From Acidimicrobiaceae bacterium (GTDB lineage Bacteria > Actinomycetota > Acidimicrobiia > Acidimicrobiales > Aldehydirespiratoraceae): DNA of 64,000 nt. The stretch spans positions 14,807 to 78,806 of the forward strand of contig JAPPJC010000081.1 in the NCBI GenBank assembly GCA_028820455.1. The letters run 5' to 3'. The translations under genes and the position numbers were made by a program. Shown here one piece after another: positions 1-64,000 of the stretch; within the stretch, counting starts at the first letter, position 1; each line of letters begins with the position of its first letter. Under the pieces are notes generated by a model. The model was given only the letters and a program-made list of their open reading frames with translations. It was not told where the DNA came from and made no database searches.

Positions 1-900
1 TTCTTCTACCGCATCCAACGGCCCTGCCACTGCAGCTAGTGCGGCCATTTGAGCCACGTTACAAACATTGCTGGTGGAATGTGATTGTAGATTGGTTGCG
101 ATGGTGATAACTGTAGACGGGCCTATCATCCACCCCACTCTCCAACCTGTCATCGCATACGTTTTGGCAACTCCGTTCAAGATCAAACATTTGTCGCGAA
201 TTTCAGGCACTAGCACTGGCATGGAGTGATGTTCAACTTCGTCGTATGTGAGATGCTCATAGATTTCATCGGTTACTATCCAGATGTTACGTTCGACTGC
301 CCATTTGCCTATTGCTTCAATCTCAGATCGTGGGTAAACAGCCCCGGTTGGGTTGGATGGTGACACGAATACCAGTGCTTTAGTGCGGGAGGTGTAAGCA
401 GCCTCTAGTTGCTCCACTGTAACACGGAAACCTGATGCAGTGGTAGTCGTAATGGGTATTGCAGAACCGCCGAACAGGCTGATGGGTTCGGGGTATGTGG
501 TCCAGTAAGGAGCGGGCAGTAATACTTCATCGCCTGGATTGATTAGAGCTGCAAAAGCATTATAGACAGCCTGCTTACCCCCGTTTGTGATCAGCACTTG
601 TTCCGGATGAATCTCTAATCCGGTGTCTCGCATTGTCTTGGCTGCAACAGCTTCACGTAGTGCCGGTAGCCCTTTTGGTGGTGAGTACTTGTGATATTTA
701 GGATTCTTACAAGCGGTTACAGCTGCTTCTACAATGTGACTTGGTGTAGGAAAGTCAGGCTCCCCGACACCGAATCCGACCACTTTTATGCCCGCGGCTT
801 TCAGTTCGTTTGCCCTCATTGAAATTGCTAGCGTAGCTGAAGGGGTGATTGCACTTGCTAGACGTGAAACTCGTTCTATAGGCATAGCTTCTACAAGCAT
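1..900 (-). CDS. Class I pyridoxal-phosphate aminotransferase (aspartate aminotransferase-like); C-terminal end lies beyond the window start
   Basis: Absent from the ORF track because there is no stop codon in the window. My translation of the minus strand from the ATG at 900-898 gives [40 protein letters not shown]. The same frame later gives [17 protein letters not shown] (about 340-390) and [16 protein letters not shown] (about 125-175). These are canonical class I aminotransferase motifs and include the PLP lysine. Confidence 0.85.
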
Positions 901-953
901 AGATGTGATTGTACTGGAATAGTTTGGATAGCTGCGAATCAATCACCTAAATA

Positions 954-996
954 TTAACAGGAACCTTATTGCATTGTTAACAGGAACCTATTGCAT
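954..996. promoter_or_regulatory. Tandem direct repeat TTAACAGGAACC(T)TATTGCAT x2 in the divergent aminotransferase/serC promoter region; candidate operator
   Basis: Positions 954-974 and 977-996 are near-identical, differing by one T indel. The first copy plus the linker also forms TTAACA-N15-TGTTAA dyad symmetry. The site lies between two divergently oriented starts (900 and about 1067). Confidence 0.3.
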
Positions 997-1066
997 CGAT
1001 TTGGAATATTATTTGTTGGTCGTTACAGTGTTGTTGGTTGTTTTGATACTTAGGCTTATTTATTCT

Positions 1067-2236
1067 ATGGTTTTGAAATCTGTTCTTTCCCCACAATCTA
1101 TTTCTACGGCCTCCTGTCTCGACATAGTCATACCAGACGCCATGACCCCCAAGGACGGCCGCTTTGGTAGTGGACCCTCTAAATTCCGGATTGAAGCTGT
1201 GCAAGCTCTTGTTGAAAGATCTGATGGTTACCTTGGCACTAGTCACCGTTATGACACGGTCCGTGATGTGGTTCGTGAACTTCGTTCTGGCTTCAAGGAA
1301 CTGTTTGATTTACCCGAAGGCTACGAAGTAGCTCTCGGCAACGGCGGATCAACAGCCTTTTGGGATGCTGCAAGTTTCCAACTGATAAGTAAAAAAAGCC
1401 ATCATCTATCTTTTGGCGAGTTTAGTGCGAAATTTGCTGTAGTGACTACCGCAGCTCCTCATCTTGACAATCCATCGATTGCCAGAGCAGAACCTGGAAC
1501 AGTTCTACCTTTGACAGTACCTGACGGAGTAGATGCGTGCTGTTATCCACATAACGAAACGTCAACCGGTGTCAGTATCCAACCACAGCGTGTATCAGGA
1601 TTTGAGCAAACTCTCATGCTCGTAGACGCCACATCTGCTGCTGGAGCTTTGCGCTTGGATCCTGAGACTGTGGATGCATACTATTTTTCACCGCAGAAAG
1701 CTCTGTCAAGTGATGGTGGTTTGTGGATTGCATTACTGTCTCCTGCAGCGATTGAACGAATAGAAGATATTGCAGCTTCGGGACGTTGGGTCCCTGCTTT
1801 TCTGAATCTCAAGACGGCGTTGGATAATTCCCGCAGGAATCAGACCTACAACACTCCGTCATTAGCCACCTTATTCTGCACCGCTTATCAATTGAACTGG
1901 TTAAATCGTAGCGGCGGCTTGGAGTGGGCCGCTAAACGTTGTGAACGTTCGTCCCAAATACTGTATGACTGGATTGAGGCATCGGATCTGGCATCAGCTT
2001 TTGTAGCTGATCCTTTGATGCGCAGTCGGGTGACGGTCACCATTGATTTCGATGACCGAGTAGATGCTGGGGTTTTATGTGATGTGCTGAGATCTAATGG
2101 TATAGTCGACATCAACAGCTACCGTAAGCTAGAACGCAATCAGATACGTGTCGGCACTTTCCCAGCTGTTGAACCTGATGATGTGGCTGCGCTCACTGTT
2201 TGCATAGACTACGCCCTAGAACGTCTCGTTGTTTAG
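1067..2236 (+). CDS. serC: Phosphoserine aminotransferase, actinobacterial type
   Basis: ORF 974..2236. The motifs DGRFGSGPSKFR, GNGGSTAFWDAA, HNETSTGV, YYFSPQKALSSDGGLW, NQTYNTPS and FPAVEPDD are colinear with Mycobacterium-type SerC as I recall it. The start is uncertain (ATG 1067 or ATG 1142). The first ~30 codons of the 974 ORF look like read-through of promoter DNA. Confidence 0.9.
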   Translation: MVLKSVLSPQSISTASCLDIVIPDAMTPKDGRFGSGPSKFRIEAVQALVERSDGYLGTSHRYDTVRDVVRELRSGFKELFDLPEGYEVALGNGGSTAFWDAASFQLISKKSHHLSFGEFSAKFAVVTTAAPHLDNPSIARAEPGTVLPLTVPDGVDACCYPHNETSTGVSIQPQRVSGFEQTLMLVDATSAAGALRLDPETVDAYYFSPQKALSSDGGLWIALLSPAAIERIEDIAASGRWVPAFLNLKTALDNSRRNQTYNTPSLATLFCTAYQLNWLNRSGGLEWAAKRCERSSQILYDWIEASDLASAFVADPLMRSRVTVTIDFDDRVDAGVLCDVLRSNGIVDINSYRKLERNQIRVGTFPAVEPDDVAALTVCIDYALERLVV

Positions 2237-2384
2237 TCTAAGCTTTAGGTTCAGCCCTAGTCCCAGTCTAGATTATTTTTATTTTGCGCAACTCTTTTGG
2301 TGTTCGTGCTTTTTCTGTCCTGCTACTGTTGTTGCGCGTGCTTAGCTTGAGAAGAAGTTGAAGACTTCTAGAAAATTAGCGTCA

Positions 2385-3734
2385 TCATTGCTGGGAGATT
2401 GTGTAAGCAATTCGCGCATCGTTCAAAAGTTTCCATCCTTCATTTCCGGGTATGTGCCGGATTTGTGCTATTGGATGTGGCCCTCTACGATTCGTGAGTA
2501 ATACCCAAGTTTTACCAGGTGTTAGAGAAAGTTGCGTATCTTCATTATCTGTAAGGTGGAATCCGATCCGATCTTCTGTGCGTTTCCAAAATGCTTGGAT
2601 GATTTCACCTTGAGTGAGCAGCCAAGCTTCGCCTTCACCGTAGGTGATAGCGTGCGGTGATCCTCTATCGGCTTCAGAGGTTTTATAATCTATACTCAAG
2701 ACCAACACATTGGTGGGTGCTATTTCGGCCATACCATAGTCTGTCTCTACCACGTGCAGAGTACCGTCCTGGATGCGTACCCAGCCTTGCACTGTCTCAT
2801 CCCATATATGCATGACATCGACACCCGCGGGTTGCCTGTATGTGATCCTTAGACCAACGGTGTTGTCGCCTGAATCGGTGTCGGACATTTCAGTTGAGAA
2901 GGGTGTTTTGTTTAAGTCGAGGTTTGAACTGTATTTGAAAATTGAGGGAAGAGCTTCAGTGAGCGCGTTGTCAAAAATCTGGGGTTCGAAATCTATATCC
3001 ATATTTTCGTTATCCTCCTCAGGAGGAGAATACGCAAAAACCAGATTGTACGGAGAGCGTCGAGATTTGTCACGTATGTAGTATGCTTTTGAACTGCTAG
3101 CACTACCGTCGATCATAATTTGCTTCCTAGCAGCAGATTTCATTTCGTTAAGTACTTTGCTGTTGCCTCCGGATGACACGAAATAAGGATTGCCTAGGTC
3201 ACGGATTAAATCAAAATCGCTGCTTCTGGCTGATCGAACAGGGCTTATACGTTTAGGGATTTCAGTATGATAAACAGCCAAAAACCTTGTCCTGATTCCT
3301 TCTATGAGAAGTTCAAACACGATATCAGCCGAATTGAGACCAACTTGAGGCCGAGATGATGAGTTGTTGTTACCGATTTTGACTACTACCGCTCGCCGAA
3401 GCTCGTTGTTTTGACCAGATATTTGAAGTTGTGTAAAAGGGGCCGTATAACTATAGTTGACGGTCTCCGTGTTTGAGATGTCGACAGTAGAGTCATTTTG
3501 AGTATTGTGTGTTTCACTTTCAAGCTCGCTGACGATGTTTTCAGTATTCTTCTCAATTTGAGAAGAAGGTGAAGGCGAAAGTGGCTCTTCATCTCCTCTA
3601 CTGTCAGAGTGATCTGGCGTGTCGGGTGATTCCTCGCAAGTTGTAGCCATTAGCGTAATGGCCGCTAAAGTCATTATCATTCGTACGAACTGCAAGACTG
3701 CTAGTGGCCTCATAGCACGACCGTATAGGATCAC
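2385..3734 (-). CDS. DUF3048-family secreted lipoprotein
   Basis: ORF of 449 aa. The N-terminus has a signal/lipobox-like LMATTC. The core RPQVGLNSADIVFELLIEGIRTRFLAVYH is the characteristic DUF3048 motif. The start may instead be the internal ATG at 3713. Confidence 0.8.
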   Translation of the reverse strand: MILYGRAMRPLAVLQFVRMIMTLAAITLMATTCEESPDTPDHSDSRGDEEPLSPSPSSQIEKNTENIVSELESETHNTQNDSTVDISNTETVNYSYTAPFTQLQISGQNNELRRAVVVKIGNNNSSSRPQVGLNSADIVFELLIEGIRTRFLAVYHTEIPKRISPVRSARSSDFDLIRDLGNPYFVSSGGNSKVLNEMKSAARKQIMIDGSASSSKAYYIRDKSRRSPYNLVFAYSPPEEDNENMDIDFEPQIFDNALTEALPSIFKYSSNLDLNKTPFSTEMSDTDSGDNTVGLRITYRQPAGVDVMHIWDETVQGWVRIQDGTLHVVETDYGMAEIAPTNVLVLSIDYKTSEADRGSPHAITYGEGEAWLLTQGEIIQAFWKRTEDRIGFHLTDNEDTQLSLTPGKTWVLLTNRRGPHPIAQIRHIPGNEGWKLLNDARIAYTISQQ

Positions 3735-3764
3735 AGTAATGAAATGCTACTGGTTTTGGCTGAA

Positions 3765-4565
3765 TTAAAGTTCTTGCAATGCGTTGATGCGGATATGCAA
3801 GTGAGGCTGCAGTTTATCGGTGAGCAAAGAATTCTGAGGTGCTACCAGCCACAAATGAACAAATGCTGACGGTGATTCCACTTCAGGGGCTTCCCATATT
3901 CTCTTGAATGCTGAAATAAGTGCAGGCGGATAACGAGTTGTTTGTACCGTTAAACGATCGTGTCCAAGTATGATCTCATGATTGTGAATAGGTAGAAGCA
4001 TGTTCTCAACAAAGATCCGACTACTGTTGAGTAGTTTAGCCACACTAGCTAATAAAGTGGGAATTTCCAATCTACTTTGCAGTTTAAGCAGTTGCCACGA
4101 AACGATTGCTTCTAATTCCAGCCTGTCCAGCTTGTCGAGAGCTCCCCGCGTGAGCACCAAGTGAGCTTTTAGGTGATCCTTTCCCAAAGCGGCAATATTC
4201 ACAGCTTCTGTTTCTACCACGTATAATGCAGGCATGGGTAGTCCGTAGATGGTGCATAAGCTTGCCACCACACTATTGAGCCTTTTTTCTGAGATTTCCT
4301 GTGGATCTGACGAAACCGGTTGGACATTTAAAGCATCCAAAATTATATTTGGTGATTTTTGCCATAACCATATGCATGTGTAGGTGGTTAGAACAGCAGT
4401 CGGTATTATTGCAGTCAGCGGGTGGAACTCAAAAACCAATATAGCAACCACGCCAAACAATAAACCTATTGCAAGTGCAGGCAGAGCAACGATAAAGACA
4501 GGTTTTACAACCAGATAGATTTGTTTGAATCGACCGACTTTGGCCACTTCTTTTCGGTATTCCAT
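3765..4565 (-). CDS. M48/HtpX-like membrane protein lacking the HExxH zinc motif (probable pseudo-protease)
   Basis: ORF of 266 aa with two N-terminal TM helices. LELEAIVSWQLLKL sits where M48 peptidases have ELEAVLAHELxH. The later EIILGHDR...PPALISAFKRI resembles the ExxAD...L.sAL.KI region of that family. Confidence 0.6.
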   Translation of the reverse strand: MEYRKEVAKVGRFKQIYLVVKPVFIVALPALAIGLLFGVVAILVFEFHPLTAIIPTAVLTTYTCIWLWQKSPNIILDALNVQPVSSDPQEISEKRLNSVVASLCTIYGLPMPALYVVETEAVNIAALGKDHLKAHLVLTRGALDKLDRLELEAIVSWQLLKLQSRLEIPTLLASVAKLLNSSRIFVENMLLPIHNHEIILGHDRLTVQTTRYPPALISAFKRIWEAPEVESPSAFVHLWLVAPQNSLLTDKLQPHLHIRINALQEL

Positions 4566-4693
4566 TGAGGTTATTTACGTTTGACAACTGCTGGTGTTGC
4601 TGTTTTCGGGGTAGATGTACTTAGTCGAAATCTTTGCATTGATCAATATAGCGGAGCATTGCTCACTGTTTGGCTTAACAGTACATAAATGAT

Positions 4694-5257
4694 ATGAGCG
4701 ACCATATAGTGGCAGATATGATAGTAGCAGATATGACTACAACTTCAACCAACGACATTAACTCTCCTGCAGAGATAAGTGATACTTTACCCGCGGATCT
4801 TGACACAAGTACTGTTGTGGAGTCTTATGTATGCCCAAACAACAGTCGTCGGCGTATTCCAGGTGTGCTGTATCTTTTGATTGGTGCTGGCTCTATTTCA
4901 ATAGGTTTTGTGTTTAGCAACAGCAGCATTTTAATCAATGAAGGATTCTTAGTGGGTGGCTTGACTATTATCTTATTCGGGTTGTATCACCTGCAAGCGG
5001 GTTGGCACCTTGTGGCATGTGAGACTGATGCATTGACAGAAGCTGTTCGTTCAGTTGGTTTTCCGGTTGGGCATGCCTCTGCGCAGCTTTCGTGGCGTGG
5101 CCTTAGAAGTCGTCCAACATGGCGCATTATGCTCTATTCCAGTGAACCTGCTCAGGAATTTCCGACAAGAAGAGGACTGGTTTTAGTTGATGGAGTGACA
5201 GGTGACACAGTTGAATGTTTTGTAGAAGAGAATCCTGAAGATTGGAGTATTTTCTAA
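4694..5257 (+). CDS. Hypothetical membrane protein (2 predicted TM helices)
   Basis: ORF of 187 aa. Hydrophobic stretches are IPGVLYLLIGAGSISIGFVF and FLVGGLTIILFGLYHL. The N-terminus carries a 15-bp tandem repeat (IVADM x2). No family recognised. Confidence 0.6.
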   Translation: MSDHIVADMIVADMTTTSTNDINSPAEISDTLPADLDTSTVVESYVCPNNSRRRIPGVLYLLIGAGSISIGFVFSNSSILINEGFLVGGLTIILFGLYHLQAGWHLVACETDALTEAVRSVGFPVGHASAQLSWRGLRSRPTWRIMLYSSEPAQEFPTRRGLVLVDGVTGDTVECFVEENPEDWSIF

Positions 5258-5291
5258 AGACGCAGTGCACAAGACATAGCGCACATCGAGT

Positions 5292-5347
5292 ATTTCGATA
5301 GGCCAGCGGTGCGAAAGAATTTTCGCTTGCACTTGACCTATCGAAAT
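5292..5347. terminator. Long nested hairpin between convergent genes (candidate bidirectional terminator or structured RNA)
   Basis: ATTTCGATAGG (5292-5302) pairs perfectly with CCTATCGAAAT (5337-5347). An inner GCGAAA-gaat-TTTCGC hairpin is present. There is no clear U-tract on either strand. Confidence 0.3.
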
Positions 5348-5459
5348 GTCAGGTTCATCGGTATTGTCTTGAAGTCGGAAATCGAAATCAAATCATTGAT
5401 CTCGATGAGTTTCCTTAACAAGTCGATGAGACGCTTTGGCTAGGTGAAGCAGTGTCCTT

Positions 5460-6137
5460 TCAGCTTTCGTCAACGTTGTGAACTGAATACTCCATCTCAG
5501 TTACCAGGCAAGCTGTACTAGCTAGGTTGGCAACTTCCTGACATATGGTATCACACTTATTACTGCTACTCATGATTGTCGTCGTTACTTTCAGGCCTTC
5601 GTCGTAGATCAAGCTCACTGCTATCACATTGTCGTCATGTGCAGGCTCGCTATTCGAATCAGATGATGAGGTAGCGTTTAAGCCATATTCCAAGGGGTAT
5701 TTTGTTTTCATTGTCGACAAAATAGCATCTACAACATCGGCAGGCAAAAGTGTGACAAACGCATATGAGGTTGCCTCATCATTAATTATGCGGTATACGC
5801 CTCCACCTAGATGATGCACACCCGGCATAGCCATAGTCAATGAAATACTTGGAACAGAACTTTGCCCGTTTTCTTTGCTGTTCGAGTCATTGTCATTATT
5901 GCTATTGTCGGGTAAATAGCCTTTTGACAATGACATTAATGACTTCATGGTTCCGCCTGTTGTTACGATCAGGTCTCGAAATTCAGCTGGATGAAGAATG
6001 CACTGCGGATCGGTAAGAGGTCCGATTGAACACTTCAAGCCTTCACCATTTGACAGGTCGAGTCGAGCACCTGGTAGGTGGAAAGCTAAGGCAGCAGCTA
6101 TTTGAAGTTGTCCGGATGATATAAATGAGTACGCCAC
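5460..6137 (-). CDS. Hypothetical protein
   Basis: ORF of 225 aa with Ser/Asn/Asp-rich low-complexity inserts. No family recognised. It is followed upstream by a 330-bp AT-rich non-coding region. Confidence 0.55.
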   Translation of the reverse strand: MAYSFISSGQLQIAAALAFHLPGARLDLSNGEGLKCSIGPLTDPQCILHPAEFRDLIVTTGGTMKSLMSLSKGYLPDNSNNDNDSNSKENGQSSVPSISLTMAMPGVHHLGGGVYRIINDEATSYAFVTLLPADVVDAILSTMKTKYPLEYGLNATSSSDSNSEPAHDDNVIAVSLIYDEGLKVTTTIMSSSNKCDTICQEVANLASTACLVTEMEYSVHNVDES

Positions 6138-6470
6138 AGTAGTTTCCTTTCGTATCTATTTGCCTCCATAAGTTGCAGGAGTAGTGGAATCAGAGTGATA
6201 CTCAATAGGCCAGCAACTGGAATCAAGCCACGTGACTTCCACTCATCTTAAACACAACTTACAGAATTTACAACTAAGTTTACTTAAAGTAAATGAGAAT
6301 ATCTGTTATGACTTGTAAAGCAATTTTAGTTAACTTTTAGAGCAAGACAGATAAATCTTCACTAAAGCATTCAATCGGATGAACATGGTTTAGTAAGCCA
6401 AGTACTGGTCATCTAAATTGTCTGCCAATAGTGTCCTCACCAAGCTACGCACGCGTGGCTTAACGGCTTT

Positions 6471-7187
6471 TCAGCTATAGTAAGGACTAGTACCAGCAGT
6501 GTGGTCAGTGGCGTCGATCACATTTGTCACTTCTGGTATGGCTTCTAGTATCAGCTGCTTGATTCCTTCAGACAATGTCAATTGGCTCAACGAGCAGCCT
6601 TGACATCCACCACCCATTGTTATTACAACTGAACTGTTATCGCGGATTTCCACTAGTTGAGCAAATCCGCCATGAGAAGCCAACATTGGATTAATACGCT
6701 GTTCAAGTATTTGCTTTACTTTGCTGCTGATATCTCCGGTTAAATTCAATTGCTCCATCTCGCCTGGTAAGTTAGGACGATTGGGGTTGCGGATCACTAA
6801 GCCACCAGTTTGGAGATTGGAGAGATCCAGGGTAGCACCTTGAAGTTTTTGAATACTTTCGGCAGGAATGATAACTGTCAATCCATCCAAATGATCGATA
6901 TAGTCATCTTCGGCAATATCAGCTATTGTCGCCAGGCAAAGGTCATAGGAATAGTCGAGGCCAGCAGATCCGGTCACTTCTATTCGCAAGCCAAGAGTGT
7001 CAGCATCCTCCTCTTGATCCCGAATGCCGATAATCGTAGACCTAGCTGCTTCAGTTACGGTCAACAGCTGGCGAGTCTCGTCATGGCTTTTATTTTCTAA
7101 GTTTCTAGGATCGTTGGAATGCATTTGCCATGAATTTCTAGAGTTGCCGGTTTCGTCATTTTCTTTGGAGAAGTTAGAAGTGGTCAA
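6471..7187 (-). CDS. NifU/Nfu-type Fe-S cluster assembly protein (A-type-carrier-like domain + Nfu C-terminal domain, NfuA-like architecture)
   Basis: ORF of 238 aa. The C-terminal part, HGGFAQLVEI...ITMGGGCQGCSLSQLTLSEGIK, is the Nfu CxxC domain. The central LTVTEAARSTI...GLRIEVTGSAGLDYSYDL is HesB/IscA-like. Confidence 0.8.
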   Translation of the reverse strand: MTTSNFSKENDETGNSRNSWQMHSNDPRNLENKSHDETRQLLTVTEAARSTIIGIRDQEEDADTLGLRIEVTGSAGLDYSYDLCLATIADIAEDDYIDHLDGLTVIIPAESIQKLQGATLDLSNLQTGGLVIRNPNRPNLPGEMEQLNLTGDISSKVKQILEQRINPMLASHGGFAQLVEIRDNSSVVITMGGGCQGCSLSQLTLSEGIKQLILEAIPEVTNVIDATDHTAGTSPYYS

Positions 7188-7305
7188 ATCATTTTTTGGC
7201 CAACAAAAGGATTAGGGACACGAGAATTATCAAGTGACGTGGTAAAGATGTCTTTTGAGGTCATCTCTCTAGGATAATGGCATGAAATGATTTATCACAA
7301 GATGC

Positions 7306-7482
7306 GGACAAACATTATGTGCCCGAGTTTTGTCGGTAATTCCGGTCGATGGTCGAGGGAATCCGCAACGGTCAGGTGGACAAACATTATGTGCCCGAGT
7401 TTTGTCGGTAATTCCGGTCGATGGTCGAGGGAATCCGCAACGGTCAGGTGGACAAACATTATGTGCCCGAGTTTTGTCGGTA
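7306..7482. repeat. Perfect 72-bp tandem repeat, 2.46 copies (X33-Y39-X33-Y39-X33)
   Basis: GGACAAACATTATGTGCCCGAGTTTTGTCGGTA starts at 7306, 7378 and 7450. The full 72-bp unit is repeated without any mismatch. It lies between the nfu start (7187, minus) and tRNA-Arg (7644, plus). All reading frames stay open because 72 is a multiple of 3. Confidence 0.95.
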
Positions 7483-7643
7483 GGACTTTGTTTCTGGTGG
7501 ATACCATCCCGAGTTGTGTTTTCTGAATCAAGTAGGTGTTTTCTTCTAAAGTCGCATAGTTCTCGGTTGGTCTATTTTGCTGAGGTAAACATGGCTTGGG
7601 AATGGGCTATGATTATTGTGACTATAGGTTACTTAATGTGCTT

Positions 7644-7718
7644 GCCCTCGTAGCTCAGTGGATAGAGCATCGGTCTCCTAAACCGTGTGCGCAGGTTCGA
7701 CTCCTGCCGGGGGCACCA
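7644..7718 (+). tRNA. tRNA-Arg (anticodon CCT), CCA encoded
   Basis: Cloverleaf folded by hand. Acceptor GCCCTCG/CGGGGGC, D arm GCTC..GAGC, anticodon stem TCGGT/ACCGT(G) with loop CTCCTAA, T arm GCAGG-TTCGACT-CCTGC, then ACCA. Confidence 0.9.
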
Positions 7719-7790
7719 TACCATTAGGTGACAGACAAGTAAGACAACAAATGTTCAACATGAAAATATAAGAAAAGATAAGGAGTGATC

Positions 7791-8327
7791 ATGAAAATTC
7801 TTTTTCGAGGGGCAGGCCTTTATCTTGTCCTAGTGGCTGTAGCAGTGACAGTGCAGTTTTTTGCTTTTCCATTCTATGCATATGATGCCGCAGACAAACT
7901 AATAGAAGATGGATCGGCTATGACGGTATGGCTAGTGCTTGACTGGTTTATGGCAGTTGGCCTTGTTATCGTAGTTATAACCGCTTTAGCAGGTAAGAAG
8001 TTCATTGATATAGAATCTCGCCTCAATGAAAAGCACAAGAGTGGGTCTGCTGAAGCTGGTTGTTGCAATACTGCTGACAGTGCTGGTTGTTGTGATAGTG
8101 GTGATAGTTGTGGCGACCCAAAGAAGTGGATAGAAGCAAATGTGATGTTCTACGGTAGTGTGATATTAACGATTGCTTTTGTTCCCAACTGGTTTGAGGT
8201 GGTATGGGGAGCCAGCCCCAACTGGACGATCTGGCATATTATCGATTCTGTACTACCAGTCATATTCGTAGTTCAGGCTCTTCGCATCTGGCGGGCAGTA
8301 AGCCAGAAAGAGGGCATGGACAGTTGA
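7791..8327 (+). CDS. Hypothetical 4-TM membrane protein with a cysteine-rich loop (GCC..GCC..C)
   Basis: ORF 7785..8327. The ATG at 7791 is preceded by AAGGAG at 7780-7785. The loop AEAGCCNTADSAGCCDSGDSCGD lies between TM2 and TM3 and is encoded by an imperfect 27-bp repeat. Confidence 0.7.
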   Translation: MKILFRGAGLYLVLVAVAVTVQFFAFPFYAYDAADKLIEDGSAMTVWLVLDWFMAVGLVIVVITALAGKKFIDIESRLNEKHKSGSAEAGCCNTADSAGCCDSGDSCGDPKKWIEANVMFYGSVILTIAFVPNWFEVVWGASPNWTIWHIIDSVLPVIFVVQALRIWRAVSQKEGMDS

Positions 8328-8610
8328 AATCTTGTCGAAAACAAGTTTCGATTCAGACAAATCAGCGACAAATCAGCATTGCCAGGAAACTAGAAGTTGC
8401 TGGTTTTAGGCTAACACTTTACCATGCCGGGCTGGCTTGCTGATGTCTTGTCATTTTGGACTCATTTCTCCGACCCCAACAGTATGGAACTGCTATATCA
8501 GGCCTGGCTTGCTTTTCAGCTAGTTTTCACTTTGCTTGCCGCCTTGCTTGTTTAGCTTGAATAACCCTACTGCCCTATTGTGAGTCCTGCTTACACAGCA
8601 CGAGAAATAC

Positions 8611-10113
8611 TCAGTAGCGGTAGGTCTCCTTCTTGTAGGGGCCTTCTATGCTGATTCCGCTGTATTCTGCTTGCTGAGGCGTTAACTTAGTGAGACGCAC
8701 CCCTAAAGCATCTAAATGTAGACGTGCTACCTCTTCATCGAGATGTCTGGGCAATGTCTTTATGATTGTAGGCATATTCGTGCCATTGGCGAATAGATCC
8801 ATCTGTGCCAGTACCTGATTGGTAAAGCTGCAAGACATGACAAAGCTGGGATGACCTGTAGCGTTGCCGAGATTGAGTAGGCGTCCTTCAGAGAGTATGA
8901 TCACACTGTGACCATCACTGAACACATACTCGTCCACTTGTGGCTTAATATTCTTTTGTGTTATACCTGGCGTGCTCTTCAGGCCCGCTATGTCAATCTC
9001 GTTGTCGAAATGGCCGATATTGCCAACAACAGCCATGTCTTTCATTGCAGCCATATGTTCTGCTTGAATTACGTTTGAACAGCCAGTAGCTGTGATGAAG
9101 ATATCACCGATTGAGAGAACTTCTTCAAGCGTGTTGACTTCGTATCCCTCCATTGCAGCTTGCAAAGCACAGATCGGGTCGACTTCTGTGACAATAACCC
9201 GGGCTCCTTGACCACGAAATGCTGAAGCGCAGCCTTTACCAACGTCACCGTAGCCACAGACCACGGCCACTCTGCCACTGATCATTACGTCTGTAGCACG
9301 GTTTATGCCGTCGATCAATGACTGCCGGCATCCGTAGTAGTTGTCGAACTTTGATTTTGTAACCGAGCTGTTCACATTGATTGCGGGAAACAGCAGTTCA
9401 CCCCGATCTTTCATCTGTTGAAGACGTCTTACACCGGTAGTGGTTTCTTCTGATACACCAAGGATGTCCGGAACTCTGCGTCGAAAGAAATAAGGATCGT
9501 TTATCGCTATGGTCTTTAGAGATTCCAGGAATATCTTCCATTCCTCAGAGTCATCTTCGCTTGGAACGGGTATAGAACCTGCTTGTTCGAATTCTATGCC
9601 TTTATGTGCTAGTAAAGTAGCGTCACCACCGTCATCGACAATGAGGTTTGGACCGAGATGAGAATCAGTAGTATCATTCTCCCAACGAAATATCTGCGAA
9701 TTGCACCACCAGTATTCTTCGAGGGTTTCACCTTTCCAAGCGAATACAGGTACACCACGAGGCTCTTCCAAAGTACCTCTGGGTCCGACTGCCACAGCTG
9801 CAGCGGCATGGTCTTCAGTTGAAAATATGTTGCAACCGGCCCAACGTACACGAGCCCCTAAGTCGACCAGAGTTTCGATAAGCACTGCTGTCTGAATTGT
9901 CATATGCAAAGAACCCGCTATGCGAGCACCGGTTAGAGGTTGACTATCGCGATAGCGAGATCGTAGTGCCATAAGGCCGGGCATTTCATGCTCAGCGAGG
10001 CGTATTTCTTCACGTCCGAAAGAAGCCAACGAAAGGTCAGCTACCTTGAAGTCGCCGAAACTGCTATTAGCTTCCGAGCTGTTCTTCTCAGCTAAGGATT
10101 TGCCCTCAATCAT
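8611..10113 (-). CDS. ahcY: Adenosylhomocysteinase
   Basis: The ORF is colinear with actinobacterial SahH. Matching segments include [46 protein letters not shown], the NAD site [10 protein letters not shown] and the C-terminal PYKKETYRY. The start at MIEGK (10113) fits the usual N-terminal length. A longer ORF extends to 10152. Confidence 0.95.
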
Positions 10114-10219
10114 TGATATTGTGTAGTCCCTTCTTAATCTCAATTTATGCATAGTAGCGCACTTATTTTGAATCCAACTTTGAATTCAGCATTACGCAAA
10201 TTGTGAAGGCGAAAAAAGT

Positions 10220-11482
10220 TCAACCCCACTGATCTTTAGAGCACACAAATGCCGTCCCGAGCCCTTTTAGGTTGATTAGTTCTTCTGAAAAAGAAATCCA
10301 TGCTGCTTGACCTCGTTCAAGGGTGAGATTATTGACTTGAACACGGCCATTGGTACACAACAATATAGCAGGACCACTTTGAATGGCAGTAGAAAAGTCG
10401 GATTGCAGTTCTATTCGTGTAAGCGAGAATTCTGTGGCGTGGGATTCATAAGTGGTAATTCCGTGAGTTGTTTTGGGTTGTTGTATTTCTATCGCCAATG
10501 GGGTTGTGTCGATGACCTCGAGCAAGGTGTTGATATCAGTGTGCTTGCTAGTGAGACCGCCACGTACAACATTGTCTGAGCAGGCCATTACCTCTACTGC
10601 AGAACCACGCAGATAACAGTGAGGTGTTCCCGGGGGTAAAAACATTGCTTCACCTGGCCTCAATATAATATAGTTCAGCAGTAAAGACACAATTACACCA
10701 GCGTCTTGCGGATAATGTTCTCCTAGCTTGATAGCAGTGGTCAGTTGCCTTATCCACTGCTGCCAGTGGTAGGAAGTGTCGGCCACTTCGGTGTTTGAGT
10801 CTGCTGGGATTCTCGTTTTGTCAGTATCGGTTGTCCAGGGGGATGTGTCGACATTTCGTGCAACAATTTCCGAGCATACTCGCAGCATAGAGTTTAGAAG
10901 CATGGCAACTTCAGTTTTTTCTAACGACAGCAACCAACCAACTAGAGCGTGTAGTCCTTGTGGTGAAAGTTTTTTCCGCAATTGATCGCGCATTGGATCG
11001 AGTTCTTTTGAATGAATAGTATCCAAAAGGGCTAGCGTAAACTGAACGTCACGAAAGCCACATAACAATTCAAAAGAGGTGAGTGCACAAACCAGCTCAG
11101 GTTTATGGCAAGAATCCCGAAAGGATCGCTTAGGAGAGTCGATTGGAATTCCCATAGCTTGTTCACGTTTGAATCCTTCTTGAGCTTGCTCAACAGTTGG
11201 ATGAACCTGTAGAGATAGAGGATGTTCCACAGCCAGGACTTTCATCAAGAATGGAAGATTTTTTGATGTCGATGTGATATCAGAGCCAAGTAAATTGTGT
11301 GGATCCTTGGAAATCAGAAGGTTTAAAGGTTTGTCGTCCACTGTGGCTGGAGCTGTGGGATGTGCGCCTAACCACAATTCCGCCCAAGGCTTGCCGTTTG
11401 GGGGTAGCCCAAGCAGATGAGGGATAACAGTAGGCGATCCCCAGTCATAATGCCGCACTACTCCTTTCAATATTTTTACCAT
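10220..11482 (-). CDS. manA: Mannose-6-phosphate isomerase, class I
   Basis: MVKILKGVVRHYDWGS..., LSLQVHP and HCYLRGSAVEVMACSDNVVRGGLT are typical type I PMI motifs. Start chosen at 11482; the ORF extends to 11509. Confidence 0.9.
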   Translation of the reverse strand: MVKILKGVVRHYDWGSPTVIPHLLGLPPNGKPWAELWLGAHPTAPATVDDKPLNLLISKDPHNLLGSDITSTSKNLPFLMKVLAVEHPLSLQVHPTVEQAQEGFKREQAMGIPIDSPKRSFRDSCHKPELVCALTSFELLCGFRDVQFTLALLDTIHSKELDPMRDQLRKKLSPQGLHALVGWLLSLEKTEVAMLLNSMLRVCSEIVARNVDTSPWTTDTDKTRIPADSNTEVADTSYHWQQWIRQLTTAIKLGEHYPQDAGVIVSLLLNYIILRPGEAMFLPPGTPHCYLRGSAVEVMACSDNVVRGGLTSKHTDINTLLEVIDTTPLAIEIQQPKTTHGITTYESHATEFSLTRIELQSDFSTAIQSGPAILLCTNGRVQVNNLTLERGQAAWISFSEELINLKGLGTAFVCSKDQWG

Positions 11483-11571
11483 GATCGTAATTAGAGTAGC
11501 CCACAACAATGCTCAGAAGTATATACTCATAAATCCTGAGATACTGTGCAACACAGCCTGATAGCACAGAT

Positions 11572-11790
11572 TTATAAGTCGTTCTCCTTTGTTTTATTCT
11601 TTAGGCGTTGATGTCCGGTATCATTGATTGGTTGTGCTTCCCCCACAAGCATGACTGGAATACCGTCGACTATCCGATAAAGTAGCTTCATACGGGGATT
11701 GTAAAGACACTTTTCGTCTTCGAAGTAAAGTAGCGGGCCCTTGTCTGCGGGGCATGCCAATATTTTCAACAGCGATAAGTCAAGTGCCAT
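11572..11790 (-). CDS. Trm112-family small zinc-ribbon-like protein
   Basis: MALDLSLLKILACPADKGPLLYFEDE...YRIVDGIPVMLVGEA matches the Trm112/UPF0434 pattern. Its position between manA and pmm is as in other actinobacteria. Confidence 0.8.
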   Translation of the reverse strand: MALDLSLLKILACPADKGPLLYFEDEKCLYNPRMKLLYRIVDGIPVMLVGEAQPINDTGHQRLKNKTKENDL

Positions 11791-11846
11791 TTTGTTGCCA
11801 TTTTGTTCGCGATTCAAGTTGCCACAGGTCAAGTTTTAGTGGCATT

Positions 11847-13223
11847 TCAATGATCGACATCTGGTTTAGCCGCTTCTGACAAAACCAGAGTTTGTATTTG
11901 TTTGACTCTATCTTCTACGATAGCAGGTGTATCCGCTTCTAGGTTCAGCCTCAACAGTGGCTCTGTATTCGATGGTCTGAGATTAAACCACCACTTGTGA
12001 CAACGGACGGTAAGACCGTCAAGGCGATCTTGATCTTCGCCGTTGAAATAGGCGGCCACTCTGTTGATCACAGAGTCTACATCGGATACTTGCATGTTGA
12101 TTTCCCCTGAAGCTGAGTAGCGGTGCAAAGGCGCGATCGAATCGCTGAAACTTTCTTCATGTCGACTAAGAGCTTCCAAAACCAAAAGAGTGGCAATCAT
12201 CGCACTGTCAGCATTGTAGTTGTCTTTGAAATAGTAGTGACCGGAATGTTCACCACCGAATGCAGCACCAGTGGACCTCATAAGTTGCTTCATGAAAGAA
12301 TGTCCCACTCTACTTCGCACAGCTCTCCCCCCGTTTTCTGCTATAACTTCAGGCACAGAAGCGGAGCAGATCAAGTTGTGAATGATGACGCTTTTTGGTT
12401 CACGCTGAAGTATTTCCTTGGAGATTAAAGCGGTTATAAGAGATCCTGATAGTACTTGTGCTTTTTCATCTACTACGAACACACGGTCTGCATCTCCATC
12501 GAAAGCCAAACCAATGTCAGCTGATGAGTTCAAGACTTGATTTTGTAGGTCTAACAAGTTTTTTGGCTGGAGCGGGTCGGCGGGATGGTTGGGGAAGGTT
12601 CCGTCAAGTTCGGGGTACATCACATCAAGTTGAAAAGGCAACCTGTCGAACACGGCTGGAACTACAAGCCCGGCCATACCGTTAGCAGCATCTACCACAA
12701 CTCTAAGGGGTCGCAAAACAGATTTGTCTATGAAAGCCAAGACATGATCCACATAGTCGGAGAGCATGTTCTGATTAGTAACGGTGCCAGGTATTGCTAC
12801 CGAAGGCGATGTACGCTTTTTCGCTAAAGTTTTGATTTCCTCAAGTCCGGTAGCAGCACCGATGGGAGCAGCCCCAGCCCCACACAGTTTGATGCCGTTG
12901 TAACCTACCGGGTTGTGTGAAGCTGTAAACATCGCACCAGGTGTGTTGAACAAGCCTGATGCGAAGTAAACCATTTCTGTGGCACACAAGCCGATGTCAA
13001 CAACGTCTATGCCCGCATCAACAATTCCAGCGGTGAACGCTTTCAACAGTTCAACACCATCAGGACGCATATCGCGCCCCACTACTATCCTTGAAGCCCC
13101 GAAGTTTTTGACATAGTTGGCGAATGCAGTTCCTATTCGGTTGCAAATCCCAGTGTTCATCTGGTCGTCGACAGTGCCGCGGATATCGTAAGCTTTGAAA
13201 ATAGTGTCGAGGTTGTTATTCAC
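11847..13223 (-). CDS. manB: Phosphomannomutase/phosphoglucomutase
   Basis: 458 aa. Contains the active-site TASHNP, the Mg site FDGDADR and GGEHSGHYYF. The start overlaps the stop of the upstream gene by 4 nt (ATGA). Confidence 0.92.
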   Translation of the reverse strand: MNNNLDTIFKAYDIRGTVDDQMNTGICNRIGTAFANYVKNFGASRIVVGRDMRPDGVELLKAFTAGIVDAGIDVVDIGLCATEMVYFASGLFNTPGAMFTASHNPVGYNGIKLCGAGAAPIGAATGLEEIKTLAKKRTSPSVAIPGTVTNQNMLSDYVDHVLAFIDKSVLRPLRVVVDAANGMAGLVVPAVFDRLPFQLDVMYPELDGTFPNHPADPLQPKNLLDLQNQVLNSSADIGLAFDGDADRVFVVDEKAQVLSGSLITALISKEILQREPKSVIIHNLICSASVPEVIAENGGRAVRSRVGHSFMKQLMRSTGAAFGGEHSGHYYFKDNYNADSAMIATLLVLEALSRHEESFSDSIAPLHRYSASGEINMQVSDVDSVINRVAAYFNGEDQDRLDGLTVRCHKWWFNLRPSNTEPLLRLNLEADTPAIVEDRVKQIQTLVLSEAAKPDVDH

Positions 13224-16200
13224 TTTTGATGCTTAAGTGGGTTGGCGACAGTACGTGTTTTCGTTGTTCTAGCACCTTGCAGAAAAAGTAATCCGATTAT
13301 TATGAGTCCGATGAGTGTGCTTAAGTGCGAGAACCGTTCGACACTGCTGTAGTCATAATAGAGGCTCACTTCGGTTTTTGTGGGCACTACAACCATGAGG
13401 TTGGGTGTAACTCGGTACGGCCCTTCTGCGCCTTCTACAGACCAGTTGGGGAAAAATGATGTACTGACCAATACTGGTACACCCACGTTGCTGACTGAGA
13501 AGGATATCCGGTGAGGCTGGTATTCTGTTCCGGTTACCTCGGTTGTGGCAGTGATTGCATGACGCGGTAGTTCATTGTTCAGCGTCTCGGCTAAGTGGAG
13601 CATCTTTTTCTTTCGGGGTGTATCACTTTGACGGGGCGAATTAATTGGTTCATCAATGTTGAAATCTTCGACAAGTGAAGCCATTGCTACCTTGGGCCAT
13701 TCGATTGGACCCTCAGATGCGAGTAATGGAATACTGTCATCTGCTAGAAATGCCCCCACGCCAACTGTTAGCCAGTCGTCTGCTGAGTTAGGTATGTCCT
13801 CCACTACTACAGGCAACGTGCTTAGAGGTTTTATCCGCTCACTATCGGCTACCGAGAATATGACCCACGGACCAGAAGTTGCTATTTCGGTTAGTCCAGT
13901 CGTTTGACGTGCTTGATTCACCGCTTCGGAAGAGAGAGCCAGGTAGTAGCGCACACCCAAGAGTTTTAGATGTTCCAAGCCTTTGGCTACATCAAGATTT
14001 GAGTATGGCAGATCGCGTTGAGCGCGTGAAGGTGCTGCTGAAAGTTCTGACTGCATCAAAAAATGGTAAGGTGTTGTAGCGGATGACTCAAAATAGAGGC
14101 CTTCCATTGATCCAATGCATCTATCGGTATAGTGTGGTAAAAGCATTGCCGCCATTGGCGAACCGTAAGAGTTGAGCTTTCCTGCTTCGTATTCCCACAG
14201 AGATGGGCCGCAACCGTAATCGGAGCCCACAGCTTGTAACGTTTCGATTAGGTTTTGGTATTCAACTAGGTCTTGGTGTTCAACATACCTGCTATCAGAT
14301 TCTTCTGCTGGTCTTTGTTGGTATCCTCTGTAGTTGTATTCAACCCAGTGTGGGCCAGGATTGGCATATAAATTGCGTCCTATCGTACTGATAATCAGGC
14401 CGATGGCTAGCAGAGTGGCCGCGAATCCGAGTCCTGCAGTCCACCCTCTATCCAATGTGTTTTCGACTGCTTGTCCTGTGACAATGGCTTTTCTCAAAAA
14501 AGCAGTGAAGAACCGCAGGATCTCACCCAGTCCGAGCAAGGCCAAGGTATATACCAGGAAGTAGTAGAAGGGAAGCAACCGGGTGTTCCATAGTCGTCCC
14601 TCAGGAAGCAGTATAAAGCCCACAGCGAAAATTAGTGTGGTTACAGCTAATACCACTATGAAATGGTTGCGACGTCGGAAAAGAACCTGAACGAATCCTA
14701 TAACTGCTGCCAATGCTGCCAATACAACAAAAACCTGCAAAACAGGCACATTCACCAAGAAGGTCTCATCAAATTGTGACCGAGACCACAGTGCAGACAG
14801 GTAGCTTCGCCTTTTTACCCAGCCCATGTTATTGTACATTGCCCGATTCCACCAAAATGGCAATACCCACCAACTGCTCAAGGCTGCGGCTAATGCCCCC
14901 ATCGTAATTGTCCACCGAAAAACCGTTTTGTCGCGAAGCATCGTTAGAGCTTTTTTAGTGGTTCGGCTATTCTTCGTGATGGGTTGTTGCCTTTTGAAAT
15001 ACTTGTAATGCCAGGGAAGTATTAGGAGCATGGCTCCAGTGGCTGCAAGAGCTAAGAAAGCTGTGATTAGATGAGTCAGGCCGGTGAGTGCCAACAGTAT
15101 GGCAGCAAGAATTTTATGGTTGCCTGTTTTCATACCGTGGAATGCCACGCCCATATAGAAAACTGCGCAAAGCAAGCCGAGAGAATAGGCGAACTCCCCT
15201 GCCATGGTAGACATCAGATTGCCGCCGTAGATATTCTGCGAACGGTCGAACACGAACAGAACAGCAGCTACCGCCGCTAGAGCAGGACCTGGAAAAGCAA
15301 CATCTGCCAGACGCGCCATTGTGTAGGCAGCTATTGGCAGGAACACGACTCCGGCTATACCTACCAGTTTTATGGCAACTTCGTAAGGTACCGGAATAAT
15401 GAGCAAGATCGAAACCACTGCCAGTGTTGTTATGGGCAAGCGAAAATATCGCCAGTGAACACTGAGAGTTATAAAATTGTAAAGTCTTTGTGGGAGTACT
15501 GACCGAGCTAGACTAAAACTTAGCGTGGTTGTGTTGTTGTTGCCGTTATCTGTTGAGCCGAGGCCATCTCGTTTCGCAGGCTTCTGAGATGCAGTTTTAC
15601 GACTTTTTGAAAATTGTGCTGCACCTGGAGATGTAAGAGCCGTCGCTGTCGGTGAATGTGAAAATGAAGACCACACCAGCCGCCCACAAGCTATTGGAAG
15701 TAGTACGCAAGCTAGAAACAAGTCTACTGATGTGTCATTATAAGTAAATTCAAATAATTCAAATAATATAAAAGATACGGTACGGCCATCCAAACTATTT
15801 AAAATCACTGATATTACAATTGCTGCTAGAGCAGCAATCAGACTTGCCAGAGGAGCAAACAGGCTGTTAAGAGGTGGTGGAAAGTTGATGATGTGCAACT
15901 TTTCCTGCTTAGTTCTCAAGTAGCTTGCTATATTCCAGGCAATCATCCCTCCGCTCAAGCTCATGGCCATTAACGCGTAAATGCCCATAGAAATTTGTGA
16001 ACTGACATTCAAGATCACAATCAAAATAAATGGGGTCACCATGTAAAAAGTGAAAACAGGAAACCCTACATACCAATCATGTGACCATCCGGTAAGACGT
16101 AACTCACTTAAGAGTACATCACGCAGATAAGCGGGAGCCCACACGTGAGCTGCAAAGTCGCCACCAGTTGGCATCGTATCCAGAACCCATAGCCATGGTC

Positions 16201-16357
16201 TTGTGTTTACAACCACGAATAGCGTGGCGAGGGTCACGATACAAGTCGTGGTAAATCTTTCAATCTTTTGGATGGAAGCCATATCAGATAGCACCACATT
16301 AGAAGAATTCGCGTGTGATGTCACTGGTTTTCTCACCTCTTGCTCAGCCATCATCAT
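13220..16357 (-). CDS. Large polytopic membrane protein with C-terminal extracytoplasmic domain; putative GT-C-type glycosyltransferase
   Basis: 1045 aa with many TM segments across residues ~40-640. The first-loop motif is MPTGGDFAAHVWAPAYLRD. A soluble domain of about 350 aa follows, then a terminal TM anchor. The gene is translationally coupled to pmm. The functional assignment is inference. Confidence 0.85.
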   Translation of the reverse strand: MMMAEQEVRKPVTSHANSSNVVLSDMASIQKIERFTTTCIVTLATLFVVVNTRPWLWVLDTMPTGGDFAAHVWAPAYLRDVLLSELRLTGWSHDWYVGFPVFTFYMVTPFILIVILNVSSQISMGIYALMAMSLSGGMIAWNIASYLRTKQEKLHIINFPPPLNSLFAPLASLIAALAAIVISVILNSLDGRTVSFILFELFEFTYNDTSVDLFLACVLLPIACGRLVWSSFSHSPTATALTSPGAAQFSKSRKTASQKPAKRDGLGSTDNGNNNTTTLSFSLARSVLPQRLYNFITLSVHWRYFRLPITTLAVVSILLIIPVPYEVAIKLVGIAGVVFLPIAAYTMARLADVAFPGPALAAVAAVLFVFDRSQNIYGGNLMSTMAGEFAYSLGLLCAVFYMGVAFHGMKTGNHKILAAILLALTGLTHLITAFLALAATGAMLLILPWHYKYFKRQQPITKNSRTTKKALTMLRDKTVFRWTITMGALAAALSSWWVLPFWWNRAMYNNMGWVKRRSYLSALWSRSQFDETFLVNVPVLQVFVVLAALAAVIGFVQVLFRRRNHFIVVLAVTTLIFAVGFILLPEGRLWNTRLLPFYYFLVYTLALLGLGEILRFFTAFLRKAIVTGQAVENTLDRGWTAGLGFAATLLAIGLIISTIGRNLYANPGPHWVEYNYRGYQQRPAEESDSRYVEHQDLVEYQNLIETLQAVGSDYGCGPSLWEYEAGKLNSYGSPMAAMLLPHYTDRCIGSMEGLYFESSATTPYHFLMQSELSAAPSRAQRDLPYSNLDVAKGLEHLKLLGVRYYLALSSEAVNQARQTTGLTEIATSGPWVIFSVADSERIKPLSTLPVVVEDIPNSADDWLTVGVGAFLADDSIPLLASEGPIEWPKVAMASLVEDFNIDEPINSPRQSDTPRKKKMLHLAETLNNELPRHAITATTEVTGTEYQPHRISFSVSNVGVPVLVSTSFFPNWSVEGAEGPYRVTPNLMVVVPTKTEVSLYYDYSSVERFSHLSTLIGLIIIGLLFLQGARTTKTRTVANPLKHQK

Positions 16358-16512
16358 ATTTTCGCTGGTTCTGAAAATCTTCGCAGGCAGTAATTATCGG
16401 CTAGATGGTTTGGTTGAGTAGTCAAAAAAAGTTTCGTATTCTCCGTCAAAACCTTACATTTCCACCGAAGTTCTGTAACAGTTCTGTTCTACTTTCGGAG
16501 CAGTAGTCCTTC

Positions 16513-17259
16513 TTACAGTAAATAGAAAATTGTGATTGCATTGAATGACATATGAGATAAGACAGAAGCCCCTATTCGTTCGGTGTGCCAAAATAGGATT
16601 CCCTGTACTGCGCCTACAACCAGCAATCCAGGTAGTTGCAGTAGTTGGAAGTGAGTGACCCCGAAAATAATTGAAACTGCCACTATGGCCAATGCGGAAT
16701 TGAAGCGGTCTTGCAGAGCTCCTTGCACAAGGCCACGGTAGAAGATTTCCTCTACTAGAGGGGCGAATATAATCGACATCAATATCAAAAAGGCTACTTC
16801 AACCGGCGTATGAGCCGTATCGACAAGTTCTTCGGCTACTCTTTCGACGTCTTCTTTTCTGATATCGGAGAAGCCAAAGAAATTGATAATCGCAGATAGA
16901 AGATTGTATAGAATAGGTATTATCGCAAGTTGTAGGGCAGATCCACTGATGATACCAATGGGGATGTCGATGATTCGTATGCGCCAGCCAAGCTGTTTGC
17001 GCCAGTTGAGCTTGTACTTGCGAGCTATGAGTGGTGCACCGACCATTCCTGCCCACAGAGGTAGCTGGAAGAAAAACAGTTGAACCGGTGAAACATGGGT
17101 TAGAACTGATTCTAGCAATGAATCCCTGGAGTCTAATCGTGCATCAAGCTCAAGGTTGTTTGAAACATAGAAAATCCAGGTGAACAAAAAAACACTTGAG
17201 AGACTACCAATAAGCCAGCCAGCGGCAGCCCATTTCAGTCGGTCGTTTGTTGACATCAT
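16513..17259 (-). CDS. CPBP-family intramembrane glutamic endopeptidase (CAAX protease-like)
   Basis: 248 aa. Motifs APLVEEIFYRG, FGVTH and SHMSFN in a multi-TM context. Confidence 0.85.
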   Translation of the reverse strand: MMSTNDRLKWAAAGWLIGSLSSVFLFTWIFYVSNNLELDARLDSRDSLLESVLTHVSPVQLFFFQLPLWAGMVGAPLIARKYKLNWRKQLGWRIRIIDIPIGIISGSALQLAIIPILYNLLSAIINFFGFSDIRKEDVERVAEELVDTAHTPVEVAFLILMSIIFAPLVEEIFYRGLVQGALQDRFNSALAIVAVSIIFGVTHFQLLQLPGLLVVGAVQGILFWHTERIGASVLSHMSFNAITIFYLL

Positions 17260-17706
17260 GTCACTGAGCGATTCTGTTGAATATTCACAGCGAATTGCAG
17301 TATTGTCGCAAGATTGATTTCAATGCTTGTCAAACATGATTGGTTCAAGATAGTTGAGGGAGCATCTAGTTTCGACAGTAAGTTTTCAGTGTATGAAAAT
17401 CTTTAATCCTCGACTCGCATTCAGCATATTTTCCACGCGACCATGAATGATCACCTATTGAATGATCACCAATTTGAAAGTTTCATAACACAGTCCCCAG
17501 TCTCTTTCTAGTAGCCGTGTTTTCCCAGTGGCGGCTGCTCGGCCCGTGTGATACACGATCGCCAATTGGAAGTTCCATGGAGTTGAGAATATAGTTAGTA
17601 AAGTAAAAATTATAGTAGTCGCCCCAAACAAATTATCGCATTTACACATAGACTAGTACATCCAAATGTCATCAGGTCACTCTAGCCTGATCCTGTGGTC
17701 AAAAAT

Positions 17707-19683
17707 ATGCAAAGCACTCCCCCACCACCACCGCGCAAACGACGCAAGCCGTCTCCACTACGGTCGAATTCCTCGGGTTCGAAGAGTTCGAGAAACCATC
17801 CAAAGTATCGGTTGATCTCGTGGATAGCATTTGTCCTTGTTGGTTTGTTTCTTGTGTTCAACGTTATGCGGCCTGATAGTTCCAGCAACGAAGTGCCGTA
17901 CTCCCGCTTTCTTGAGAATGTGGCGGAAGGTTGTGTTGAAGGATTCAAATACAATAATGACACCGGCATTATCCGATTTATTCTCAAGTCCGATCAGTCA
18001 TCAGTTACAAACTGTTCTGTGGGAGGCTTAGTTGACAATCTTGTCACTAGTGGTCCTGTTCCTTTGCCGGATCAACATGTGGAACTGATCAGAGAGCAAG
18101 TACCCGAAGTTCGTTTTGTCACTCCAGAGACGAACTTTTTTATTTCGATGATTCCTTTGATATTGCCTATCGGGCTTTTGATCCTGTTTTTTTGGTGGAT
18201 GCAACGTAAAGCGCAGGGCCAGGTAGGAAACATTATGTCGATCGGTAGAAGTCGTGCAAAGACGTATGCGACCGAACGACCTGACACGACCTTTGATGAT
18301 GTTGCCGGCTATGAAAATGTCAAGCAAGAAATCACCGAGGTTGTCGATTTTTTGAAAAAGTCACATAGTTTTGTAGAGATTGGTGCTCGGGTGCCTAAAG
18401 GTGTTTTACTAGTAGGTCCTCCTGGCACGGGTAAGACACTGATAGCTAAAGCAGTAGCTGGTGAAGCTGGGGTGCCTTTCCTATCGGTAACCGGTTCCGA
18501 CTTTATGGAAATGTTTGTCGGAGTAGGAGCTAGTCGGGTGCGTGATTTGTTTGATTCCGCGAGAAAACTGGGTAAAGCTATCATCTTTATAGATGAGATC
18601 GACTCTATTGGTCGTAAGCGGGGTGCAGGTTTGGGTGGAGGCCACGATGAAAGAGAGCAGACCCTTAATCAAATGCTTTCAGAGATGGATGGTTTTGAAG
18701 CTTCTGAGGGTATTGTTTTGATGGCAGCTACCAACAGGCCTGATATTTTGGATCCCGCATTGCTCAGACCGGGGCGTTTTGATCGGCAGGTGATAGTGCC
18801 GTTACCTGAATTATCCGACCGGGTTGCCATTTTGAAAGTCCACACTAAGGGCAAACGTATAGCTGATGATGTTGACTTGGATGTTGTGGCTCGTAGTACG
18901 CCGGGAATGAGTGGTGCGGACTTGGCCAATCTCATCAACGAAGCAGCACTTTATGCGGTGCGTGACGACAAAGATCAAGTTATGGCTGAGCATATCGAAC
19001 AAGCTCGTGATCGGATAGTCATGGGAATCAAACGTGAATCCATGGCGTTGACAGATGACGAGAAGAAAGCAATCGCCTATCACGAGGCTGGTCACGCGGT
19101 TTGTGCTGCAGTGATGCCTACCGCCGATCCATTACATAAGGTGACGATAATACCCAGTGGCATGGCATTGGGTGTAACCATGCAACTTCCGGAGAATGAC
19201 CGACATCTCTACAGGAGTGATTATATGTTGGATCGGCTAGTAGTCATGTTTGGTGGTCGCGTGGCTGAAGAGATAGTTTTTGGGATTGTCAGCACAGGTG
19301 CCGGTGATGATCTGGTCAAAGCGACAGCCATGGCTCGGTCGATGGTAAGGGAATGGGGTATGTCTGATGAGATAGGGCCTATGGCATGGGGATCTCAGGA
19401 GCAGGTTTTCCTCGGCGAAAACCTTATGCAAACTCGTGATTATAGTGATACCACTGCTCGAGTCATCGATGAGGAGATTGAACGCATTCTACGTGAACAG
19501 TTAGAACGTTGCCGTCAAACGCTTTTAGAATACAGTGACGCACTTGACGAGGTAGCCCGATCATTGCTTGAACATGAAACAATAGATGGTAAAGCGGTAG
19601 AACGTATCGTGGAATCCTCCGTGGAATCCTCGCGGATATCTCAAGAAATTTCAGCAATTTCTCCGACTACTAGTTCTGTCTAG
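17707..19683 (+). CDS. ftsH: ATP-dependent zinc metalloprotease FtsH
   Basis: Walker A GPPGTGKT, Walker [12 protein letters not shown] region and zinc site HEAGHAV. The start is ATG 17707 or GTG 17695. The 3' end overlaps the convergent fcl gene by 14 nt. Confidence 0.95.
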
Positions 19684-20632
19684 CTTCTGCTTCAAGGCGA
19701 TGCGTTCTATACCATTCTATGGTTTGACTCAATCCCTTACGGAAATCCGTTGATGCTTGGAAGTTGAACAAGTCTCGGGCTCTACTGCTGTCAACAGAGC
19801 GTCGAGGTTGACCGTCAGGTTTTGATGAATCCCAACGTATTTCTCCCGCAAATCCTGTTAACTCAGCAATTATCTCTACCACCTCGGATATTGATATCTC
19901 CTGTTCAAAACCCAGATTGACGGGTTCGCTGCCCTGGTAGTGCTCTGCAGCTGCCACAATACCCTTAGCAGCGTCATCGACATACAAGAATTCCCGTGTC
20001 GCAGTTCCAGAGCCCCAGACATCTATGTATTGTCGGCCGGTTTCTACGGCATGTACGCATTTGCGTATAACCGCGGGAATAACATGACTCACAGCAGGAT
20101 GAAACTTGTCGCCAGGGCCGTAAAGATTGGTACACATCAAATAGACACCACGTTGACCGTATTGAGCACGGTTAGCTTGAAGGTGCACAAGCAGCGCGAG
20201 TTTGGCTATGCCGTAGGGCGCGTTGGTTTCTTCAGGGTAACCTTGCCACAGTGAGGTCTCTTTAAATGGCACTGGCGTGTGTTTAGGGTATGAGCATATC
20301 GTTCCTACTATTACGGTTTTCTCCACCCCTGCGATTCGTGCTGCTTCTATCACGTTAGTGCCAAGTAGTAGGTTGTGGAGATAAAGGTCGGCCGGTTTTT
20401 TCATGTTGGCACCGATCCCTCCAACACGTGCTGCCAAATGAATCACCAAGTCCGCTTTGGCAGCTAGCAAGGCTGTTTGAGTTGTGTCAGCCTCGAGAAG
20501 GTCGATTTCATTGCTTGAAGGTGCCATCACGACCTTTACCCCACGGTTTCGCAGTTCTGATACAACTGCACCACCTAGAAAACCGGTCCCGCCGGTCACG
20601 AAAATTCGTTTCTGTTTGAAATTGTCGACCAT
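19670..20632 (-). CDS. fcl: GDP-L-fucose synthase (GDP-4-keto-6-deoxymannose 3,5-epimerase/4-reductase)
   Basis: 320 aa. Motifs VTGGTGFLG, AARVGGIGAN, NAPYGIAK, SHVIPAVIRK and KPDGQPRR are typical of the Fcl/WcaG family. Confidence 0.88.
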   Translation of the reverse strand: MVDNFKQKRIFVTGGTGFLGGAVVSELRNRGVKVVMAPSSNEIDLLEADTTQTALLAAKADLVIHLAARVGGIGANMKKPADLYLHNLLLGTNVIEAARIAGVEKTVIVGTICSYPKHTPVPFKETSLWQGYPEETNAPYGIAKLALLVHLQANRAQYGQRGVYLMCTNLYGPGDKFHPAVSHVIPAVIRKCVHAVETGRQYIDVWGSGTATREFLYVDDAAKGIVAAAEHYQGSEPVNLGFEQEISISEVVEIIAELTGFAGEIRWDSSKPDGQPRRSVDSSRARDLFNFQASTDFRKGLSQTIEWYRTHRLEAEARQN

Positions 20633-20689
20633 ATGAGGAAGTCAAGTTGAGGTTTGTCGAGTGTAAACGTATATCTTTGTTCAACCGGA

Positions 20690-20791
20690 TGTTGACTGTC
20701 TACCACTACCTGTTTTTATTGGCATTTGCTTTTTCCTTGTTCTGCGGTTTGCCGTCTCATCTGTTGACTGTTTGCCACTACCTGTTTTATT
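20690..20791 (+). repeat. Imperfect 31-bp direct repeat, period 72 bp, each copy carrying a promoter-like TTGACT-N17/18-TATTxx; upstream of the first GT4 gene
   Basis: 20690-20720 TGTTGACTGTCTACCACTACCTGTTTTTATT versus 20762-20791 TGTTGACTGTTTGCCACTACCTGTTTTATT (2 mismatches, 1 indel). The second copy ends 11 bp before the ATG at 20803. Confidence 0.8.
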
Positions 20792-20802
20792 AACATAGCA
20801 GT

Positions 20803-21900
20803 ATGGTGCGAGTAGCAGCGGTTGTAGAACAATGTTGGCACAAAGTGCCAGGAGGTACCGCCATCGCTACCGTCGGTACTTTGAAAGTATTAGCTGCTCG
20901 TGACAATCTACAGCTGATAGGTTTGTCGGCTAAGCATAAAAGCTTGCCTTCTCTGGCGTTACCGCCATCTTTGTCGGTGTGTGAGTTGCCGATGCCACGC
21001 AGAGTTCTATACGACAGTTGGCACTACCTTCGTTACCCGGATGTGTCGCAGTTTGCAGGTGAAGTCGATGTGGTGCATAGCACGGGTGGTGTAGTACCAC
21101 CCAAAGGGAATGCGGCCTTGGTGGTGACTGTTCATGATTTGGCTTTCCTGAAGCAACCTGCATGGTTCACTCGACGGGGAGTTCGTTTCGCCACCAAAGC
21201 ATTCGAGCTAGCTCAAGCAGAAGCAACTCTTATAATCGTGCCTTCACAGTCGACCGCACAAGATTGTGTTGACAATGGTGTGCCCTCACAGCGGATACGG
21301 GTAATATCCTGGGGGGTTGACATGGAAACTGCAACCGAAGTCGATGTTCGTGTTGTAAGAGATCGGTATGGCCTACCGGAAAGTTTTGCCTTGTGGGTTG
21401 GAACAGCAGAACCCCGAAAAAACCTTGAAAGCTTGTTGGCTGCTGTTTCACGAACAGAGACCAAACCTCCGCTGGTGTTGGCCGGGCCGCTTGGTTGGGG
21501 TTTGAATTTGGAAGAACTCATTGAAGCCTACCCTGTGGAGGTTATACGAGTGGGATATGTCAGAGAAAACCGTGATCTTGCTGCCCTGTATGCAGCATCT
21601 AAAGTGTTCATATACCCGAGCTTGATGGAAGGATTCGGTTTGCCAGTGCTGGAAGCGATGACACAAGGCACACCTGTGATCACCAGCTCAGGTACAGCCA
21701 CGGAAGAAGTGTGCGCTGATGCCTCTTCTACCGTGGATCCGACTGATATCGAAGAATTGGCAGCTGCTATTGATCTCATATTCACAGACGATACTGAACA
21801 TGCTCGCAGGTCCGAAGTGGCTCGGACTCGTGCTACGCAATTTAGCTGGGCTACAACCGCCAAGCAGGTGCATTCCGCGTATCTGGAAGCTTGCTGTTAG
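20803..21900 (+). CDS. GT4-family glycosyltransferase (group 1)
   Basis: 365 aa. The C-terminal EGFGLPVLEAMTQGTPVITS is the E-x7-E GT-B signature. Confidence 0.85.
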   Translation: MVRVAAVVEQCWHKVPGGTAIATVGTLKVLAARDNLQLIGLSAKHKSLPSLALPPSLSVCELPMPRRVLYDSWHYLRYPDVSQFAGEVDVVHSTGGVVPPKGNAALVVTVHDLAFLKQPAWFTRRGVRFATKAFELAQAEATLIIVPSQSTAQDCVDNGVPSQRIRVISWGVDMETATEVDVRVVRDRYGLPESFALWVGTAEPRKNLESLLAAVSRTETKPPLVLAGPLGWGLNLEELIEAYPVEVIRVGYVRENRDLAALYAASKVFIYPSLMEGFGLPVLEAMTQGTPVITSSGTATEEVCADASSTVDPTDIEELAAAIDLIFTDDTEHARRSEVARTRATQFSWATTAKQVHSAYLEACC

Positions 21901-22151
21901 ATTTAGTTCAGAACCAACATGAGCCGCCGGTGTGCCCAAAATCTTGCTGTTGGATTAGTTTGGATGTCGGTTGATTTCGGTGATTCACTCCAGTTTTCGT
22001 CAATCAGCTTTTGATCTGGTTTTACATGGGAGGTGGGAGGTTGTGTTTCGATGTTGGTGTGTAGCGTTGGTTTTAGGCTTGTTCAATTAAGCAGGCCTGT
22101 GTTGTTGTATATGATTCTGAGCCGCATATATGATTCTCTTGGGCACTGCTA

Positions 22152-23411
22152 ATGATTCTTCGACCTCAAGGGTTAACCCCAAATTCGGCATCACCTTCAC
22201 CTAGGACAGCTCAAACACCCGGGACGGTTCAAACTTTGAAAGTTTTGGCAAATTTATGTTTTGTGGTGCCTGATCAAGTCGGAGGAAGCGAAGAATATGC
22301 GGTGCGGCTATTGAAAGCAGTTACCTCGGATTCTGCCCTCGAGGATGTTTCTTTGCAAAAACAAGTTTCTCTGCAACTGGAGCTGGCGGCAATGAAAAAA
22401 ACCCGTGAGTGCCATCCGGATCTATCCGACATTGTTTGGCATGAAGCTCCTTGGAGTGGACATAACCGACTTAGGCGGGTAGTGGTGGAGTCAACTTGGT
22501 TATTTCATCGTTCTTCAGGTTTTGATATCGTCCACCATTTTGGTGGGAGGGTTCCAGTTTTACATCGTGGGGCTACGGTGGTTACTATTCATGATTTGCA
22601 GCCATTGGACATACCCGAGAATTTTTCTGCTGCAAAACGCCATTATCTCAAGATGGCCTTGAAGCACAGTTCACGTGCCGCTGATCTTGTGGTTGTGCCC
22701 TCAAGATGGGTGGCGGAGCGAGTTGAGCAGCACTTCAAAGTTCCTGCTGATCATATCCGAGTGGTGTCGTCAACCTATCCTCAACAGCTGTTCGATCAAC
22801 TTGAAAATCAAAAAGATCGCAGTAGACGAATAAACCCGCCGAAAAAGTTGTTCAAAGCATCTGACACTGAAGATGGACTTTGGAATGACAAGCCGTTTGT
22901 TCTGTATCCGGCGGCAACTTATCCTCACAAAAATCACGCGCTTTTGATTGCTGCTCATTCGATAGTGCGAACCCGTATCAAGGATGCCATTTTAATACTC
23001 ACCGGAGGCAACGGTAGAGCTCACAGTAAGGTAAACGAACTTGTTGGACAGAGTCCTGGTGTTGTGCATCTAGGACGGTGCGACAGAAAGCTTCTAGCTT
23101 CTTTATATTTTTCTGCTGCAGCGGTAGCTTTTCCTTCCCGTTACGAAGGATTCGGACTACCGGTGTTAGAAGCTATGGCAGCAGGCACGCCTGTCATAGC
23201 AGCAAACAAAACAGCACTTCCCGAGATTGTGGGTGACGCTGGCATGCTGGTGGATCCCGATGATCTTGATGGCTGGGTTGATGCTATAACAGAAGTCTTG
23301 AACAGATCATCGGATATCGACAAGCGGGTAGAAAAAGCGCGAACAAGAGCTGCATTATATTCACCGGTCAAGGCCGCTGCCCGTCTCACAGAAGTGTGGA
23401 CGCGACTATGA
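22152..23411 (+). CDS. GT4-family glycosyltransferase (group 1)
   Basis: 419 aa with EGFGLPVLEAMAAGTPVIAA. The N-terminal ~25 codons may not be translated, so the true start may be further downstream. Confidence 0.82.
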   Translation: MILRPQGLTPNSASPSPRTAQTPGTVQTLKVLANLCFVVPDQVGGSEEYAVRLLKAVTSDSALEDVSLQKQVSLQLELAAMKKTRECHPDLSDIVWHEAPWSGHNRLRRVVVESTWLFHRSSGFDIVHHFGGRVPVLHRGATVVTIHDLQPLDIPENFSAAKRHYLKMALKHSSRAADLVVVPSRWVAERVEQHFKVPADHIRVVSSTYPQQLFDQLENQKDRSRRINPPKKLFKASDTEDGLWNDKPFVLYPAATYPHKNHALLIAAHSIVRTRIKDAILILTGGNGRAHSKVNELVGQSPGVVHLGRCDRKLLASLYFSAAAVAFPSRYEGFGLPVLEAMAAGTPVIAANKTALPEIVGDAGMLVDPDDLDGWVDAITEVLNRSSDIDKRVEKARTRAALYSPVKAAARLTEVWTRL

Positions 23412-23512
23412 AAGTAGCATTCTCGGTCTTTTGAGCTGACAATGTCCGCGTGTATGCAAGTAGGCAATTGGTGCCTCAAGTTTTTCGCTTCGCAGGTGAA
23501 TATTTGAAGGTC

Positions 23513-24844
23513 ATGCGAATACTCATAATTTGTCCACATTTCAAACCCGATGTGGCACCCACAGGAATATTAATGACCGCGATTGTGGACGAACTGTGCA
23601 ACAGCGGCCATGAAGTCTATGTGGTCACTTCGCTACCTTGGTATCGTCATCACCAGGTAGAGCCTGGATGGCGTGGATCGCTCATCCATACTCAACCTAG
23701 CCCACGAGATTCAAGAAGAACTGAAGTGAAAAGTACGGCGATCACCAAACAAGTGTTCAAACGTTTGCTATCAGTAAAACCTCGACAAGCAGAAAAAGCA
23801 GAAAGAAGGATTATCACTCGCGTTCATCCTTTTCCTATGTCTAAGACGTCTATTTTTGCTCGTGCTATAGGGTTTGTTGGTTTTTCTGGTTTAGCCACTT
23901 CGGTGGCGGTCAAACCCAGTGTCAAACCTGACGTGGTTTTGGCCATGTCCCCTCCACTGACTTTAGGTTTAGCAGGGTGGTTGGCTGCAAGACGTTGGCG
24001 GGTTCCATTGGTTCTGAATGTGCAGGACGTCTACCCGGACGCGATGATACAACTTGGTGTTATCCGCAACCGTTGTCTCATAGGCATGGCACGCCGGCTT
24101 GAAAGGTTCACTTATCGTTGCTGTGATGCTATTACGGTATTATCCGATGAGATGAGAGAAAACCTAGACTCTAAATTGAGCAGCTCAGGGCATACTCGTT
24201 TGCAAGTCATTCCCAACTTTGTCGACACAAAACGAATACATCCTCTTGCTAGGACGACCAGATATCGCTCTAGATACGGATTGGGCGATCATACTGTGGT
24301 AATGTACGCGGGCAATATTGGTTTCTCGCAGCCGCTGAATCTTATGCTGGATGCAGCGCACGCTTTCAGACACCGCAAAGATGTTGTGTTCGTGATCAAC
24401 GGGATGGGTTCTGCGTTAGAGGCCTTGAAGTCCGGGGCTGTTGGATTGAACAACGTAGTATTCACCGATTTTCAACCGGAACAACACCTCAACGATGTGC
24501 TGGCTTCTGCTGATGTTCATGTGATAGTACTCAAAAAAGGGTTGGCACATTCGAGTGTACCTTCTAAGTTGTATTCAATTTTGGCGGCAGGACGTCCGGT
24601 GGTGGTGTCATTAGATGCTGAGACCGAAGTATCGCAAGTCGTCAAGCAAGCGAACAGCGGTTTAGCGGTTCCTCCAGAGGATTCTCAGGCTTTCATAGCT
24701 GCGATAGAACAGTTGATAGATGATCCTGTTCTCAGGCAGGAATTAGGGCAGAATGGGCGAGCCTTTGTGGAGTCTTGGGTGTCAGTGGATATGATCGCAC
24801 AAGCCTATCTCAAGCTTTTCACAGAGCTTGCAAATACCAGTTGA
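23513..24844 (+). CDS. GT4-family glycosyltransferase (WcaI/WbuB-like)
   Basis: The ORF starts at 23450, but MRILIICPHFKPDVAPTG at 23513 is the typical N-terminus. The later VPSKLYSILAAGRPVV motif supports the call. Confidence 0.82.
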   Translation: MRILIICPHFKPDVAPTGILMTAIVDELCNSGHEVYVVTSLPWYRHHQVEPGWRGSLIHTQPSPRDSRRTEVKSTAITKQVFKRLLSVKPRQAEKAERRIITRVHPFPMSKTSIFARAIGFVGFSGLATSVAVKPSVKPDVVLAMSPPLTLGLAGWLAARRWRVPLVLNVQDVYPDAMIQLGVIRNRCLIGMARRLERFTYRCCDAITVLSDEMRENLDSKLSSSGHTRLQVIPNFVDTKRIHPLARTTRYRSRYGLGDHTVVMYAGNIGFSQPLNLMLDAAHAFRHRKDVVFVINGMGSALEALKSGAVGLNNVVFTDFQPEQHLNDVLASADVHVIVLKKGLAHSSVPSKLYSILAAGRPVVVSLDAETEVSQVVKQANSGLAVPPEDSQAFIAAIEQLIDDPVLRQELGQNGRAFVESWVSVDMIAQAYLKLFTELANTS

Positions 24845-24976
24845 TATAGTCTGATATGGTTACAGTTACCCATGAATCCGTACCTTGAGAAGTTGTTATA
24901 GCGTATTCGCAGCTGCTGCAGGTTATGCCTTGACTTGTTTTGAATTCGCGAGTTATCGTAGTATCGTATTGTCTCT

Positions 24977-25897
24977 GTGATCAAACGAAATTCCCGATCT
25001 TTAGGTTCATCTAAAAAAATCCAAAAAGCTGCTCGCATAGCGGCTAAGTCAGGCGATTCCCACCAACGAAAAGAATTAGGATTTTCGGCCATTATTGTGG
25101 TTGTGGTGATTCTGGGTATCGTGATGGTATTGATATCCAAGGGCTTACAGACTCCTGTGACTCCACCACGAATAACCGATCATTGGCATTCAGCTTATGG
25201 TGTGTATGATTGCGACCGTTGGCTTGATCCGTTTACCAGCGACTATGATCCGGATGGTATTCATTCACACCGAGATGGGGTAATTCATATACATCCGTGG
25301 AACAGTTCTGCGACGGGCGACGATGCCAGTCTTGGAGTTTTCTTTGAATCTATGGGAGTTACTGTGACTGTTGATGAGATAAGTTCTGAATTCGGTGTTC
25401 TTAAGGCAGGGTCTGATTGTGATGGTCAACCTACCGTTATCCGAGCCGCCCGTTTCGCTCTTGGTGATCCGAGCACGGATTTGCAAGAGATCATTAATGC
25501 TTCCGATGACGCAGAGAGGGCACAAATTCTTGAGAGTAAGTACCAAGAATTCGAGCAGTACTCTACCGACTTCCATCAGATACGCATTCTGGAAGATCTG
25601 GAAGTATTTACAATTGCGCGTGTATCGGTAGATGCGACTATTCCCCTACCACCACGTGCGAGACTGTTGGAATCTTTTAACGCATCGGGGGGTCGAGTTC
25701 TTTCTTCAGGCCCTGTCCCTGTGATTCCTGATGACTTGCCACCAAATGATGGTTCGGATGTGTCAGCCGAAGATACCGAAGATGAACTGCCTCCCGGAGG
25801 TGATACTTCTAGCGAGGAGCCAACAGATATCACTGACCTGCCTGAACCCACAGGTACTGCAGGCTTTGGCACTGCCGATTCTTCTGCTGACAATTAG
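24977..25897 (+). CDS. Hypothetical membrane-anchored protein with His-rich motif HWH...GIHSHRDGVIHIHPW and acidic C-terminal tail
   Basis: 306 aa with a GTG start. A basic N-terminus is followed by one TM helix (FSAIIVVVVILGIVMVLI), then an extracytoplasmic domain. The C-terminus is Asp/Glu/Pro-rich. Confidence 0.65.
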   Translation: MIKRNSRSLGSSKKIQKAARIAAKSGDSHQRKELGFSAIIVVVVILGIVMVLISKGLQTPVTPPRITDHWHSAYGVYDCDRWLDPFTSDYDPDGIHSHRDGVIHIHPWNSSATGDDASLGVFFESMGVTVTVDEISSEFGVLKAGSDCDGQPTVIRAARFALGDPSTDLQEIINASDDAERAQILESKYQEFEQYSTDFHQIRILEDLEVFTIARVSVDATIPLPPRARLLESFNASGGRVLSSGPVPVIPDDLPPNDGSDVSAEDTEDELPPGGDTSSEEPTDITDLPEPTGTAGFGTADSSADN

Positions 25898-25938
25898 AAG
25901 GCTGCGATTAGAAAGGCTGGGATAACCTTTTCTAAGCT

Positions 25939-26982
25939 ATGTTAGCTATTGTGCTCGCTGGTGGTTTTGGCACGCGTTTGCATCCTCTCACGCTCACAAC
26001 GCCCAAACAAATGCTGCCAGTAGCAGGACGCCCGATGATAGAGCACATAGTTTCCACCTTATCCGAACACGGGGTAGATAAAATTGTTCTCTCGCTGGGA
26101 TACCGAGACGATGTTTTTCGTGCTGCTTATCCAGACTACCGATGTGCTGGAGTTGAGCTGGTTTATGCGGTTGAAACCAAACCTTTGGGAACAGCGGGTG
26201 CCATACGCTTTGCTTGGGAAATAGCAGGCAAACCCCGCGAATCCTTTTTGGTTGTGAACGGTGATGTCATCACCGCTCTTGACTTCACAGCCCTCATGCG
26301 ATGTCACAGTTCAACTGGAGCTGAAGCGACAATACATCTCATTATGGTCGACGATCCATCCCGTTATGGGCTGGTGTTAGCCGATTCTGCCGGTAAAGTG
26401 GGCAGGTTTTTAGAGAAGCCGCATAACAGTGCTAGTGGTCATTGCGGAATTGCAACCACTTTCGAAGAAGGTGGTTGGATAAATGCCGGTTCCTATGTTA
26501 TGGAGCCTGCAGTTATCGATCGTATACCAGCTGATCAGGATGTGTCGATTGAACGGGATTGTTTTCCATCTATGGCTTGCGAAGACTCTTTATGGTCGCT
26601 GCCTCAACAAGTCTACTGGATAGATGCCGGCACGCCTGAATCTTACCTTCAAGTTCAGCTTGATATACTTGAGTCCAAATATTCGACGGCTGTCCAAGGG
26701 TGCGCGCCTCATATAGCTGAAGGTGTTTCTGTGGGTGCGGGGGCTCGGGTAGAGCGAAGCGTGATCATGGGAGGTGTTTCTGTGGGTGCGGGGGCTCGGG
26801 TAGAGCGAAGCGTGATCATGGAAAATGCGATTATTTCCGACCGAGCACTTATTTGTGACTCGGCTGTAGGTTCTGCAGCATTTGTTGGGGTTGAAACCAA
26901 GGTCTCTGACTTCACGCTTCTCGCTGATAATGCCAAAGCTGAAGCCAACAGGAACCTGACAACTTCAGCGGGTAACTGCTAG
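25939..26982 (+). CDS. manC: Mannose-1-phosphate guanylyltransferase / NDP-sugar pyrophosphorylase with C-terminal left-handed beta-helix
   Basis: MLAIVLAGGFGTRLHPLTLTTPKQMLPVAGRPMI is the nucleotidyltransferase signature. The C-terminus consists of hexapeptide repeats. Synteny with cofD/cofE matches that of mycobacterial Rv3264c. Confidence 0.88.
   Translation: MLAIVLAGGFGTRLHPLTLTTPKQMLPVAGRPMIEHIVSTLSEHGVDKIVLSLGYRDDVFRAAYPDYRCAGVELVYAVETKPLGTAGAIRFAWEIAGKPRESFLVVNGDVITALDFTALMRCHSSTGAEATIHLIMVDDPSRYGLVLADSAGKVGRFLEKPHNSASGHCGIATTFEEGGWINAGSYVMEPAVIDRIPADQDVSIERDCFPSMACEDSLWSLPQQVYWIDAGTPESYLQVQLDILESKYSTAVQGCAPHIAEGVSVGAGARVERSVIMGGVSVGAGARVERSVIMENAIISDRALICDSAVGSAAFVGVETKVSDFTLLADNAKAEANRNLTTSAGNC
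26721..26821 (+). repeat. Perfect in-frame 51-bp tandem duplication inside manC (GVSVGAGARVERSVIM x2)
   Basis: 26721-26770 is identical to 26772-26821, with a period of 51 bp (17 codons). It falls in the hexapeptide-repeat domain. Confidence 0.95.
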
Positions 26983-27003
26983 TGCATAAATCTCAGTCTG
27001 CCT

Positions 27004-27104
27004 GTTGTGTGCATGGTTGAGTTACATCTCATGCTCAGTTTGATGGGGCGGTAGGCTTCGGGTGCTTCAGTTGTGTGCATGGTTGAGTTACATCTCATGC
27101 TCAG
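27004..27104. repeat. X-Y-X module: perfect 35-bp direct repeat flanking a 31-bp unique core
   Basis: GTTGTGTGCATGGTTGAGTTACATCTCATGCTCAG occurs at 27004-27038 and at 27070-27104. The core at 27039-27069 is TTTGATGGGGCGGTAGGCTTCGGGTGCTTCA. Each X contains a GCATG...CATGC hairpin. The module lies between the manC stop and the galE start. Confidence 0.95.
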
Positions 27105-27148
27105 CCGAATTTACTTGATTTTGATTGGTTGGGGATGGGAAGTAGGTT

Positions 27149-28171
27149 ATGGCTGCCGTATTGATAACCGGTGGTGCTGGTTACATAGGTAGCCACGTAG
27201 CGGTTGCGTTGTACCGTTCGGAGCGACAAGTTGTGATTTTAGACAATTTTTCGAATGCATCACCTTCAGCAGTAGATGCTATTCGCAGTATCACAACTCC
27301 GGAATTGCCAGTGGTAGAAGGTGACGCAGCAGACTCAGCACTCCTAGAGAAAGTTGTCAGCCAATATCATATCAGTTCAATAGTTCATTTAGCAGCCTTT
27401 AAGGACGTATCTGAATCATCGGTTAGGCCTCACCGCTATTACCGCAACAATCTGAACTGCACTATCAATGTTGCGGAGGTTTCAGTTGAACATGGCCTGA
27501 AACGGATGGTCTTCAGTTCTTCGGCAGCTGTATATGGAACACCACAGACGGTTCCTGTGTGCGAGGAAACTTCACTGCAGCCGATTAGCCCGTATGGGCG
27601 TTCAAAGCTTATGTGCGAGCAGATTCTCATTGATAGTACATCCGCTGCGACACGTTTAGAGGTGGTGCTACTTCGTTATTTCAACCCTGTAGGAGCTCAC
27701 CCGTCAGGAGTTATCGGTGAAGATCCAACACACTCAACTACTAGTCTGGTGTCTCAAATCATGCAGACTGCTTCAGGTAAAGCTGGTCCTGTACCGATTT
27801 TTGGAAACGATTATGACACCCCTGATGGTACGGCAATCCGAGATTTTGTGCATGTAATGGATTTAGCGGCAGGTCATGTGGCAGCACTGGAAAACGATCA
27901 GATTTTTGGGGCTGGAAGTCGTAGTGCAGCGTTCAACCTGGGAACAGGAGTGGGCAGCTCAGTGTTGGATATGCTGAATGCAGCAGGTGCCGCATTGGGC
28001 TGTGGCATTCCTTACAGAATTTCCAAAAGACGACCGGGGGATATCGCCAGTATTTGGGCCGACTGCGAAAAGGCACGTAAACAACTCGGCTGGACAGCTC
28101 AACACAATCCAGTCAGCATGATACGTGATCATTGGAATTGGCAACAGCGTAACTCCGATGGCTATCGTTAG
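27149..28171 (+). CDS. galE: UDP-glucose 4-epimerase
   Basis: 340 aa with TGGAGYIGSH, the catalytic SPYGRSK (YxxxK) and NVFGNDY-like FGNDYDTPDGT. It is colinear with GalE. Confidence 0.9.
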   Translation: MAAVLITGGAGYIGSHVAVALYRSERQVVILDNFSNASPSAVDAIRSITTPELPVVEGDAADSALLEKVVSQYHISSIVHLAAFKDVSESSVRPHRYYRNNLNCTINVAEVSVEHGLKRMVFSSSAAVYGTPQTVPVCEETSLQPISPYGRSKLMCEQILIDSTSAATRLEVVLLRYFNPVGAHPSGVIGEDPTHSTTSLVSQIMQTASGKAGPVPIFGNDYDTPDGTAIRDFVHVMDLAAGHVAALENDQIFGAGSRSAAFNLGTGVGSSVLDMLNAAGAALGCGIPYRISKRRPGDIASIWADCEKARKQLGWTAQHNPVSMIRDHWNWQQRNSDGYR

Positions 28172-28172
28172 A

Positions 28173-28880
28173 TCAACGGAAAAGGTCTTCACTTGGAGAA
28201 CGAATGATTTCATCGGCAACAGAACTTTCTCTGAACCAATGTTCGTTAAGACCGCGCAGCACAGCCATTGGGATACCGGAAGCTTTTCCCATAACCAGGT
28301 CAGCGGCTGCAGCGATCTCATCAACTACGGCTACTTCAGTTGTTTGCAGTTTACGTCCTAGGGCATCATCAGTACCCCGTAGATCCACTAACGCTGCGAT
28401 GCCAGCACAGCCGATGCCTACATCTGTTACTCCACGCCGCCAAGGACGCCCAAAGGTATCAGATATCACTACTCCAACTTCAACACCTGCTTTGAACTTG
28501 AGATCTTCGCGTATCTTATGAGCTGAATAGTCGCTATCAGCGGGAAGCAAAGTTGCGTAGCCTTTTGTAACGTTGCTACGATCAACACCGGCATTAGCAC
28601 ACACAAAACCGTGTTTGGTTTCGGCTATTACCAAACTGCCACGCCTTCTCAATACCTTCCTGCACTCTTTTTCAACTAGTCGCCTGTAATTTAAATCACT
28701 GTTTTTGTTTTCATGTATGGCCACAAGCCGTCCTTCAGCTTTTGATACGATTTTTTGAGTTATCACCACACAGTCATTATCGCGTAAATCCGCTGCATCG
28801 AGTATCAATTGAGCGATGTCGTCGTCGGGGGTTACTTCTCTGATGCCTGTAACAGCAATAATTTGCAGTTCAACAGTCAT
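28173..28880 (-). CDS. cofE: Coenzyme F420-0:L-glutamate ligase, single-domain form
   Basis: 235 aa. VITQKIVSKAEGR, ANAGVDRSN and ISDTFGRPWR are CofE motifs. There is no C-terminal nitroreductase-like domain of the kind present in mycobacterial FbiB. Confidence 0.88.
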   Translation of the reverse strand: MTVELQIIAVTGIREVTPDDDIAQLILDAADLRDNDCVVITQKIVSKAEGRLVAIHENKNSDLNYRRLVEKECRKVLRRRGSLVIAETKHGFVCANAGVDRSNVTKGYATLLPADSDYSAHKIREDLKFKAGVEVGVVISDTFGRPWRRGVTDVGIGCAGIAALVDLRGTDDALGRKLQTTEVAVVDEIAAAADLVMGKASGIPMAVLRGLNEHWFRESSVADEIIRSPSEDLFR

Positions 28881-28895
28881 TTGTTTGCAATTGAT

Positions 28896-30891
<1,996 letters not shown>

Positions 30892-31791
30892 TTATCTACC
30901 ATGTGGTGTTTGATTTCTGTAGTATCCAAGGAGATCGCGTAATGTTGCATCCAAAGAGATTGCAGGTTTCCAGCCTGTAGCCTTCTGCAGTTTTTCCGGG
31001 TTTCCTCTGACTTCCGGGACATCTATCGGTCGCATCAGAGTGGGATCAACTTCTATGTGCATGTCATGAGACGCTTTTTTTAACAGTAGTTCGGCTAGTT
31101 CTTGTATTGTATGTGATTTACCGTTGCAGATGTTATAAACTTCACCAGGTTCACCTGCAACGGCAAGCATCCGATAAGCCCTGACCACATCACGGACATC
31201 CGTGAAATCGCGTCGGGCAGCAAGGTTGCCTGCTCGCACTATTTTAACCCCGGAACGTTCATTGGCTGTTATCTGTGCTGCTATAGATGAAGCCACAAAG
31301 CGGTTATTTTGGCCAGGACCGAGGTGATTGAATGCGCGGGTTCGTATTATGTCTGTCCCCTGTGCGAAACCGGCTTGCAAACTGAGTATTTCAGCGGCAG
31401 CTTTACTGGCTCCGTAAGGCGTTACAGGTCTTAAGGGTGCAGTTTCACTCACTGGGAGTTGGGTGGGGTCAACCTGCCCGTAGACGTCGGCACTTGATGT
31501 GACGAGCACACGCTGCACATTGGAATTGTGGGCAGCCTCGAGCACGTTATAGGTGCCTTCAATGTTCACTCGTAGTGTCTCAATAGGTGCTTTCCAACTC
31601 AGAGCTATATCGGCTTGAGCTGCAAGATGGTAGATGATTTCAGGACGATGATGCTGAAACTCAGCAGCAATTGCGTTGCGATCTGTGATATCGGTACATG
31701 AGGTAGTGACATCGTCACCCAAGGAGCACAGGTGAACCACTAGATGTTTGCCCACGAATCCCGATGCTCCAGTTACCAGTACTTGTGCCAT
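30892..31791 (-). CDS. NAD-dependent epimerase/dehydratase, probable GDP-4-keto-6-deoxy-D-mannose reductase (Rmd-like)
   Basis: 299 aa SDR with VTGASGFVG and TPYGASK. It lies immediately upstream of gmd, with a 6-bp gap. The specific activity is inferred from context. Confidence 0.8.
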   Translation of the reverse strand: MAQVLVTGASGFVGKHLVVHLCSLGDDVTTSCTDITDRNAIAAEFQHHRPEIIYHLAAQADIALSWKAPIETLRVNIEGTYNVLEAAHNSNVQRVLVTSSADVYGQVDPTQLPVSETAPLRPVTPYGASKAAAEILSLQAGFAQGTDIIRTRAFNHLGPGQNNRFVASSIAAQITANERSGVKIVRAGNLAARRDFTDVRDVVRAYRMLAVAGEPGEVYNICNGKSHTIQELAELLLKKASHDMHIEVDPTLMRPIDVPEVRGNPEKLQKATGWKPAISLDATLRDLLGYYRNQTPHGR

Positions 31792-31870
31792 GGTTTCATT
31801 GAAAAGTGATGTGGGCGCAGCATACTGAGGTTGATCGAAGGCCAGTTACCAGTACTTGTGCCGTGGTTTC
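31769..31870 (-). repeat. X-Y-X module: the first 29 bp of the Rmd-like gene region (including its ATG) is duplicated 73 bp upstream with the ATG changed to ACG
   Basis: 31769-31797 CCAGTTACCAGTACTTGTGCCATGGTTTC versus 31842-31870 CCAGTTACCAGTACTTGTGCCGTGGTTTC (1 mismatch). The unique core between them is 44 bp. Confidence 0.9.
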
Positions 31871-32054
31871 GTCAATGTGGATTGTGGCAGTCAATCGTAA
31901 CACAGTCATATTTTAGTCATAACCTGCGACAGATCACAGGTGTGGGTGTAGTAGCAGAAATACGGACGATGTTTAGCCTGGCATGGTTATTCGGCCGATA
32001 TTAAAATATAAAATACTGTTGAAAATCTTATATTGACAGTAACTTTACCACTAA

Positions 32055-35000
32055 ATGTCCTCACATTCGAAAGCATCATCCGGCGGCGTACTATCTGTTC
32101 TTGCCGTTGTGGTAGCTCACAACCCCGATGAAGGGTTCGAAGAAACCCTTGAATCTCTGACACGCCAAGATTACGAACAGCTAAGCGTAGTAATAGTTGA
32201 TACTGTTGGTAGGAGTACAGGAGTGCCTGTTGAAGCCACTCCCCTCTCTCCGGATAACGCTGGTAGCTCTGATATGGCTGCCACTGAAGATTTGGATGAC
32301 CCGAGTGATGCCGGCGATCTCAAAAGACGGGTAAGAAGTGTTATACGTGAAGCAGCCATAATCACCGCACCCGGTGTTTCGGGTTTTTCAGCAGCTGTTA
32401 ACACGGTTCTAAGCACTGATCTGCATGCTTCGTTTTTGTTGCTATGCCATGACGACATGGTCTTAGAGCCTGACACAGTTACGAAATTGGTTGAACAAGC
32501 CAAACAAAATGATGCTTCTTTGGTTGGTCCGAAACTAATGCACAAAGACCAGCCAGAAATAATAGAAAGTGTTGGTTACGAGGTTGATCGGTTTGGTGCT
32601 AAGTCAGATATGACGGGTAGCAGTGAATTGGATCAAGAACAACACGACTCGATGCGAGATGCCTTTGCCATCAGCACAGCCGCAATGCTGATAGACAAAG
32701 ATATTTTTGTTCGCATTGGTGGATGCGATCCAGCGATGAAATATCGAGGATATGACGTTGATCTATGCTGGCGAGCGCGAATGGCCGGGGCTCGGGTTAT
32801 TGTAGCCGGTGATGCCAAGGTCCACCACCGTGGACGAATTGCCACATCCTCCGAAGCAGCCGATGACCACTTCACCTTTTTGAATGCGGAAAACTTACGT
32901 TCGATGTTGATTAATCATGGACGTATTTCTTTACTCATTTTCATGCCTCTGGCTTTGTTGATTTCTGTTGCAGAAATTATTTTGGCAGTGTTCACAGGCC
33001 GTATACGGCGTGTTCGTACTGTATTCGCAGATTGGACGTGGAATCTCACGCGCTTGACAGACGTGTTGAAACGACGTCGTGCCAATGCTCGTGTCCGTCA
33101 AGTCCGTCAAGCTGATGTAGCAGCATTGCAGTATCTTGGCAGTATCCGGTTGACTTCATTTATGAGGCAACGCTTTGACAGTAACAACATCGGAAAAGCA
33201 GGCGGTTTCTTTAGCAGTACAGGACGTGGCCTACTTAATTGTTTCAGTATTGGTCAAGCTCGAGTTGTGTGGTTGGTGTGGGTTTTAATCGTGAGTGCGG
33301 TTCTTTTCGGTTCTCGATCTCTGATTATTTCCGGTGTATCAGCTGTAGGGGATTTCGCGTCGTTCCCATCTTCGGCTGATGACCTTTTGAACTCATGGTG
33401 GAGTGGTTGGAGTGAGCGAGAGACTGGTGCCCCATCTTCCAATCTAGGTGGACTGTTCTGGCTTGGTGCTCTTGGTTTTTTGCTTGAACTGATAGGGGGT
33501 TCTATGGGTTTGGTGCGTACTTTGTGGGTGCTGACACCGGTGTTTGTGGGTCTGATCGGTATTTATCACATGATGTCACGGGCTGGTTCGTATAAAGCTC
33601 AACTCGGTGCTCTTATCGCTTACTCGTTAATACCATTGGCACCGGCTTCAATAGCCAGTGGATCGATCGCAGGGCTCGTAGCCTACGCAGTAGCCCCATG
33701 GTTTTTGGGCATGGGTTTCAGTGCACTCGGAATTACGCCGTTCGGTGCTGATGGTGTTGTGGGATCAAAAAAGTTGAAATGGTATGGGGGTTTGTTGTCG
33801 GATGTTTGGAGATTGGGTCTATGTGCTGGTATAGCATCACTTTTTGTGCCGTCGGTAATGGGGCTATTGATCGTCACAGCAGCAGGCTTAATCATTGGAA
33901 GTCTACAAGTGGGACGTTTATCCGGCATATTTCGTCTTCTGGTGGCGACTGTTGCTTCTCTGTTGTTTGGATTGTCAATTGTTTTCCCCTTCACAGTGGA
34001 CATGGTAGTAGCGGGGCCTGACTGGCAACTCTTCGCCGATGGTCGTGATGGCTCCGCAATGTCGGTTTCACTGTCTGAAATTTTGACTTTTACTGTTGGA
34101 CCCAACGATAAGGGACTACGCGTGTGGTTTTTGTTCATCCCCATGTTTTTGCCTTTGTTGCTTGGTCGAAATTGGCGATTTGATCAGTCTGTGCGTTTTT
34201 GGATGGTAGCTTTGGTTTCCTGGGGCCTGGCTTTTGCTTCTCAACACGGCATTCTAGGTGTAGGCCTCCCAGATGTCCATCTATTGATAGCACCCGCAGC
34301 TGCGGCAGCCGCAGGCTTGTGCGGTATGGCTGTTTTGTCGGTTGAACATGATTTGCGCATGTCGCATTTTAGTTACAGACAGTTTCTAGTTCCGATCGCA
34401 GCAGCAGGTTTAGTGTTGTTGGCAATGGGTACTATCGGAATACTCGAGGATGGCCGTTGGGGTCTTGTCGGTAGGGATCACCAAACAGTTCTACGTTTTG
34501 AATCTGAAGACTTGTCCGGTGATTATAGGGTACTGTGGATCGGTGTTCCTGAGTTCTTAGGAGTGGAAGGACGCCATCTGGACAATGGGCTGGCTTGGGC
34601 TGTTACGTCGGGTGGTCGAATAACGATAGCCGATCGTTCCATAACAGCAGATCCGGGGATGGCCGATCCGATCAAGACCACCCTTGAAGGCATAGTGGCT
34701 GGTGATACAATCCGCGGAGGACGCTGCTTAGCTGACTTTGGTGTGCGTTATGTAGTGTTGGTGCATCGTCTGGCTCCAGCACCGTTTCCGTCACAGCAAA
34801 AGATATCCCCCGCGGTCAGTTCTGTGTGGATTGAAGCTTTCAACAGTCAGTTGGACATGCAACAAGTACAAGGTATCAACAGTGCGCTAACTTTGTTGAA
34901 CAACACTTCTTGGGCACCTTCTCTTGATTTGGTCGATGTTGACATCGGTAATGCGAATTCTATGGACGGTATCACCTTCGCTGGACCAACCACATCCGAC

Positions 35001-35258
35001 ATCGCTCCTTCAGTCGATTTAAGGGATACTTCTTCTGTGGCAACGACTTCAACTGATTTTGCGGAGAAAGACTCTTCATGTTCAACAGCTGAGTTGTTGG
35101 AAAATGCAGATATCAGGCTTTCCTACTCATCGCCATGGTGGCGAAAATCAAGTCAGATATTCGGGGTTGCTGTGTTGCTGGTGCTTATTTCAGTGCGGTT
35201 GAGAAGTCGAATGACAATCCGGCAAAATCAAGAATCCAGCAGAATCAGCCAAACATGA
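32055..35258 (+). CDS. Family 2 glycosyltransferase fused to a large polytopic membrane domain
   Basis: 1067 aa. The N-terminal GT-A domain has VVVAHNPDEGFEETLESLTRQDY and LLCHDD, followed by more than 10 TM segments. The stop overlaps the next start (ATGA at 35255-35258). Confidence 0.88.
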   Translation: MSSHSKASSGGVLSVLAVVVAHNPDEGFEETLESLTRQDYEQLSVVIVDTVGRSTGVPVEATPLSPDNAGSSDMAATEDLDDPSDAGDLKRRVRSVIREAAIITAPGVSGFSAAVNTVLSTDLHASFLLLCHDDMVLEPDTVTKLVEQAKQNDASLVGPKLMHKDQPEIIESVGYEVDRFGAKSDMTGSSELDQEQHDSMRDAFAISTAAMLIDKDIFVRIGGCDPAMKYRGYDVDLCWRARMAGARVIVAGDAKVHHRGRIATSSEAADDHFTFLNAENLRSMLINHGRISLLIFMPLALLISVAEIILAVFTGRIRRVRTVFADWTWNLTRLTDVLKRRRANARVRQVRQADVAALQYLGSIRLTSFMRQRFDSNNIGKAGGFFSSTGRGLLNCFSIGQARVVWLVWVLIVSAVLFGSRSLIISGVSAVGDFASFPSSADDLLNSWWSGWSERETGAPSSNLGGLFWLGALGFLLELIGGSMGLVRTLWVLTPVFVGLIGIYHMMSRAGSYKAQLGALIAYSLIPLAPASIASGSIAGLVAYAVAPWFLGMGFSALGITPFGADGVVGSKKLKWYGGLLSDVWRLGLCAGIASLFVPSVMGLLIVTAAGLIIGSLQVGRLSGIFRLLVATVASLLFGLSIVFPFTVDMVVAGPDWQLFADGRDGSAMSVSLSEILTFTVGPNDKGLRVWFLFIPMFLPLLLGRNWRFDQSVRFWMVALVSWGLAFASQHGILGVGLPDVHLLIAPAAAAAAGLCGMAVLSVEHDLRMSHFSYRQFLVPIAAAGLVLLAMGTIGILEDGRWGLVGRDHQTVLRFESEDLSGDYRVLWIGVPEFLGVEGRHLDNGLAWAVTSGGRITIADRSITADPGMADPIKTTLEGIVAGDTIRGGRCLADFGVRYVVLVHRLAPAPFPSQQKISPAVSSVWIEAFNSQLDMQQVQGINSALTLLNNTSWAPSLDLVDVDIGNANSMDGITFAGPTTSDIAPSVDLRDTSSVATTSTDFAEKDSSCSTAELLENADIRLSYSSPWWRKSSQIFGVAVLLVLISVRLRSRMTIRQNQESSRISQT

Positions 35259-36907
35259 TTCCAAGACCGGCTAATTATGATTCATTCACTGGAAGACTTC
35301 GTTCCGCTCGTGTTCTGTCTTTGATTATGATCGTCGGAATGCTAGCAGGGGCTGCGGTAATCGATTTACGAGATCGCCCGTTTTTTGATCATTTGGAGAT
35401 TTCTAGCAATTCATTGACCAACATGTCAGGGCCGATGGTTGCATGGTTTTGCCCGGGAGGCAGCAACCAAGACGGCATGGCAGAGCTGACCATTGAGTTA
35501 TTCAATGCAGCTCGTGTTACACGTGATGCCACTATTACGGTTATACCGGATTCTTTGCCAGCAGCTCAACTTACCACTAAGGAAGCAGATTTTGATCACT
35601 CCTTTTCTATTTCAATTCCTTCACAAAAAAGGGTTCTGCTACCTTTAGGCGTTGAGCTTCCTGAAGCGCAATGGGTTGGAGCGGTAGTTGAGGTTGCCAG
35701 CCCCGATGTTATCGTCGAGCAAATCATCAGCGACAAGCATGGTGGTGCTGGACGTTCAAGTTGCCTGACACGCACATCTACACAATGGATTCTGCCTCAT
35801 GGTGCTACTCGCTTGGAAGCCGAGGGTGAGCAACTATTTCTGATGCTTCTCAACCCTTATCTTGATTTCGCGGTCGTCAATATCGAAATGCTCAGCGATT
35901 ACGGTCATGATTCCATTGAAAGTCTTGTAGTGCCAGCTGGTGAAGTAGTGAAAGTGGATGTGACAGACGAGTTACCTGTTGCTGATACAGTCACCTTGTA
36001 TGTTGAAGCAATATCCGGTCGTGTAGCTGCTTCCTGGATTCAATTAGTCGATGGCCCCAAATCGGGAAAAGGCACGCAAGTGGCAACCGCTATACCGCAT
36101 GTTGCTCCATTATGGTATATTCCGTCAGCAGGCGTGGATACTCAACGACGTGATGTAGTTGCCGTTACCAACCCTTCGACAGATCGAACTGCTGCTGTGG
36201 ATATTGAGGTTATCACCGATCAACCTGATGTCACGATTGATCCTATAGAGCTGACCATAGCCCCCCGACAGACAGAACTGGTTAATTTGCAAACCCAAAA
36301 TAGGTTGAAAGGTTTCAATGACTTTACAGTAGTAGTTCGTTCTCTTGAAGGTTTACCTGTGGCAGCTTCTATTACGAGTATTGTCGGCGATGCTGCAGTC
36401 CTACCGGAATTCACTAGTAGTTCGATAGACGTGACTGATGCGCTGGATTCCGACAGCCCTATTGACAGTTTTGAAGATGATCAAACCACTTATTCGCTGC
36501 AAGACAGAATAACACCAGGAGCTACCGCTACAATCGCCGCTGATGCAGCCGCCAAGGAATGGCTGTTGCCGGTAGAGGTTTCAGCTGTTGGCAACATGGA
36601 TAAAAGCGATAATGGCACAGTTGACTTAGATGCCGACGTTTCCAGTGTGGCTATCGTGAATCCATCATCGAGTATCATCGCTTTGGTTGATTTAATTGTC
36701 AATGATGTGACGATTCGTTCGCTTGAATTGGGGCCACAACAACGTGCCCGCTTTCCATTGGCTTGGTTTGCTTCAGGCTATTTCATTCTGGAAATAGAAG
36801 CATCATCACCGGTTATAGCTGGTAGTGAGCTAATAGGGTTGACATCTCGTGTTGCGTCTTTAGGTGTGGCTACCTCCGAGCCCGTTCCTCTGTCCATCCT
36901 TCGTTGA
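35255..36907 (+). CDS. DUF5719-like secreted/anchored protein, partner of the large GT2
   Basis: The ORF starts at 35135, but the ATG at 35255 gives MIPRPANY...VLSLIMIVGMLAGAAV (signal anchor) and is coupled to the GT2 stop. The family call is from memory of the conserved actinobacterial GT2-DUF5719 pairing. Confidence 0.75.
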   Translation: MIPRPANYDSFTGRLRSARVLSLIMIVGMLAGAAVIDLRDRPFFDHLEISSNSLTNMSGPMVAWFCPGGSNQDGMAELTIELFNAARVTRDATITVIPDSLPAAQLTTKEADFDHSFSISIPSQKRVLLPLGVELPEAQWVGAVVEVASPDVIVEQIISDKHGGAGRSSCLTRTSTQWILPHGATRLEAEGEQLFLMLLNPYLDFAVVNIEMLSDYGHDSIESLVVPAGEVVKVDVTDELPVADTVTLYVEAISGRVAASWIQLVDGPKSGKGTQVATAIPHVAPLWYIPSAGVDTQRRDVVAVTNPSTDRTAAVDIEVITDQPDVTIDPIELTIAPRQTELVNLQTQNRLKGFNDFTVVVRSLEGLPVAASITSIVGDAAVLPEFTSSSIDVTDALDSDSPIDSFEDDQTTYSLQDRITPGATATIAADAAAKEWLLPVEVSAVGNMDKSDNGTVDLDADVSSVAIVNPSSSIIALVDLIVNDVTIRSLELGPQQRARFPLAWFASGYFILEIEASSPVIAGSELIGLTSRVASLGVATSEPVPLSILR

Positions 36908-36936
36908 TAGTGCCCGCGAATGCCTAGGCCGAGAAC

Positions 36937-37137
36937 TTGACGTCTATGCCTGCGTTGGTTATCGCCCATCAAGGTGGTTGGGATGAGTTTCTATTTGTTG
37001 TCTTTCCGTTGACACTGTTCATCATGATTGTAGGCATCGCAAGGCTGCGAGCTTCCGCGAAGGCTTCCGAGAATACAGCGAAAGACGAAGCCGACACCAG
37101 CGTGGAAACAATGAATGCCATTTCGAAAAAGAGTTAG
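36937..37137 (+). CDS. Small single-TM membrane protein (hypothetical)
   Basis: 66 aa. AHQGGWDEFLFVVFPLTLFIMIVGIARL is followed by a charged tail. The start is TTG 36937 or ATG 36946. Support is weak. Confidence 0.4.
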   Translation: MTSMPALVIAHQGGWDEFLFVVFPLTLFIMIVGIARLRASAKASENTAKDEADTSVETMNAISKKS

Positions 37138-37174
37138 CAGGCATTCTAAGAACAGTGGAAAGTGAGAATTAAGG

Positions 37175-37801
37175 TCAGCTTTCAGCTGTCAACAAATGAA
37201 GCAAATCTTCGTATTCAGTGCATGAAGGCAGTTCTGGATATTCAGTAAGAACATTCTCAGAAGCTCGGAATAAAATCCCAATGTCAGCTTTTGAAAGCAT
37301 TGTTACATCGTTATAGGAGTCACCTGCTGCTACTACTTTGTAGTTGAGAGATTGAAAAGCTGCTACTGCTTTTGCTTTTTGATCGGTTGTCCGCAGTTTG
37401 TAATCGACAATTTCGTTGTCATTCAATACAAACGTATGGCACATCAATGTGGGCCAACCAAGCTGGGCCATCAGTGGTAGTGCTAGCTGTTCAAAAGTGT
37501 CGGATAAGATCACTAACGGCATTACCGAGCGTAACTTTAGAAGAAATTCGTAGGCACCTGCAAGTGGTTTGACGTCTCTCAGTGCTTTTTTGATTGTGGG
37601 CACGGTTATGTCGTGCTTACTCAGGGCTTGCATGCGATGTGCCATCAATATGTCATAGTCAGGTTCGTCGCGGGTGGTGATGCGTAAAGCGTCAACGTCG
37701 GTGTAATCTGCTATTGCTATCCACAGTTCCGGTAAAAGCACCCCCTCTAAGTCAATAACAGCAAAACGTTGACGTTGCTTTAGTGGAGACGTAGTGTTCA
37801 T
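37175..37801 (-). CDS. thrH: HAD-family phosphoserine phosphatase / homoserine phosphotransferase (ThrH-like)
   Basis: From the ATG at 37801, the segments FAVIDLEGVLLPELWIAIA...TRDEPDYDILM...ILSDTF...AAGDSYNDVTML are colinear with Pseudomonas ThrH as I recall it. The longer ORF to 37903 would overlap uvrB. Confidence 0.85.
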   Translation of the reverse strand: MNTTSPLKQRQRFAVIDLEGVLLPELWIAIADYTDVDALRITTRDEPDYDILMAHRMQALSKHDITVPTIKKALRDVKPLAGAYEFLLKLRSVMPLVILSDTFEQLALPLMAQLGWPTLMCHTFVLNDNEIVDYKLRTTDQKAKAVAAFQSLNYKVVAAGDSYNDVTMLSKADIGILFRASENVLTEYPELPSCTEYEDLLHLLTAES

Positions 37802-37808
37802 AACTTTG

Positions 37809-39878
37809 TTAACCTCTGATTTCTTGCAGCTCCCGGTTAAGGTCCTTGATCTCGTCGCGTAAACGGGCTGCATATTCAAAACGTAGTTCAGCTGCAGCTT
37901 CACTCATTTCTTGGTTCAGTGCTTGGATTAAGCCCTCAAGTTCAGCGTCAGGCAATCTTCTCAGGTCATTGTTGTGTTTCAGTTGCTGTCGGGTTGAGGC
38001 TAGACCACCAATTCCAGGAGCACCAGTTTTTACTTTAGCAGCGTTCTCACGTTCAGGGCGAATCATCTCTATGATATCAGTTATCGCTTTCCGGATTGTT
38101 ACGGGATTGATATTGTGGGCGGCATTATAAGCTTGCTGAAGACTTCTGCGGCGTTGAGTTTCTGATATGGCTCTTTTCATCGAGTTGGTTACACGGTCGG
38201 CGTACATAATGACCTGGCCGTCCACATTGCGGGCTGCGCGGCCAATAGTTTGTATGAGTGATGTCTCACTGCGTAGGAACCCTTCCTTGTCAGCATCAAG
38301 GATGGCTACCAGCGATACTTCAGGCAGGTCCAAGCCTTCACGCAATAAATTGATGCCCACTAGTACGTCGAACTCCCCTAAACGTAAATCACGTAAAATT
38401 TCGATACGCTGCACTGTATTTATTTCACTGTGTAGATAACGAACCCTCAGTCCCATCTCCAGCAAGTAATCCGACAGGTCTTCGGCCATTTTTTTGGTGA
38501 GTGTGGTTACTAGTACTCGCTGATCGTTTGCCACTCGCTCGTTGATCAACTCGTGAAGATCATCGATTTGCCCTTCTGTGGGTTTCACGATTACTTCGGG
38601 GTCTACTAAACCTGTAGGACGTACTATCTGTTCAACGACATTTTCAGACACTCTGAGTTCATAGCCACCTGGAGTTGCCGACGAAAAGATCACCTGGTTG
38701 ATACGTTGCATGACTTCTTCAAACCTTAAAGGCCGGTTGTCAGCTGCAGATGGTAGTCGAAACCCGTTTTCAATGAGCGTATCCTTACGGCTTCGGTCAC
38801 CTTCATATTGGCCGTGAAGTTGCGGTACCGCCACGTGTGATTCATCGATCACCATCAGAAAATCTTCTGGAAAGTAGTCAAGCAAGGTGTAAGGTGCTTC
38901 ACCGGGGTTGCGTCCGTCTATGTGGGCGGAATAGTTTTCGATGCCGTTGCAATATCCCACTTCGCATATCATTTCAAGGTCGTAAGTCGTACGCATTCGC
39001 AGACGTTGCGCTTCCAAGAGTTTTCCTTCTCTTTCAAAACAGCTCAAACGGTCCGCTAGTTCAATTTCGATGCGTGTTACGGCTTGCTGCAAACTTTCGG
39101 CACTGGTTGCGTAATGTGTAGCAGGAAATATTACCAGATCTTGCAAAACGTTCAAACATTCACCGGTGAGAGGGTCAACTACGGCGATGCGGTCCACTTC
39201 ATCACCGAAAAGCTCTACTCGCACCACTGTCTCGTCATAGGCGGGATGAATTTCAATGGTGTCGCCACGCACTCGAAACTTTCCACGTGTCAGGTTTGTG
39301 TCGTTGCGTTCGTACTGCAAGTCTACGAGACGACGCAATATCGACTGCTGATTGTATTCCAAACCAGCATTCAGCACTAGTAGTTGAGTTTCATATTCTT
39401 CGGGTGAGCCAAGGCCGTAAATTGCCGACACTGAGGCCACTACAATAGTGTCACGTCTGGTAAGTAAGGCAGAAGTCGCAGAATGGCGTAGTCGGTCAAT
39501 CTCGTCGTTGACGCAAGAATCTTTCTCAATGTAAGTATCGCTGCTAGGAATGTAAGCTTCAGGCTGATAGTAGTCGTAGTAGCTGACAAAGTATTCAACA
39601 CGATTATTCGGAAATAACTCACGCAACTCGTTGGCTAGCTGCGCGGCAAGGGATTTGTTGGGAGCGAGCACTAGAGTAGGACGTTGCACAGCTTCGATTG
39701 TCCAGGCTATGGTAGCACTCTTACCGGAGCCTGTGATACCAAGCAATGTTTGGAACTGTTTTCCTTCCACAATCCCCTCGGCGAGTTCTTGCACAGCTTT
39801 AGGTTGATCACCCGCAGGTTTGAACGGAGATACCACTTTTAAAGGGCGGTAATCGCTGGGTTTTGTTGTAGGCGGCAT
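37809..39878 (-). CDS. uvrB: Excinuclease ABC subunit B
   Basis: 689 aa. Walker A GITGSGKS, helicase motifs and the C-terminal UVR domain [14 protein letters not shown]. Confidence 0.97.
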
Positions 39879-39906
39879 ATCAACTAAGTCTTTTTGTCGG
39901 TAACGC

Positions 39907-40599
39907 TCATAAAGTGCAAGCCCATAACCAGCAGGCTTCTATCTGTTTTTCAAGGTCAAAGTAGGAGCTGTTGTTGTTGATCACGAAGTCAGCTATAGCT
40001 ATGCGGGTTTCACGACTTGCCTGGGATGCGATCCGAGTTAGGGCTTCAGTTTTTGTGAAACCTCGTTTTTCCACTAGCCGTTGCAAGGCGATCTCGGGAT
40101 CGGTGTCCACTGTCACGATGCCATCTAAATCATTCCAATAGTGAACTTCTGTGTTTGTTCGGTTATCAGTCTGCAACGGCATGGTTTGGTTTTTTGTTTC
40201 TGCAAGGAGGGGGATTTCTATCACAACAATTTTTTCTTCGATGTTTTTTTTACCGCTGCCGTTGTTTTCTTCACAGTGGTTTCGGTCTTTACGAATGGTA
40301 TTGAGCTGTTGCTGTACTACAGTTACCACGGATGGGTGGACGATCGCGTTGAGCACAGCGAGCTCAGCATCATCACGAAACACAATATCTGCTACTACGG
40401 AGCGGTTGAGAGTCCCATCTTCACATAGGACAGAGCTACCCCAACGTCCTACCATTGCTTTGAACACAGGCTTGCCCGGCATCTGTAACTGCCGTACGAT
40501 GTCATCTGTGTCGATAAGCACAGCACCACGAGCCGCCAGACCAACGCTTACCGTGGATTTACCAGCACCGATGCCTCCGGTTAACCCTATTTCAGGCAT
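39907..40599 (-). CDS. coaE: Dephospho-CoA kinase
   Basis: [16 protein letters not shown] is the P-loop. 230 aa with an internal low-complexity insert. There is no fused UPF0157 domain. Confidence 0.88.
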
Positions 40600-40720
40600 T
40601 GTAAATGGTAGCTTGAAAGTTTGATAGGATGTATACAGCTAGACTTCTGGGATTAAGCTGGCATACTGTCTTGTGGCTACCTGTTTTTCTTTGCAGTTTT
40701 CGTTGCTGATGGGCTTTAGC

Positions 40721-42199
40721 TTACGGTTCCACGTCTTGTTTGTCTTCATCATGGGCATGTTCGTCGGGATGTGAATACTCGTCGTCTTCATCGTGCGCGT
40801 ATTCTTCATATTCCGTCTCCCCAACTTGTTGTTCCTCGGAGGTTATACCGATGTAGTTACCTACTTCATCAAAAGCATGATCCCCGAAGTGTTCTTGGTA
40901 TTCGGCAGCTACCACACCACCTTCGGCTGCTTGTTTGATGGAAAGACTGATGCGTCGTCTTTTCTGATCTAAGTCGACAATTTTCAGCCATAGTTCTTCG
41001 CCTGGTGTTACGACCTGCTCGGGAAGATCAATGTGATGGGCGGCCATCTCTGAAATATGTACCAAGCCTTCTATACCATCACCTACTTGAACGAATGATC
41101 CAAACGGAACCAGTTTTGTCACCCGTCCATAAACAAGCTCGCCTACTTTATGTGTAGAAGCAAATTCTTCCCAAGGATCCTTTTGAGTGGCTTTCAGGGA
41201 TAGGCTGATTCTTTCTCTGTCACGGTCGATTTCCAATACTTGTACTTTGATTTTATCTCCAGGTGAAATCAGTGTATTAGGATGGTCAACATGCTTCCAG
41301 GATAGTTCAGACACATGTATCAAGCCGTCCATACCCCCCAGATCTACAAAAGCTCCAAAATGAACCACCGAAGACACTACGCCGTCACGAATTTCACCTG
41401 GTTGTAAGTTATTCAAGAAAGTTTCACGTTGCTCGCTTTGCTCTTCTTCCAGCCAAGCTCGACGGCTGAGAACTACGTTGTTACGGTTTTTGTCGAGCTC
41501 TATTATTTTGGCCTGAATCTCGTTTCCTATGTAAGGCTGCAATTCACGTACTCTGCGTTGCTCTATCAAGGATGCGGGCATAAAACCGCGCAAGCCGATA
41601 TCAACAATCAGTCCACCTTTGACTACCTCGATTACCTGACCTTTGACGGGCGTGTTGTCTTGATACAGCTTCTTGACATTACCCCAGGCGCGCTCATATT
41701 GGGCACGTTTTTTAGAAAGAATGAGTCGTCCTTCTTTGTCTTCACGGGTAATGACAAGTGCCTCGATTTCTTCACCTAATGACACTGCGTCGACAGGCGC
41801 AAGTTCCTGGCGTATGCTCAATTCTCGGGCAGGTATGACCCCTTCAGACTTGTAGCCGATATCGAGTAGCACTTCCTCTCGGTCAATCCTAACAACTGTC
41901 CCCTTTACTATCTGCCCGTCGGTGACAACCATCATGGTAGATGCATATGCTTCTTCCAGGGTCATATCTTCGAGATCATAGTCAACGATCTTACGGGGGG
42001 TATACGAGCTGTCCTCGCTTATAGTCTTCCAGTTGGAAGTGTCGATACTGGAAGTGTCGCTTACTTCTAGATTTTCTGGATCTGAAGGATTGCTCTGGTT
42101 TTCGGTGAGTAATTCTTTAGCGTCGGCAGTGTCGGACTGCGTTGCTTTATAAAGAATTTCTTCGTTTTCGGTTGTGTGTTCTAAGATGGTATCGGTCAC
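40721..42199 (-). CDS. rpsA: 30S ribosomal protein S1
   Basis: 492 aa with four S1 (OB-fold) repeats (GxV..v...GafVdlG pattern). The C-terminal tail is acidic and His-rich. Confidence 0.95.
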   Translation of the reverse strand: MTDTILEHTTENEEILYKATQSDTADAKELLTENQSNPSDPENLEVSDTSSIDTSNWKTISEDSSYTPRKIVDYDLEDMTLEEAYASTMMVVTDGQIVKGTVVRIDREEVLLDIGYKSEGVIPARELSIRQELAPVDAVSLGEEIEALVITREDKEGRLILSKKRAQYERAWGNVKKLYQDNTPVKGQVIEVVKGGLIVDIGLRGFMPASLIEQRRVRELQPYIGNEIQAKIIELDKNRNNVVLSRRAWLEEEQSEQRETFLNNLQPGEIRDGVVSSVVHFGAFVDLGGMDGLIHVSELSWKHVDHPNTLISPGDKIKVQVLEIDRDRERISLSLKATQKDPWEEFASTHKVGELVYGRVTKLVPFGSFVQVGDGIEGLVHISEMAAHHIDLPEQVVTPGEELWLKIVDLDQKRRRISLSIKQAAEGGVVAAEYQEHFGDHAFDEVGNYIGITSEEQQVGETEYEEYAHDEDDEYSHPDEHAHDEDKQDVEP

Positions 42200-42443
42200 T
42201 TGCTTTTCTCTTGTTGTTTAGGTGGGGATTGTATGCTATCTTGTGACAGCAGTTGTGTTAGGTATAACAGACTGACAGAACTTACGGAAATAGTTGGTAA
42301 AGTTTGCAGCTACTAATCCATGTGTAGCCTATTGTAAGCAGAAACTTTCGAATATAAACAGAACATGCTGAAATCTCCTATACAAGAGGTTGACGTAAAT
42401 TGCTCAGCACTACACTGCTAGTTCGTATCGTCGATAATGTTCT

Positions 42444-45311
42444 CTACTTTTCATTTGTGCTTGCGATTTTTACTTCTGTCTTGGAGTCGGCCCAAGTGCG
42501 TACTGCTTTCAGATGCACGTCCAGATGTACATCCAGCTTGTAAAAGTCAGGCATCGCACTAACACCACGCATCACGCTGGAAACCAGCTTTGAAACCTCT
42601 TCCACTTCGTGGATGGGGGTTTCCAGAATGATCTCGTCGTGAACTTGCAAAACGATGCGCGATTTGAAGTTTTTCGTCTCTAAAGAGTCGTCTAAACGGA
42701 TTAATGCCATTTTGAAAATGTCAGCTGCTAGGCCTTGTACACAGGTACTTATAGCTTGACGTTCTCCTGCTTGACGGCGACGCCGATTAGGACTTCGCAG
42801 TTCAGGTATCTGCCTACGTCTGCCGAATAATGTTTTGGTGTAGCCACGTTCTCGGGCTTCTTCTATTGTTCGGTCTATGTATGCTCGCACACCAGGAAAT
42901 GTTGAGAAATAGGTTTCAAGAATTTTAGCGGCTTCACTGGTATGCAAGTTGAGACGTGTCCCTAGACCGTGAGCTTCCATTCCATAGATCAAACCGTAAG
43001 ACACCATTTTTGCAGTTGCACGTTTTTGAAGGTCTACTTCCTCGGGAGTTATATCAAATAACCATGCTGCAGTTGTGGTGTGGACGTCTTCTTCGGATTC
43101 GAAGGCTGCTATCAGCCTCTCATCTTGCGATAGGTGGGCTATGCAACGCAATTCTATTTGATCATAATCTGCTACTATCAGCAGAGAGTCTTCAGGTGCT
43201 GTGAAAGCGGCACGGAATTCCCGGCCTCTTGCAGTTCGAACAGGAATGTTGTGCAGGTTCGGATCGTCGGAGCTAAGACGTCCGGTGCGAGCCACTGTCT
43301 GGTTGAACTTAGCATGAATACGTCCATTCCCGCCGATTTTTTTAAGCAGACCTTCACCATAGGTTGAGCGTAGTTTTTCAGCTTCACGATACTTCAATAT
43401 GTAGTCGACGATTTTGTGGCTACTTCTGAGTTTTTCTAAAGTTTGAGCGTCAGTTGACAATCCCCCTGTTTTCGTTCGTCGCTTGGTAGGGGGGGTGAGC
43501 CCTAGGTCTTCAAAGAGCAACTTACTCAGCTGTTTCGGGGAGTTAACGTTTATTTTATATTCAGCTGTCGACAGTATTTTTTCACGTAATTCTTCTGCTT
43601 CGATAGTCAATTTGCCACGGATGCGTTGCAGTGCTTGCTCGTCTACTTTGATGCCTATATGTTCCATGCGTGCCAACACACGCATTAATGGCATTTCAAA
43701 TCTGTTATAAAGGCTGTCTAGCTTTTCGGTTTCGAGTTTATCGGATAGAGCAGTTTCAAGACGATTCACTGCTAAAGCAGACCATGCAGCATCGTCTATT
43801 GCAGTGGTGACAGTAGTAGCTTCACTATTGCTGCTGAGATTGTCTAAATCAAAACTGCATTGACCTTCTGTCGGTGCAGTTGCCTCTGCGGATTTGGAGG
43901 GCAGATCGAGGTTTGCATAGCGAGGAGCTAGATCACTTAATTTGTAGCTGTATGCAGATGGGTCAAGCAAGTAGCCGGCCAGCATTGTGTCGAATGCTGA
44001 AACGCGTATGTCGATACCATGATCAAGCAAAGCACGCATCATTGCTTTAGCGTCATGCATAGCAAGAAAATGCGAGTCTTCAACTGTAGTCTTGCTGATG
44101 CTTTGGCAGCTATCGTGGTTGCCTTGAGTGCTTGTAGATGCTACCAAGTTGTTGAAGGCTTGCACGACTTTAGTGTCATATAGCAGTTCACCTGCGATGA
44201 ACTGCACCTTGTCCACGGTACTGTCCACCACTAAAGCGAGTCCGGTTGTGAGCCCGTCGGCTGACATTGCCATTGCCAAAGGTGCATTAGTCGTTGTTGC
44301 TTCTGCTTTTCGGTTTAGAAGTTCAAGCCGCAAATCGGTCAGGATTCTGACTGCTCTTTTTGCGGTGTCGACAACGCTTATTTTTGGTTTGATTGCCTTA
44401 CTACCGGTAGTCCAGTAGTCGTTCACATTGACACCAAGCACTTCAGCCAGGGGTTTTCTCAACGTCCGAAATTCTAGGTCGTCAAAAAGCTTGATTAATT
44501 TTGTTTTATCGTGGTCACTTTTCTGCAGGTCTTCGATTTTCTTGTCAAGGGGAACCTCACGAACTAGTTGCATGAGTTCAACGTTGCGTCTTACCCGCTG
44601 TTCGGCGTTGGCGAGATTTTCTCTTAATCTGGGGCTGGTGATGGTATCTAGTTCAGTGTAGATTCGGTTGAGTGTTCGTTTTTCGTTCACTAGTTTTGCG
44701 GCGGTTTTATCTCCCACACCGGGCACTCCTGGCAGGTTGTCGCTTTTATCGCCACGCAAGGCCGCATACAGTACGTAATCTGCGGGCGTAACACCTGTGC
44801 GTTGCCTTACACCAGCCTCGTCGTAAGTTATGTGATCGGCTTTTTTGCTTTTGCTGAAGCGATAGAAAACTTGGATGAAAGGATCTTCCACAAGCTGAAA
44901 AATGTCTTGATCACCGGAGTCTATAAGAACTTTAAGACCAGCATCACGGCCCTGGGTTGCCAAAGTGGCGATCAGATCGTCTGCTTCGTAGCCAGCTTTT
45001 TCCACAATAGGCAGTGCTAAAGCTTTAAGCACATCTTTAATGGTGCTCATCTGCTTGATGAGGCTGTCGGGTGTGGTTTGTCGAGTAGCCTTGTAGTCAG
45101 GAGTGATTTTGTGACGAAATGTCGGCTTAGGGAGGTCAAAAGTTATGACAATTTGTTTCGGCTTGCATTCACGCCACTGGTCGAGAAGTATTTTCACAAA
45201 ACCATAAACAGCGTTGGTAGCTTGCCCAGAGGTTGTATACATGTGCCCTTGTAAGGCGTAGAAAGCTCTATAAGCAAGCGAATTGCCATCTATTAGCAAA
45301 AGATCAGCCAT
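42444..45311 (-). CDS. polA: DNA polymerase I
   Basis: 955 aa. The N-terminal 5' nuclease begins LLIDGNSLAYRAFYA. The polymerase motifs are DYDQIELR (motif A), the RRQAKxxNFG-like RATAKMVSYGLIYG, and QVHDEI (motif C). Confidence 0.97.
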   Translation of the reverse strand: MADLLLIDGNSLAYRAFYALQGHMYTTSGQATNAVYGFVKILLDQWRECKPKQIVITFDLPKPTFRHKITPDYKATRQTTPDSLIKQMSTIKDVLKALALPIVEKAGYEADDLIATLATQGRDAGLKVLIDSGDQDIFQLVEDPFIQVFYRFSKSKKADHITYDEAGVRQRTGVTPADYVLYAALRGDKSDNLPGVPGVGDKTAAKLVNEKRTLNRIYTELDTITSPRLRENLANAEQRVRRNVELMQLVREVPLDKKIEDLQKSDHDKTKLIKLFDDLEFRTLRKPLAEVLGVNVNDYWTTGSKAIKPKISVVDTAKRAVRILTDLRLELLNRKAEATTTNAPLAMAMSADGLTTGLALVVDSTVDKVQFIAGELLYDTKVVQAFNNLVASTSTQGNHDSCQSISKTTVEDSHFLAMHDAKAMMRALLDHGIDIRVSAFDTMLAGYLLDPSAYSYKLSDLAPRYANLDLPSKSAEATAPTEGQCSFDLDNLSSNSEATTVTTAIDDAAWSALAVNRLETALSDKLETEKLDSLYNRFEMPLMRVLARMEHIGIKVDEQALQRIRGKLTIEAEELREKILSTAEYKINVNSPKQLSKLLFEDLGLTPPTKRRTKTGGLSTDAQTLEKLRSSHKIVDYILKYREAEKLRSTYGEGLLKKIGGNGRIHAKFNQTVARTGRLSSDDPNLHNIPVRTARGREFRAAFTAPEDSLLIVADYDQIELRCIAHLSQDERLIAAFESEEDVHTTTAAWLFDITPEEVDLQKRATAKMVSYGLIYGMEAHGLGTRLNLHTSEAAKILETYFSTFPGVRAYIDRTIEEARERGYTKTLFGRRRQIPELRSPNRRRRQAGERQAISTCVQGLAADIFKMALIRLDDSLETKNFKSRIVLQVHDEIILETPIHEVEEVSKLVSSVMRGVSAMPDFYKLDVHLDVHLKAVRTWADSKTEVKIASTNEK

Positions 45312-45801
45312 AACGTAAATCTACTTTCAGAGAGACCAAATTAATGCATGCTACGGCAGTGTGTTCATAATGTGGTGCTGCTGGTTGTACTTGGAAGCCG
45401 GATGGCAACACCCACCCGGCCACCCAGTGTAGCAGTGGACTGAAGCCATACCTGCCGCGGCGAGCATTCAGACTCTCATACTAACCGATAACCAGCCTAA
45501 CTGATAACCAACTGATATCAGAATACACTGACAAGGTAAAGAAGGGTTGGGATTGGTGTGTGTTTCGGAGCGTGCTGGGGTGTGTGAGAGGAACCGTCTC
45601 AGAGTAGGAACCCGTAGTCCTTTCAACCAGCGGCCGCTCTCTGCTTGTTCTTGAGAACGAACCACATGTCGCTGCACGTCTCACCCTCACCAGCGGCGGC
45701 CAGCATCATCAGCTTCAACACTGCACCCCGATCGAACACCGGCACACCGGCACCCCAAAACCCCCACAGACACCCAACTACGTGAAACATCAAGGATAAA
45801 G

Positions 45802-45885
45802 TACCCGGAGAGGGATTCGAACCCTCACGCCCTCACGGGCGGCGGATTTTGAGTCCGCTGCGTCTTCCAGTTCCGCCATCCGGGC
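45802..45885 (-). tRNA. tRNA-Leu (anticodon CAA), long variable arm, CCA not encoded
   Basis: The reverse complement folds as GCCCGGA-TG-GCGG..., anticodon stem GCGGA/TCCGC with loop CTCAAAA, variable arm CGCCC-GTGA-GGGCG, T arm GAGGG-TTCGAAT-CCCTC, and acceptor TCCGGGT (G1-U72). Confidence 0.88.
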
Positions 45886-45973
45886 GGGTCAAGCTACGAT
45901 GGCACATTCTAAGGATAATGTCTTTGTTGGCCTTGTCAGCAGTTTATTGTTAAGACAGTGTTGCTAGGACACC

Positions 45974-46073
45974 TTTCAGCACTTTGTGATCTTTTGACAT
46001 TCTTTGGGAACCGTGTGCGCAGGTTCGACTCCTGCCGGTTTCAGCACTTTGTGATCTTTTGACATTCTTTGGG
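45974..46073 (+). repeat. X-Y-X module: perfect 35-bp direct repeat flanking a 30-bp core that is an exact copy of part of tRNA-Arg(CCT)
   Basis: TTTCAGCACTTTGTGATCTTTTGACATTCTTTGGG occurs at 45974-46008 and at 46039-46073. The core at 46009-46038 is identical to 7681-7710. Confidence 0.95.
46009..46038 (+). other. tRNA-Arg(CCT) gene fragment (last anticodon-loop base, variable loop, T arm, first 3 nt of 3' acceptor strand)
   Basis: AACCGTGTGCGCAGGTTCGACTCCTGCCGG matches the intact gene 30/30 in the same orientation. It has no 5' half and no acceptor end, so it is not a functional tRNA. Confidence 0.9.
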
Positions 46074-46316
46074 TTGATGTTAGGGGTTGATATGAGTCAT
46101 TCTTTAGAGTGTTCTAAGTGTTAATTGAAATAATATTGAAGCAGGAGATTTTATCTATTCGCTCAAGACTAGTGTTACTTGCCTAAACAGCGATTTGCAT
46201 GTTGTGTGTCCTGTTATTCCGTTTTTTTGTTAGTTTTTGTTCTAAAGATGCTTTTGCACATCCAGTGCTGTTGGTTGGATGTTGTTTTGCAGCATCATAA
46301 ATGAGGTATTAGCCTG

Positions 46317-47540
46317 ATGATAGTATTCATGTATCCGGGTCAAGGATCACAGAAATCCGGGATGGGAAAACTTTGGGTCGACCATCCTTCATGGGAGTTG
46401 GTGGAAGAGGCATCAGAAGCCGCTGACAAGGATGTAGCTGAACTATTGCTAGATGCCGACGACGATGAGCTCGCTAAAACTTACAACAGTCAACTTGCTA
46501 CTTTCGTACTGTCCATGGTGATTTTAGATGCAGTGACACGCCTAGGGATCGAAGCAGCAGGCCACGTTGGCCATAGCTTGGGCGAGTATTCTGCACTTAC
46601 TTCAGCAGGTGTGCTTAACTTCAGTGATGCTGTAGCACTAGTGTCGGAAAGAGGCAATGCTATGCAGGCAGCGGCTGAAGAACGCGAGGGAACGATGGCT
46701 GCTGTTCTTGGTTTGGATGATGATGCTGTGTTGATCGCTTGTAATCGCACAGCTGCTGATGTATGGGTTGCAAACCACAATTGCGCAGGTCAAGTTGTTA
46801 TCGCTGGGGCCCCTGAAGCTATCAACACCGCCATTTCCATAGCAAAAGAATTAGGTGCCAAAAGATCGGTCGTTCTAACGGTAGGCGGTGCTTTTCATAC
46901 ACCTTACATGGCATCAGCTCGAGAACGTTTGTCGAAAGCACTTGCGTGTGCGGAGTTTCGTGACCCGATTGGTGTGGTTGTCGCCAATGTTGATTCTATG
47001 AGACATGAGCGGGGTGTGGACTGGCCTGATCTACTGTTGGCTCAATTGACGAGTCCAGTACGGTGGCGGCAAACGCTTAGCACTCTTGAATCGGTTGGTT
47101 TCACCACTTATGTTGAAATAGGTCCTGGTAAAGTGCTGAGTGGTATGGTAAAACGTGAACTACCTCAACGGCAGAAGTTGGCGATTTCTACGCCGGAAGA
47201 CTTAGACGGATTGTTGGATATTCTGGTGCCACTGTCGGTTCCGGTGCCGCAATCTGAAATCGCACAGCCACAATCACAAGTAGAGGTTTCTGACTTCCCC
47301 ACTTGCGAAGGAGAACATTTTTTTGCTGTTGAACGACTAGTTGTGAGCCCGGCTTCTGGTATTTTCAACATGGGAACTAGTGTGAAACCAGGCACAAATG
47401 TAAGTGTAGGAGATTTAATCGGTAGTGTTGGTGATGTTGAAGTGCGTAGTGCTTTCTCGGGTGAGTTGGTGGGCGTTTTGGCTTTGGACGGTGAGCGGGT
47501 TACGGACTGCCAGCCAATTGCTTGGCTCCGACTGCACTGA
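46317..47540 (+). CDS. fabD: Malonyl-CoA:ACP transacylase fused to a C-terminal biotinyl/lipoyl-like (hybrid-motif) domain lacking the modifiable lysine
   Basis: Residues 1-~290 carry FMYPGQGSQ, GHSLGEYSAL and GAFHTPYM, the FabD signature. Residues ~330-407 read VVSPASGIF...VSVGDLIGSVGDVEVRSAFSGELVGVLALDGERVTDCQPIAWL, which is BCCP/lipoyl-fold-like but without an (A/E)MK motif. Confidence 0.9.
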   Translation: MIVFMYPGQGSQKSGMGKLWVDHPSWELVEEASEAADKDVAELLLDADDDELAKTYNSQLATFVLSMVILDAVTRLGIEAAGHVGHSLGEYSALTSAGVLNFSDAVALVSERGNAMQAAAEEREGTMAAVLGLDDDAVLIACNRTAADVWVANHNCAGQVVIAGAPEAINTAISIAKELGAKRSVVLTVGGAFHTPYMASARERLSKALACAEFRDPIGVVVANVDSMRHERGVDWPDLLLAQLTSPVRWRQTLSTLESVGFTTYVEIGPGKVLSGMVKRELPQRQKLAISTPEDLDGLLDILVPLSVPVPQSEIAQPQSQVEVSDFPTCEGEHFFAVERLVVSPASGIFNMGTSVKPGTNVSVGDLIGSVGDVEVRSAFSGELVGVLALDGERVTDCQPIAWLRLH

Positions 47541-47609
47541 TTAGGCCATCTTGTAGAAAACATCAGTGACTGGACATTAACAGGCGTATCTAAGGCAGAC
47601 GGTACTTAC

Positions 47610-48530
47610 ATGGGAGCACGGGTTATCGGTATTGGCGCAGCCTTGCCTGAGAGAGTAGTCACCAATGACGATCTTGCAGCTACTATGGATACCAGCGATT
47701 CTTGGATCAGAGAGCGTACGGGTATACATGAACGTCGTATCGGCTCATCTACCTCTGTTCTAGCTATCGAATCCGCTCGTGCGGCAATGGAAATGGCGGG
47801 AGTTCATTCTGAAGACATAGGGCTGTTGATCTTGTCTACTTCTACCCCTGATAAATGCATGCCGGCAACAGCAAGTGAAGTAAGTGCCGAGTTGAATTTG
47901 ACATGCGGGGGGTTTGACATCAATGCAGCTTGCGCAGGCTTTGCATATGGCTTTATAGTAGCTAGTTCAATGATGAAATCACCGACGGGCCCTAAGCGAC
48001 TGCTTCTCATAGGGGCTGACTCACTTTCAAATATCATTGACTGGACAGATAGGAGTACTGCTATCTTGTTTGCAGATGGCGGAGGTGCGGTTGTGCTTGA
48101 ATACACCAACGCCGACACATTGCTTGGATGGGATTGTGCTACGGACGGCAAGTATGCTTCCATCCTTTACTGTGATCATGGCTCAACAGTGGTTATGGAA
48201 GGGCGTGAAGTCTTCAAAGTTGCTGTAAGAGCAGTGGCTGATTCGATTGCCACTACTTTGGAAAAGGCTGATATTCGGGCTTCTGATGTTGATGTACTGC
48301 TCCCCCATCAAGCCAACATTCGTATTATTGAAGCTGTTTGCAAACGTACGGGAATTGATTTTGCTAAAAGTTTTAACGTGATAGCTCATACTGGCAATAA
48401 TTCTTCAGCTACTATTCCCCTGTCGATGACTAAAGCACATGAAAGCGGAGTCTTGTTGCCTGGTTCTATTGTGGTTATGACAGGATTTGGGGCAGGAATG
48501 ACATGGGCTACTACAGTAGTGCGCTGGTAA
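47610..48530 (+). CDS. fabH: 3-oxoacyl-ACP synthase III
   Basis: 306 aa. The Cys-His-Asn triad contexts are NAACAGFAYG, PHQANIRII and GNNSSATIPL. Confidence 0.93.
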   Translation: MGARVIGIGAALPERVVTNDDLAATMDTSDSWIRERTGIHERRIGSSTSVLAIESARAAMEMAGVHSEDIGLLILSTSTPDKCMPATASEVSAELNLTCGGFDINAACAGFAYGFIVASSMMKSPTGPKRLLLIGADSLSNIIDWTDRSTAILFADGGGAVVLEYTNADTLLGWDCATDGKYASILYCDHGSTVVMEGREVFKVAVRAVADSIATTLEKADIRASDVDVLLPHQANIRIIEAVCKRTGIDFAKSFNVIAHTGNNSSATIPLSMTKAHESGVLLPGSIVVMTGFGAGMTWATTVVRW

Positions 48531-48690
48531 GTTGCTGGAAGTGGTTTATCCGAACACGGGATGTTAAGCAATCTGCTCTTGTTGGCTACTACTGCCTCTG
48601 TCCGCAATCGAGCAATGTTCAACAGTTATACGTTGTTGCTCTTATATTCTGTAGTTGTGCTTGTATTCAGAAAATAGTCAGGAGCCAAAA

Positions 48691-49425
48691 ATGAACCGTT
48701 CAGACAGCAACAATGCAAGAGTGGCACTGGTGACCGGTGGTAATCGTGGGATCGGTTTAGCTATAGCTCGAAGATTTCTACGTTCTGGTCATCGAGTTGC
48801 TGTAACCTACAGAAGCAGCCCACCTGATTTGTCTTCAGAAGAAGATTTGCTTTGTGTTTTTTGTGATGTCACAGACCCACAGTCGGTACAAAAAGCTGTT
48901 AAAGAGGTTGAAAGTCGACTGGGGTCAGTAGAAATACTAATATCCAATGCCGGCATTACTGAAGACAAGTTGGTGTTGCGAATGTCTGACGATGATTTCA
49001 CGACAGTACTTGATGCAAACCTTACCGGAGGGTTTCGTGTTGCTCAGCAGGTTGCGCGTTCGATGATGAGAAAGCGTTGGGGCAGAATTGTATTCATTTC
49101 CTCAGTGGTTGGGCTTGGCGGTCAGGTTGGACAAGCCAACTACGCAGCTTCGAAAGCCGGTTTGATTGGGCTGGCTCGTTCTCTGGCCAAAGAGTTTGCC
49201 ACGCGTAATGTAACAGTGAACGCCATAGCACCAGGCCCCATTGATACGGATATGCTGAACTCGCTCAGCCAGAATCAGGTTGACGCCATGGTGGATCGTG
49301 TGCCACTGAAAAGAGTAGGAACCCCTGAGGAGATCGCAGCGTCTGTCGATTTTTTAACGTCAGAAGATGCTGGCTATATCACTGGTGTAGTGCTACCCGT
49401 TGATGGCGGCATATCTATGGGTTGA
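48691..49425 (+). CDS. fabG: 3-oxoacyl-ACP reductase
   Basis: The ATG at 48691 is preceded by AGGAG. Motifs are VTGGNRGIGLAIA, NAG and YAASKAGLIGL. The ORF-track start at 48655 is unlikely. Confidence 0.9.
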   Translation: MNRSDSNNARVALVTGGNRGIGLAIARRFLRSGHRVAVTYRSSPPDLSSEEDLLCVFCDVTDPQSVQKAVKEVESRLGSVEILISNAGITEDKLVLRMSDDDFTTVLDANLTGGFRVAQQVARSMMRKRWGRIVFISSVVGLGGQVGQANYAASKAGLIGLARSLAKEFATRNVTVNAIAPGPIDTDMLNSLSQNQVDAMVDRVPLKRVGTPEEIAASVDFLTSEDAGYITGVVLPVDGGISMG

Positions 49426-49455
49426 ATCTTAGTTTCAACCTAGTTCAACGGTGAT

Positions 49456-50199
49456 TTACACCGCCTTCGCGGTTCGTCTTTGTTGCTGGGTTTTCTTTTG
49501 CAGTCGAGCAGCTCGTCTTTGGGCAAGAGTTTCACGATGTGCTAAAGTGCGCTCTACGTAAGCTTCGATATCGGGAGTTTTGCATCCGGTTTGACCGTGG
49601 TCAACCTTCACCGGGCCAATACGGCGTGCAGAAGCTAGAACAGCTTTACGCAGGTTACCGTCTCTTAAAGCTATAGCGATCATGGCTGCGTTCATTTCAT
49701 GTCGTACACGGTTTGGCCTGTTAGTGATCTCTGCTTCAATCTGATGGATCAGACTTCGCAACTCCCCTACTTGCCACACATTAGGATTTTCTGCTGTGCA
49801 GGCCACAATGAACCAACCAACGGAAGCAGGCCATTCAGATGCCTTGTCTCGCAAGTTGTCGCTAATTTTTCGAGCATAAGCAGTTTTCGCGCATAAGCCA
49901 CCAAGACCTTCGACCAGAATGTAGTTATCAGCATCAGCGATCCAGTTCACCAACTGTTTCTCTGTGATTTCGGCTGAGTTTGTGATTCGCAGTGCCAGCA
50001 CTCGGGCATCATGATTCTTGGTATCCCAAAGCTCGCACGCTAACGTGTTGTTGGATTTGACCGGTTTTGCAATTTTTCCAAGAGCAGCATAGCTAACCCC
50101 GAACATCGGTTCTACAGCACCATGCCGTGTGTATATTTTGCGATTTTGTATGGTGCCCGCAGCTTCTAACTGTGACATTATCTCAGAGAGATCGGTCAT
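49456..50199 (-). CDS. DNA alkylation repair protein (AlkD/YhaZ-like HEAT-repeat family)
   Basis: 247 aa. The N-terminal QNRKIYTRHGAVEPMFGVSYAALGKIAK pattern is typical of the DNA_alkylation family. Confidence 0.7.
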   Translation of the reverse strand: MTDLSEIMSQLEAAGTIQNRKIYTRHGAVEPMFGVSYAALGKIAKPVKSNNTLACELWDTKNHDARVLALRITNSAEITEKQLVNWIADADNYILVEGLGGLCAKTAYARKISDNLRDKASEWPASVGWFIVACTAENPNVWQVGELRSLIHQIEAEITNRPNRVRHEMNAAMIAIALRDGNLRKAVLASARRIGPVKVDHGQTGCKTPDIEAYVERTLAHRETLAQRRAARLQKKTQQQRRTAKAV

Positions 50200-50275
50200 G
50201 CTGCAAAGCTATAAAAATCGTGCTGGAGATGCTACAAACCAAGTGTACTCAACGACTGTGTTGCATTTTTGCATT

Positions 50276-50905
50276 TTAAGTGATGGCCAGTTGGGAGATG
50301 CGTTTCAGGATTCCATCTCGTTCTTCGCCTATGGTTGTGTTGCTCCCATGGCCAGTATAAACGATAGTTTGCTCAGGTAAGGTCAGTAGTCTGTCTCTGA
50401 TGCTGCGCAGTATTGTAGATTCATCACTGTAGCTGCGCCCGGTAGCTCCCGGGCCTCCGTTGAAAAGAGTGTCACCCGCAAAAATGATGTTGTTGAACAT
50501 GTCAAACAAGCAGCAACTTCCCGGGGAGTGTCCCGGGGTGTGCATAACTCCTAATTCATGACCCCCGGCTGCTAACACTTCACCTGCCATCAAATCACGG
50601 TCAGGGGCAACCTGAGGATACACGGCATCCCACAGCATTCGATCTGCAGGGTGCAAAAAAACCGGCGCGTCACATGCTTCACGTAGTTTCAAAGCTACGT
50701 TTATATGGTCGTTGTGGCCGTGAGTGCAAACAATAGCCACAACACGACGATCGCCTACCGCATCAACAATAGTTTCATGGTCGTGGGCGGCGTCAATAAT
50801 CAGAACCTCCCGTTCGTCACCTACCAGCCAGATATTGTTTTCTACTTCCCACTTTCCCCCGTCAAGCTGGAAAAAGCCAGTAGTCGTAATGTGTTCGACA
50901 GCCAC
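50276..50905 (-). CDS. MBL-fold metallo-hydrolase (glyoxalase II-like; candidate S-formylmycothiol hydrolase by context)
   Basis: 209 aa with the THGHNDHI metal motif and HTPGHSPGS. It lies directly downstream of the mycothiol-type formaldehyde dehydrogenase. Confidence 0.85.
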   Translation of the reverse strand: MAVEHITTTGFFQLDGGKWEVENNIWLVGDEREVLIIDAAHDHETIVDAVGDRRVVAIVCTHGHNDHINVALKLREACDAPVFLHPADRMLWDAVYPQVAPDRDLMAGEVLAAGGHELGVMHTPGHSPGSCCLFDMFNNIIFAGDTLFNGGPGATGRSYSDESTILRSIRDRLLTLPEQTIVYTGHGSNTTIGEERDGILKRISQLAIT

Positions 50906-50986
50906 AAAAGTTTCCTTTCAAATAATCTGTTCATGCAAACCTGTTCGCTCGAATGATCTCTCGTTTCGATCTTATTCCAATACTGC

Positions 50987-52075
50987 TCATATCACCGCCA
51001 CAGAGCGTAGCACATCGCCTTGTGTCATTTTTCGAAACGCTTCTTCTATGTTGTCGAGATCAATGGTTTCTGACACAAACCCATCAAGGTTTAGTCGCTC
51101 TTGTAGATACAAGCTCGCCAACATAGGGAAGTCACGAGACGGCAAACAGTCGCCATACCAGCTTGGTTTTATGGCACCACCACGGGAGAATATTTCAATG
51201 AAAGGCAATTCAATGGTTGCTTCAGGGTGAGGAACACCGACCAAGACTACAGTACCTGCTAAATCACGAGCTGCGAAGGCTTGTTTAAAAGTATCAGGAA
51301 GCCCCACTGCATCTATAGCGACGTCTACTCCGTATCCTCCGGTCAGTTCCTTAATGTTTTCCACTGGATTATCTGTTGAAGAATTGATGGTATGAGTAGC
51401 TCCAAAAGACTTGGCACATTCCAGCTTGCGATCGTCGATATCTACCCCGATGATCGTTAAAGCACCAGCCAGGTTTGCTCCCAGAATAGCCGCATTGCCT
51501 ACACATCCACAGCCGAATACAGCCACACTTTTGCCTTGAGCGACACCTCCGGTATTGATGGCAGCACCGATGCCTGCCATCACACCACATCCGAGCAATC
51601 CAGCAACTGTCGGTGGTACGGCAGCATCAACTTTTGTGCATTGTCCAGCAGCGACTAAAGTTTTCTCTGCGAGTGCGCCAATACCGAGAGCTGCTGACAA
51701 TTTGGCTCCATTGCTTTCCAGTCGCATTGCTTGTTTGGCATTGTGAGTATTGAAACACAGATGAGTTTGGCCTCTTAGACATGAACGACATTGTCCACAT
51801 ACTGCGCGCCAGTTGATAATCACAAAATCGCCAGGCACTACATCCTCGACATTGTCACCAACAGCTTCTATCGTTCCGGCTGCTTCATGCCCGAGAAGAA
51901 ACGGAAAATCATCGTTTATGGCTCCCTCTCGATAGTGCAGGTCTGTATGGCACACTCCGCAAGCCTTAACAGCTACCACCGCCTCGCCGGGACCTGGTTC
52001 AGGTATTACGATATTCTCAACCGTGACAGGATCACCTTTGGTCTTAGCCACTACACCTCGTACTATTTGTGACAT
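50987..52075 (-). CDS. Zinc alcohol dehydrogenase class III, S-(hydroxymethyl)mycothiol dehydrogenase-like
   Basis: 362 aa with [21 protein letters not shown] and the structural zinc cysteines [10 protein letters not shown]. Pairing with an MBL hydrolase matches the actinobacterial arrangement. Confidence 0.88.
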
Positions 52076-52392
52076 TTGATCAGTTCCTTATGCGCTCGAC
52101 TGAATTGATTTTGAAGTTTTATGATACGGGATTCTGCCGGTCGGCCTTTGTTTTGCTGGTTTGCCTTTACAAGTCACAACCATCTTACACTTTGACTAGT
52201 TGCATATTGCCAATATCGGCATAAACATCGATAGTAGGATGCACATCGGCATAGCCTTCATCTCTGTAAGCTCTAATCTTGAGTCACTTGATTGTCGACA
52301 AATGCGTGACACGATGGTTGAATTAAAGCTTGCTGAGCTAACCCCAAAATCCACTAGAGAGCAGACAACTGCAAAAAGCTACGGATGTTTCA

Positions 52393-54108
52393 ATGAACGA
52401 AAAGGAGTCCACGAATAAGAGAAAGTCTACGCCTCAAAAGGTAGGTCGCAGACAGATTCTATTTGGATCAGGCTTTGCTTTTCTCAATGTGGCGATACTA
52501 CGAAAATTAACCCGAGAATCTGATGATCAGCAATCAGTAACAACCTCGGATATCGACTCAGCTGCTGAACTCACAGGCGAGCCGGCAACGAATCTCACCA
52601 GTGGATCAACCACCATAGTTGAATCTGGTGACAGCCCTGAGCCTACGGGTTCTCCTGCTGGTGATGAAATGCCCGGTATCCCCTTTACGGACGCTGGGTT
52701 TGCACCTGTTGTGGATGCTGAGTTTGCAGCAACTACGGGTCAAAGGTTTGATATCGCAATATCAGGTGGACGTGTAATCGACCCGGACTCAGGTTTTGAT
52801 TTCGTGGCTAATCTTGCTATCAACGGCACTAAGGTGACAGCCATAGTCCCCAAGGACGTACCCTTGGATGCCACCACCACCATTGATGCTACCGGACTTG
52901 TTGTCTCACCTGGTTTTATCGACATACTGTCGTACGACCCGAATGGCTATGGAGAATGGTACAAAATAGCTGATGGAGTAACCACAAACCTAGGCATGCA
53001 CGGAATTAACAGGCGTGCTGAACGTTGGTTTGCACAGCATGCAGATGGAGATCATCCATTGCATTTCGGTGGTGCCTACGACAACGCTTTCATTCGTAAG
53101 TACGAGGGATATGATCTCGACCCTTATGAATCTGCGAAGTCAAATGAGATTGCAGGACTCGTTGAAAGAGCTCGCGACAATTTGTACAACGGCTACATCG
53201 GCTTACACATGGAGCCCGAATACACTCCAGGTGTCAGTTATGATGAAATGAACGCTCATGCAGTTTTAGCCCATGAGCTTAAAGTGCCGTTGTGTGTCCA
53301 TGCTCGCTATTCTGACAACCAGCCGCCAGGCACCAACCTCGAAGCTGTTGACGAACTCACGAGAATAGCACTCGATACAGGTGCTCATGTTCATATTGAG
53401 CACATCAACTCCACTGGCGGCACCGGCGTAATGGCTGAGGCACTTCAAAAAATAAGCCATGCCATATCTCAAGGAGCGTCAATTACAGCTTGTGTCTACC
53501 CGTACACATTCTGGGCCACTACTTTGAAGTCAGCCCGATTCACCGACTGGCAAAGCAAATACGGCATAACCTACAATGACCTTCAAGTAGCGGGAACACC
53601 ACAACGGCTAACCAAAGAAACCTTCGACAAGGCTTATCAAGCCAATAAACTTACAGCAGCGTTCGCTATACCGCAAGCTGATGTCGATCTTGCCTTACAA
53701 ACTGATTTTGTAATGATAGGCAGTGACGCAATTCTTGAAACCGATCACAACAACCATCCACGTTCAACAGGTTGTTTTTCCCGCGTTCTCAGTGAATACG
53801 TGCGCGCCCGCAACATTATAGATCTACCCACCGCGCTTTCGAAGATGACGATTCAGCCTGCCCGGTTGCTTGAGAAAGGATGTCCGGATTTACGCTACAA
53901 AGGGCGTTTGGGTATAGGTGCTGACGCTGACATAGTCGTTTTTGACGCTAAGACTGTGTCAGATCGTTCTACTATCGCAAATCCAGCCCAAGAATCAGTG
54001 GGCGTCAATTGGGTACTGGTGGAAGGGCAGGTGGCCAAGAATCCACAAGGACTCGACTATGGGGCAAAAGCAGGACGAGCGTTGCGGTATGATGCTAGTT
54101 CTATTTGA
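52393..54108 (+). CDS. N-acyl-D-amino-acid deacylase-family amidohydrolase with Tat-like signal, atypical metal-ligand motifs
   Basis: 571 aa. The N-terminal GRRQILFGSGFAFL is signal-like. ISGGRVIDP...IDATGLVVSPGFIDILSY is the family N-terminal pattern but with LSY in place of HxH. GMHG sits where GNCG is expected. HVHIEHINS and VYPY are conserved. Confidence 0.8.
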   Translation: MNEKESTNKRKSTPQKVGRRQILFGSGFAFLNVAILRKLTRESDDQQSVTTSDIDSAAELTGEPATNLTSGSTTIVESGDSPEPTGSPAGDEMPGIPFTDAGFAPVVDAEFAATTGQRFDIAISGGRVIDPDSGFDFVANLAINGTKVTAIVPKDVPLDATTTIDATGLVVSPGFIDILSYDPNGYGEWYKIADGVTTNLGMHGINRRAERWFAQHADGDHPLHFGGAYDNAFIRKYEGYDLDPYESAKSNEIAGLVERARDNLYNGYIGLHMEPEYTPGVSYDEMNAHAVLAHELKVPLCVHARYSDNQPPGTNLEAVDELTRIALDTGAHVHIEHINSTGGTGVMAEALQKISHAISQGASITACVYPYTFWATTLKSARFTDWQSKYGITYNDLQVAGTPQRLTKETFDKAYQANKLTAAFAIPQADVDLALQTDFVMIGSDAILETDHNNHPRSTGCFSRVLSEYVRARNIIDLPTALSKMTIQPARLLEKGCPDLRYKGRLGIGADADIVVFDAKTVSDRSTIANPAQESVGVNWVLVEGQVAKNPQGLDYGAKAGRALRYDASSI

Positions 54109-54274
54109 TGTGTAAGTCCAATTATAGTCACAGCAGGTAAAAGTCATCTCCAATGCTTATTACAGATAAGTAAGTCGAATATCGTAGAAAGTCAAAAGAG
54201 TGTGTATGAGTTCAAGATTGAACCTGTAAAATACATGCGTGGTATTCGGCTATACGGACGATACAGAAGGAAAA

Positions 54275-54751
54275 ATGTTTAAAATTGGCGACAAAGTAGT
54301 ATATCCCCACCATGGGACGGCAGAAATAATCCGTACTGAAAAGCGAGAGTTTCTGGGAAACAGGAAAGAGTACTTGGTATTAAGGATGATTCACGGCGGA
54401 ATGATCGTGTCGGTTCCTGTAGAAAAAGTTGAAGACGTTGGAGTGCGTTGGCCTATTTGCTCTGAAGATGTCGACGACTTGTTTCAAGTATTAGCCCGTC
54501 GTGATGTTCGGGAACCATCGAACTGGTCGCGTCGTTACAAGAACCACCAAGAAAAGCTAAAGTCCGGTGATGTTTATCAGGTAGCGGAAGTGGTGCGCAA
54601 TCTAGCGCGACGAAAGCTGATCAAAGGCTTATCCACTGGTGAAAAAAATCTATATGTCACAGCCCGAAATGTGCTTGTCTCAGAACTATCATTCGCCCTT
54701 CAGGTAACCGAAGAAGAAGCCTCGGTTAAAGTGGACAAAGTTCTAGTTTAG
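54275..54751 (+). CDS. carD: CarD-family transcriptional regulator
   Basis: MFKIGDKVVYPHHGTAEII...KEYLVLRM matches CarD. AGAAGGA lies upstream of the ATG at 54275. Confidence 0.92.
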   Translation: MFKIGDKVVYPHHGTAEIIRTEKREFLGNRKEYLVLRMIHGGMIVSVPVEKVEDVGVRWPICSEDVDDLFQVLARRDVREPSNWSRRYKNHQEKLKSGDVYQVAEVVRNLARRKLIKGLSTGEKNLYVTARNVLVSELSFALQVTEEEASVKVDKVLV

Positions 54752-54867
54752 TCGGTAGCACAAACCGGACCAAGCCCTTAGCAACACAAGCTAGTTTGAC
54801 AGTATAAGCTAGCATTACATTGAAACCGGCATTGTGGTGCTGGTGTTATCGTGGAGTGTCAGGTATT

Positions 54868-54941
54868 CGGGACGTGGCGCAGTTTGGTAGCGTGCCTGCT
54901 TTGGGAGCAGGAGGCCGCCGGTTCAAATCCGGCCGTCCCGA
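54868..54941 (+). tRNA. tRNA-Pro (anticodon TGG), CCA not encoded
   Basis: Acceptor CGGGACG/CGTCCCG, anticodon stem CCTGC/GCAGG with loop TTTGGGA, T arm GCCGG-TTCAAAT-CCGGC. Confidence 0.9.
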
Positions 54942-55038
54942 CAAAACAGTCTAAATTGCACAAGAACTAACGGACTAACTGAATCACAGGCAAAAAATAA
55001 TCCTAAATATGGTGGCAGCGATACCTTGTTGCAACATA

Positions 55039-55593
55039 TTAATTTACTGTGGCATCTGTGGGCCAAGATTCTCTCAGAGATTTCCAGGTGTCTTGAAGTG
55101 TTCTAGGTAAAACCCTTACATTGGCAACGGCTGACATGAAATTAGTGTCGGATTTCCAGCGTGGAACCACGTGAATATGCAGATGGTTTGTCACACTAGG
55201 GCCAGCACCTTTACCGATATTAGCACCAAGGTTGATGCCATCAGGTGAAAACGCTGTCTTTATGGCTATCACCGAGTGCTGAACAGCTTCCCATAGGGCG
55301 ATGTACTCGGTTTGATCAAGATCTTCGAGCTGATCAACCGCACGGCACGGTATTACCAGCACATGACCAACTGTGTATGGGTAGCGATTCAATAGTACAC
55401 AAACAAGTTCAGAGCACCAGACTATGTAGGTCTGATCATCGGGTAATCCAGAAGCGAGAATAGCGTCAAATAGAGTCTGATCTGACTTTTGGGTGGTAGC
55501 AGCCGTTCCTGAGGACGTGAGGTGGCTCTCTTCTACAGTTGCCCGATCGGCACGCATAGCAGGGATGCGCCATCCTGCCCACAAACATTCCAT
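55039..55593 (-). CDS. HIT-family nucleotide phosphorylase/hydrolase (Ap4A phosphorylase-like)
   Basis: 184 aa with the histidine-triad motif HLHIHVVPRW and NRYPYTVGHVLV. Confidence 0.85.
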   Translation of the reverse strand: MECLWAGWRIPAMRADRATVEESHLTSSGTAATTQKSDQTLFDAILASGLPDDQTYIVWCSELVCVLLNRYPYTVGHVLVIPCRAVDQLEDLDQTEYIALWEAVQHSVIAIKTAFSPDGINLGANIGKGAGPSVTNHLHIHVVPRWKSDTNFMSAVANVRVLPRTLQDTWKSLRESWPTDATVN

Positions 55594-55984
55594 AGTCAGT
55601 TCAAATCCACATCAACCAAAGCAAACAACGCATCTCTAGCAGTCTGGGCACCAATTGGCTCTGCCAAATCGGCATTTGTGGAATCCATTGCTATCACCTG
55701 ACAAGGAACATCAGATAATGAGAGCTTAATATTTGCTATGTCATTATTCATTAAAACTCATGCTAGCATCTTACACGTCGATAATAACCCAATAGCTTTT
55801 GCGAGACCTTTACAAAAATGTCGACACTATCTTAACAAGACGATATAAACCACAAACTCTTATTACTCAAACCACAAATCCCCGTATCCTATAACCTAAT
55901 AGTCAGTCGATGACCCCAACAAATCTTAAAAGTGTTAGGCTTGGTAGGTGCTTTGGAGGCGCGGAGCTTATTACGCTTATCACT

Positions 55985-56284
55985 ATGGACATCTTGAAGA
56001 CAACTGACACGATATCGAACACCGTGGGAACTGACACCGATACAGCTACTACAACCAAACAGCGACCGACGGTTAGTCTCAAACCCAGTACAGACGACGG
56101 TGATCATGACCGTTTTGCGCATTATATCAGAAAATCTCATTCCATGCAGGCTTACGTCGAAGGCACTTCGGTGAGAGCTTTATGCGGGAAAGTGTGGGTG
56201 CCAAGTCGTGATCCATCACGCTACCCGGTGTGTCCGATTTGTGCTGAAATCTGGAAAGGATTACCAAGTAAAAGTAACAATTGA
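55985..56284 (+). CDS. DUF3039 domain protein
   Basis: DHDRFAHYIRKS...ALCGKVWVPSRDPSRYPVCPICAEIW is the DUF3039 signature. The ORF track starts at 55910, but ATG 55985 gives the usual ~100 aa length. Confidence 0.8.
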   Translation: MDILKTTDTISNTVGTDTDTATTTKQRPTVSLKPSTDDGDHDRFAHYIRKSHSMQAYVEGTSVRALCGKVWVPSRDPSRYPVCPICAEIWKGLPSKSNN

Positions 56285-56318
56285 GTGCTAACAACTTCCA
56301 GTGATCTGACAGGACTTC

Positions 56319-56774
56319 TTGAAACACAGCATGTTGGCGAGTGACAAAGTCGGCCTAGAGATGCGCACCCACATACAAGGAACCGCTTTGTTGATTATGC
56401 TTCTACTGTTTTTTTGGTACGCGCTTAATGTGAGTACCACCATAATCAGCAAAGCGTTAACCGATAACAACGGTGCAATCGCGGCAGTAGCAAAAACAAA
56501 AGATGAAGCTTTATATGAGCCACTCAATCAGACCGAGGTTGCAGTTCTACAAGCAAAACTACTAGATGCCGGCTACGAACTAGGGCCTCTTGATGGCATT
56601 TTAGGAGACAAAACCCGTGCTGCCATTGAAGCAGCTAAAACAGCACTTGGTCTTGAAAAGCAACCAGATCGCCTGCTCTTATTAGCACTTATAGATGGTC
56701 AAGAGGGGCAGGATTCCAATGTCGTCGGCTCCTCGGGAAATGTGAATTCAAATACCGATTCGACTGATCACTGA
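56319..56774 (+). CDS. Membrane-anchored peptidoglycan-binding (PG_binding_1) domain protein
   Basis: 151 aa. There is one TM helix (ALLIMLLLFFWYAL), then VLQAKLLDAGYELGPLDGILGDKTRAAIEAAK. Confidence 0.75.
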   Translation: MKHSMLASDKVGLEMRTHIQGTALLIMLLLFFWYALNVSTTIISKALTDNNGAIAAVAKTKDEALYEPLNQTEVAVLQAKLLDAGYELGPLDGILGDKTRAAIEAAKTALGLEKQPDRLLLLALIDGQEGQDSNVVGSSGNVNSNTDSTDH

Positions 56775-56778
56775 AAGT

Positions 56779-57999
56779 TCAGTTGAGTGGCTGATAGCGA
56801 CGGCGGTATACGTTGACCACGAGACCTAGAGACACCATAGAAGTAAGCATCGACGATCCTCCATAGCTCACCAATGGCATGGGAATACCGGTTACAGGCA
56901 TCATACCCATAGTCATTCCTACAGCTTGAAACATTTGAAATGAAAACATGGCAAAAACACCTGTACAAATCAGTCGATCGAAAAAGGATGAAGCAAGAAA
57001 AGCAGTCCGCCAAATACGAAATAACAGCAAGGCGTAAAAACCCAACAAAGCTCCCGCTCCTCGTAGTCCTAGCTCTTCACCTGCTACGGTGAATATAAAA
57101 TCGGTTTGCTGGGCTGGCACCAAACTAGAACGTGTTTGAGTTCCCTTGAACAGCCCTTGACCGAGTAGTCCACCATTACCGATGGCTATCTGAGCTTGTT
57201 CAGCGTTGTAAGCATAAGTCGCTGCTGCCTCTGGAACCTCGTCTATATCAAACAAAAACACTGTCAATCTGGCTTGTTGGTAGTCTTCCAATATGTCGGA
57301 AGTAAAAACAACTATCATACTCAGCATTGCCAACAGGGCTAATATGAGCACCCATCGGGCTTTTACGCCGCTAACTGTTACAACCGCAAAAACCACGACC
57401 AGGTAAACAAGTGCAGTCCCAAGATCAGGCTGCATCAATACCAAAACAACAGGAATAATTGCCACTCCCAATCCTTTTAGCATTTTTCCTACGACCATTT
57501 TGTTTTGACGGCCTACCGGTGATTTCAACAATGCCAAACCGGTTATCAAAATCAATTTGGTGGGTTCAGAGGGCTGGAAACTGAAACCGCCCAATGTGAA
57601 CCATCCACGGGTGCCGTTCACTTCTACGCCCAGAACCAGTACGAGCCCCAATAGGGCAATGGTTAGAAAATAAAGTAAATACCAGAATTGACGCAAATGT
57701 ACAGGTTTTATGAAAGCTGCCAATGCAGCAAGCCCAATACCTACAACAATGAATAAAGCTTGACGGTAGAGGAATGACTTGTCAGCAATATCAAACTCTC
57801 CTACATCTCCTCTAGTAGCGGAATAAACAAGCAGTAGCCCCAAAGTCAAGATCGCCACGGTGGACACAATCAGAAGCGGATCGATCAAAAGCCACCAGGA
57901 ATCCTTTTTAGGCTGCAATCGGGAGGTGGCTGTGGGAGGAGACTCCAATTTGCTGGAATCCAAATTGGGGCTGGGTTCACTTGAATTTGAAGATTTCAT
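56779..57999 (-). CDS. rodA: SEDS-family peptidoglycan polymerase RodA
   Basis: 406 aa with the FtsW/RodA/SpoVE topology and PAQQTDFIF and SYGGSSM motifs. It is the last gene of the mre operon and overlaps mrdA by 4 nt. Confidence 0.9.
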   Translation of the reverse strand: MKSSNSSEPSPNLDSSKLESPPTATSRLQPKKDSWWLLIDPLLIVSTVAILTLGLLLVYSATRGDVGEFDIADKSFLYRQALFIVVGIGLAALAAFIKPVHLRQFWYLLYFLTIALLGLVLVLGVEVNGTRGWFTLGGFSFQPSEPTKLILITGLALLKSPVGRQNKMVVGKMLKGLGVAIIPVVLVLMQPDLGTALVYLVVVFAVVTVSGVKARWVLILALLAMLSMIVVFTSDILEDYQQARLTVFLFDIDEVPEAAATYAYNAEQAQIAIGNGGLLGQGLFKGTQTRSSLVPAQQTDFIFTVAGEELGLRGAGALLGFYALLLFRIWRTAFLASSFFDRLICTGVFAMFSFQMFQAVGMTMGMMPVTGIPMPLVSYGGSSMLTSMVSLGLVVNVYRRRYQPLN

Positions 58000-60308
58000 G
58001 AGACTATCAGAGCGTTTAGGCCTCTTTGTTCTACTACTTGTTCGCCTCCGACTAGATCAGAACATAAATCTGAAAGCTCAGGCCTTTGTGTTGTAAGAGG
58101 TTGACCATTTTCATCTACTTTTATTGTTCCAACACGCACTCCTTCCAAAAACATGGTAAGAGCTCTAACTTCTGCATAGCAGACGTCCATTTCCTGGTCT
58201 GTCAATGCCGGAGTTACTGTATCAGTAGCTACAGCTAACAGTAAACGAGCTATAGCAGGTGCCGCTATATCACCTCCGAATCCTGCTTCTTCAAGAAGTA
58301 AGGTCGCTACAACTTCAGGCATGTTGAATATTCCCTGCTCGGGCCAAGATGATGGGCCAAAACCCACAAACCACGCCGAATCCGCTTTGTCTTTCTTTTC
58401 TGCTGTGCCTGTTTTACCTGCCACTGGCCATTTGGTTAGTGGAAAGTCAACCCCTCCTGTGCCAGATTGGTTAAAAGCCTTATAAGCGGTACCCGTCAAA
58501 AGAGATCTATTATCCTCGAAAGTACTCGGTAGGTTGTATGCGGTAGTGGCATTGAGCCCATCCAGCAGTGGGGTTATAACAAATGAAGGCATATCTATGT
58601 CGTCCACTAAACGCGCACCGAAATCTTTGACGACTCGTCCGTTACGATCGGTGATTTTGCTGACTATATTGGGCTGGTACAACTTCCCTCCATTGGCAAG
58701 CACAGCGTAGGAGTTTGCTATTTGCAGAGGTGTGGCCAGCAGAGTGCCCTGCCCTATGGCTAGGTTGATAGTGTCACCTGCATACCATTGGCTACCATCA
58801 CGTTGAAAAACTCCTTGTGAGTATAAACGATCATAATATTCTCGATCAGGTACCACTCCGGAGCGTTCAAAAGGTAAGGGTATGCCACTTTTGCTCCCAA
58901 ACCCGAATAATTTGGCGGCTGCCTGAATTCCTTCGTCGTCGGGCCTTTCAAGATGGAAGAACCCTTCCCCTGCGAGTCGGTAGAAATAGGTATCACTCGA
59001 CACAGCTATTGCGTCGCGCAGGTCAACGCCACGTTCGCAGCAGTAAGGACTGTCGAAAATACAGGTATCCGATTCCACCGAGCAAAAAGGATACTTGTAG
59101 GTGCCAGTGTCAGAATAGAATTCGTCAACATCGATCAGGGCATTCGTGTTGCTTCCGATTATTCCTTGCGTAAGTGCTGCGTAGGTGGTTATAGACTTGA
59201 AAGTAGAGCCTGGAGGGTACTCCCCTTGAATGGCGCGGTTGAGTATCGGCGAGTAGTTGTCGACAGTGGTGAGCTCGTCGAAGAAGGCTTGCGAGATGCC
59301 GCTGACGAATTCAGCGGGATCATAAGTTGGGAAGGATGCCATAGCTAAAACAGATCCATTGCGCGGATCGAGTACCACTCCTGCACCGGCGGGAGCTCTG
59401 AAACCGGGGGTAACAGGCTGTTCTTCGCCGGTTTCAGGTATGGATTGTGTTTTAGCTGTTGCAAGGCCGTGCTGTAATTGTCTTTCAAGGAGTTGTTGAA
59501 GATCGATGTCAATAGTCAAATGTATGTCGTTTCCAGGTACTGGTTCTCGATACAATTGTTGATGTTCTAAAACCATTTCATTGAAAGCATTGACCTCTAC
59601 AACACGCTGACCAGGAATGCCTCTTAAATCGTCTTCGAAAGTTCGTTCGACACCACTCTTCCCGATCTCGTCACTTATTCGGTAGACTTTAGCGTCAGCA
59701 TCTTTAGGGTCGGTCAATGCGTTTTTTGTGTTGTACTCTTGCTGGTTGATAGACCCTACATAGCCAAGCACATGGGCTGCTAAGTTTCCATAAGGATAAG
59801 TGCGGATTGTTCTCTCTTCCACTGAAACACCAGGGAAGTTGGCAGATCGTTCTCCCAGGTAGGATAGAAGATCCAGGTTGATGTCAATAGCTACGGGCAC
59901 TTTGTCGAATGGCCCGAAATCATGACTGGATAATCGCGTTGAGATTTCTGCAGCTTTAGTGAGATGACCTGAGAGGCTCAGTATTTGTGCTAATCGGACT
60001 ATCACTTCCTGTTGTTCGTTCTCATTGAGTTTCTCACTGAAATCATTACGATCGACCATCACCGAGTAAGCAACCTCATTGTCAACTAAAATGCGTCCTT
60101 TAGCATCGAAGATGCGACCTCTGGGAGCTTCTTCATGCATGATCCGAAGAACATTACTCGAAGCTTTAGTCTGAAACTTTTTGGTCTCAAGTATCTGCAA
60201 ATACCAAAGCCTCGAAAATAGCGCAGCCAGCAGACAAAGCACTACCAAGCCCACTATGCGTAATCGTAGATTTTGAGAGTCTTTCAGTTTTGAGTCATCT
60301 AACTGCAT
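57996..60308 (-). CDS. mrdA: Penicillin-binding protein 2 (elongasome transpeptidase)
   Basis: 770 aa with an N-terminal anchor. Motifs are STFK (PGSTFKSIT), SxD/N (VSSDTYF) and KTGT (AGKTGTAE). Confidence 0.92.
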   Translation of the reverse strand: MQLDDSKLKDSQNLRLRIVGLVVLCLLAALFSRLWYLQILETKKFQTKASSNVLRIMHEEAPRGRIFDAKGRILVDNEVAYSVMVDRNDFSEKLNENEQQEVIVRLAQILSLSGHLTKAAEISTRLSSHDFGPFDKVPVAIDINLDLLSYLGERSANFPGVSVEERTIRTYPYGNLAAHVLGYVGSINQQEYNTKNALTDPKDADAKVYRISDEIGKSGVERTFEDDLRGIPGQRVVEVNAFNEMVLEHQQLYREPVPGNDIHLTIDIDLQQLLERQLQHGLATAKTQSIPETGEEQPVTPGFRAPAGAGVVLDPRNGSVLAMASFPTYDPAEFVSGISQAFFDELTTVDNYSPILNRAIQGEYPPGSTFKSITTYAALTQGIIGSNTNALIDVDEFYSDTGTYKYPFCSVESDTCIFDSPYCCERGVDLRDAIAVSSDTYFYRLAGEGFFHLERPDDEGIQAAAKLFGFGSKSGIPLPFERSGVVPDREYYDRLYSQGVFQRDGSQWYAGDTINLAIGQGTLLATPLQIANSYAVLANGGKLYQPNIVSKITDRNGRVVKDFGARLVDDIDMPSFVITPLLDGLNATTAYNLPSTFEDNRSLLTGTAYKAFNQSGTGGVDFPLTKWPVAGKTGTAEKKDKADSAWFVGFGPSSWPEQGIFNMPEVVATLLLEEAGFGGDIAAPAIARLLLAVATDTVTPALTDQEMDVCYAEVRALTMFLEGVRVGTIKVDENGQPLTTQRPELSDLCSDLVGGEQVVEQRGLNALIVS

Positions 60309-60446
60309 ATGGTCACCGGTTGCTGTGATTTGAGTGTGATTGCGAAATCAAAAAAGATCACGAGTTCAAAAACCACGGAAATAACCTTCATGTCATGATT
60401 TACAACTCCAATGGTTGATCAGCAATCGTAATCTTGCGATCATAAT

Positions 60447-60935
60447 TCAATTGGACTCGGATTGTTTAAGAATCCATTGCATCAGTGGAGTGACCGGCAC
60501 AGCTAAGATTGCGTTTATGGCGGATGCGACCACAATAATCTTGGGAAGTTCCGAGCTCAGTAGATGATTATGTCCTATCAATCCACCCCATATTACGTAT
60601 TGAATCAGTGAAATTGCTGTGGCAGCCATTACTAAAACCACTGTTTGAACTCTAGTGCTAGGGAAAAGTCCTTCCTCGATACTTCCCACTGCGTAAGCCG
60701 ATATCGCAAACGATATAGCAGAAAGCCCCAATGGTGTAGTGAGATAAACATCCCAAAGCAGGCCCACAAAAAATGCTATCAGTGAACCCTTTTGTGATCC
60801 TGCTATCAAACCTGCCATGGCAGCGATCAATGCCATTAATTCAGGAGCGACACCGACAACTTGTATTCTTGTGAATACTGTGAGTTGGGCAGTCAGTACC
60901 ACTATGAACAGGCCGGTAACTTTTAGAAACGTCAC
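60447..60935 (-). CDS. mreD: Rod shape-determining protein MreD
   Basis: 162 aa, 5 TM segments, positioned between mreC and mrdA. Confidence 0.8.
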   Translation of the reverse strand: MTFLKVTGLFIVVLTAQLTVFTRIQVVGVAPELMALIAAMAGLIAGSQKGSLIAFFVGLLWDVYLTTPLGLSAISFAISAYAVGSIEEGLFPSTRVQTVVLVMAATAISLIQYVIWGGLIGHNHLLSSELPKIIVVASAINAILAVPVTPLMQWILKQSESN

Positions 60936-61008
60936 GGTAGTGCCCTAGCTACCGACGGTAAACCACTCGTTTACGGCAAGTACACAAGCCAAAGAAACAC
61001 TCTAGTTA

Positions 61009-61953
61009 CTATGGTGCGTCTTGTTCGGGTAAGACATTTGCCGGTGGAAGGTTGTCCATCGGTGTGATATCACCGAATGGTGAGTTCGAGTTGCTTGGTG
61101 GTAAATCATCGGGTTCTTCTAGTAGAACTGTTATAAAATTAAGATCGCCTGTATCTACTGCCAATTCAATTGTAACTATTTGCACCAAACCCGCTTTAGC
61201 CGATTCCACAGATTCAATTCGTCCAATTGGAATGTTCGCGGGATAACGGCTAGTTGCTGCGGTTATCACCGGGCTACCAATTTCAGCCAAATGGGCTCGA
61301 GGATCAACTTCAGGCCATCTCAGACCGGTATCCACCACAAATCGAGTGTGATCACCCGCTACCCCATGTCCAAGTCCGACCTCGTTAGTGCTTACCAGCC
61401 GAACACTTATAGTAAGTTCAGGGTTGCTGATAGTGGTCACTATGCTGTGATCTGCTCCGACTGTTCTTATGGTACCTACCATTCCGGCTCCTGTGACTAC
61501 AGCCATGCCCGGCACTAATCCATCGCTGTGGCCTTTGTCGATGACTATCGTGTTGTCATTGAAATTACCGGTATTATCACGCAAAACCAAAGCGGTTAGT
61601 CGTTCGATATCGGTAATGTAGTCGATATCGATAGCTTCGAGTGCTTGCCTGTAAGTCTCACGAACAGTTTCGTCCTGTATAGCGGCTCCCTCGAGACGAT
61701 CAATTTCAGCACGCAACTCGTAATTGACACGTCGTAAGTGGCTGCCCCCGAAAGTGGCAGCCCAGACATCACTTACAGAGTTCAGGCCTGAATTACCCAC
61801 GGATATAACCGGATGAAGAAGATCACGTACGCCGCTTTGCAGTTTTTCCAATGGTTCGTAATCCCGAAAGTCCAAAGTCATGAACGCCACAGCTGTGAAA
61901 ATCAACAGACCTAGACGCAATCGAGACCGGCCGCGTCCTGGTAGGACCGGCAT
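61009..61953 (-). CDS. mreC: Rod shape-determining protein MreC
   Basis: 314 aa. An N-terminal anchor and coiled-coil are followed by beta domains (GLVPGMAVVTGAGMVGTI, SRYPANIPIGRI). Confidence 0.88.
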   Translation of the reverse strand: MPVLPGRGRSRLRLGLLIFTAVAFMTLDFRDYEPLEKLQSGVRDLLHPVISVGNSGLNSVSDVWAATFGGSHLRRVNYELRAEIDRLEGAAIQDETVRETYRQALEAIDIDYITDIERLTALVLRDNTGNFNDNTIVIDKGHSDGLVPGMAVVTGAGMVGTIRTVGADHSIVTTISNPELTISVRLVSTNEVGLGHGVAGDHTRFVVDTGLRWPEVDPRAHLAEIGSPVITAATSRYPANIPIGRIESVESAKAGLVQIVTIELAVDTGDLNFITVLLEEPDDLPPSNSNSPFGDITPMDNLPPANVLPEQDAP

Positions 61954-61965
61954 ATTAAAGCGAAA

Positions 61966-63027
61966 TCAGTAGCTGTTTGTGGATATCACAGAATCTGACA
62001 ATCTTTCAAGGTTTTCAAGTATCTGGCCTGAGCCTCTTACCACTGAAGTAAGCGGATCATGAGCCACAGTAACCGGAATGCCAGTTTCATTAGCCACTAG
62101 TTGATCCAAGCCGCGGAGCAAAGCACCTCCACCAGTTAGCATTATGCCTTTTTCCATGATGTCAGCTGCTAGTTCCGGTGGTGTGTCGTCTAATGTACTG
62201 CACACAGCGTCACAAATATCGTTGACTGGTTCTTGTATACCCATACGAACATCAACAGTAGTAATCGTCGATGTTCTGGGCAATCCGGTGGTGAGATCCA
62301 TACCTCGAATCTCAGCTTGCATCTCCTGTTCAAGTGGATAAGCCGATCCGAGAGTCATCTTGATCTGCTCAGCTGTGCGTTCACCAACCATTAAAGACAA
62401 CTCTTTCTTAATGTACTGCATGATCGCTTCGTCTATTTCATCACCACCGACTCTTGTAGATTTATTGGTAACGATCCCACCCAGAGAGATGACAGCCACT
62501 TCCGTGGTGCCACCCCCGATGTCCACAATCATGTTGCCGACAGGTTCCCATACTTTCATATTGCTACCGATAGCGGCAGCCATTGGTTCTTCGATGATCT
62601 TGACCGGTCGTCTAGCTCCTGCATACTCGGCAGCTTCCTGAACTGCTCGTTGCTCCACCCCGGTAATACCTGATGGCACTGCTATCACCATGCGTGGTTT
62701 GATCCACCGGCGATGATTCATGGATTGTATGAAGTAACGCAGCATTTCTTCACACATGTCGAAGTCGGCTATAACGCCATCACGTAGTGGCCTTACCGCA
62801 CGAACATGTTTCGGTGTACGGCCCACCATATCTTTGGCTTCAGAACCCACTGACAGTACCTTACGACTTTGTGTGTCAACTGCTACAACCGATGGTTCGT
62901 TGAGTACCACTCCTTTGCCCCGTGAGTACATAACAGTGTTAGCAGTACCCAGATCAAGGGCTATATCATTACCAATCACAGACGCCAGAACATCAAGCAT
63001 GTTCTGAGGCTTCATCTTGTATCTCAT
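61966..63027 (-). CDS. mreB: Rod shape-determining actin homologue MreB
   Basis: DIALDLGTANTVMY, DIGGGTTEVAV and GIMLTGGGALLRGL. The start could be any of three ATGs (63027, 63015, 63000). Confidence 0.95.
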   Translation of the reverse strand: MRYKMKPQNMLDVLASVIGNDIALDLGTANTVMYSRGKGVVLNEPSVVAVDTQSRKVLSVGSEAKDMVGRTPKHVRAVRPLRDGVIADFDMCEEMLRYFIQSMNHRRWIKPRMVIAVPSGITGVEQRAVQEAAEYAGARRPVKIIEEPMAAAIGSNMKVWEPVGNMIVDIGGGTTEVAVISLGGIVTNKSTRVGGDEIDEAIMQYIKKELSLMVGERTAEQIKMTLGSAYPLEQEMQAEIRGMDLTTGLPRTSTITTVDVRMGIQEPVNDICDAVCSTLDDTPPELAADIMEKGIMLTGGGALLRGLDQLVANETGIPVTVAHDPLTSVVRGSGQILENLERLSDSVISTNSY

Positions 63028-63233
63028 GTTGTTTATCGGAACTCATTCGGTCGGTTGAACTTGTCAACAACTCATAGCGTAATAACTAACGACTACATAA
63101 AGTGTACCCGAGTTTAGTGTTTTGGGCTATGTGAGATAAAAAGTCCAGCTTCATAAATCGTTTCACCATCGGTGGAAAAGTTAGTCGACAGATTCAGCAA
63201 CAATGCCATTACATTGATGGTAACAGTCATCTG

Positions 63234-63339
63234 TTGATTGTCATTGACTCTCACTCCAACTGTGAGTCAATGACAATCAAGTTTGTTCGGGGTTGATCGA
63301 CGGCTCGGGTGGTGTGACTATTACTCCAACCGTCGATCA
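63234..63339 (-). other. Two consecutive strong hairpins between ndk and mreB sharing the loop motif ACTCCAAC (plus-strand reading)
   Basis: The first hairpin has a 17-bp perfect stem, 63234-63250/63264-63280, with a 13-nt loop. The second has a 10-bp perfect stem, 63294-63303/63330-63339, with a 26-nt loop, and begins 5 nt after the ndk stop. No U-tracts are present. Confidence 0.5.
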
Positions 63340-63343
63340 TTGA

Positions 63344-63760
63344 TTAACGGTTATTCGAATCAGGAAAAAATATCTTGATTTCGCGTTCTGCAGATTCAGC
63401 TGAGTCACTACCATGCACTAGATTTTCGGTTAGCTGTGTTGCCAGGTCGCCACGAATAGTTCCTGGTGCAGCTTCCTGAGGGTTGGTAGCACCTAGCATT
63501 TCGCGTACTATACGCCAAGTTTCTTTTGGTCCTTCTACGATTGCCACGAATACCGGCCCACGGGTCATGAACTCTTCTAATTCACCATAAAACGGCTTGT
63601 TGATGTGTTCACTGTAATGGCTGGCTAACGTGCTGGGGTCGAGCAAACGCAGATCAGCTGCGGCCAATGTCAGGCCTTTACGCTCAAAGCGGCTGATGAT
63701 TTCACCCACTAAGCCACGTTCAACAGCGTCAGGTTTGCATATGATTAAAGTCTGTTTCAT
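63344..63760 (-). CDS. ndk: Nucleoside diphosphate kinase
   Basis: 138 aa with [10 protein letters not shown] and NLVHGSDS (active-site His). Confidence 0.95.
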
Positions 63761-63809
63761 GATCCGCTTCTGTTATCGGGTCTCATTGGCCTCTTAATTT
63801 TAGTGGCCT

Positions 63810-64000
63810 ACTATCGTATCAGCTAGTGTTGCTTTAACTGCTCCTACAACTGTGAAGGAGCCACACACCAACACAGAATCCTCCGGTTGGGCCGAAGCTA
63901 CTGCCCGTTGAAAGGCTTCAGCAGGATCATCGTATGCCTCAACACTGCTGATTCCTAATCGTTCGGCTATTGCTGCTACTTCAGTTGCCAGTACACCTCG
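63810..64000 (-). CDS. folC: Folylpolyglutamate synthase/dihydrofolate synthase, C-terminal end only (N-terminus beyond window)
   Basis: My minus-strand translation gives ...RGVLATEVAAIAERLGISSVEAYDDPAEAFQRAVASAQPEDSVLVCGSFTVVGAVKATLADTIVGH with a stop at 63812-63810. This is the Mur-ligase C-terminal pattern. folC upstream of ndk is the usual actinobacterial synteny. Confidence 0.6.

Follow-up and report, generated by a model that had tools for sequence, protein, structure and literature searches.

The window analysed here, a stretch of 64,000 nt from a sponge-symbiont lineage of Acidimicrobiia, carries five loci at which a core (Y) is flanked by direct copies of a second sequence (X), together with a tandem duplication of 51 bp (Table 1). 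A cyanobacterial origin, which the GC content had suggested, was rejected: PolA is 100% identical to that of an Acidimicrobiaceae MAG, and sponge symbionts are the nearest species. X measures 33, 31, 35, 29 and 35 nt and Y measures 39, 41, 31, 44 and 30 nt at loci 1 to 5, respectively, and three of the five X pairs are perfect. When all offsets of 20-300 nt were scanned across the window with block shuffles as the control, exact runs of at least 14 nt occurred only at the five loci (offsets 65, 66, 72, 72 and 73) and at the 51-bp tandem, and the block shuffles gave about one 12-nt run each. The offset scan and a re-reading of the sequence confirmed the coordinates and geometry of the five loci given in a preliminary description of this DNA, and comparison of the loci with one another bore out its statement that the X sequences are mutually unrelated. 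The 51-bp tandem (2.0 copies) had been overlooked in that description; it is coding, so recent duplications in the window are not all intergenic, and it probably belongs to a different class of event because it lacks a foreign core.

Table 1. Coordinates of the X-Y-X loci and related features in the window
Feature	Position	Strand	Description
Locus 1, X copy 1	7306..7338		33 nt, duplicated target; perfect copies at 7306, 7378 and 7450
Locus 1, Y	7339..7377		39-nt inserted core; identical second copy at 7411-7449 in this assembly; found in this array only
Locus 1, remaining X-Y-X	7378..7482		One 72-nt unit here is assembly-dependent
Locus 2, X copy 1	20690..20720		31 nt; 2 mismatches and 1 indel relative to copy 2
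Locus 2, Y	20721..20761		41-nt core; found once in the window
Locus 2, X copy 2	20762..20791		30 nt; ends 11 nt upstream of the start codon of GT4
Locus 3, X copy 1	27004..27038		35 nt, perfect pair
Locus 3, Y	27039..27069		31-nt inserted core; found once in the window
Locus 3, X copy 2	27070..27104		35 nt; galE lies 44 nt downstream
Locus 4, X copy 1	31769..31797	-	29 nt; live start of the rmd-like gene
Locus 4, X copy 1, minus-strand reading			GAAACC ATG GCA CAA GTA CTG GTA ACT GG
Locus 4, Y	31798..31841		44 nt; at least the distal 26 nt unrelated to the corresponding sequence of relative L090
Locus 4, X copy 2	31842..31870	-	29 nt; start codon ATG changed to ACG, 1 mismatch
Locus 5, X copy 1	45974..46008		35 nt, perfect pair
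Locus 5, Y	46009..46038	+	30 nt; exact copy of tRNA-Arg(CCT) positions 38-67, sense
Locus 5, X copy 2	46039..46073		35 nt
Source of Y5	7681..7710	+	Within the tRNA-Arg(CCT) gene (7644-7718)
51-bp x 2 in-frame tandem duplication	26721..26821	+	Perfect; LbH domain of NDP-sugar synthase

Of the window, 11.2% is noncoding, and divergent intergenic regions hold four of the five events. The preliminary description had assigned all of them to intergenic DNA, which is not wholly true of locus 4, where X consists of 6 nt of leader and the first 23 nt of the minus-strand rmd-like gene. Three of the loci do fall within the surface-glycan cluster, as it had stated, a placement that calls for no more than chance and the tolerance of intergenic DNA as its explanation. 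No sigma-70-like promoter was predicted inside X-Y-X at the loci scanned (1, 3 and 5), and the tRNA promoters were predicted in the stretch that separates the repeat from the tRNA gene.

Variation among assemblies and strains

Three readings had been offered in the preliminary description, with no choice made among them: a common insertion or duplication mechanism with a length ruler, MIRU/VNTR-like loci that tune promoters, and an artefact of assembly or amplification. The evidence all but refutes the last of these. Four assemblies, made by different methods from at least two data sets, agree at the base level, namely the NCBI MAG, an ENA reassembly, Logan k=31 contigs and a second assembly of long-read style, and because all four reproduce the loci we do not regard them as assembly artefacts. 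Breaks in the Logan k=31 contigs fall precisely k-1 bases into the perfect 35-nt X copies, with one contig (L003) beginning at 27075 with the last 30 nt of X copy 2 of locus 3 and another (L001) with the last 30 nt of X copy 2 of locus 5, and the contigs pass straight through the diverged locus 4. In addition, loci 2 and 4 have mutated X copies, including the loss of a start codon at locus 4, and loci 2 and 5 were seen again in other samples. An origin in assembly, scaffolding or amplification would fit the copy number of locus 1, which varies by assembler, and the MAG of a relative (L019) does contain a true scaffolding artefact (X55-N100-X55); set against the agreement of the assemblies, the pattern of breaks and read-through, the mutated copies and the recurrence in other samples, however, such an origin is scarcely credible.

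The 2.46 copies previously ascribed to locus 1 are present in this assembly, in which the locus spans 177 nt, but ENA scaffold_3070 (L007), a MEGAHIT-style assembly of the same sample, has X-Y-X only (105 nt, 1.46 copies). The identity of the two Ys points to secondary duplication or a choice made by the assembler, and not to two acquisitions. The 51-bp tandem also interrupts contigs, as ENA contig L002 and Logan contig L090 both begin inside it. More generally, short X-Y-X repeats in MAGs need not be noise from the assembler and can reflect genuine biology, and the copy number of a perfect 70-bp unit is unreliable in short-read assemblies.

Comparison with related strains showed that the events are polymorphic between strains and differ in age. 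At locus 3, the relative L090 (94% identity) has flank, a single X and flank, with Y and one X (65-66 nt) absent, and the two X copies in the window are identical to each other, although the window and L090 differ by 6%. Filled in the window and empty in the relative, this locus is best read, from the two sequences side by side, as an insertion, and the single X that stands at the empty site of L090 shows X to be native target sequence. Locus 2 has the same X-Y-X in a 94.5%-identical relative (L091), with Y about 91% identical over 35 nt, and this event is therefore old and shared, whereas at its GT4 start L091 carries an X30-Y47-X30 event that the window does not have, composed of X30, a 36-nt filler (CGATCTGCGCCAGCTTATCCGGTTCAAGTTTTATCA), an 11-nt partial copy and X30. 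At locus 4, the window and L090 share the 73-nt period but have unrelated cores (47/26/47 in L090, where the core is AGCTGGCTTGTCTGTCCACCTGGTAG), and the site appears to have been used more than once. Locus 5 is common to a strain of 99.4% identity, and Y5 was also found in L092. Further events in relatives measure X30/Y41 in L029, at the coaE site, and X37/Y33 in L018. The process is ongoing, as is indicated by the old event at locus 2, the GT4-start event confined to L091 and the presence of locus 5 in the 99.4% strain. Metagenome scans for strains with an empty site, based on an X3/X5 pattern and the rmd-like protein, returned no close relatives, with identities of at most 60%. The density of events is high, at 5 in these 64 kb compared with about 4 comparable ones in 1.4 Mb of other Acidimicrobiia.

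In related genomes, short-range repeats are for the most part tandem repeats whose Y resembles the flank. Alignment of each Y with its flanks showed that the Ys of the present loci are unrelated to them, which also rules out the candidate that Y is the diverged second unit of an ordinary tandem repeat. Ordinary VNTR/MIRU-like minisatellites, arising by slippage or unequal crossing-over and tuning promoters through their copy number, could accommodate the different copy numbers of locus 1 in two assemblies of the same sample, the contigs broken by the 51-bp tandem in two other assemblies and the position of the loci upstream of genes. But slippage adds whole native units, whereas Y is foreign to the flanks and absent from the empty site, and slippage cannot be the origin of a 1.4-1.5-copy structure whose core is unrelated to its flanks. 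The true tandem repeats of the relatives have a flank-like Y and these loci do not; no sequence is common to the loci; Y5 comes from a tRNA gene 38 kb away; no promoter motif was predicted in loci 1, 3 and 5; and the sole difference in copy number is that between two assemblies of one sample. A minisatellite origin is already contradicted by these observations and must be considered very improbable, and the proposal of promoter tuning is not supported. By contrast, the proposal of a common insertion or duplication mechanism with a length ruler gains support from the empty site at locus 3, from the tRNA copy at locus 5 and from the narrow sizes of X and Y.

Origin of the cores

Y5 matches the tRNA-Arg(CCT) gene with 0 mismatches. 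It starts one base past position 37 of the anticodon loop, runs into the 3' acceptor strand and ends at position 67, 8 nt before the tRNA 3' end, so that it lies wholly within the mature tRNA. This tRNA origin had been overlooked in the preliminary description. A protospacer-like source was mapped for Y5 only: Y1-Y4 had no match in about 100 kb of lineage DNA (the window and about 35 kb extra) or in viral contigs, and 35-nt stretches of Y1 and Y4 had none in a genome contig collection from which the source MAG is absent or in which it is masked. Rfam scans of Y1-Y4 gave no signal for rRNA, tRNA, tmRNA, RNase P or SRP, and the candidates of Y1 as a fragment of SRP RNA and of Y2-Y4 as fragments of rRNA or other RNAs were dropped when nothing meaningful emerged from the E-values of these scans. 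Y1-Y4 may nevertheless be captured fragments like Y5.

The Ys are unrelated to one another and have no terminal inverted repeats, in agreement with the earlier statement that the loci are not a dispersed repeat family or MITE. Elements of the MITE or IS type, with terminal inverted repeats and target-site duplications of 2-14 bp, were rejected on the same two features and on the duplication of 29-35 bp. The tRNA-Arg gene and Y5 were also considered as attL and attR of a 38-kb island, and this candidate was discarded on the missing tRNA 3' end and on the content of the region between 7.7 and 46 kb, which encodes the housekeeping proteins AdoHcyase, FtsH, UvrB, CoaE, RpsA and PolA and no integrase. 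A run-off cDNA model in which X is the 5' end of an mRNA was likewise rejected, there being no -10 element at the right distance at locus 4 or at the coaE site of L029.

The boundaries of Y5 also bear on a route through RNA, in which a reverse transcriptase, free or fused to Cas1, would copy small RNAs, and the cDNA or RNA would be inserted at staggered nicks, so that Y5 would stem from a fragment of tRNA-Arg and not from its gene. Position 37 bears t6A in the tRNAs for ANN codons and is a common site of cleavage and of reverse transcriptase stops, and RT-Cas1 systems acquire spacers from RNA. The location of Y5 wholly inside the mature tRNA and its start at position 38, next to position 37, would fit this route, as would the precedent of the RT-Cas1 systems. 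However, a single mapped Y is its whole basis, Y5 ends at position 67 and not at the 3' end of the tRNA, the usual starting point of template jumping, the Rfam scans of Y1-Y4 were silent, and there is no reverse transcriptase gene in the window and about 15 kb of flank. Moreover, uptake from tRNA genes at the DNA level has been documented without reverse transcriptase (PMC8860600). We therefore consider the RNA route improbable.

Candidate integration mechanisms

Where the core is foreign, X measures 29-37 nt and Y 26-47 nt in this lineage, whereas pure tandem duplications range from 11 to 51 nt, and those of 13, 24, 33 and 51 nt are strain-polymorphic and have no microhomology at their junctions. 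Because X is held to 29-37 nt with a foreign core and spans 11-51 nt without one, the comparison points to two classes of event. Direct reading of the junctions of loci 3 and 5 also showed no microhomology.

We tentatively propose, at a probability of roughly 0.4, that the loci are off-target (ectopic) spacer integrations by Cas1-Cas2 outside CRISPR arrays, that is, 'neo-CRISPR' events. We infer Cas1-Cas2 as the responsible enzyme because, to our knowledge, this CRISPR adaptation integrase is the sole enzyme that combines a repeat-sized target duplication with an insert of 30-45 bp. A spacer-sized fragment (Y, 26-47 bp) would be taken from elsewhere in the cell and joined to the chromosome at a pair of nicks, one in each strand and about 29-37 bp from each other, and fill-in of the two single-stranded gaps would duplicate the target (X). 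Each locus would thus be the scar of one integration event, and scars would collect in the permissive intergenic DNA of the lineage, with integration still occurring. Off-target integration by Cas1-Cas2 in vivo has reportedly been documented (Nivala and colleagues, in 2018).

The geometry of the loci suits this proposal in two respects, as X (29-35 nt) lies within the range of repeat-sized duplications around an insert (about 24-37 bp) and Y (30-44 nt) within that of spacer-length inserts unrelated to their site (about 26-47 bp). The duplication is not of near-constant length, as X varies over 29-37 nt within one lineage. A motif within the repeat dictates where the second integration takes place in types I-E, I-B and II-A (PMC6895254); this spread in X is a weaker counterargument than it seems, because off-target sites have no repeat motif to anchor such a ruler. 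For type III-A Cas1-Cas2, tRNA and rRNA loci are hotspots of spacer acquisition, within their transcribed sequence only (PMC8860600), and Actinobacteriota that live in symbiosis with sponges show an enrichment of defence-system genes, the category to which CRISPR-Cas belongs (PMC11706023). A search of the window and about 15 kb of extra flank for cas genes, CRISPR arrays and reverse transcriptases found none, and inspection of eight target sites by eye revealed no shared motif in either orientation.

Several points speak against Cas1-Cas2, among them the outcome of this search for cas genes and the mapping of a source for one Y only. Reported off-target sites resemble leader-repeat junctions, and the X sites share no motif; the 11-nt stutter in the L091 event is untidy for an integrase; and five events in 40 kb would need an unusually promiscuous one. 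Furthermore, X and Y are negatively correlated, with 2X+Y at 100-107 in eight events with X of at least 29 nt, a relation that the geometry of Cas1-Cas2 does not predict. A law of fixed total length (2X+Y of about 102, the 51-bp tandem included) was considered; read length, k-mer collapse and Cas1-Cas2 geometry give no account of it. The relation weakens when locus 4 as it stands in L090, the 33-nt plain duplication and smaller events seen in relatives (X18-23/Y29-44, with totals of 67-83) are added, and we keep it as unexplained and not as evidence.

Repair of staggered double-strand breaks is an alternative, in which neighbouring nicks, one in each strand, would leave long 5' overhangs. Fill-in of these overhangs would give X, and end joining (NHEJ) of the Ku/LigD type would sometimes trap stray DNA or cDNA as Y; Ku and LigD are present in many Actinobacteria. 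The plain tandem duplications of the lineage (13, 24, 33 and 51 nt) are what fill-in and ligation without filler are expected to leave, the X-Y-X junctions lack microhomology and the L091 event has the untidiness of such repair. Yet this process has no reason to limit X or Y, and X lies at 29-37 nt in all eight or nine foreign-core events, against 11-51 nt otherwise, with Y limited to 26-47 nt. It also leaves the tRNA source and the reuse of the locus 4 site at a 73-nt period unexplained, and we know of no source of paired nicks about 33 bp apart. On balance, break repair seems unlikely, though less so than a route through RNA.

Beyond the proposal of ectopic spacer integration, a wider interpretation may be entertained, which we regard as doubtful. 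The lineage would possess a highly promiscuous integration activity, with gene starts and intergenic DNA as its repeated targets and spacer-sized pieces of the cell's nucleic acids, among them fragments of tRNA origin, as its inserts; the activity might be a relaxed Cas1-Cas2, an RT-Cas1 or an undescribed integrase whose target stagger is about 33 bp, it would reuse some sites (as the strain-specific cores of locus 4 suggest) and it would follow a 2X+Y rule of about 100-107 bp. If so, it would seed new CRISPR-like repeat pairs, and surface-glycan genes would gain regulatory variation such as new upstream ORFs. Evidence for natural off-target spacer integration reportedly comes for the most part from overexpression in E. 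coli, and candidate natural cases amount to only a handful. A lineage dense in such scars would give a natural record of the de novo origin of CRISPR arrays and of the genomic cost of adaptation, with scars of differing ages, strain polymorphism, one empty site and one identified tRNA-derived insert. It would also allow a test of whether the acquisition hotspots known from laboratory work, at tRNA and rRNA loci, are active in nature. If no Cas1 were present, an unknown insertion mechanism with a target duplication of 30-35 bp would be implied, which would be more surprising.

Comparison with known systems

The loci resemble the mycobacterial MIRU/VNTR loci in their periods (within 50-100 bp), their intergenic location and their actinobacterial host. 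However, MIRUs are a homologous family in whole tandem units, whereas these loci have 1.4-1.5 copies and a foreign core, and they do not show the whole, native, homologous units of strain-variable copy number that define such repeats. With fill-in at paired nicks or in NHEJ, accompanied by filler capture, they share a target duplication with or without an insert, junctions free of microhomology and the coexistence of tandems of 13-51 nt; that process has no length ruler, whereas here duplication and filler are both narrow in size when filler is present.

Canonical CRISPR arrays, and the acquisition from tRNA and rRNA known for type III systems, also offer parallels: the periods (65-73 bp) and the sizes of repeats (about 29-37 bp) and spacers (about 30-44 bp) are those of arrays, the tRNA-derived insert matches an acquisition hotspot (PMC8860600) and the core of locus 4 is strain-specific. 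In contrast to such arrays, each locus has two repeat copies, the repeats are unrelated between loci, there is no leader or nearby cas gene and the Ys of locus 1 are identical; the loci thus do not constitute a canonical array, with one repeat, different spacers, a leader and usually cas genes.

Neo-CRISPR events in E. coli are said to have been obtained under Cas1-Cas2 overexpression by Nivala, Shipman & Church in 2018, to show a duplication that hardly varies from about 28 bp and to lie at sites similar to the leader-repeat junction, and reportedly few natural examples exist. The present loci differ from them in their high density (5 in 40 kb), in X of 29-37 nt, in having no visible site motif and in that the integrase is putative. 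What the two have in common is a spacer-sized insert between duplications of repeat-sized, ordinary chromosomal DNA, at sites outside CRISPR arrays, with repeats specific to each site and inserts derived from the cell itself.

Repeat loci and their recovery from independent assemblies

All five loci of the preliminary description, in each of which a direct repeat X flanks a core Y, were recovered at the same coordinates by Tandem Repeats Finder and a repeat finder (Table). When all offsets of 20-300 nt were scanned, exact runs of at least 14 nt occurred in the window only at these loci and at one 51-bp tandem, and a block-shuffle control gave about one 12-nt run per trial. Noncoding DNA accounts for 11.2% of the window. 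Four loci are situated between divergent genes and the remaining one between two co-directional genes. The earlier view that all are intergenic nevertheless has to be amended for locus 4, whose X on the minus strand (GAAACC, the ATG and then GCA CAA GTA CTG GTA ACT GG) covers the beginning of the rmd-like epimerase gene. The 51-bp tandem, missed in that description, is in frame within the hexapeptide-repeat (left-handed beta-helix) domain of an NDP-sugar synthase (25939-26982), so recent duplications are not limited to intergenic DNA. Because L002, an ENA contig of the same DNA, and L090, a Logan contig of a 94% relative, both begin inside it, the tandem is probably present in both lineages, possibly with variable copy number, and yet its two copies in the window are identical. 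Five window ORFs, one of them of 1045 aa, had no Pfam match at E ≤0.001 (13220-16357, 3765-4565 and 5460-6137 on the minus strand; 4694-5257 and 7785-8327 on the plus strand).

Short-range repeats and related features (window coordinates unless a contig is named)
Feature	Location	X (nt)	Y (nt)	Offset (nt)	Description
Locus 1	7306-7482	33	39	72	2.46 perfect copies
Locus 2	20690-20791	31/30	41	72	2 mismatches, 1 indel
Locus 3	27004-27104	35	31	66	perfect
Locus 4	31769-31870	29	44	73	1 mismatch
Locus 5	45974-46073	35	30	65	perfect
New event in L091	L091 1884-1992; equivalent to 20791-20822	30	47		36-nt unrelated filler, 11-nt partial X
Event in L029	L029 14302-14402	30	41		clean
Event in L018		37	33		another species
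Coding tandem	26721-26821				51 bp x 2.0, perfect, 17 codons
Duplication in L092	L092 7253-7285; single copy at 52389-52421				33-nt perfect tandem
Segment missing in window	52334-52347; present at L092 7176-7197, L093 6189-6209				22 nt, TGAGCTAACCCGAAATCTTTGT
Segment missing in L090	34929-35059				131 nt
Y5 and its source	46009-46038; 7681-7710				exact 30-nt copy, sense orientation
Unit in L042	L042 1691-1757, 10639-10704	19	29/30		AGGGACGTGTCTGACACC...
Scaffold join in L019	L019 21992-22201	55			55-nt sequence on both sides of 100 N

An NCBI protein listed under 'MAG: Acidimicrobiaceae bacterium' is an identical match to the PolA of the window (42444-45311); the runner-up PolA reaches 60% identity, and the nearest GTDB species are sponge-symbiont Acidimicrobiia (Ca. 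Aldehydirespirator and Ca. Poriferisocius, 48-55%). The same DNA as the window was obtained from the ENA reassembly ERZ23495530 of sample SAMN13943214 (L002, L004 and L007) and from Logan k=31 contigs of SRR10996926 (L001, L003, L006 and L008), and the long-read-style assembly ERZ25069580 yielded L005 and L092, with 99.4-99.9% identity to the window. Both loci 3 and 4 are present in L002 with one mismatch in 10 kb, L003 traverses the diverged locus 4 unchanged, and locus 5 is identical base for base in L092. In addition, L001 and L003 start precisely 30 nt (k-1) before the end of the second perfect 35-nt X of loci 5 and 3, respectively; as expected of a k=31 graph, this indicates that X is truly continued by two different sequences in the reads. 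The agreement among the ENA, Logan and long-read-style assemblies contradicts the earlier suggestion of an assembly or amplification artefact, which is excluded for the existence of the structures and is hardly credible as a general account; it may still hold for the copy number of locus 1, which in L007, from the same sample, is X-Y-X (105 nt) rather than the X-Y-X-Y-X (177 nt) of the window. The first 50 nt of L004 (ENA scaffold_1714) are a poly-C end, a two-colour-chemistry artefact.

Variation among related strains

Exact look-ups of window proteins, followed to cluster members of at least 90% identity in other samples, led to four contigs (L090-L093). This comparison with sister genomes, which the preliminary description had proposed, revealed an empty site at locus 3, an altered core at locus 4, a shared locus 2 and a new event in L091. 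In L090 (Logan SRR33343633, about 94% identical), locus 3 consists of flank, a single X and flank, with exactly Y+X (65-66 nt) absent. Within the window both X copies match perfectly, but the two strains have diverged by 6% overall and, inside X, by a substitution and an indel. Judged by sequence, the duplication is therefore younger than the split of the two strains; a deletion between X copies in L090 would look alike. Locus 4 lies at the same place in L090 with the same 73-nt period, and its repeat unit is 47 nt, comprising the 29-nt X and 18 nt of the upstream leader. Its central 26 nt (AGCTGGCTTGTCTGTCCACCTGGTAG) are unrelated to those of the window (CGCAGCATACTGAGGTTGATCGAAGG) and the flanks are about 94% identical, so the difference reflects either replacement of the core or a pair of events at overlapping targets.

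Locus 2 is an old event, because L091 (Logan SRR32085981, 94.5% identical) shares the X-Y-X with a homologous Y; the mismatched X copies are consistent with this age. Directly at the GT4 start codon, L091 also carries a further event that is absent in the window and abuts the older repeat, so that this gene start holds two adjacent events. In L092, from a 99.4% strain, the 33-nt duplication spans the amidohydrolase start codon and extends the protein to 582 aa from 571 aa, and a 13-nt tandem duplication is found at window position 50227. These old shared, young and strain-specific events show that the insertion process spans evolutionary time and is still active. Losses were also seen: the 22-nt segment present in L092 and L093 lies between 11-nt direct repeats and appears to have been removed from the window lineage by direct-repeat-mediated deletion. 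Separately, the 3' end of a 1067-aa GT2 gene, which in the window shares 124 nt with the following ORF (35135-36907), lacks 131 nt in L090 (1024-aa protein) through a deletion between short TTGAT-type repeats.

The proposal that copy number tunes promoter strength found no support, as a scan of loci 1, 3 and 5 predicted no sigma-70-like promoter within X-Y-X, and the predicted tRNA-Arg and tRNA-Leu promoters lie between repeat and gene. Insertion at locus 4 placed a copy of the rmd-like gene start upstream. In L090 the ATG of this copy is intact and opens a 22-codon ORF whose TGA stop is separated from the real ATG by 3 bases, whereas the distal X copy of the window reads ACG there. This difference hints that selection may act on the consequences of insertion, which would not thereby make the repeats a regulatory device.

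Origin of the cores and size classes

Y5 is a copy of positions 38-67 of the 75-nt tRNA-Arg(CCT) gene (7644-7718), beginning immediately 3' of anticodon-loop position 37 and ending 8 nt before the 3' end. The genes for AdoHcyase, FtsH, UvrB, CoaE, RpsA and PolA, and no integrase, lie between the tRNA gene and the copy; an island boundary was therefore rejected. The location of Y5 within the mature tRNA, starting just after position 37, would suit an RNA/RT route, but this is a single data point and acquisition from tRNA genes at the DNA level is already known, which makes such a route improbable. Directly 3' of the source, 7711-7713 is GGG, an NGG-type motif; with a 30-nt Y5 and a 35-nt X the dimensions are type II-like, although for one protospacer this is only a lead. 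The ENA contig L007 (scaffold_3070) ends inside the same tRNA gene, its bases 1-16 (window 7696-7681) reaching 16 nt into the source segment.

For Y1-Y4, no second copy was found in the window at up to three mismatches or in about 35 kb of further DNA of the lineage, no meaningful Rfam signal was obtained, and pair patterns of Y1/Y4 and Y2/Y3 had no exact match in viral contigs. None of these cores resembles its own flanks; they are therefore not eroded second units of tandem repeats. Slippage-type VNTRs are likewise very improbable, because slippage cannot produce a 1.4-copy unit with a foreign core. MITEs were rejected as the cores lack terminal inverted repeats and are mutually unrelated.

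Plain duplications in the same lineage measure 11, 13, 24, 33 and 51 nt, whereas X is narrowly distributed in the foreign-core events (p ~5e-4, our Fisher estimate from these counts), which argues for two mechanisms. End-joining of staggered breaks with filler capture would account for the coexisting plain duplications without microhomology, and direct reading of the junctions of loci 3 and 5 found no microhomology. However, it leaves unaccounted for the narrow lengths of both X and Y, the origin of Y5 in a tRNA and the reuse of a site, and we regard it as unlikely. The foreign-core class is enriched in the window, with five events per 64 kb compared with about four comparable events (X of at least 29 nt, Y of at least 26 nt, core dissimilar to its flanks) in the polA surroundings, 1.4 Mb in all, of 80 other Acidimicrobiia; a control set of diverse metagenome loci (0.6 Mb) yielded five short-range repeats, none of comparable size. 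Most control repeats were ordinary, such as low-complexity coding repeats or repeats with Y resembling a flank. The L019 repeat, from a related SPAdes MAG, is a scaffolding artefact in which a k=55 contig-end overlap mimics X-Y-X, a useful negative control. Unlike the window loci, each of which is unique, the unit found twice, 9 kb apart, in L042 (another MAG) represents a small dispersed repeat. The architecture of window locus 4 recurs in L029, a MAG from long reads that belongs to another Acidimicrobiales species: here X includes the first codons of coaE from its GTG start onward, and the P-loop GGIGAGKST follows downstream.

The sum 2X+Y is 100-107 nt in the eight events with X of at least 29 nt; for the 51-bp tandem the total length is 101 nt. 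Neither Cas1-Cas2 geometry nor read length nor k-mer collapse yielded an account of this regularity; loci 2 and 4 are too diverged to be collapsed, and locus 4 is recovered in a k=31 contig. The relation becomes weaker once account is taken of the 33-nt plain duplication, the L090 version of locus 4 (47/26/47) and smaller, clean structures from relatives (X18-23/Y29-44, with totals of 67-83).

Off-target Cas1-Cas2 integration as a candidate mechanism

The finding is real: DNA of spacer size has been inserted with target duplications of repeat size, and the insertions are polymorphic among strains. By its sequence one insert, Y5, is demonstrably copied from a tRNA gene. Together with the empty site in L090, this bears out the earlier idea of a common insertion mechanism and makes the loci more interesting than a reader of the sequence alone could know. 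Foreign inserts of 26-47 bp, bluntly joined between exact duplications of the target X (about 29-37 bp), are the expected outcome of strand transfer at two points on opposite strands, some 33 bp from each other, and subsequent gap filling. To our knowledge, Cas1-Cas2, the CRISPR adaptation integrase, is the only known enzyme with both these lengths; target duplications by transposases are 2-15 bp. As the most likely reading we infer natural off-target CRISPR adaptation by Cas1-Cas2, with a probability of about 0.42, held down by the lack of a visible common motif at the target sites, the untidy L091 event and the negative correlation of X and Y, and because the deciding evidence would be cas1-cas2 with a native array in this genome. 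The probability left by this and the other explanations falls to a mechanism not yet described. Repeated acquisition and loss at a repeat pair would give the strain-specific core of locus 4.

Natural candidates in Yersinia and Sulfolobus were reportedly put forward by Nivala and colleagues. Integration at non-CRISPR chromosomal sites has been seen in vivo (Nivala et al. 2018, as described in papers citing it), and off-target integration has likewise been demonstrated in vitro. For type III-A Cas1-Cas2 of S. epidermidis, acquisition hotspots are tRNA and rRNA loci, within transcribed sequence only, and spacers so derived are counter-selected in real arrays (PMC8860600). The tRNA origin of Y5 fits this bias, and a tRNA-derived spacer would be harmless at an off-target site. 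Defence-system genes, a category including CRISPR-Cas, are enriched in sponge-symbiotic Actinobacteriota (PMC11706023). The spread of X from 29 to 37 is wider than a strict Cas1-Cas2 ruler gives. In types I-E, I-B and II-A, a motif within the repeat positions the second cut at a constant distance (PMC6895254), and off-target sites would have no such motif to set it, which may mitigate this difference. If the Cas1-Cas2 reading is true, these loci represent a known but rarely observed process, off-target CRISPR adaptation, at an unusual density.

Follow-up and report, generated by a model that had tools for sequence, protein, structure and literature searches.

The spacer between the tRNA-Leu(CAA) gene and fabD of an uncultured Acidimicrobiaceae bacterium harbors a compact module, X-Y-X, in which a 30-bp exact copy of part of the tRNA-Arg(CCT) gene is held between two identical 35-bp direct repeats. 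Judged against a closely related sister strain that has a single X and no Y at the same place, the net change is a recent 65-bp gain, made up of a 30-bp insert and a 35-bp duplication of the target. A twin module of near-identical dimensions lies elsewhere in the 64,000 nucleotides that were analyzed (hereafter, the window) and likewise has an empty counterpart in the sister strain. X-Y-X works like an ectopic product of Cas1-Cas2, and is perhaps one.

The left copy of the duplicated target, X1 (45974..46008), and the right copy, X2 (46039..46073), are the same exact 35-mer, TTTCAGCACTTTGTGATCTTTTGACATTCTTTGGG, matching at 35/35 positions; like all modules described here, they are given on the forward strand. 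Between them lies Y (46009..46038, AACCGTGTGCGCAGGTTCGACTCCTGCCGG), which agrees at 30/30 positions and in the same orientation with 7681..7710 of the resident tRNA-Arg(CCT) gene, called at 7644-7718 on the forward strand by ARAGORN and Rfam. In a cloverleaf parsed by hand, Y spans A38 to G68 (positions 38-68) and comprises the last base of the anticodon loop, the 3′ strand of the anticodon stem, the variable loop, the whole T arm, and three acceptor bases. Within the donor gene the segment is preceded by CTCCTA and followed by GGGCACCA; at the insertion site, identity stops 8 nt short of the tRNA 3′ end, and the next sequence is X, not tRNA. The two X copies have unlike neighboring bases (c/g to the left, a/t to the right), which fixes the length of X at exactly 35 bp and that of Y at exactly 30 bp. 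The junction contexts are CTCCTA–Y–GGGCACC in the donor, TTTGGG–Y–TTTCAG in the target, and GACACC–X–TTGATG at the empty site; read directly, donor and target contexts share no microhomology at either junction on either strand. Elsewhere in the window, X does not recur at up to three mismatches (0 matches in 100 shuffles), nor does Y outside 7681-7710 (0 in shuffles). An earlier sequence-only reading had reported the identical 35-mers at 45974-46008 and 46039-46073, the same-orientation match of the intervening 30 bp to 7681-7710, and its extent from the last anticodon-loop base to three acceptor nucleotides, and all of these hold, coordinates and sequences included. That reading had also taken the geometry for entry of a short foreign piece with duplication of a 35-bp target, not for a one-step tandem duplication, a view now backed by the empty site of the sister strain. 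A tandem duplication of the slippage type was considered separately and rejected: X-Y-X amounts to 1.54 copies of its period, Y derives from a non-local source 38 kb away and is absent from the empty site, and microhomology is missing from the junctions.

The module sits in a region of unremarkable gene content. Its left neighbor is tRNA-Leu(CAA) (45801-45885, reverse strand; ARAGORN and Rfam), whose promoter-like site (45939-45912, reverse strand) lies some 35 bp from X1, and fabD begins at 46317; the encoded FabD is MDE0269512.1, the nearest other FabD proteins being ~69% identical. Pfam scans of 40 open reading frames of the window returned housekeeping genes only, namely ahcY, manA, pmm, ftsH, cell-wall glycosyltransferases, cofD/cofE, gmd, uvrB, coaE, rpsA, and polA to the left of the module, and fabD, fabH, fabG, rodA, PBP2, and mreB to its right. 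Genes for an integrase, Cas proteins, Ku, LigD, or a reverse transcriptase are absent from this scanned set, and GC content is flat across the window at ~47%. An Rfam search, run over the whole window at the gathering threshold and at E≤10 at two loci, places no known structured RNA at any module. The TTGACA hexamer within X had been suggested to alter promoter architecture, a remark left without support by a consensus scan that found no −10 box to match it. The effect of the insertion on the cell, ~35 bp upstream of the promoter-like site of tRNA-Leu, is probably small, and nothing indicates that the X-Y-X unit is processed or has a function.

Contigs of related strains were found through clusters of variant proteins and then fetched; the data on such strains belong to SRR33343633, SRR32085981, and ENA ERZ25069580. 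The most informative comes from a sister strain represented by a 19-kb Logan contig of SRR33343633 (L011/L012), 93-94% identical to the window. There, the site reads as left flank, single X, and right flank (GATGACACC, TTTTAGCATCTTGTAATCTTTTGACATTCTTCGGG, and TTGGTGTT, respectively), and Y is absent. The single X (L011 126-160) carries 5/35 substitutions and is aligned by BLAST to both X1 and X2, and the adjacent spacer is 83% identical between the two strains. By this comparison, the insertion postdates the split from the 93-94% identical strain. The change is a gain and not a loss, because an ancestral X-Y-X would be expected to show ~8 differences over 65 comparisons, and 0 are seen. Two more distant relatives (~68% FabD identity) keep the polA…tRNA-Leu(CAA)/fabD order with short, GC-rich spacers, and neither has X, Y, or tRNA-Arg at the site. 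The empty site that the sequence-only reading had looked to relatives to supply thus exists in L011, with one diverged X and no Y, and the full second tRNA-Arg gene that it had held out as the counter-case is found neither in the sister strain nor in the two distant relatives.

The same comparisons bear on whether Y could be an attL…attR remnant of a tRNA-targeting integrative element, or else a decayed duplicate of tRNA-Arg. A partial copy of a tRNA 3′ part, in direct orientation, downstream of the gene and starting in the anticodon loop is how an att core usually looks, and the Y copy has just this appearance. However, the 38 kb that separate the Y copies consist of housekeeping genes without an integrase and with flat GC, on which grounds the pair was rejected as attL/attR of an island; distant relatives keep the gene order from polA to tRNA-Leu/fabD across the site; and the identity of Y breaks off 8 nt before the tRNA 3′ end. 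With a clean empty site in the sister strain and tRNA-Arg found there in no relative examined, a remnant of either kind is hardly credible.

The module is also genuine. It recurs unchanged in L001, an ENA scaffold that differs in length but stems from the same sample (SAMN13943214), and in L008, which belongs to a separate ENA assembly (ERZ25069580), is 99.8% identical to the window over 8.3 kb and differs elsewhere by indels of 13, 22, and 33 bp as well as SNPs of its own. A raw-read contig assembled by Logan at k=31 (L002, SRR10996926) starts at 46044, position 6 of X2, which is the first 31-mer unique to the context of X2 and its right flank. It breaks there because a de Bruijn graph must split where X has two continuations in the reads. 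Across the window, k=31 contigs show the predicted break at both modules with 35-bp repeats and cross without interruption a module with exact arms of less than 31 bp. An assembly artefact, be it a graph cycle or a chimeric join, might be suspected in view of the source, a metagenome-assembled genome, and of the total length of 100-101 bp shared by three exact modules, which hints at a k-mer or read-length effect. Against this stand the scaffold of another length, the separate assembly with its own SNPs and indels, and the raw-read contigs that break or run through as true repeats predict; moreover, older modules have longer arms in relatives, which means that a total of ~100 bp is no rule. 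An artefact is accordingly given next to no weight. Module totals in the window range over 99-105 bp, and the 100-101 bp of the three exact modules may be coincidence.

The twin module lies 19 kb from X-Y-X, in the spacer upstream of galE, between this gene and that of an NDP-sugar synthase. Its left copy X′1 (27004..27038) is an exact 35-mer, GTTGTGTGCATGGTTGAGTTACATCTCATGCTCAG, matched at 35/35 positions by the right copy X′2 (27070..27104), and the two enclose a 31-bp insert, Y′ (27039..27069). The sister strain has a single X′ at the corresponding place (L012 216-248) and lacks Y′, and the raw-read Logan contig L010 begins within X′2, at its position 6 (27075), the same k=31 break as at X2. 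By this comparison, the twin is the product of a further, independent event with matching dimensions, a 35-bp duplication and a 31-bp insert. At both sites, then, a spacer-sized fragment and a repeat-sized duplication stand against an empty site. No donor of Y′ occurs in the window, nor does Y′ have a match in GTDB representatives, IMG/VR, JGI metagenomes, or Rfam. X and X′ are ~31% identical and share no motif when compared position by position in both orientations, by hand and not as a tool result, and neither has a repeat-like fold. Both end in G, as read directly, which is a weak correspondence given the reported preference for G (PMC6698737, PMC6895254).

A scan of the whole window for short-range direct repeats places these two modules in company: six such loci are present, compared to ~0.1 expected from shuffles. 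The sequence-only reading had the geometry of X-Y-X right; what it missed is that the module is one of six such loci and has a twin, which alters how it is to be judged. Three of the remaining loci are older modules of similar build. At 7306..7482, ~160 bp upstream of tRNA-Arg, a 33-bp arm and a 39-bp insert have since been amplified to 2.46 exact copies of a 72-bp period, the sister strain (L014) having 1.46 copies, that is, arm–insert–arm. At 20690..20788, arms of ~36 bp that are 93% identical recur with a 72-bp period in a module shared with a third run (L013). At 31769..31870, arms of up to 47 bp with a 73-bp period are shared with L012; between strains these arms align and the middle ~25 bp do not, and L010, a raw-read contig at k=31, matches the window version at 100%. 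The sixth locus (26721-26821, from the direct-repeat scan) is a plain in-frame 51-bp tandem duplication, apparently present in the sister strain too, where L012 begins at the predicted k=31 break (window 26792). L013 additionally has a module of its own that the window lacks, with an arm of ~39-40 bp, a filler of ~27 bp, a period of 66, and an added 11-bp stutter. Duplications measure 35 and 35 bp in the two window events, ~39-40 bp in L013, and 33-47 bp in the older modules; across all filler-containing events, arm length ranges over 33-47 bp and insert length over 26-47 bp. The periods fall at 65, 66, and 66 bp for the three lineage-specific events and at 72, 72, and 73 bp for the three older modules. 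For the four other window inserts and the L013 insert, no donor exists within the 64 kb, matches of ≤14 nt being at chance level. Further differences between the strains are plain tandem duplications of 12, 13, 15, 15, and 33 bp, which are blunt and have no microhomology at their junctions.

We infer that both recent events were made by an integrase-type reaction, and the mechanism that we tentatively prefer, at somewhat short of even confidence, is ectopic integration of the Cas1-Cas2 type at a non-CRISPR site, the enzyme itself being deduced from its putative products. The two 3′ ends of a short, pre-cut fragment would each attack one strand of the target, at points 35 bp apart; the single-stranded gaps left by this paired attack would be filled in and ligated, yielding X-Y-X. 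X would then be ordinary spacer DNA turned into a repeat by the event, and not a CRISPR repeat. Blunt junctions, equal 35-bp duplications, inserts of 30 and 31 bp, and a donor within a tRNA gene favor such a reaction. The lengths appear ruler-like because two independent events share a 35-bp duplication together with 30/31-bp inserts, and to our knowledge Cas1-Cas2 is the only enzyme that gives ~30-bp inserts with ~35-bp staggers. Periods of 65-66 and 72-73 bp lie in the normal size range of a CRISPR repeat plus spacer. Full-site integration at non-CRISPR sites has been observed in vitro for P. furiosus Cas1-Cas2, whose paired attacks are spaced by one repeat length (PMC6698737), and in type II-A systems a ruler sets the second attack (PMC6895254). 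Formation of neo-CRISPRs in vivo was reported by Nivala et al. 2018, as cited in bioRxiv 10.1101/148544 and PMC6698737.

The origin of Y in a tRNA gene is to be expected of this mechanism. The sequence-only reading had called a tRNA-derived spacer unusual, which for Cas1-Cas2 is mistaken: two experimental studies show that type III-A Cas1-Cas2 alone prefers tRNA and rRNA genes as spacer sources, draws a large share of its new spacers from them, and needs neither PAM nor orientation, and tRNA/rRNA spacers are purged by autoimmunity from functional arrays only (S. thermophilus, PMC8860593; S. epidermidis, PMC8860600). An ectopic unit with an unrecognized “repeat” would escape such purging. With its donor inside a tRNA gene, Y matches known prespacer sampling, and it resembles the type III-A spacers in lying wholly in the transcribed part of that gene, with the T-arm hairpin included, in showing no PAM or orientation need, and in being a self tRNA spacer of the kind that survives only where it is unused for interference. 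In contrast, the spacers of the laboratory studies entered genuine arrays in laboratory strains. Type III-A repeats are ~36-37 nt and spacers usually ~33-40 nt long, compared to 35 and 30-31 here. The likeness to neo-CRISPR integration is similarly partial. Shared are a 30-31-bp piece at a non-CRISPR site, a repeat-sized duplication of 35 bp common to two events, blunt junctions, and an AT-rich intergenic target; however, the targets here have no recognizable motif in common, other modules of the clade differ in arm length, the density of natural events appears high, and cas genes are absent from the window.

Two further identities were tried and rejected. X-Y-X is not a canonical CRISPR array, X being present only twice in the window at ≤3 mismatches and as a single copy at the sister-strain site. 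Nor does X belong to a widespread CRISPR repeat or mobile-element family, as it has no repeat-like fold and no database match (0 in 185,579 GTDB species representatives, IMG/VR, and JGI metagenomes, the last scanned with a degenerate pattern that covered both strain variants). In outward form, the module is like the “questionable” two-repeat CRISPR predictions and the short partial tandem repeats of intergenic DNA: it has a 35-30-35 layout around one spacer, cas genes are not adjacent, and the repeat is found nowhere else. Unlike in these cases, its spacer donor is identified and its empty target is seen in the sister strain, which is why X-Y-X is not a decayed tandem repeat.

Several observations sit uneasily with Cas1-Cas2 as the agent. 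The window holds no cas gene. X and X′ share no motif and show no repeat-like fold, while off-target Cas1-Cas2 sites in vitro resemble the true repeat. Arm and filler lengths in L013 differ from those of the window events, and its 11-bp stutter is more like the work of a polymerase or of end joining; one older module has 47-bp arms. The frequent blunt duplications of 12-33 bp suggest a general duplication process of which X-Y-X could be a filler-containing subclass, and with a second recent event in the same 64 kb, an off-target reaction that is normally rare would have to run at a high rate across the genome.

Such a general process could be end joining of a staggered double-strand break with capture of filler. 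Nicks 35 bp apart on opposite strands would produce 5′ overhangs, which LigD, for instance, could fill in through its polymerase domain; ligation of the resulting blunt ends would enclose a stray 30-bp fragment. Nonhomologous end joining by Ku and LigD in Actinomycetota does fill in 5′ overhangs, bacterial end joining of this kind occasionally captures DNA, and the likeness extends to junctions that are blunt and without microhomology, to their occurrence alongside plain short tandem duplications (12, 13, 15, 15, and 33 bp), which are what fill-in without filler would leave, and to arm lengths that vary over 33-47 bp among modules. Indeed, staggered-break end joining with or without filler could explain everything as a single process. 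It does not predict constant lengths, however, and leaves unaccounted for the identical 35 bp with 30/31 bp in two independent events, the confinement of all six inserts to 26-47 bp, and the clustering of periods at 65-66 and 72-73. Documented fill-in duplications are only a few nucleotides long, and we know of no source of staggered breaks of 30-47 nt. A random filler would fall wholly inside a tRNA gene in only ~0.1% of cases a priori, and neither ku nor ligD is in the window. We consider end joining fairly unlikely, if still a serious contender. The sequence-only reading had named Cas1-Cas2 off-target integration and end joining with filler as its candidates, and these are still the two leading ones.

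Replicative template switching of the FoSTeS/MMBIR kind would take a different route to a similar end: a nascent strand would copy X, jump to tRNA-Arg for 30 nt, return upstream of X, and copy X again, the outcome being a tandem duplication with a templated insertion at its junction. Y is indeed an exact templated copy in direct orientation from the same replicon, 38 kb off; the partial re-copy of flank and arm start in L013, together with the 11-bp stutter, is typical of serial switching, and short tandem duplications are frequent in the clade. Local switching is nonetheless disfavored because neither switch point has microhomology on either strand and for the other inserts the window offers no donor beyond chance matches and no local template within tens of kilobases; equal 35-bp arms in two events are not predicted either. 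This route seems distinctly unlikely. A smaller likelihood still attaches to an RNA-derived insertion, in which mature tRNA-Arg(CCU) or its 3′ half would have been reverse-transcribed, by acquisition of the RT-Cas1 type or by target-primed reverse transcription, and inserted at a 35-bp staggered cut. Y starts exactly at A38, the base 3′ of A37, which in this tRNA, decoding AGG, presumably carries t6A. This modification blocks reverse transcriptases, anticodon nucleases cut in the anticodon loop, and tRNAs are the most abundant small RNAs. RT-Cas1 systems reportedly take spacers from RNA (bioRxiv 10.1101/2023.09.01.555893). But the boundary argument is post hoc, with ~2-6% expected by chance; Y stops at G68, short of the tRNA 3′ end; a tRNA source is already accounted for by type III-A Cas1-Cas2, which samples tRNA genes at the DNA level; the window has no reverse transcriptase gene; and the twin insert fits no known RNA family.

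Ectopic Cas1-Cas2-type integration, the reading preferred here, can be extended to the clade. Conceivably, though on balance this is rather doubtful, the clade carries an active integrase of the Cas1 family, possibly coupled to a reverse transcriptase, that repeatedly places fragments of ~30 bp, taken from host tRNA or from other nucleic acid, into non-CRISPR intergenic sites, so that proto-CRISPR units arise in nature, with sister strains supplying the empty-site controls; the module at 7306-7482 would then be one such older unit amplified to three repeats, and the A38 start of Y, beside the expected t6A37, would mark an RNA intermediate.

The interest of X-Y-X rests on its natural empty-site controls, its twin event, and its tRNA donor, and not on a demonstrated function. 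Off-target integration is one proposed route for the birth of new CRISPR arrays; such spacer integration has been shown in the laboratory, and its natural evidence is circumstantial only. Here the events are natural and datable, a sister strain preserves the empty target, the donor is identified, and the same 64 kb contain a further event of that size. Were the genome to be without cas genes, the data would define a size-constrained insertion–duplication process in Actinomycetota that lacks an explanation. If instead a matching Cas1-Cas2 is found in the genome, the two events would become well-controlled natural examples, and the tRNA origin of Y, if Cas1-Cas2 is truly responsible, would extend the sampling of tRNA genes seen in the laboratory to wild populations.

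In the spacer upstream of galE, the window holds a second arm-insert-arm module (27004-27104), in which exact 35-bp direct repeats flank a 31-bp insert. This is a structural twin of the module at 45974-46073 in the tRNA-Leu/fabD spacer, with its 30-bp piece of tRNA-Arg(CCT). In the sister strain the galE site is empty (216-248 of the Logan contig L012).

Older modules are also present. Upstream of a GDP-mannose-dehydratase-like gene, window 31769-31870 and L012 4895-5000 share an arm-insert-arm arrangement whose arms can be aligned over up to 47 nt while the middle ~25 bp cannot; within the arms, the homogenised sub-segments differ between the two strains. An exact array with a 72-bp period (7306-7482), each unit combining a 33-bp arm with a 39-bp insert, precedes the tRNA-Arg(CCT) gene by ~160 bp. 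It has 2.46 copies in the window versus 1.46 in the sister-strain Logan contig L014, so its copy number is polymorphic. The array has no match in Rfam, and the predicted fold of the 72-bp unit is no better than that of shuffled sequences. Position 1 of L014 corresponds to window 7673, such that this contig ends within the anticodon stem of the tRNA-Arg(CCT) gene. An end at this point suggests that the assembly graph may branch in that sample, for example because the tRNA has another, similar copy there or because some of the cells carry an integrated element.

Outside the window strain, an insertion-plus-duplication occurs on the reverse strand of L013 (4901-5007), a contig of the SRR32085981 strain, at the ortholog of window ~20790-20822. 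It consists of an arm of ~39-40 bp, a filler of ~27 bp and an 11-bp tandem stutter, and is missing from the window. In L008, a contig of a separate ENA assembly whose strain is 99.8% identical, a blunt 33-bp tandem duplication (7253-7318; window 52389-52421) spans the start codon of an amidohydrolase gene, whose product is 582 aa long there versus 571 aa in the window. Other strains are set apart by blunt tandem duplications of 12-15 bp.

An exact, in-frame tandem duplication of 51 bp, or 17 codons (26721-26821), falls in the C-terminal hexapeptide-repeat part of an NDP-sugar synthase gene (25939-26982). Within the duplication, at 26774, the ENA scaffold is broken, and the only record of the full-length 347-aa protein is the NCBI MAG. 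A sister-strain Logan contig begins at 26792, the predicted k=31 break; the duplication thus seems common to both strains. In a glycosyltransferase-like gene, an in-frame 132-bp segment (34928-35059) is missing from the sister strain (1067 aa in the window versus 1024 aa).

The polA/tRNA-Leu spacer (45312-45800) is ~200 bp longer and higher in GC than that of the sister strain, with extra blocks of 16, 44, 74 and 67 bp; 21 nt of it (45679-45699) are 81% similar to part of tRNA-Leu. In more distant relatives this position is occupied by a gene for an ANTAR response regulator and an ORF of 95 aa, so the spacer may be debris of gene decay. FabD (46317-47540) has 407 aa, with its acyltransferase domain limited to residues 3-285. 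Its relatives across Acidimicrobiia are likewise long (~391 aa), so a C-terminal extension of ~100 aa, as yet uncharacterised, is a feature of the family.
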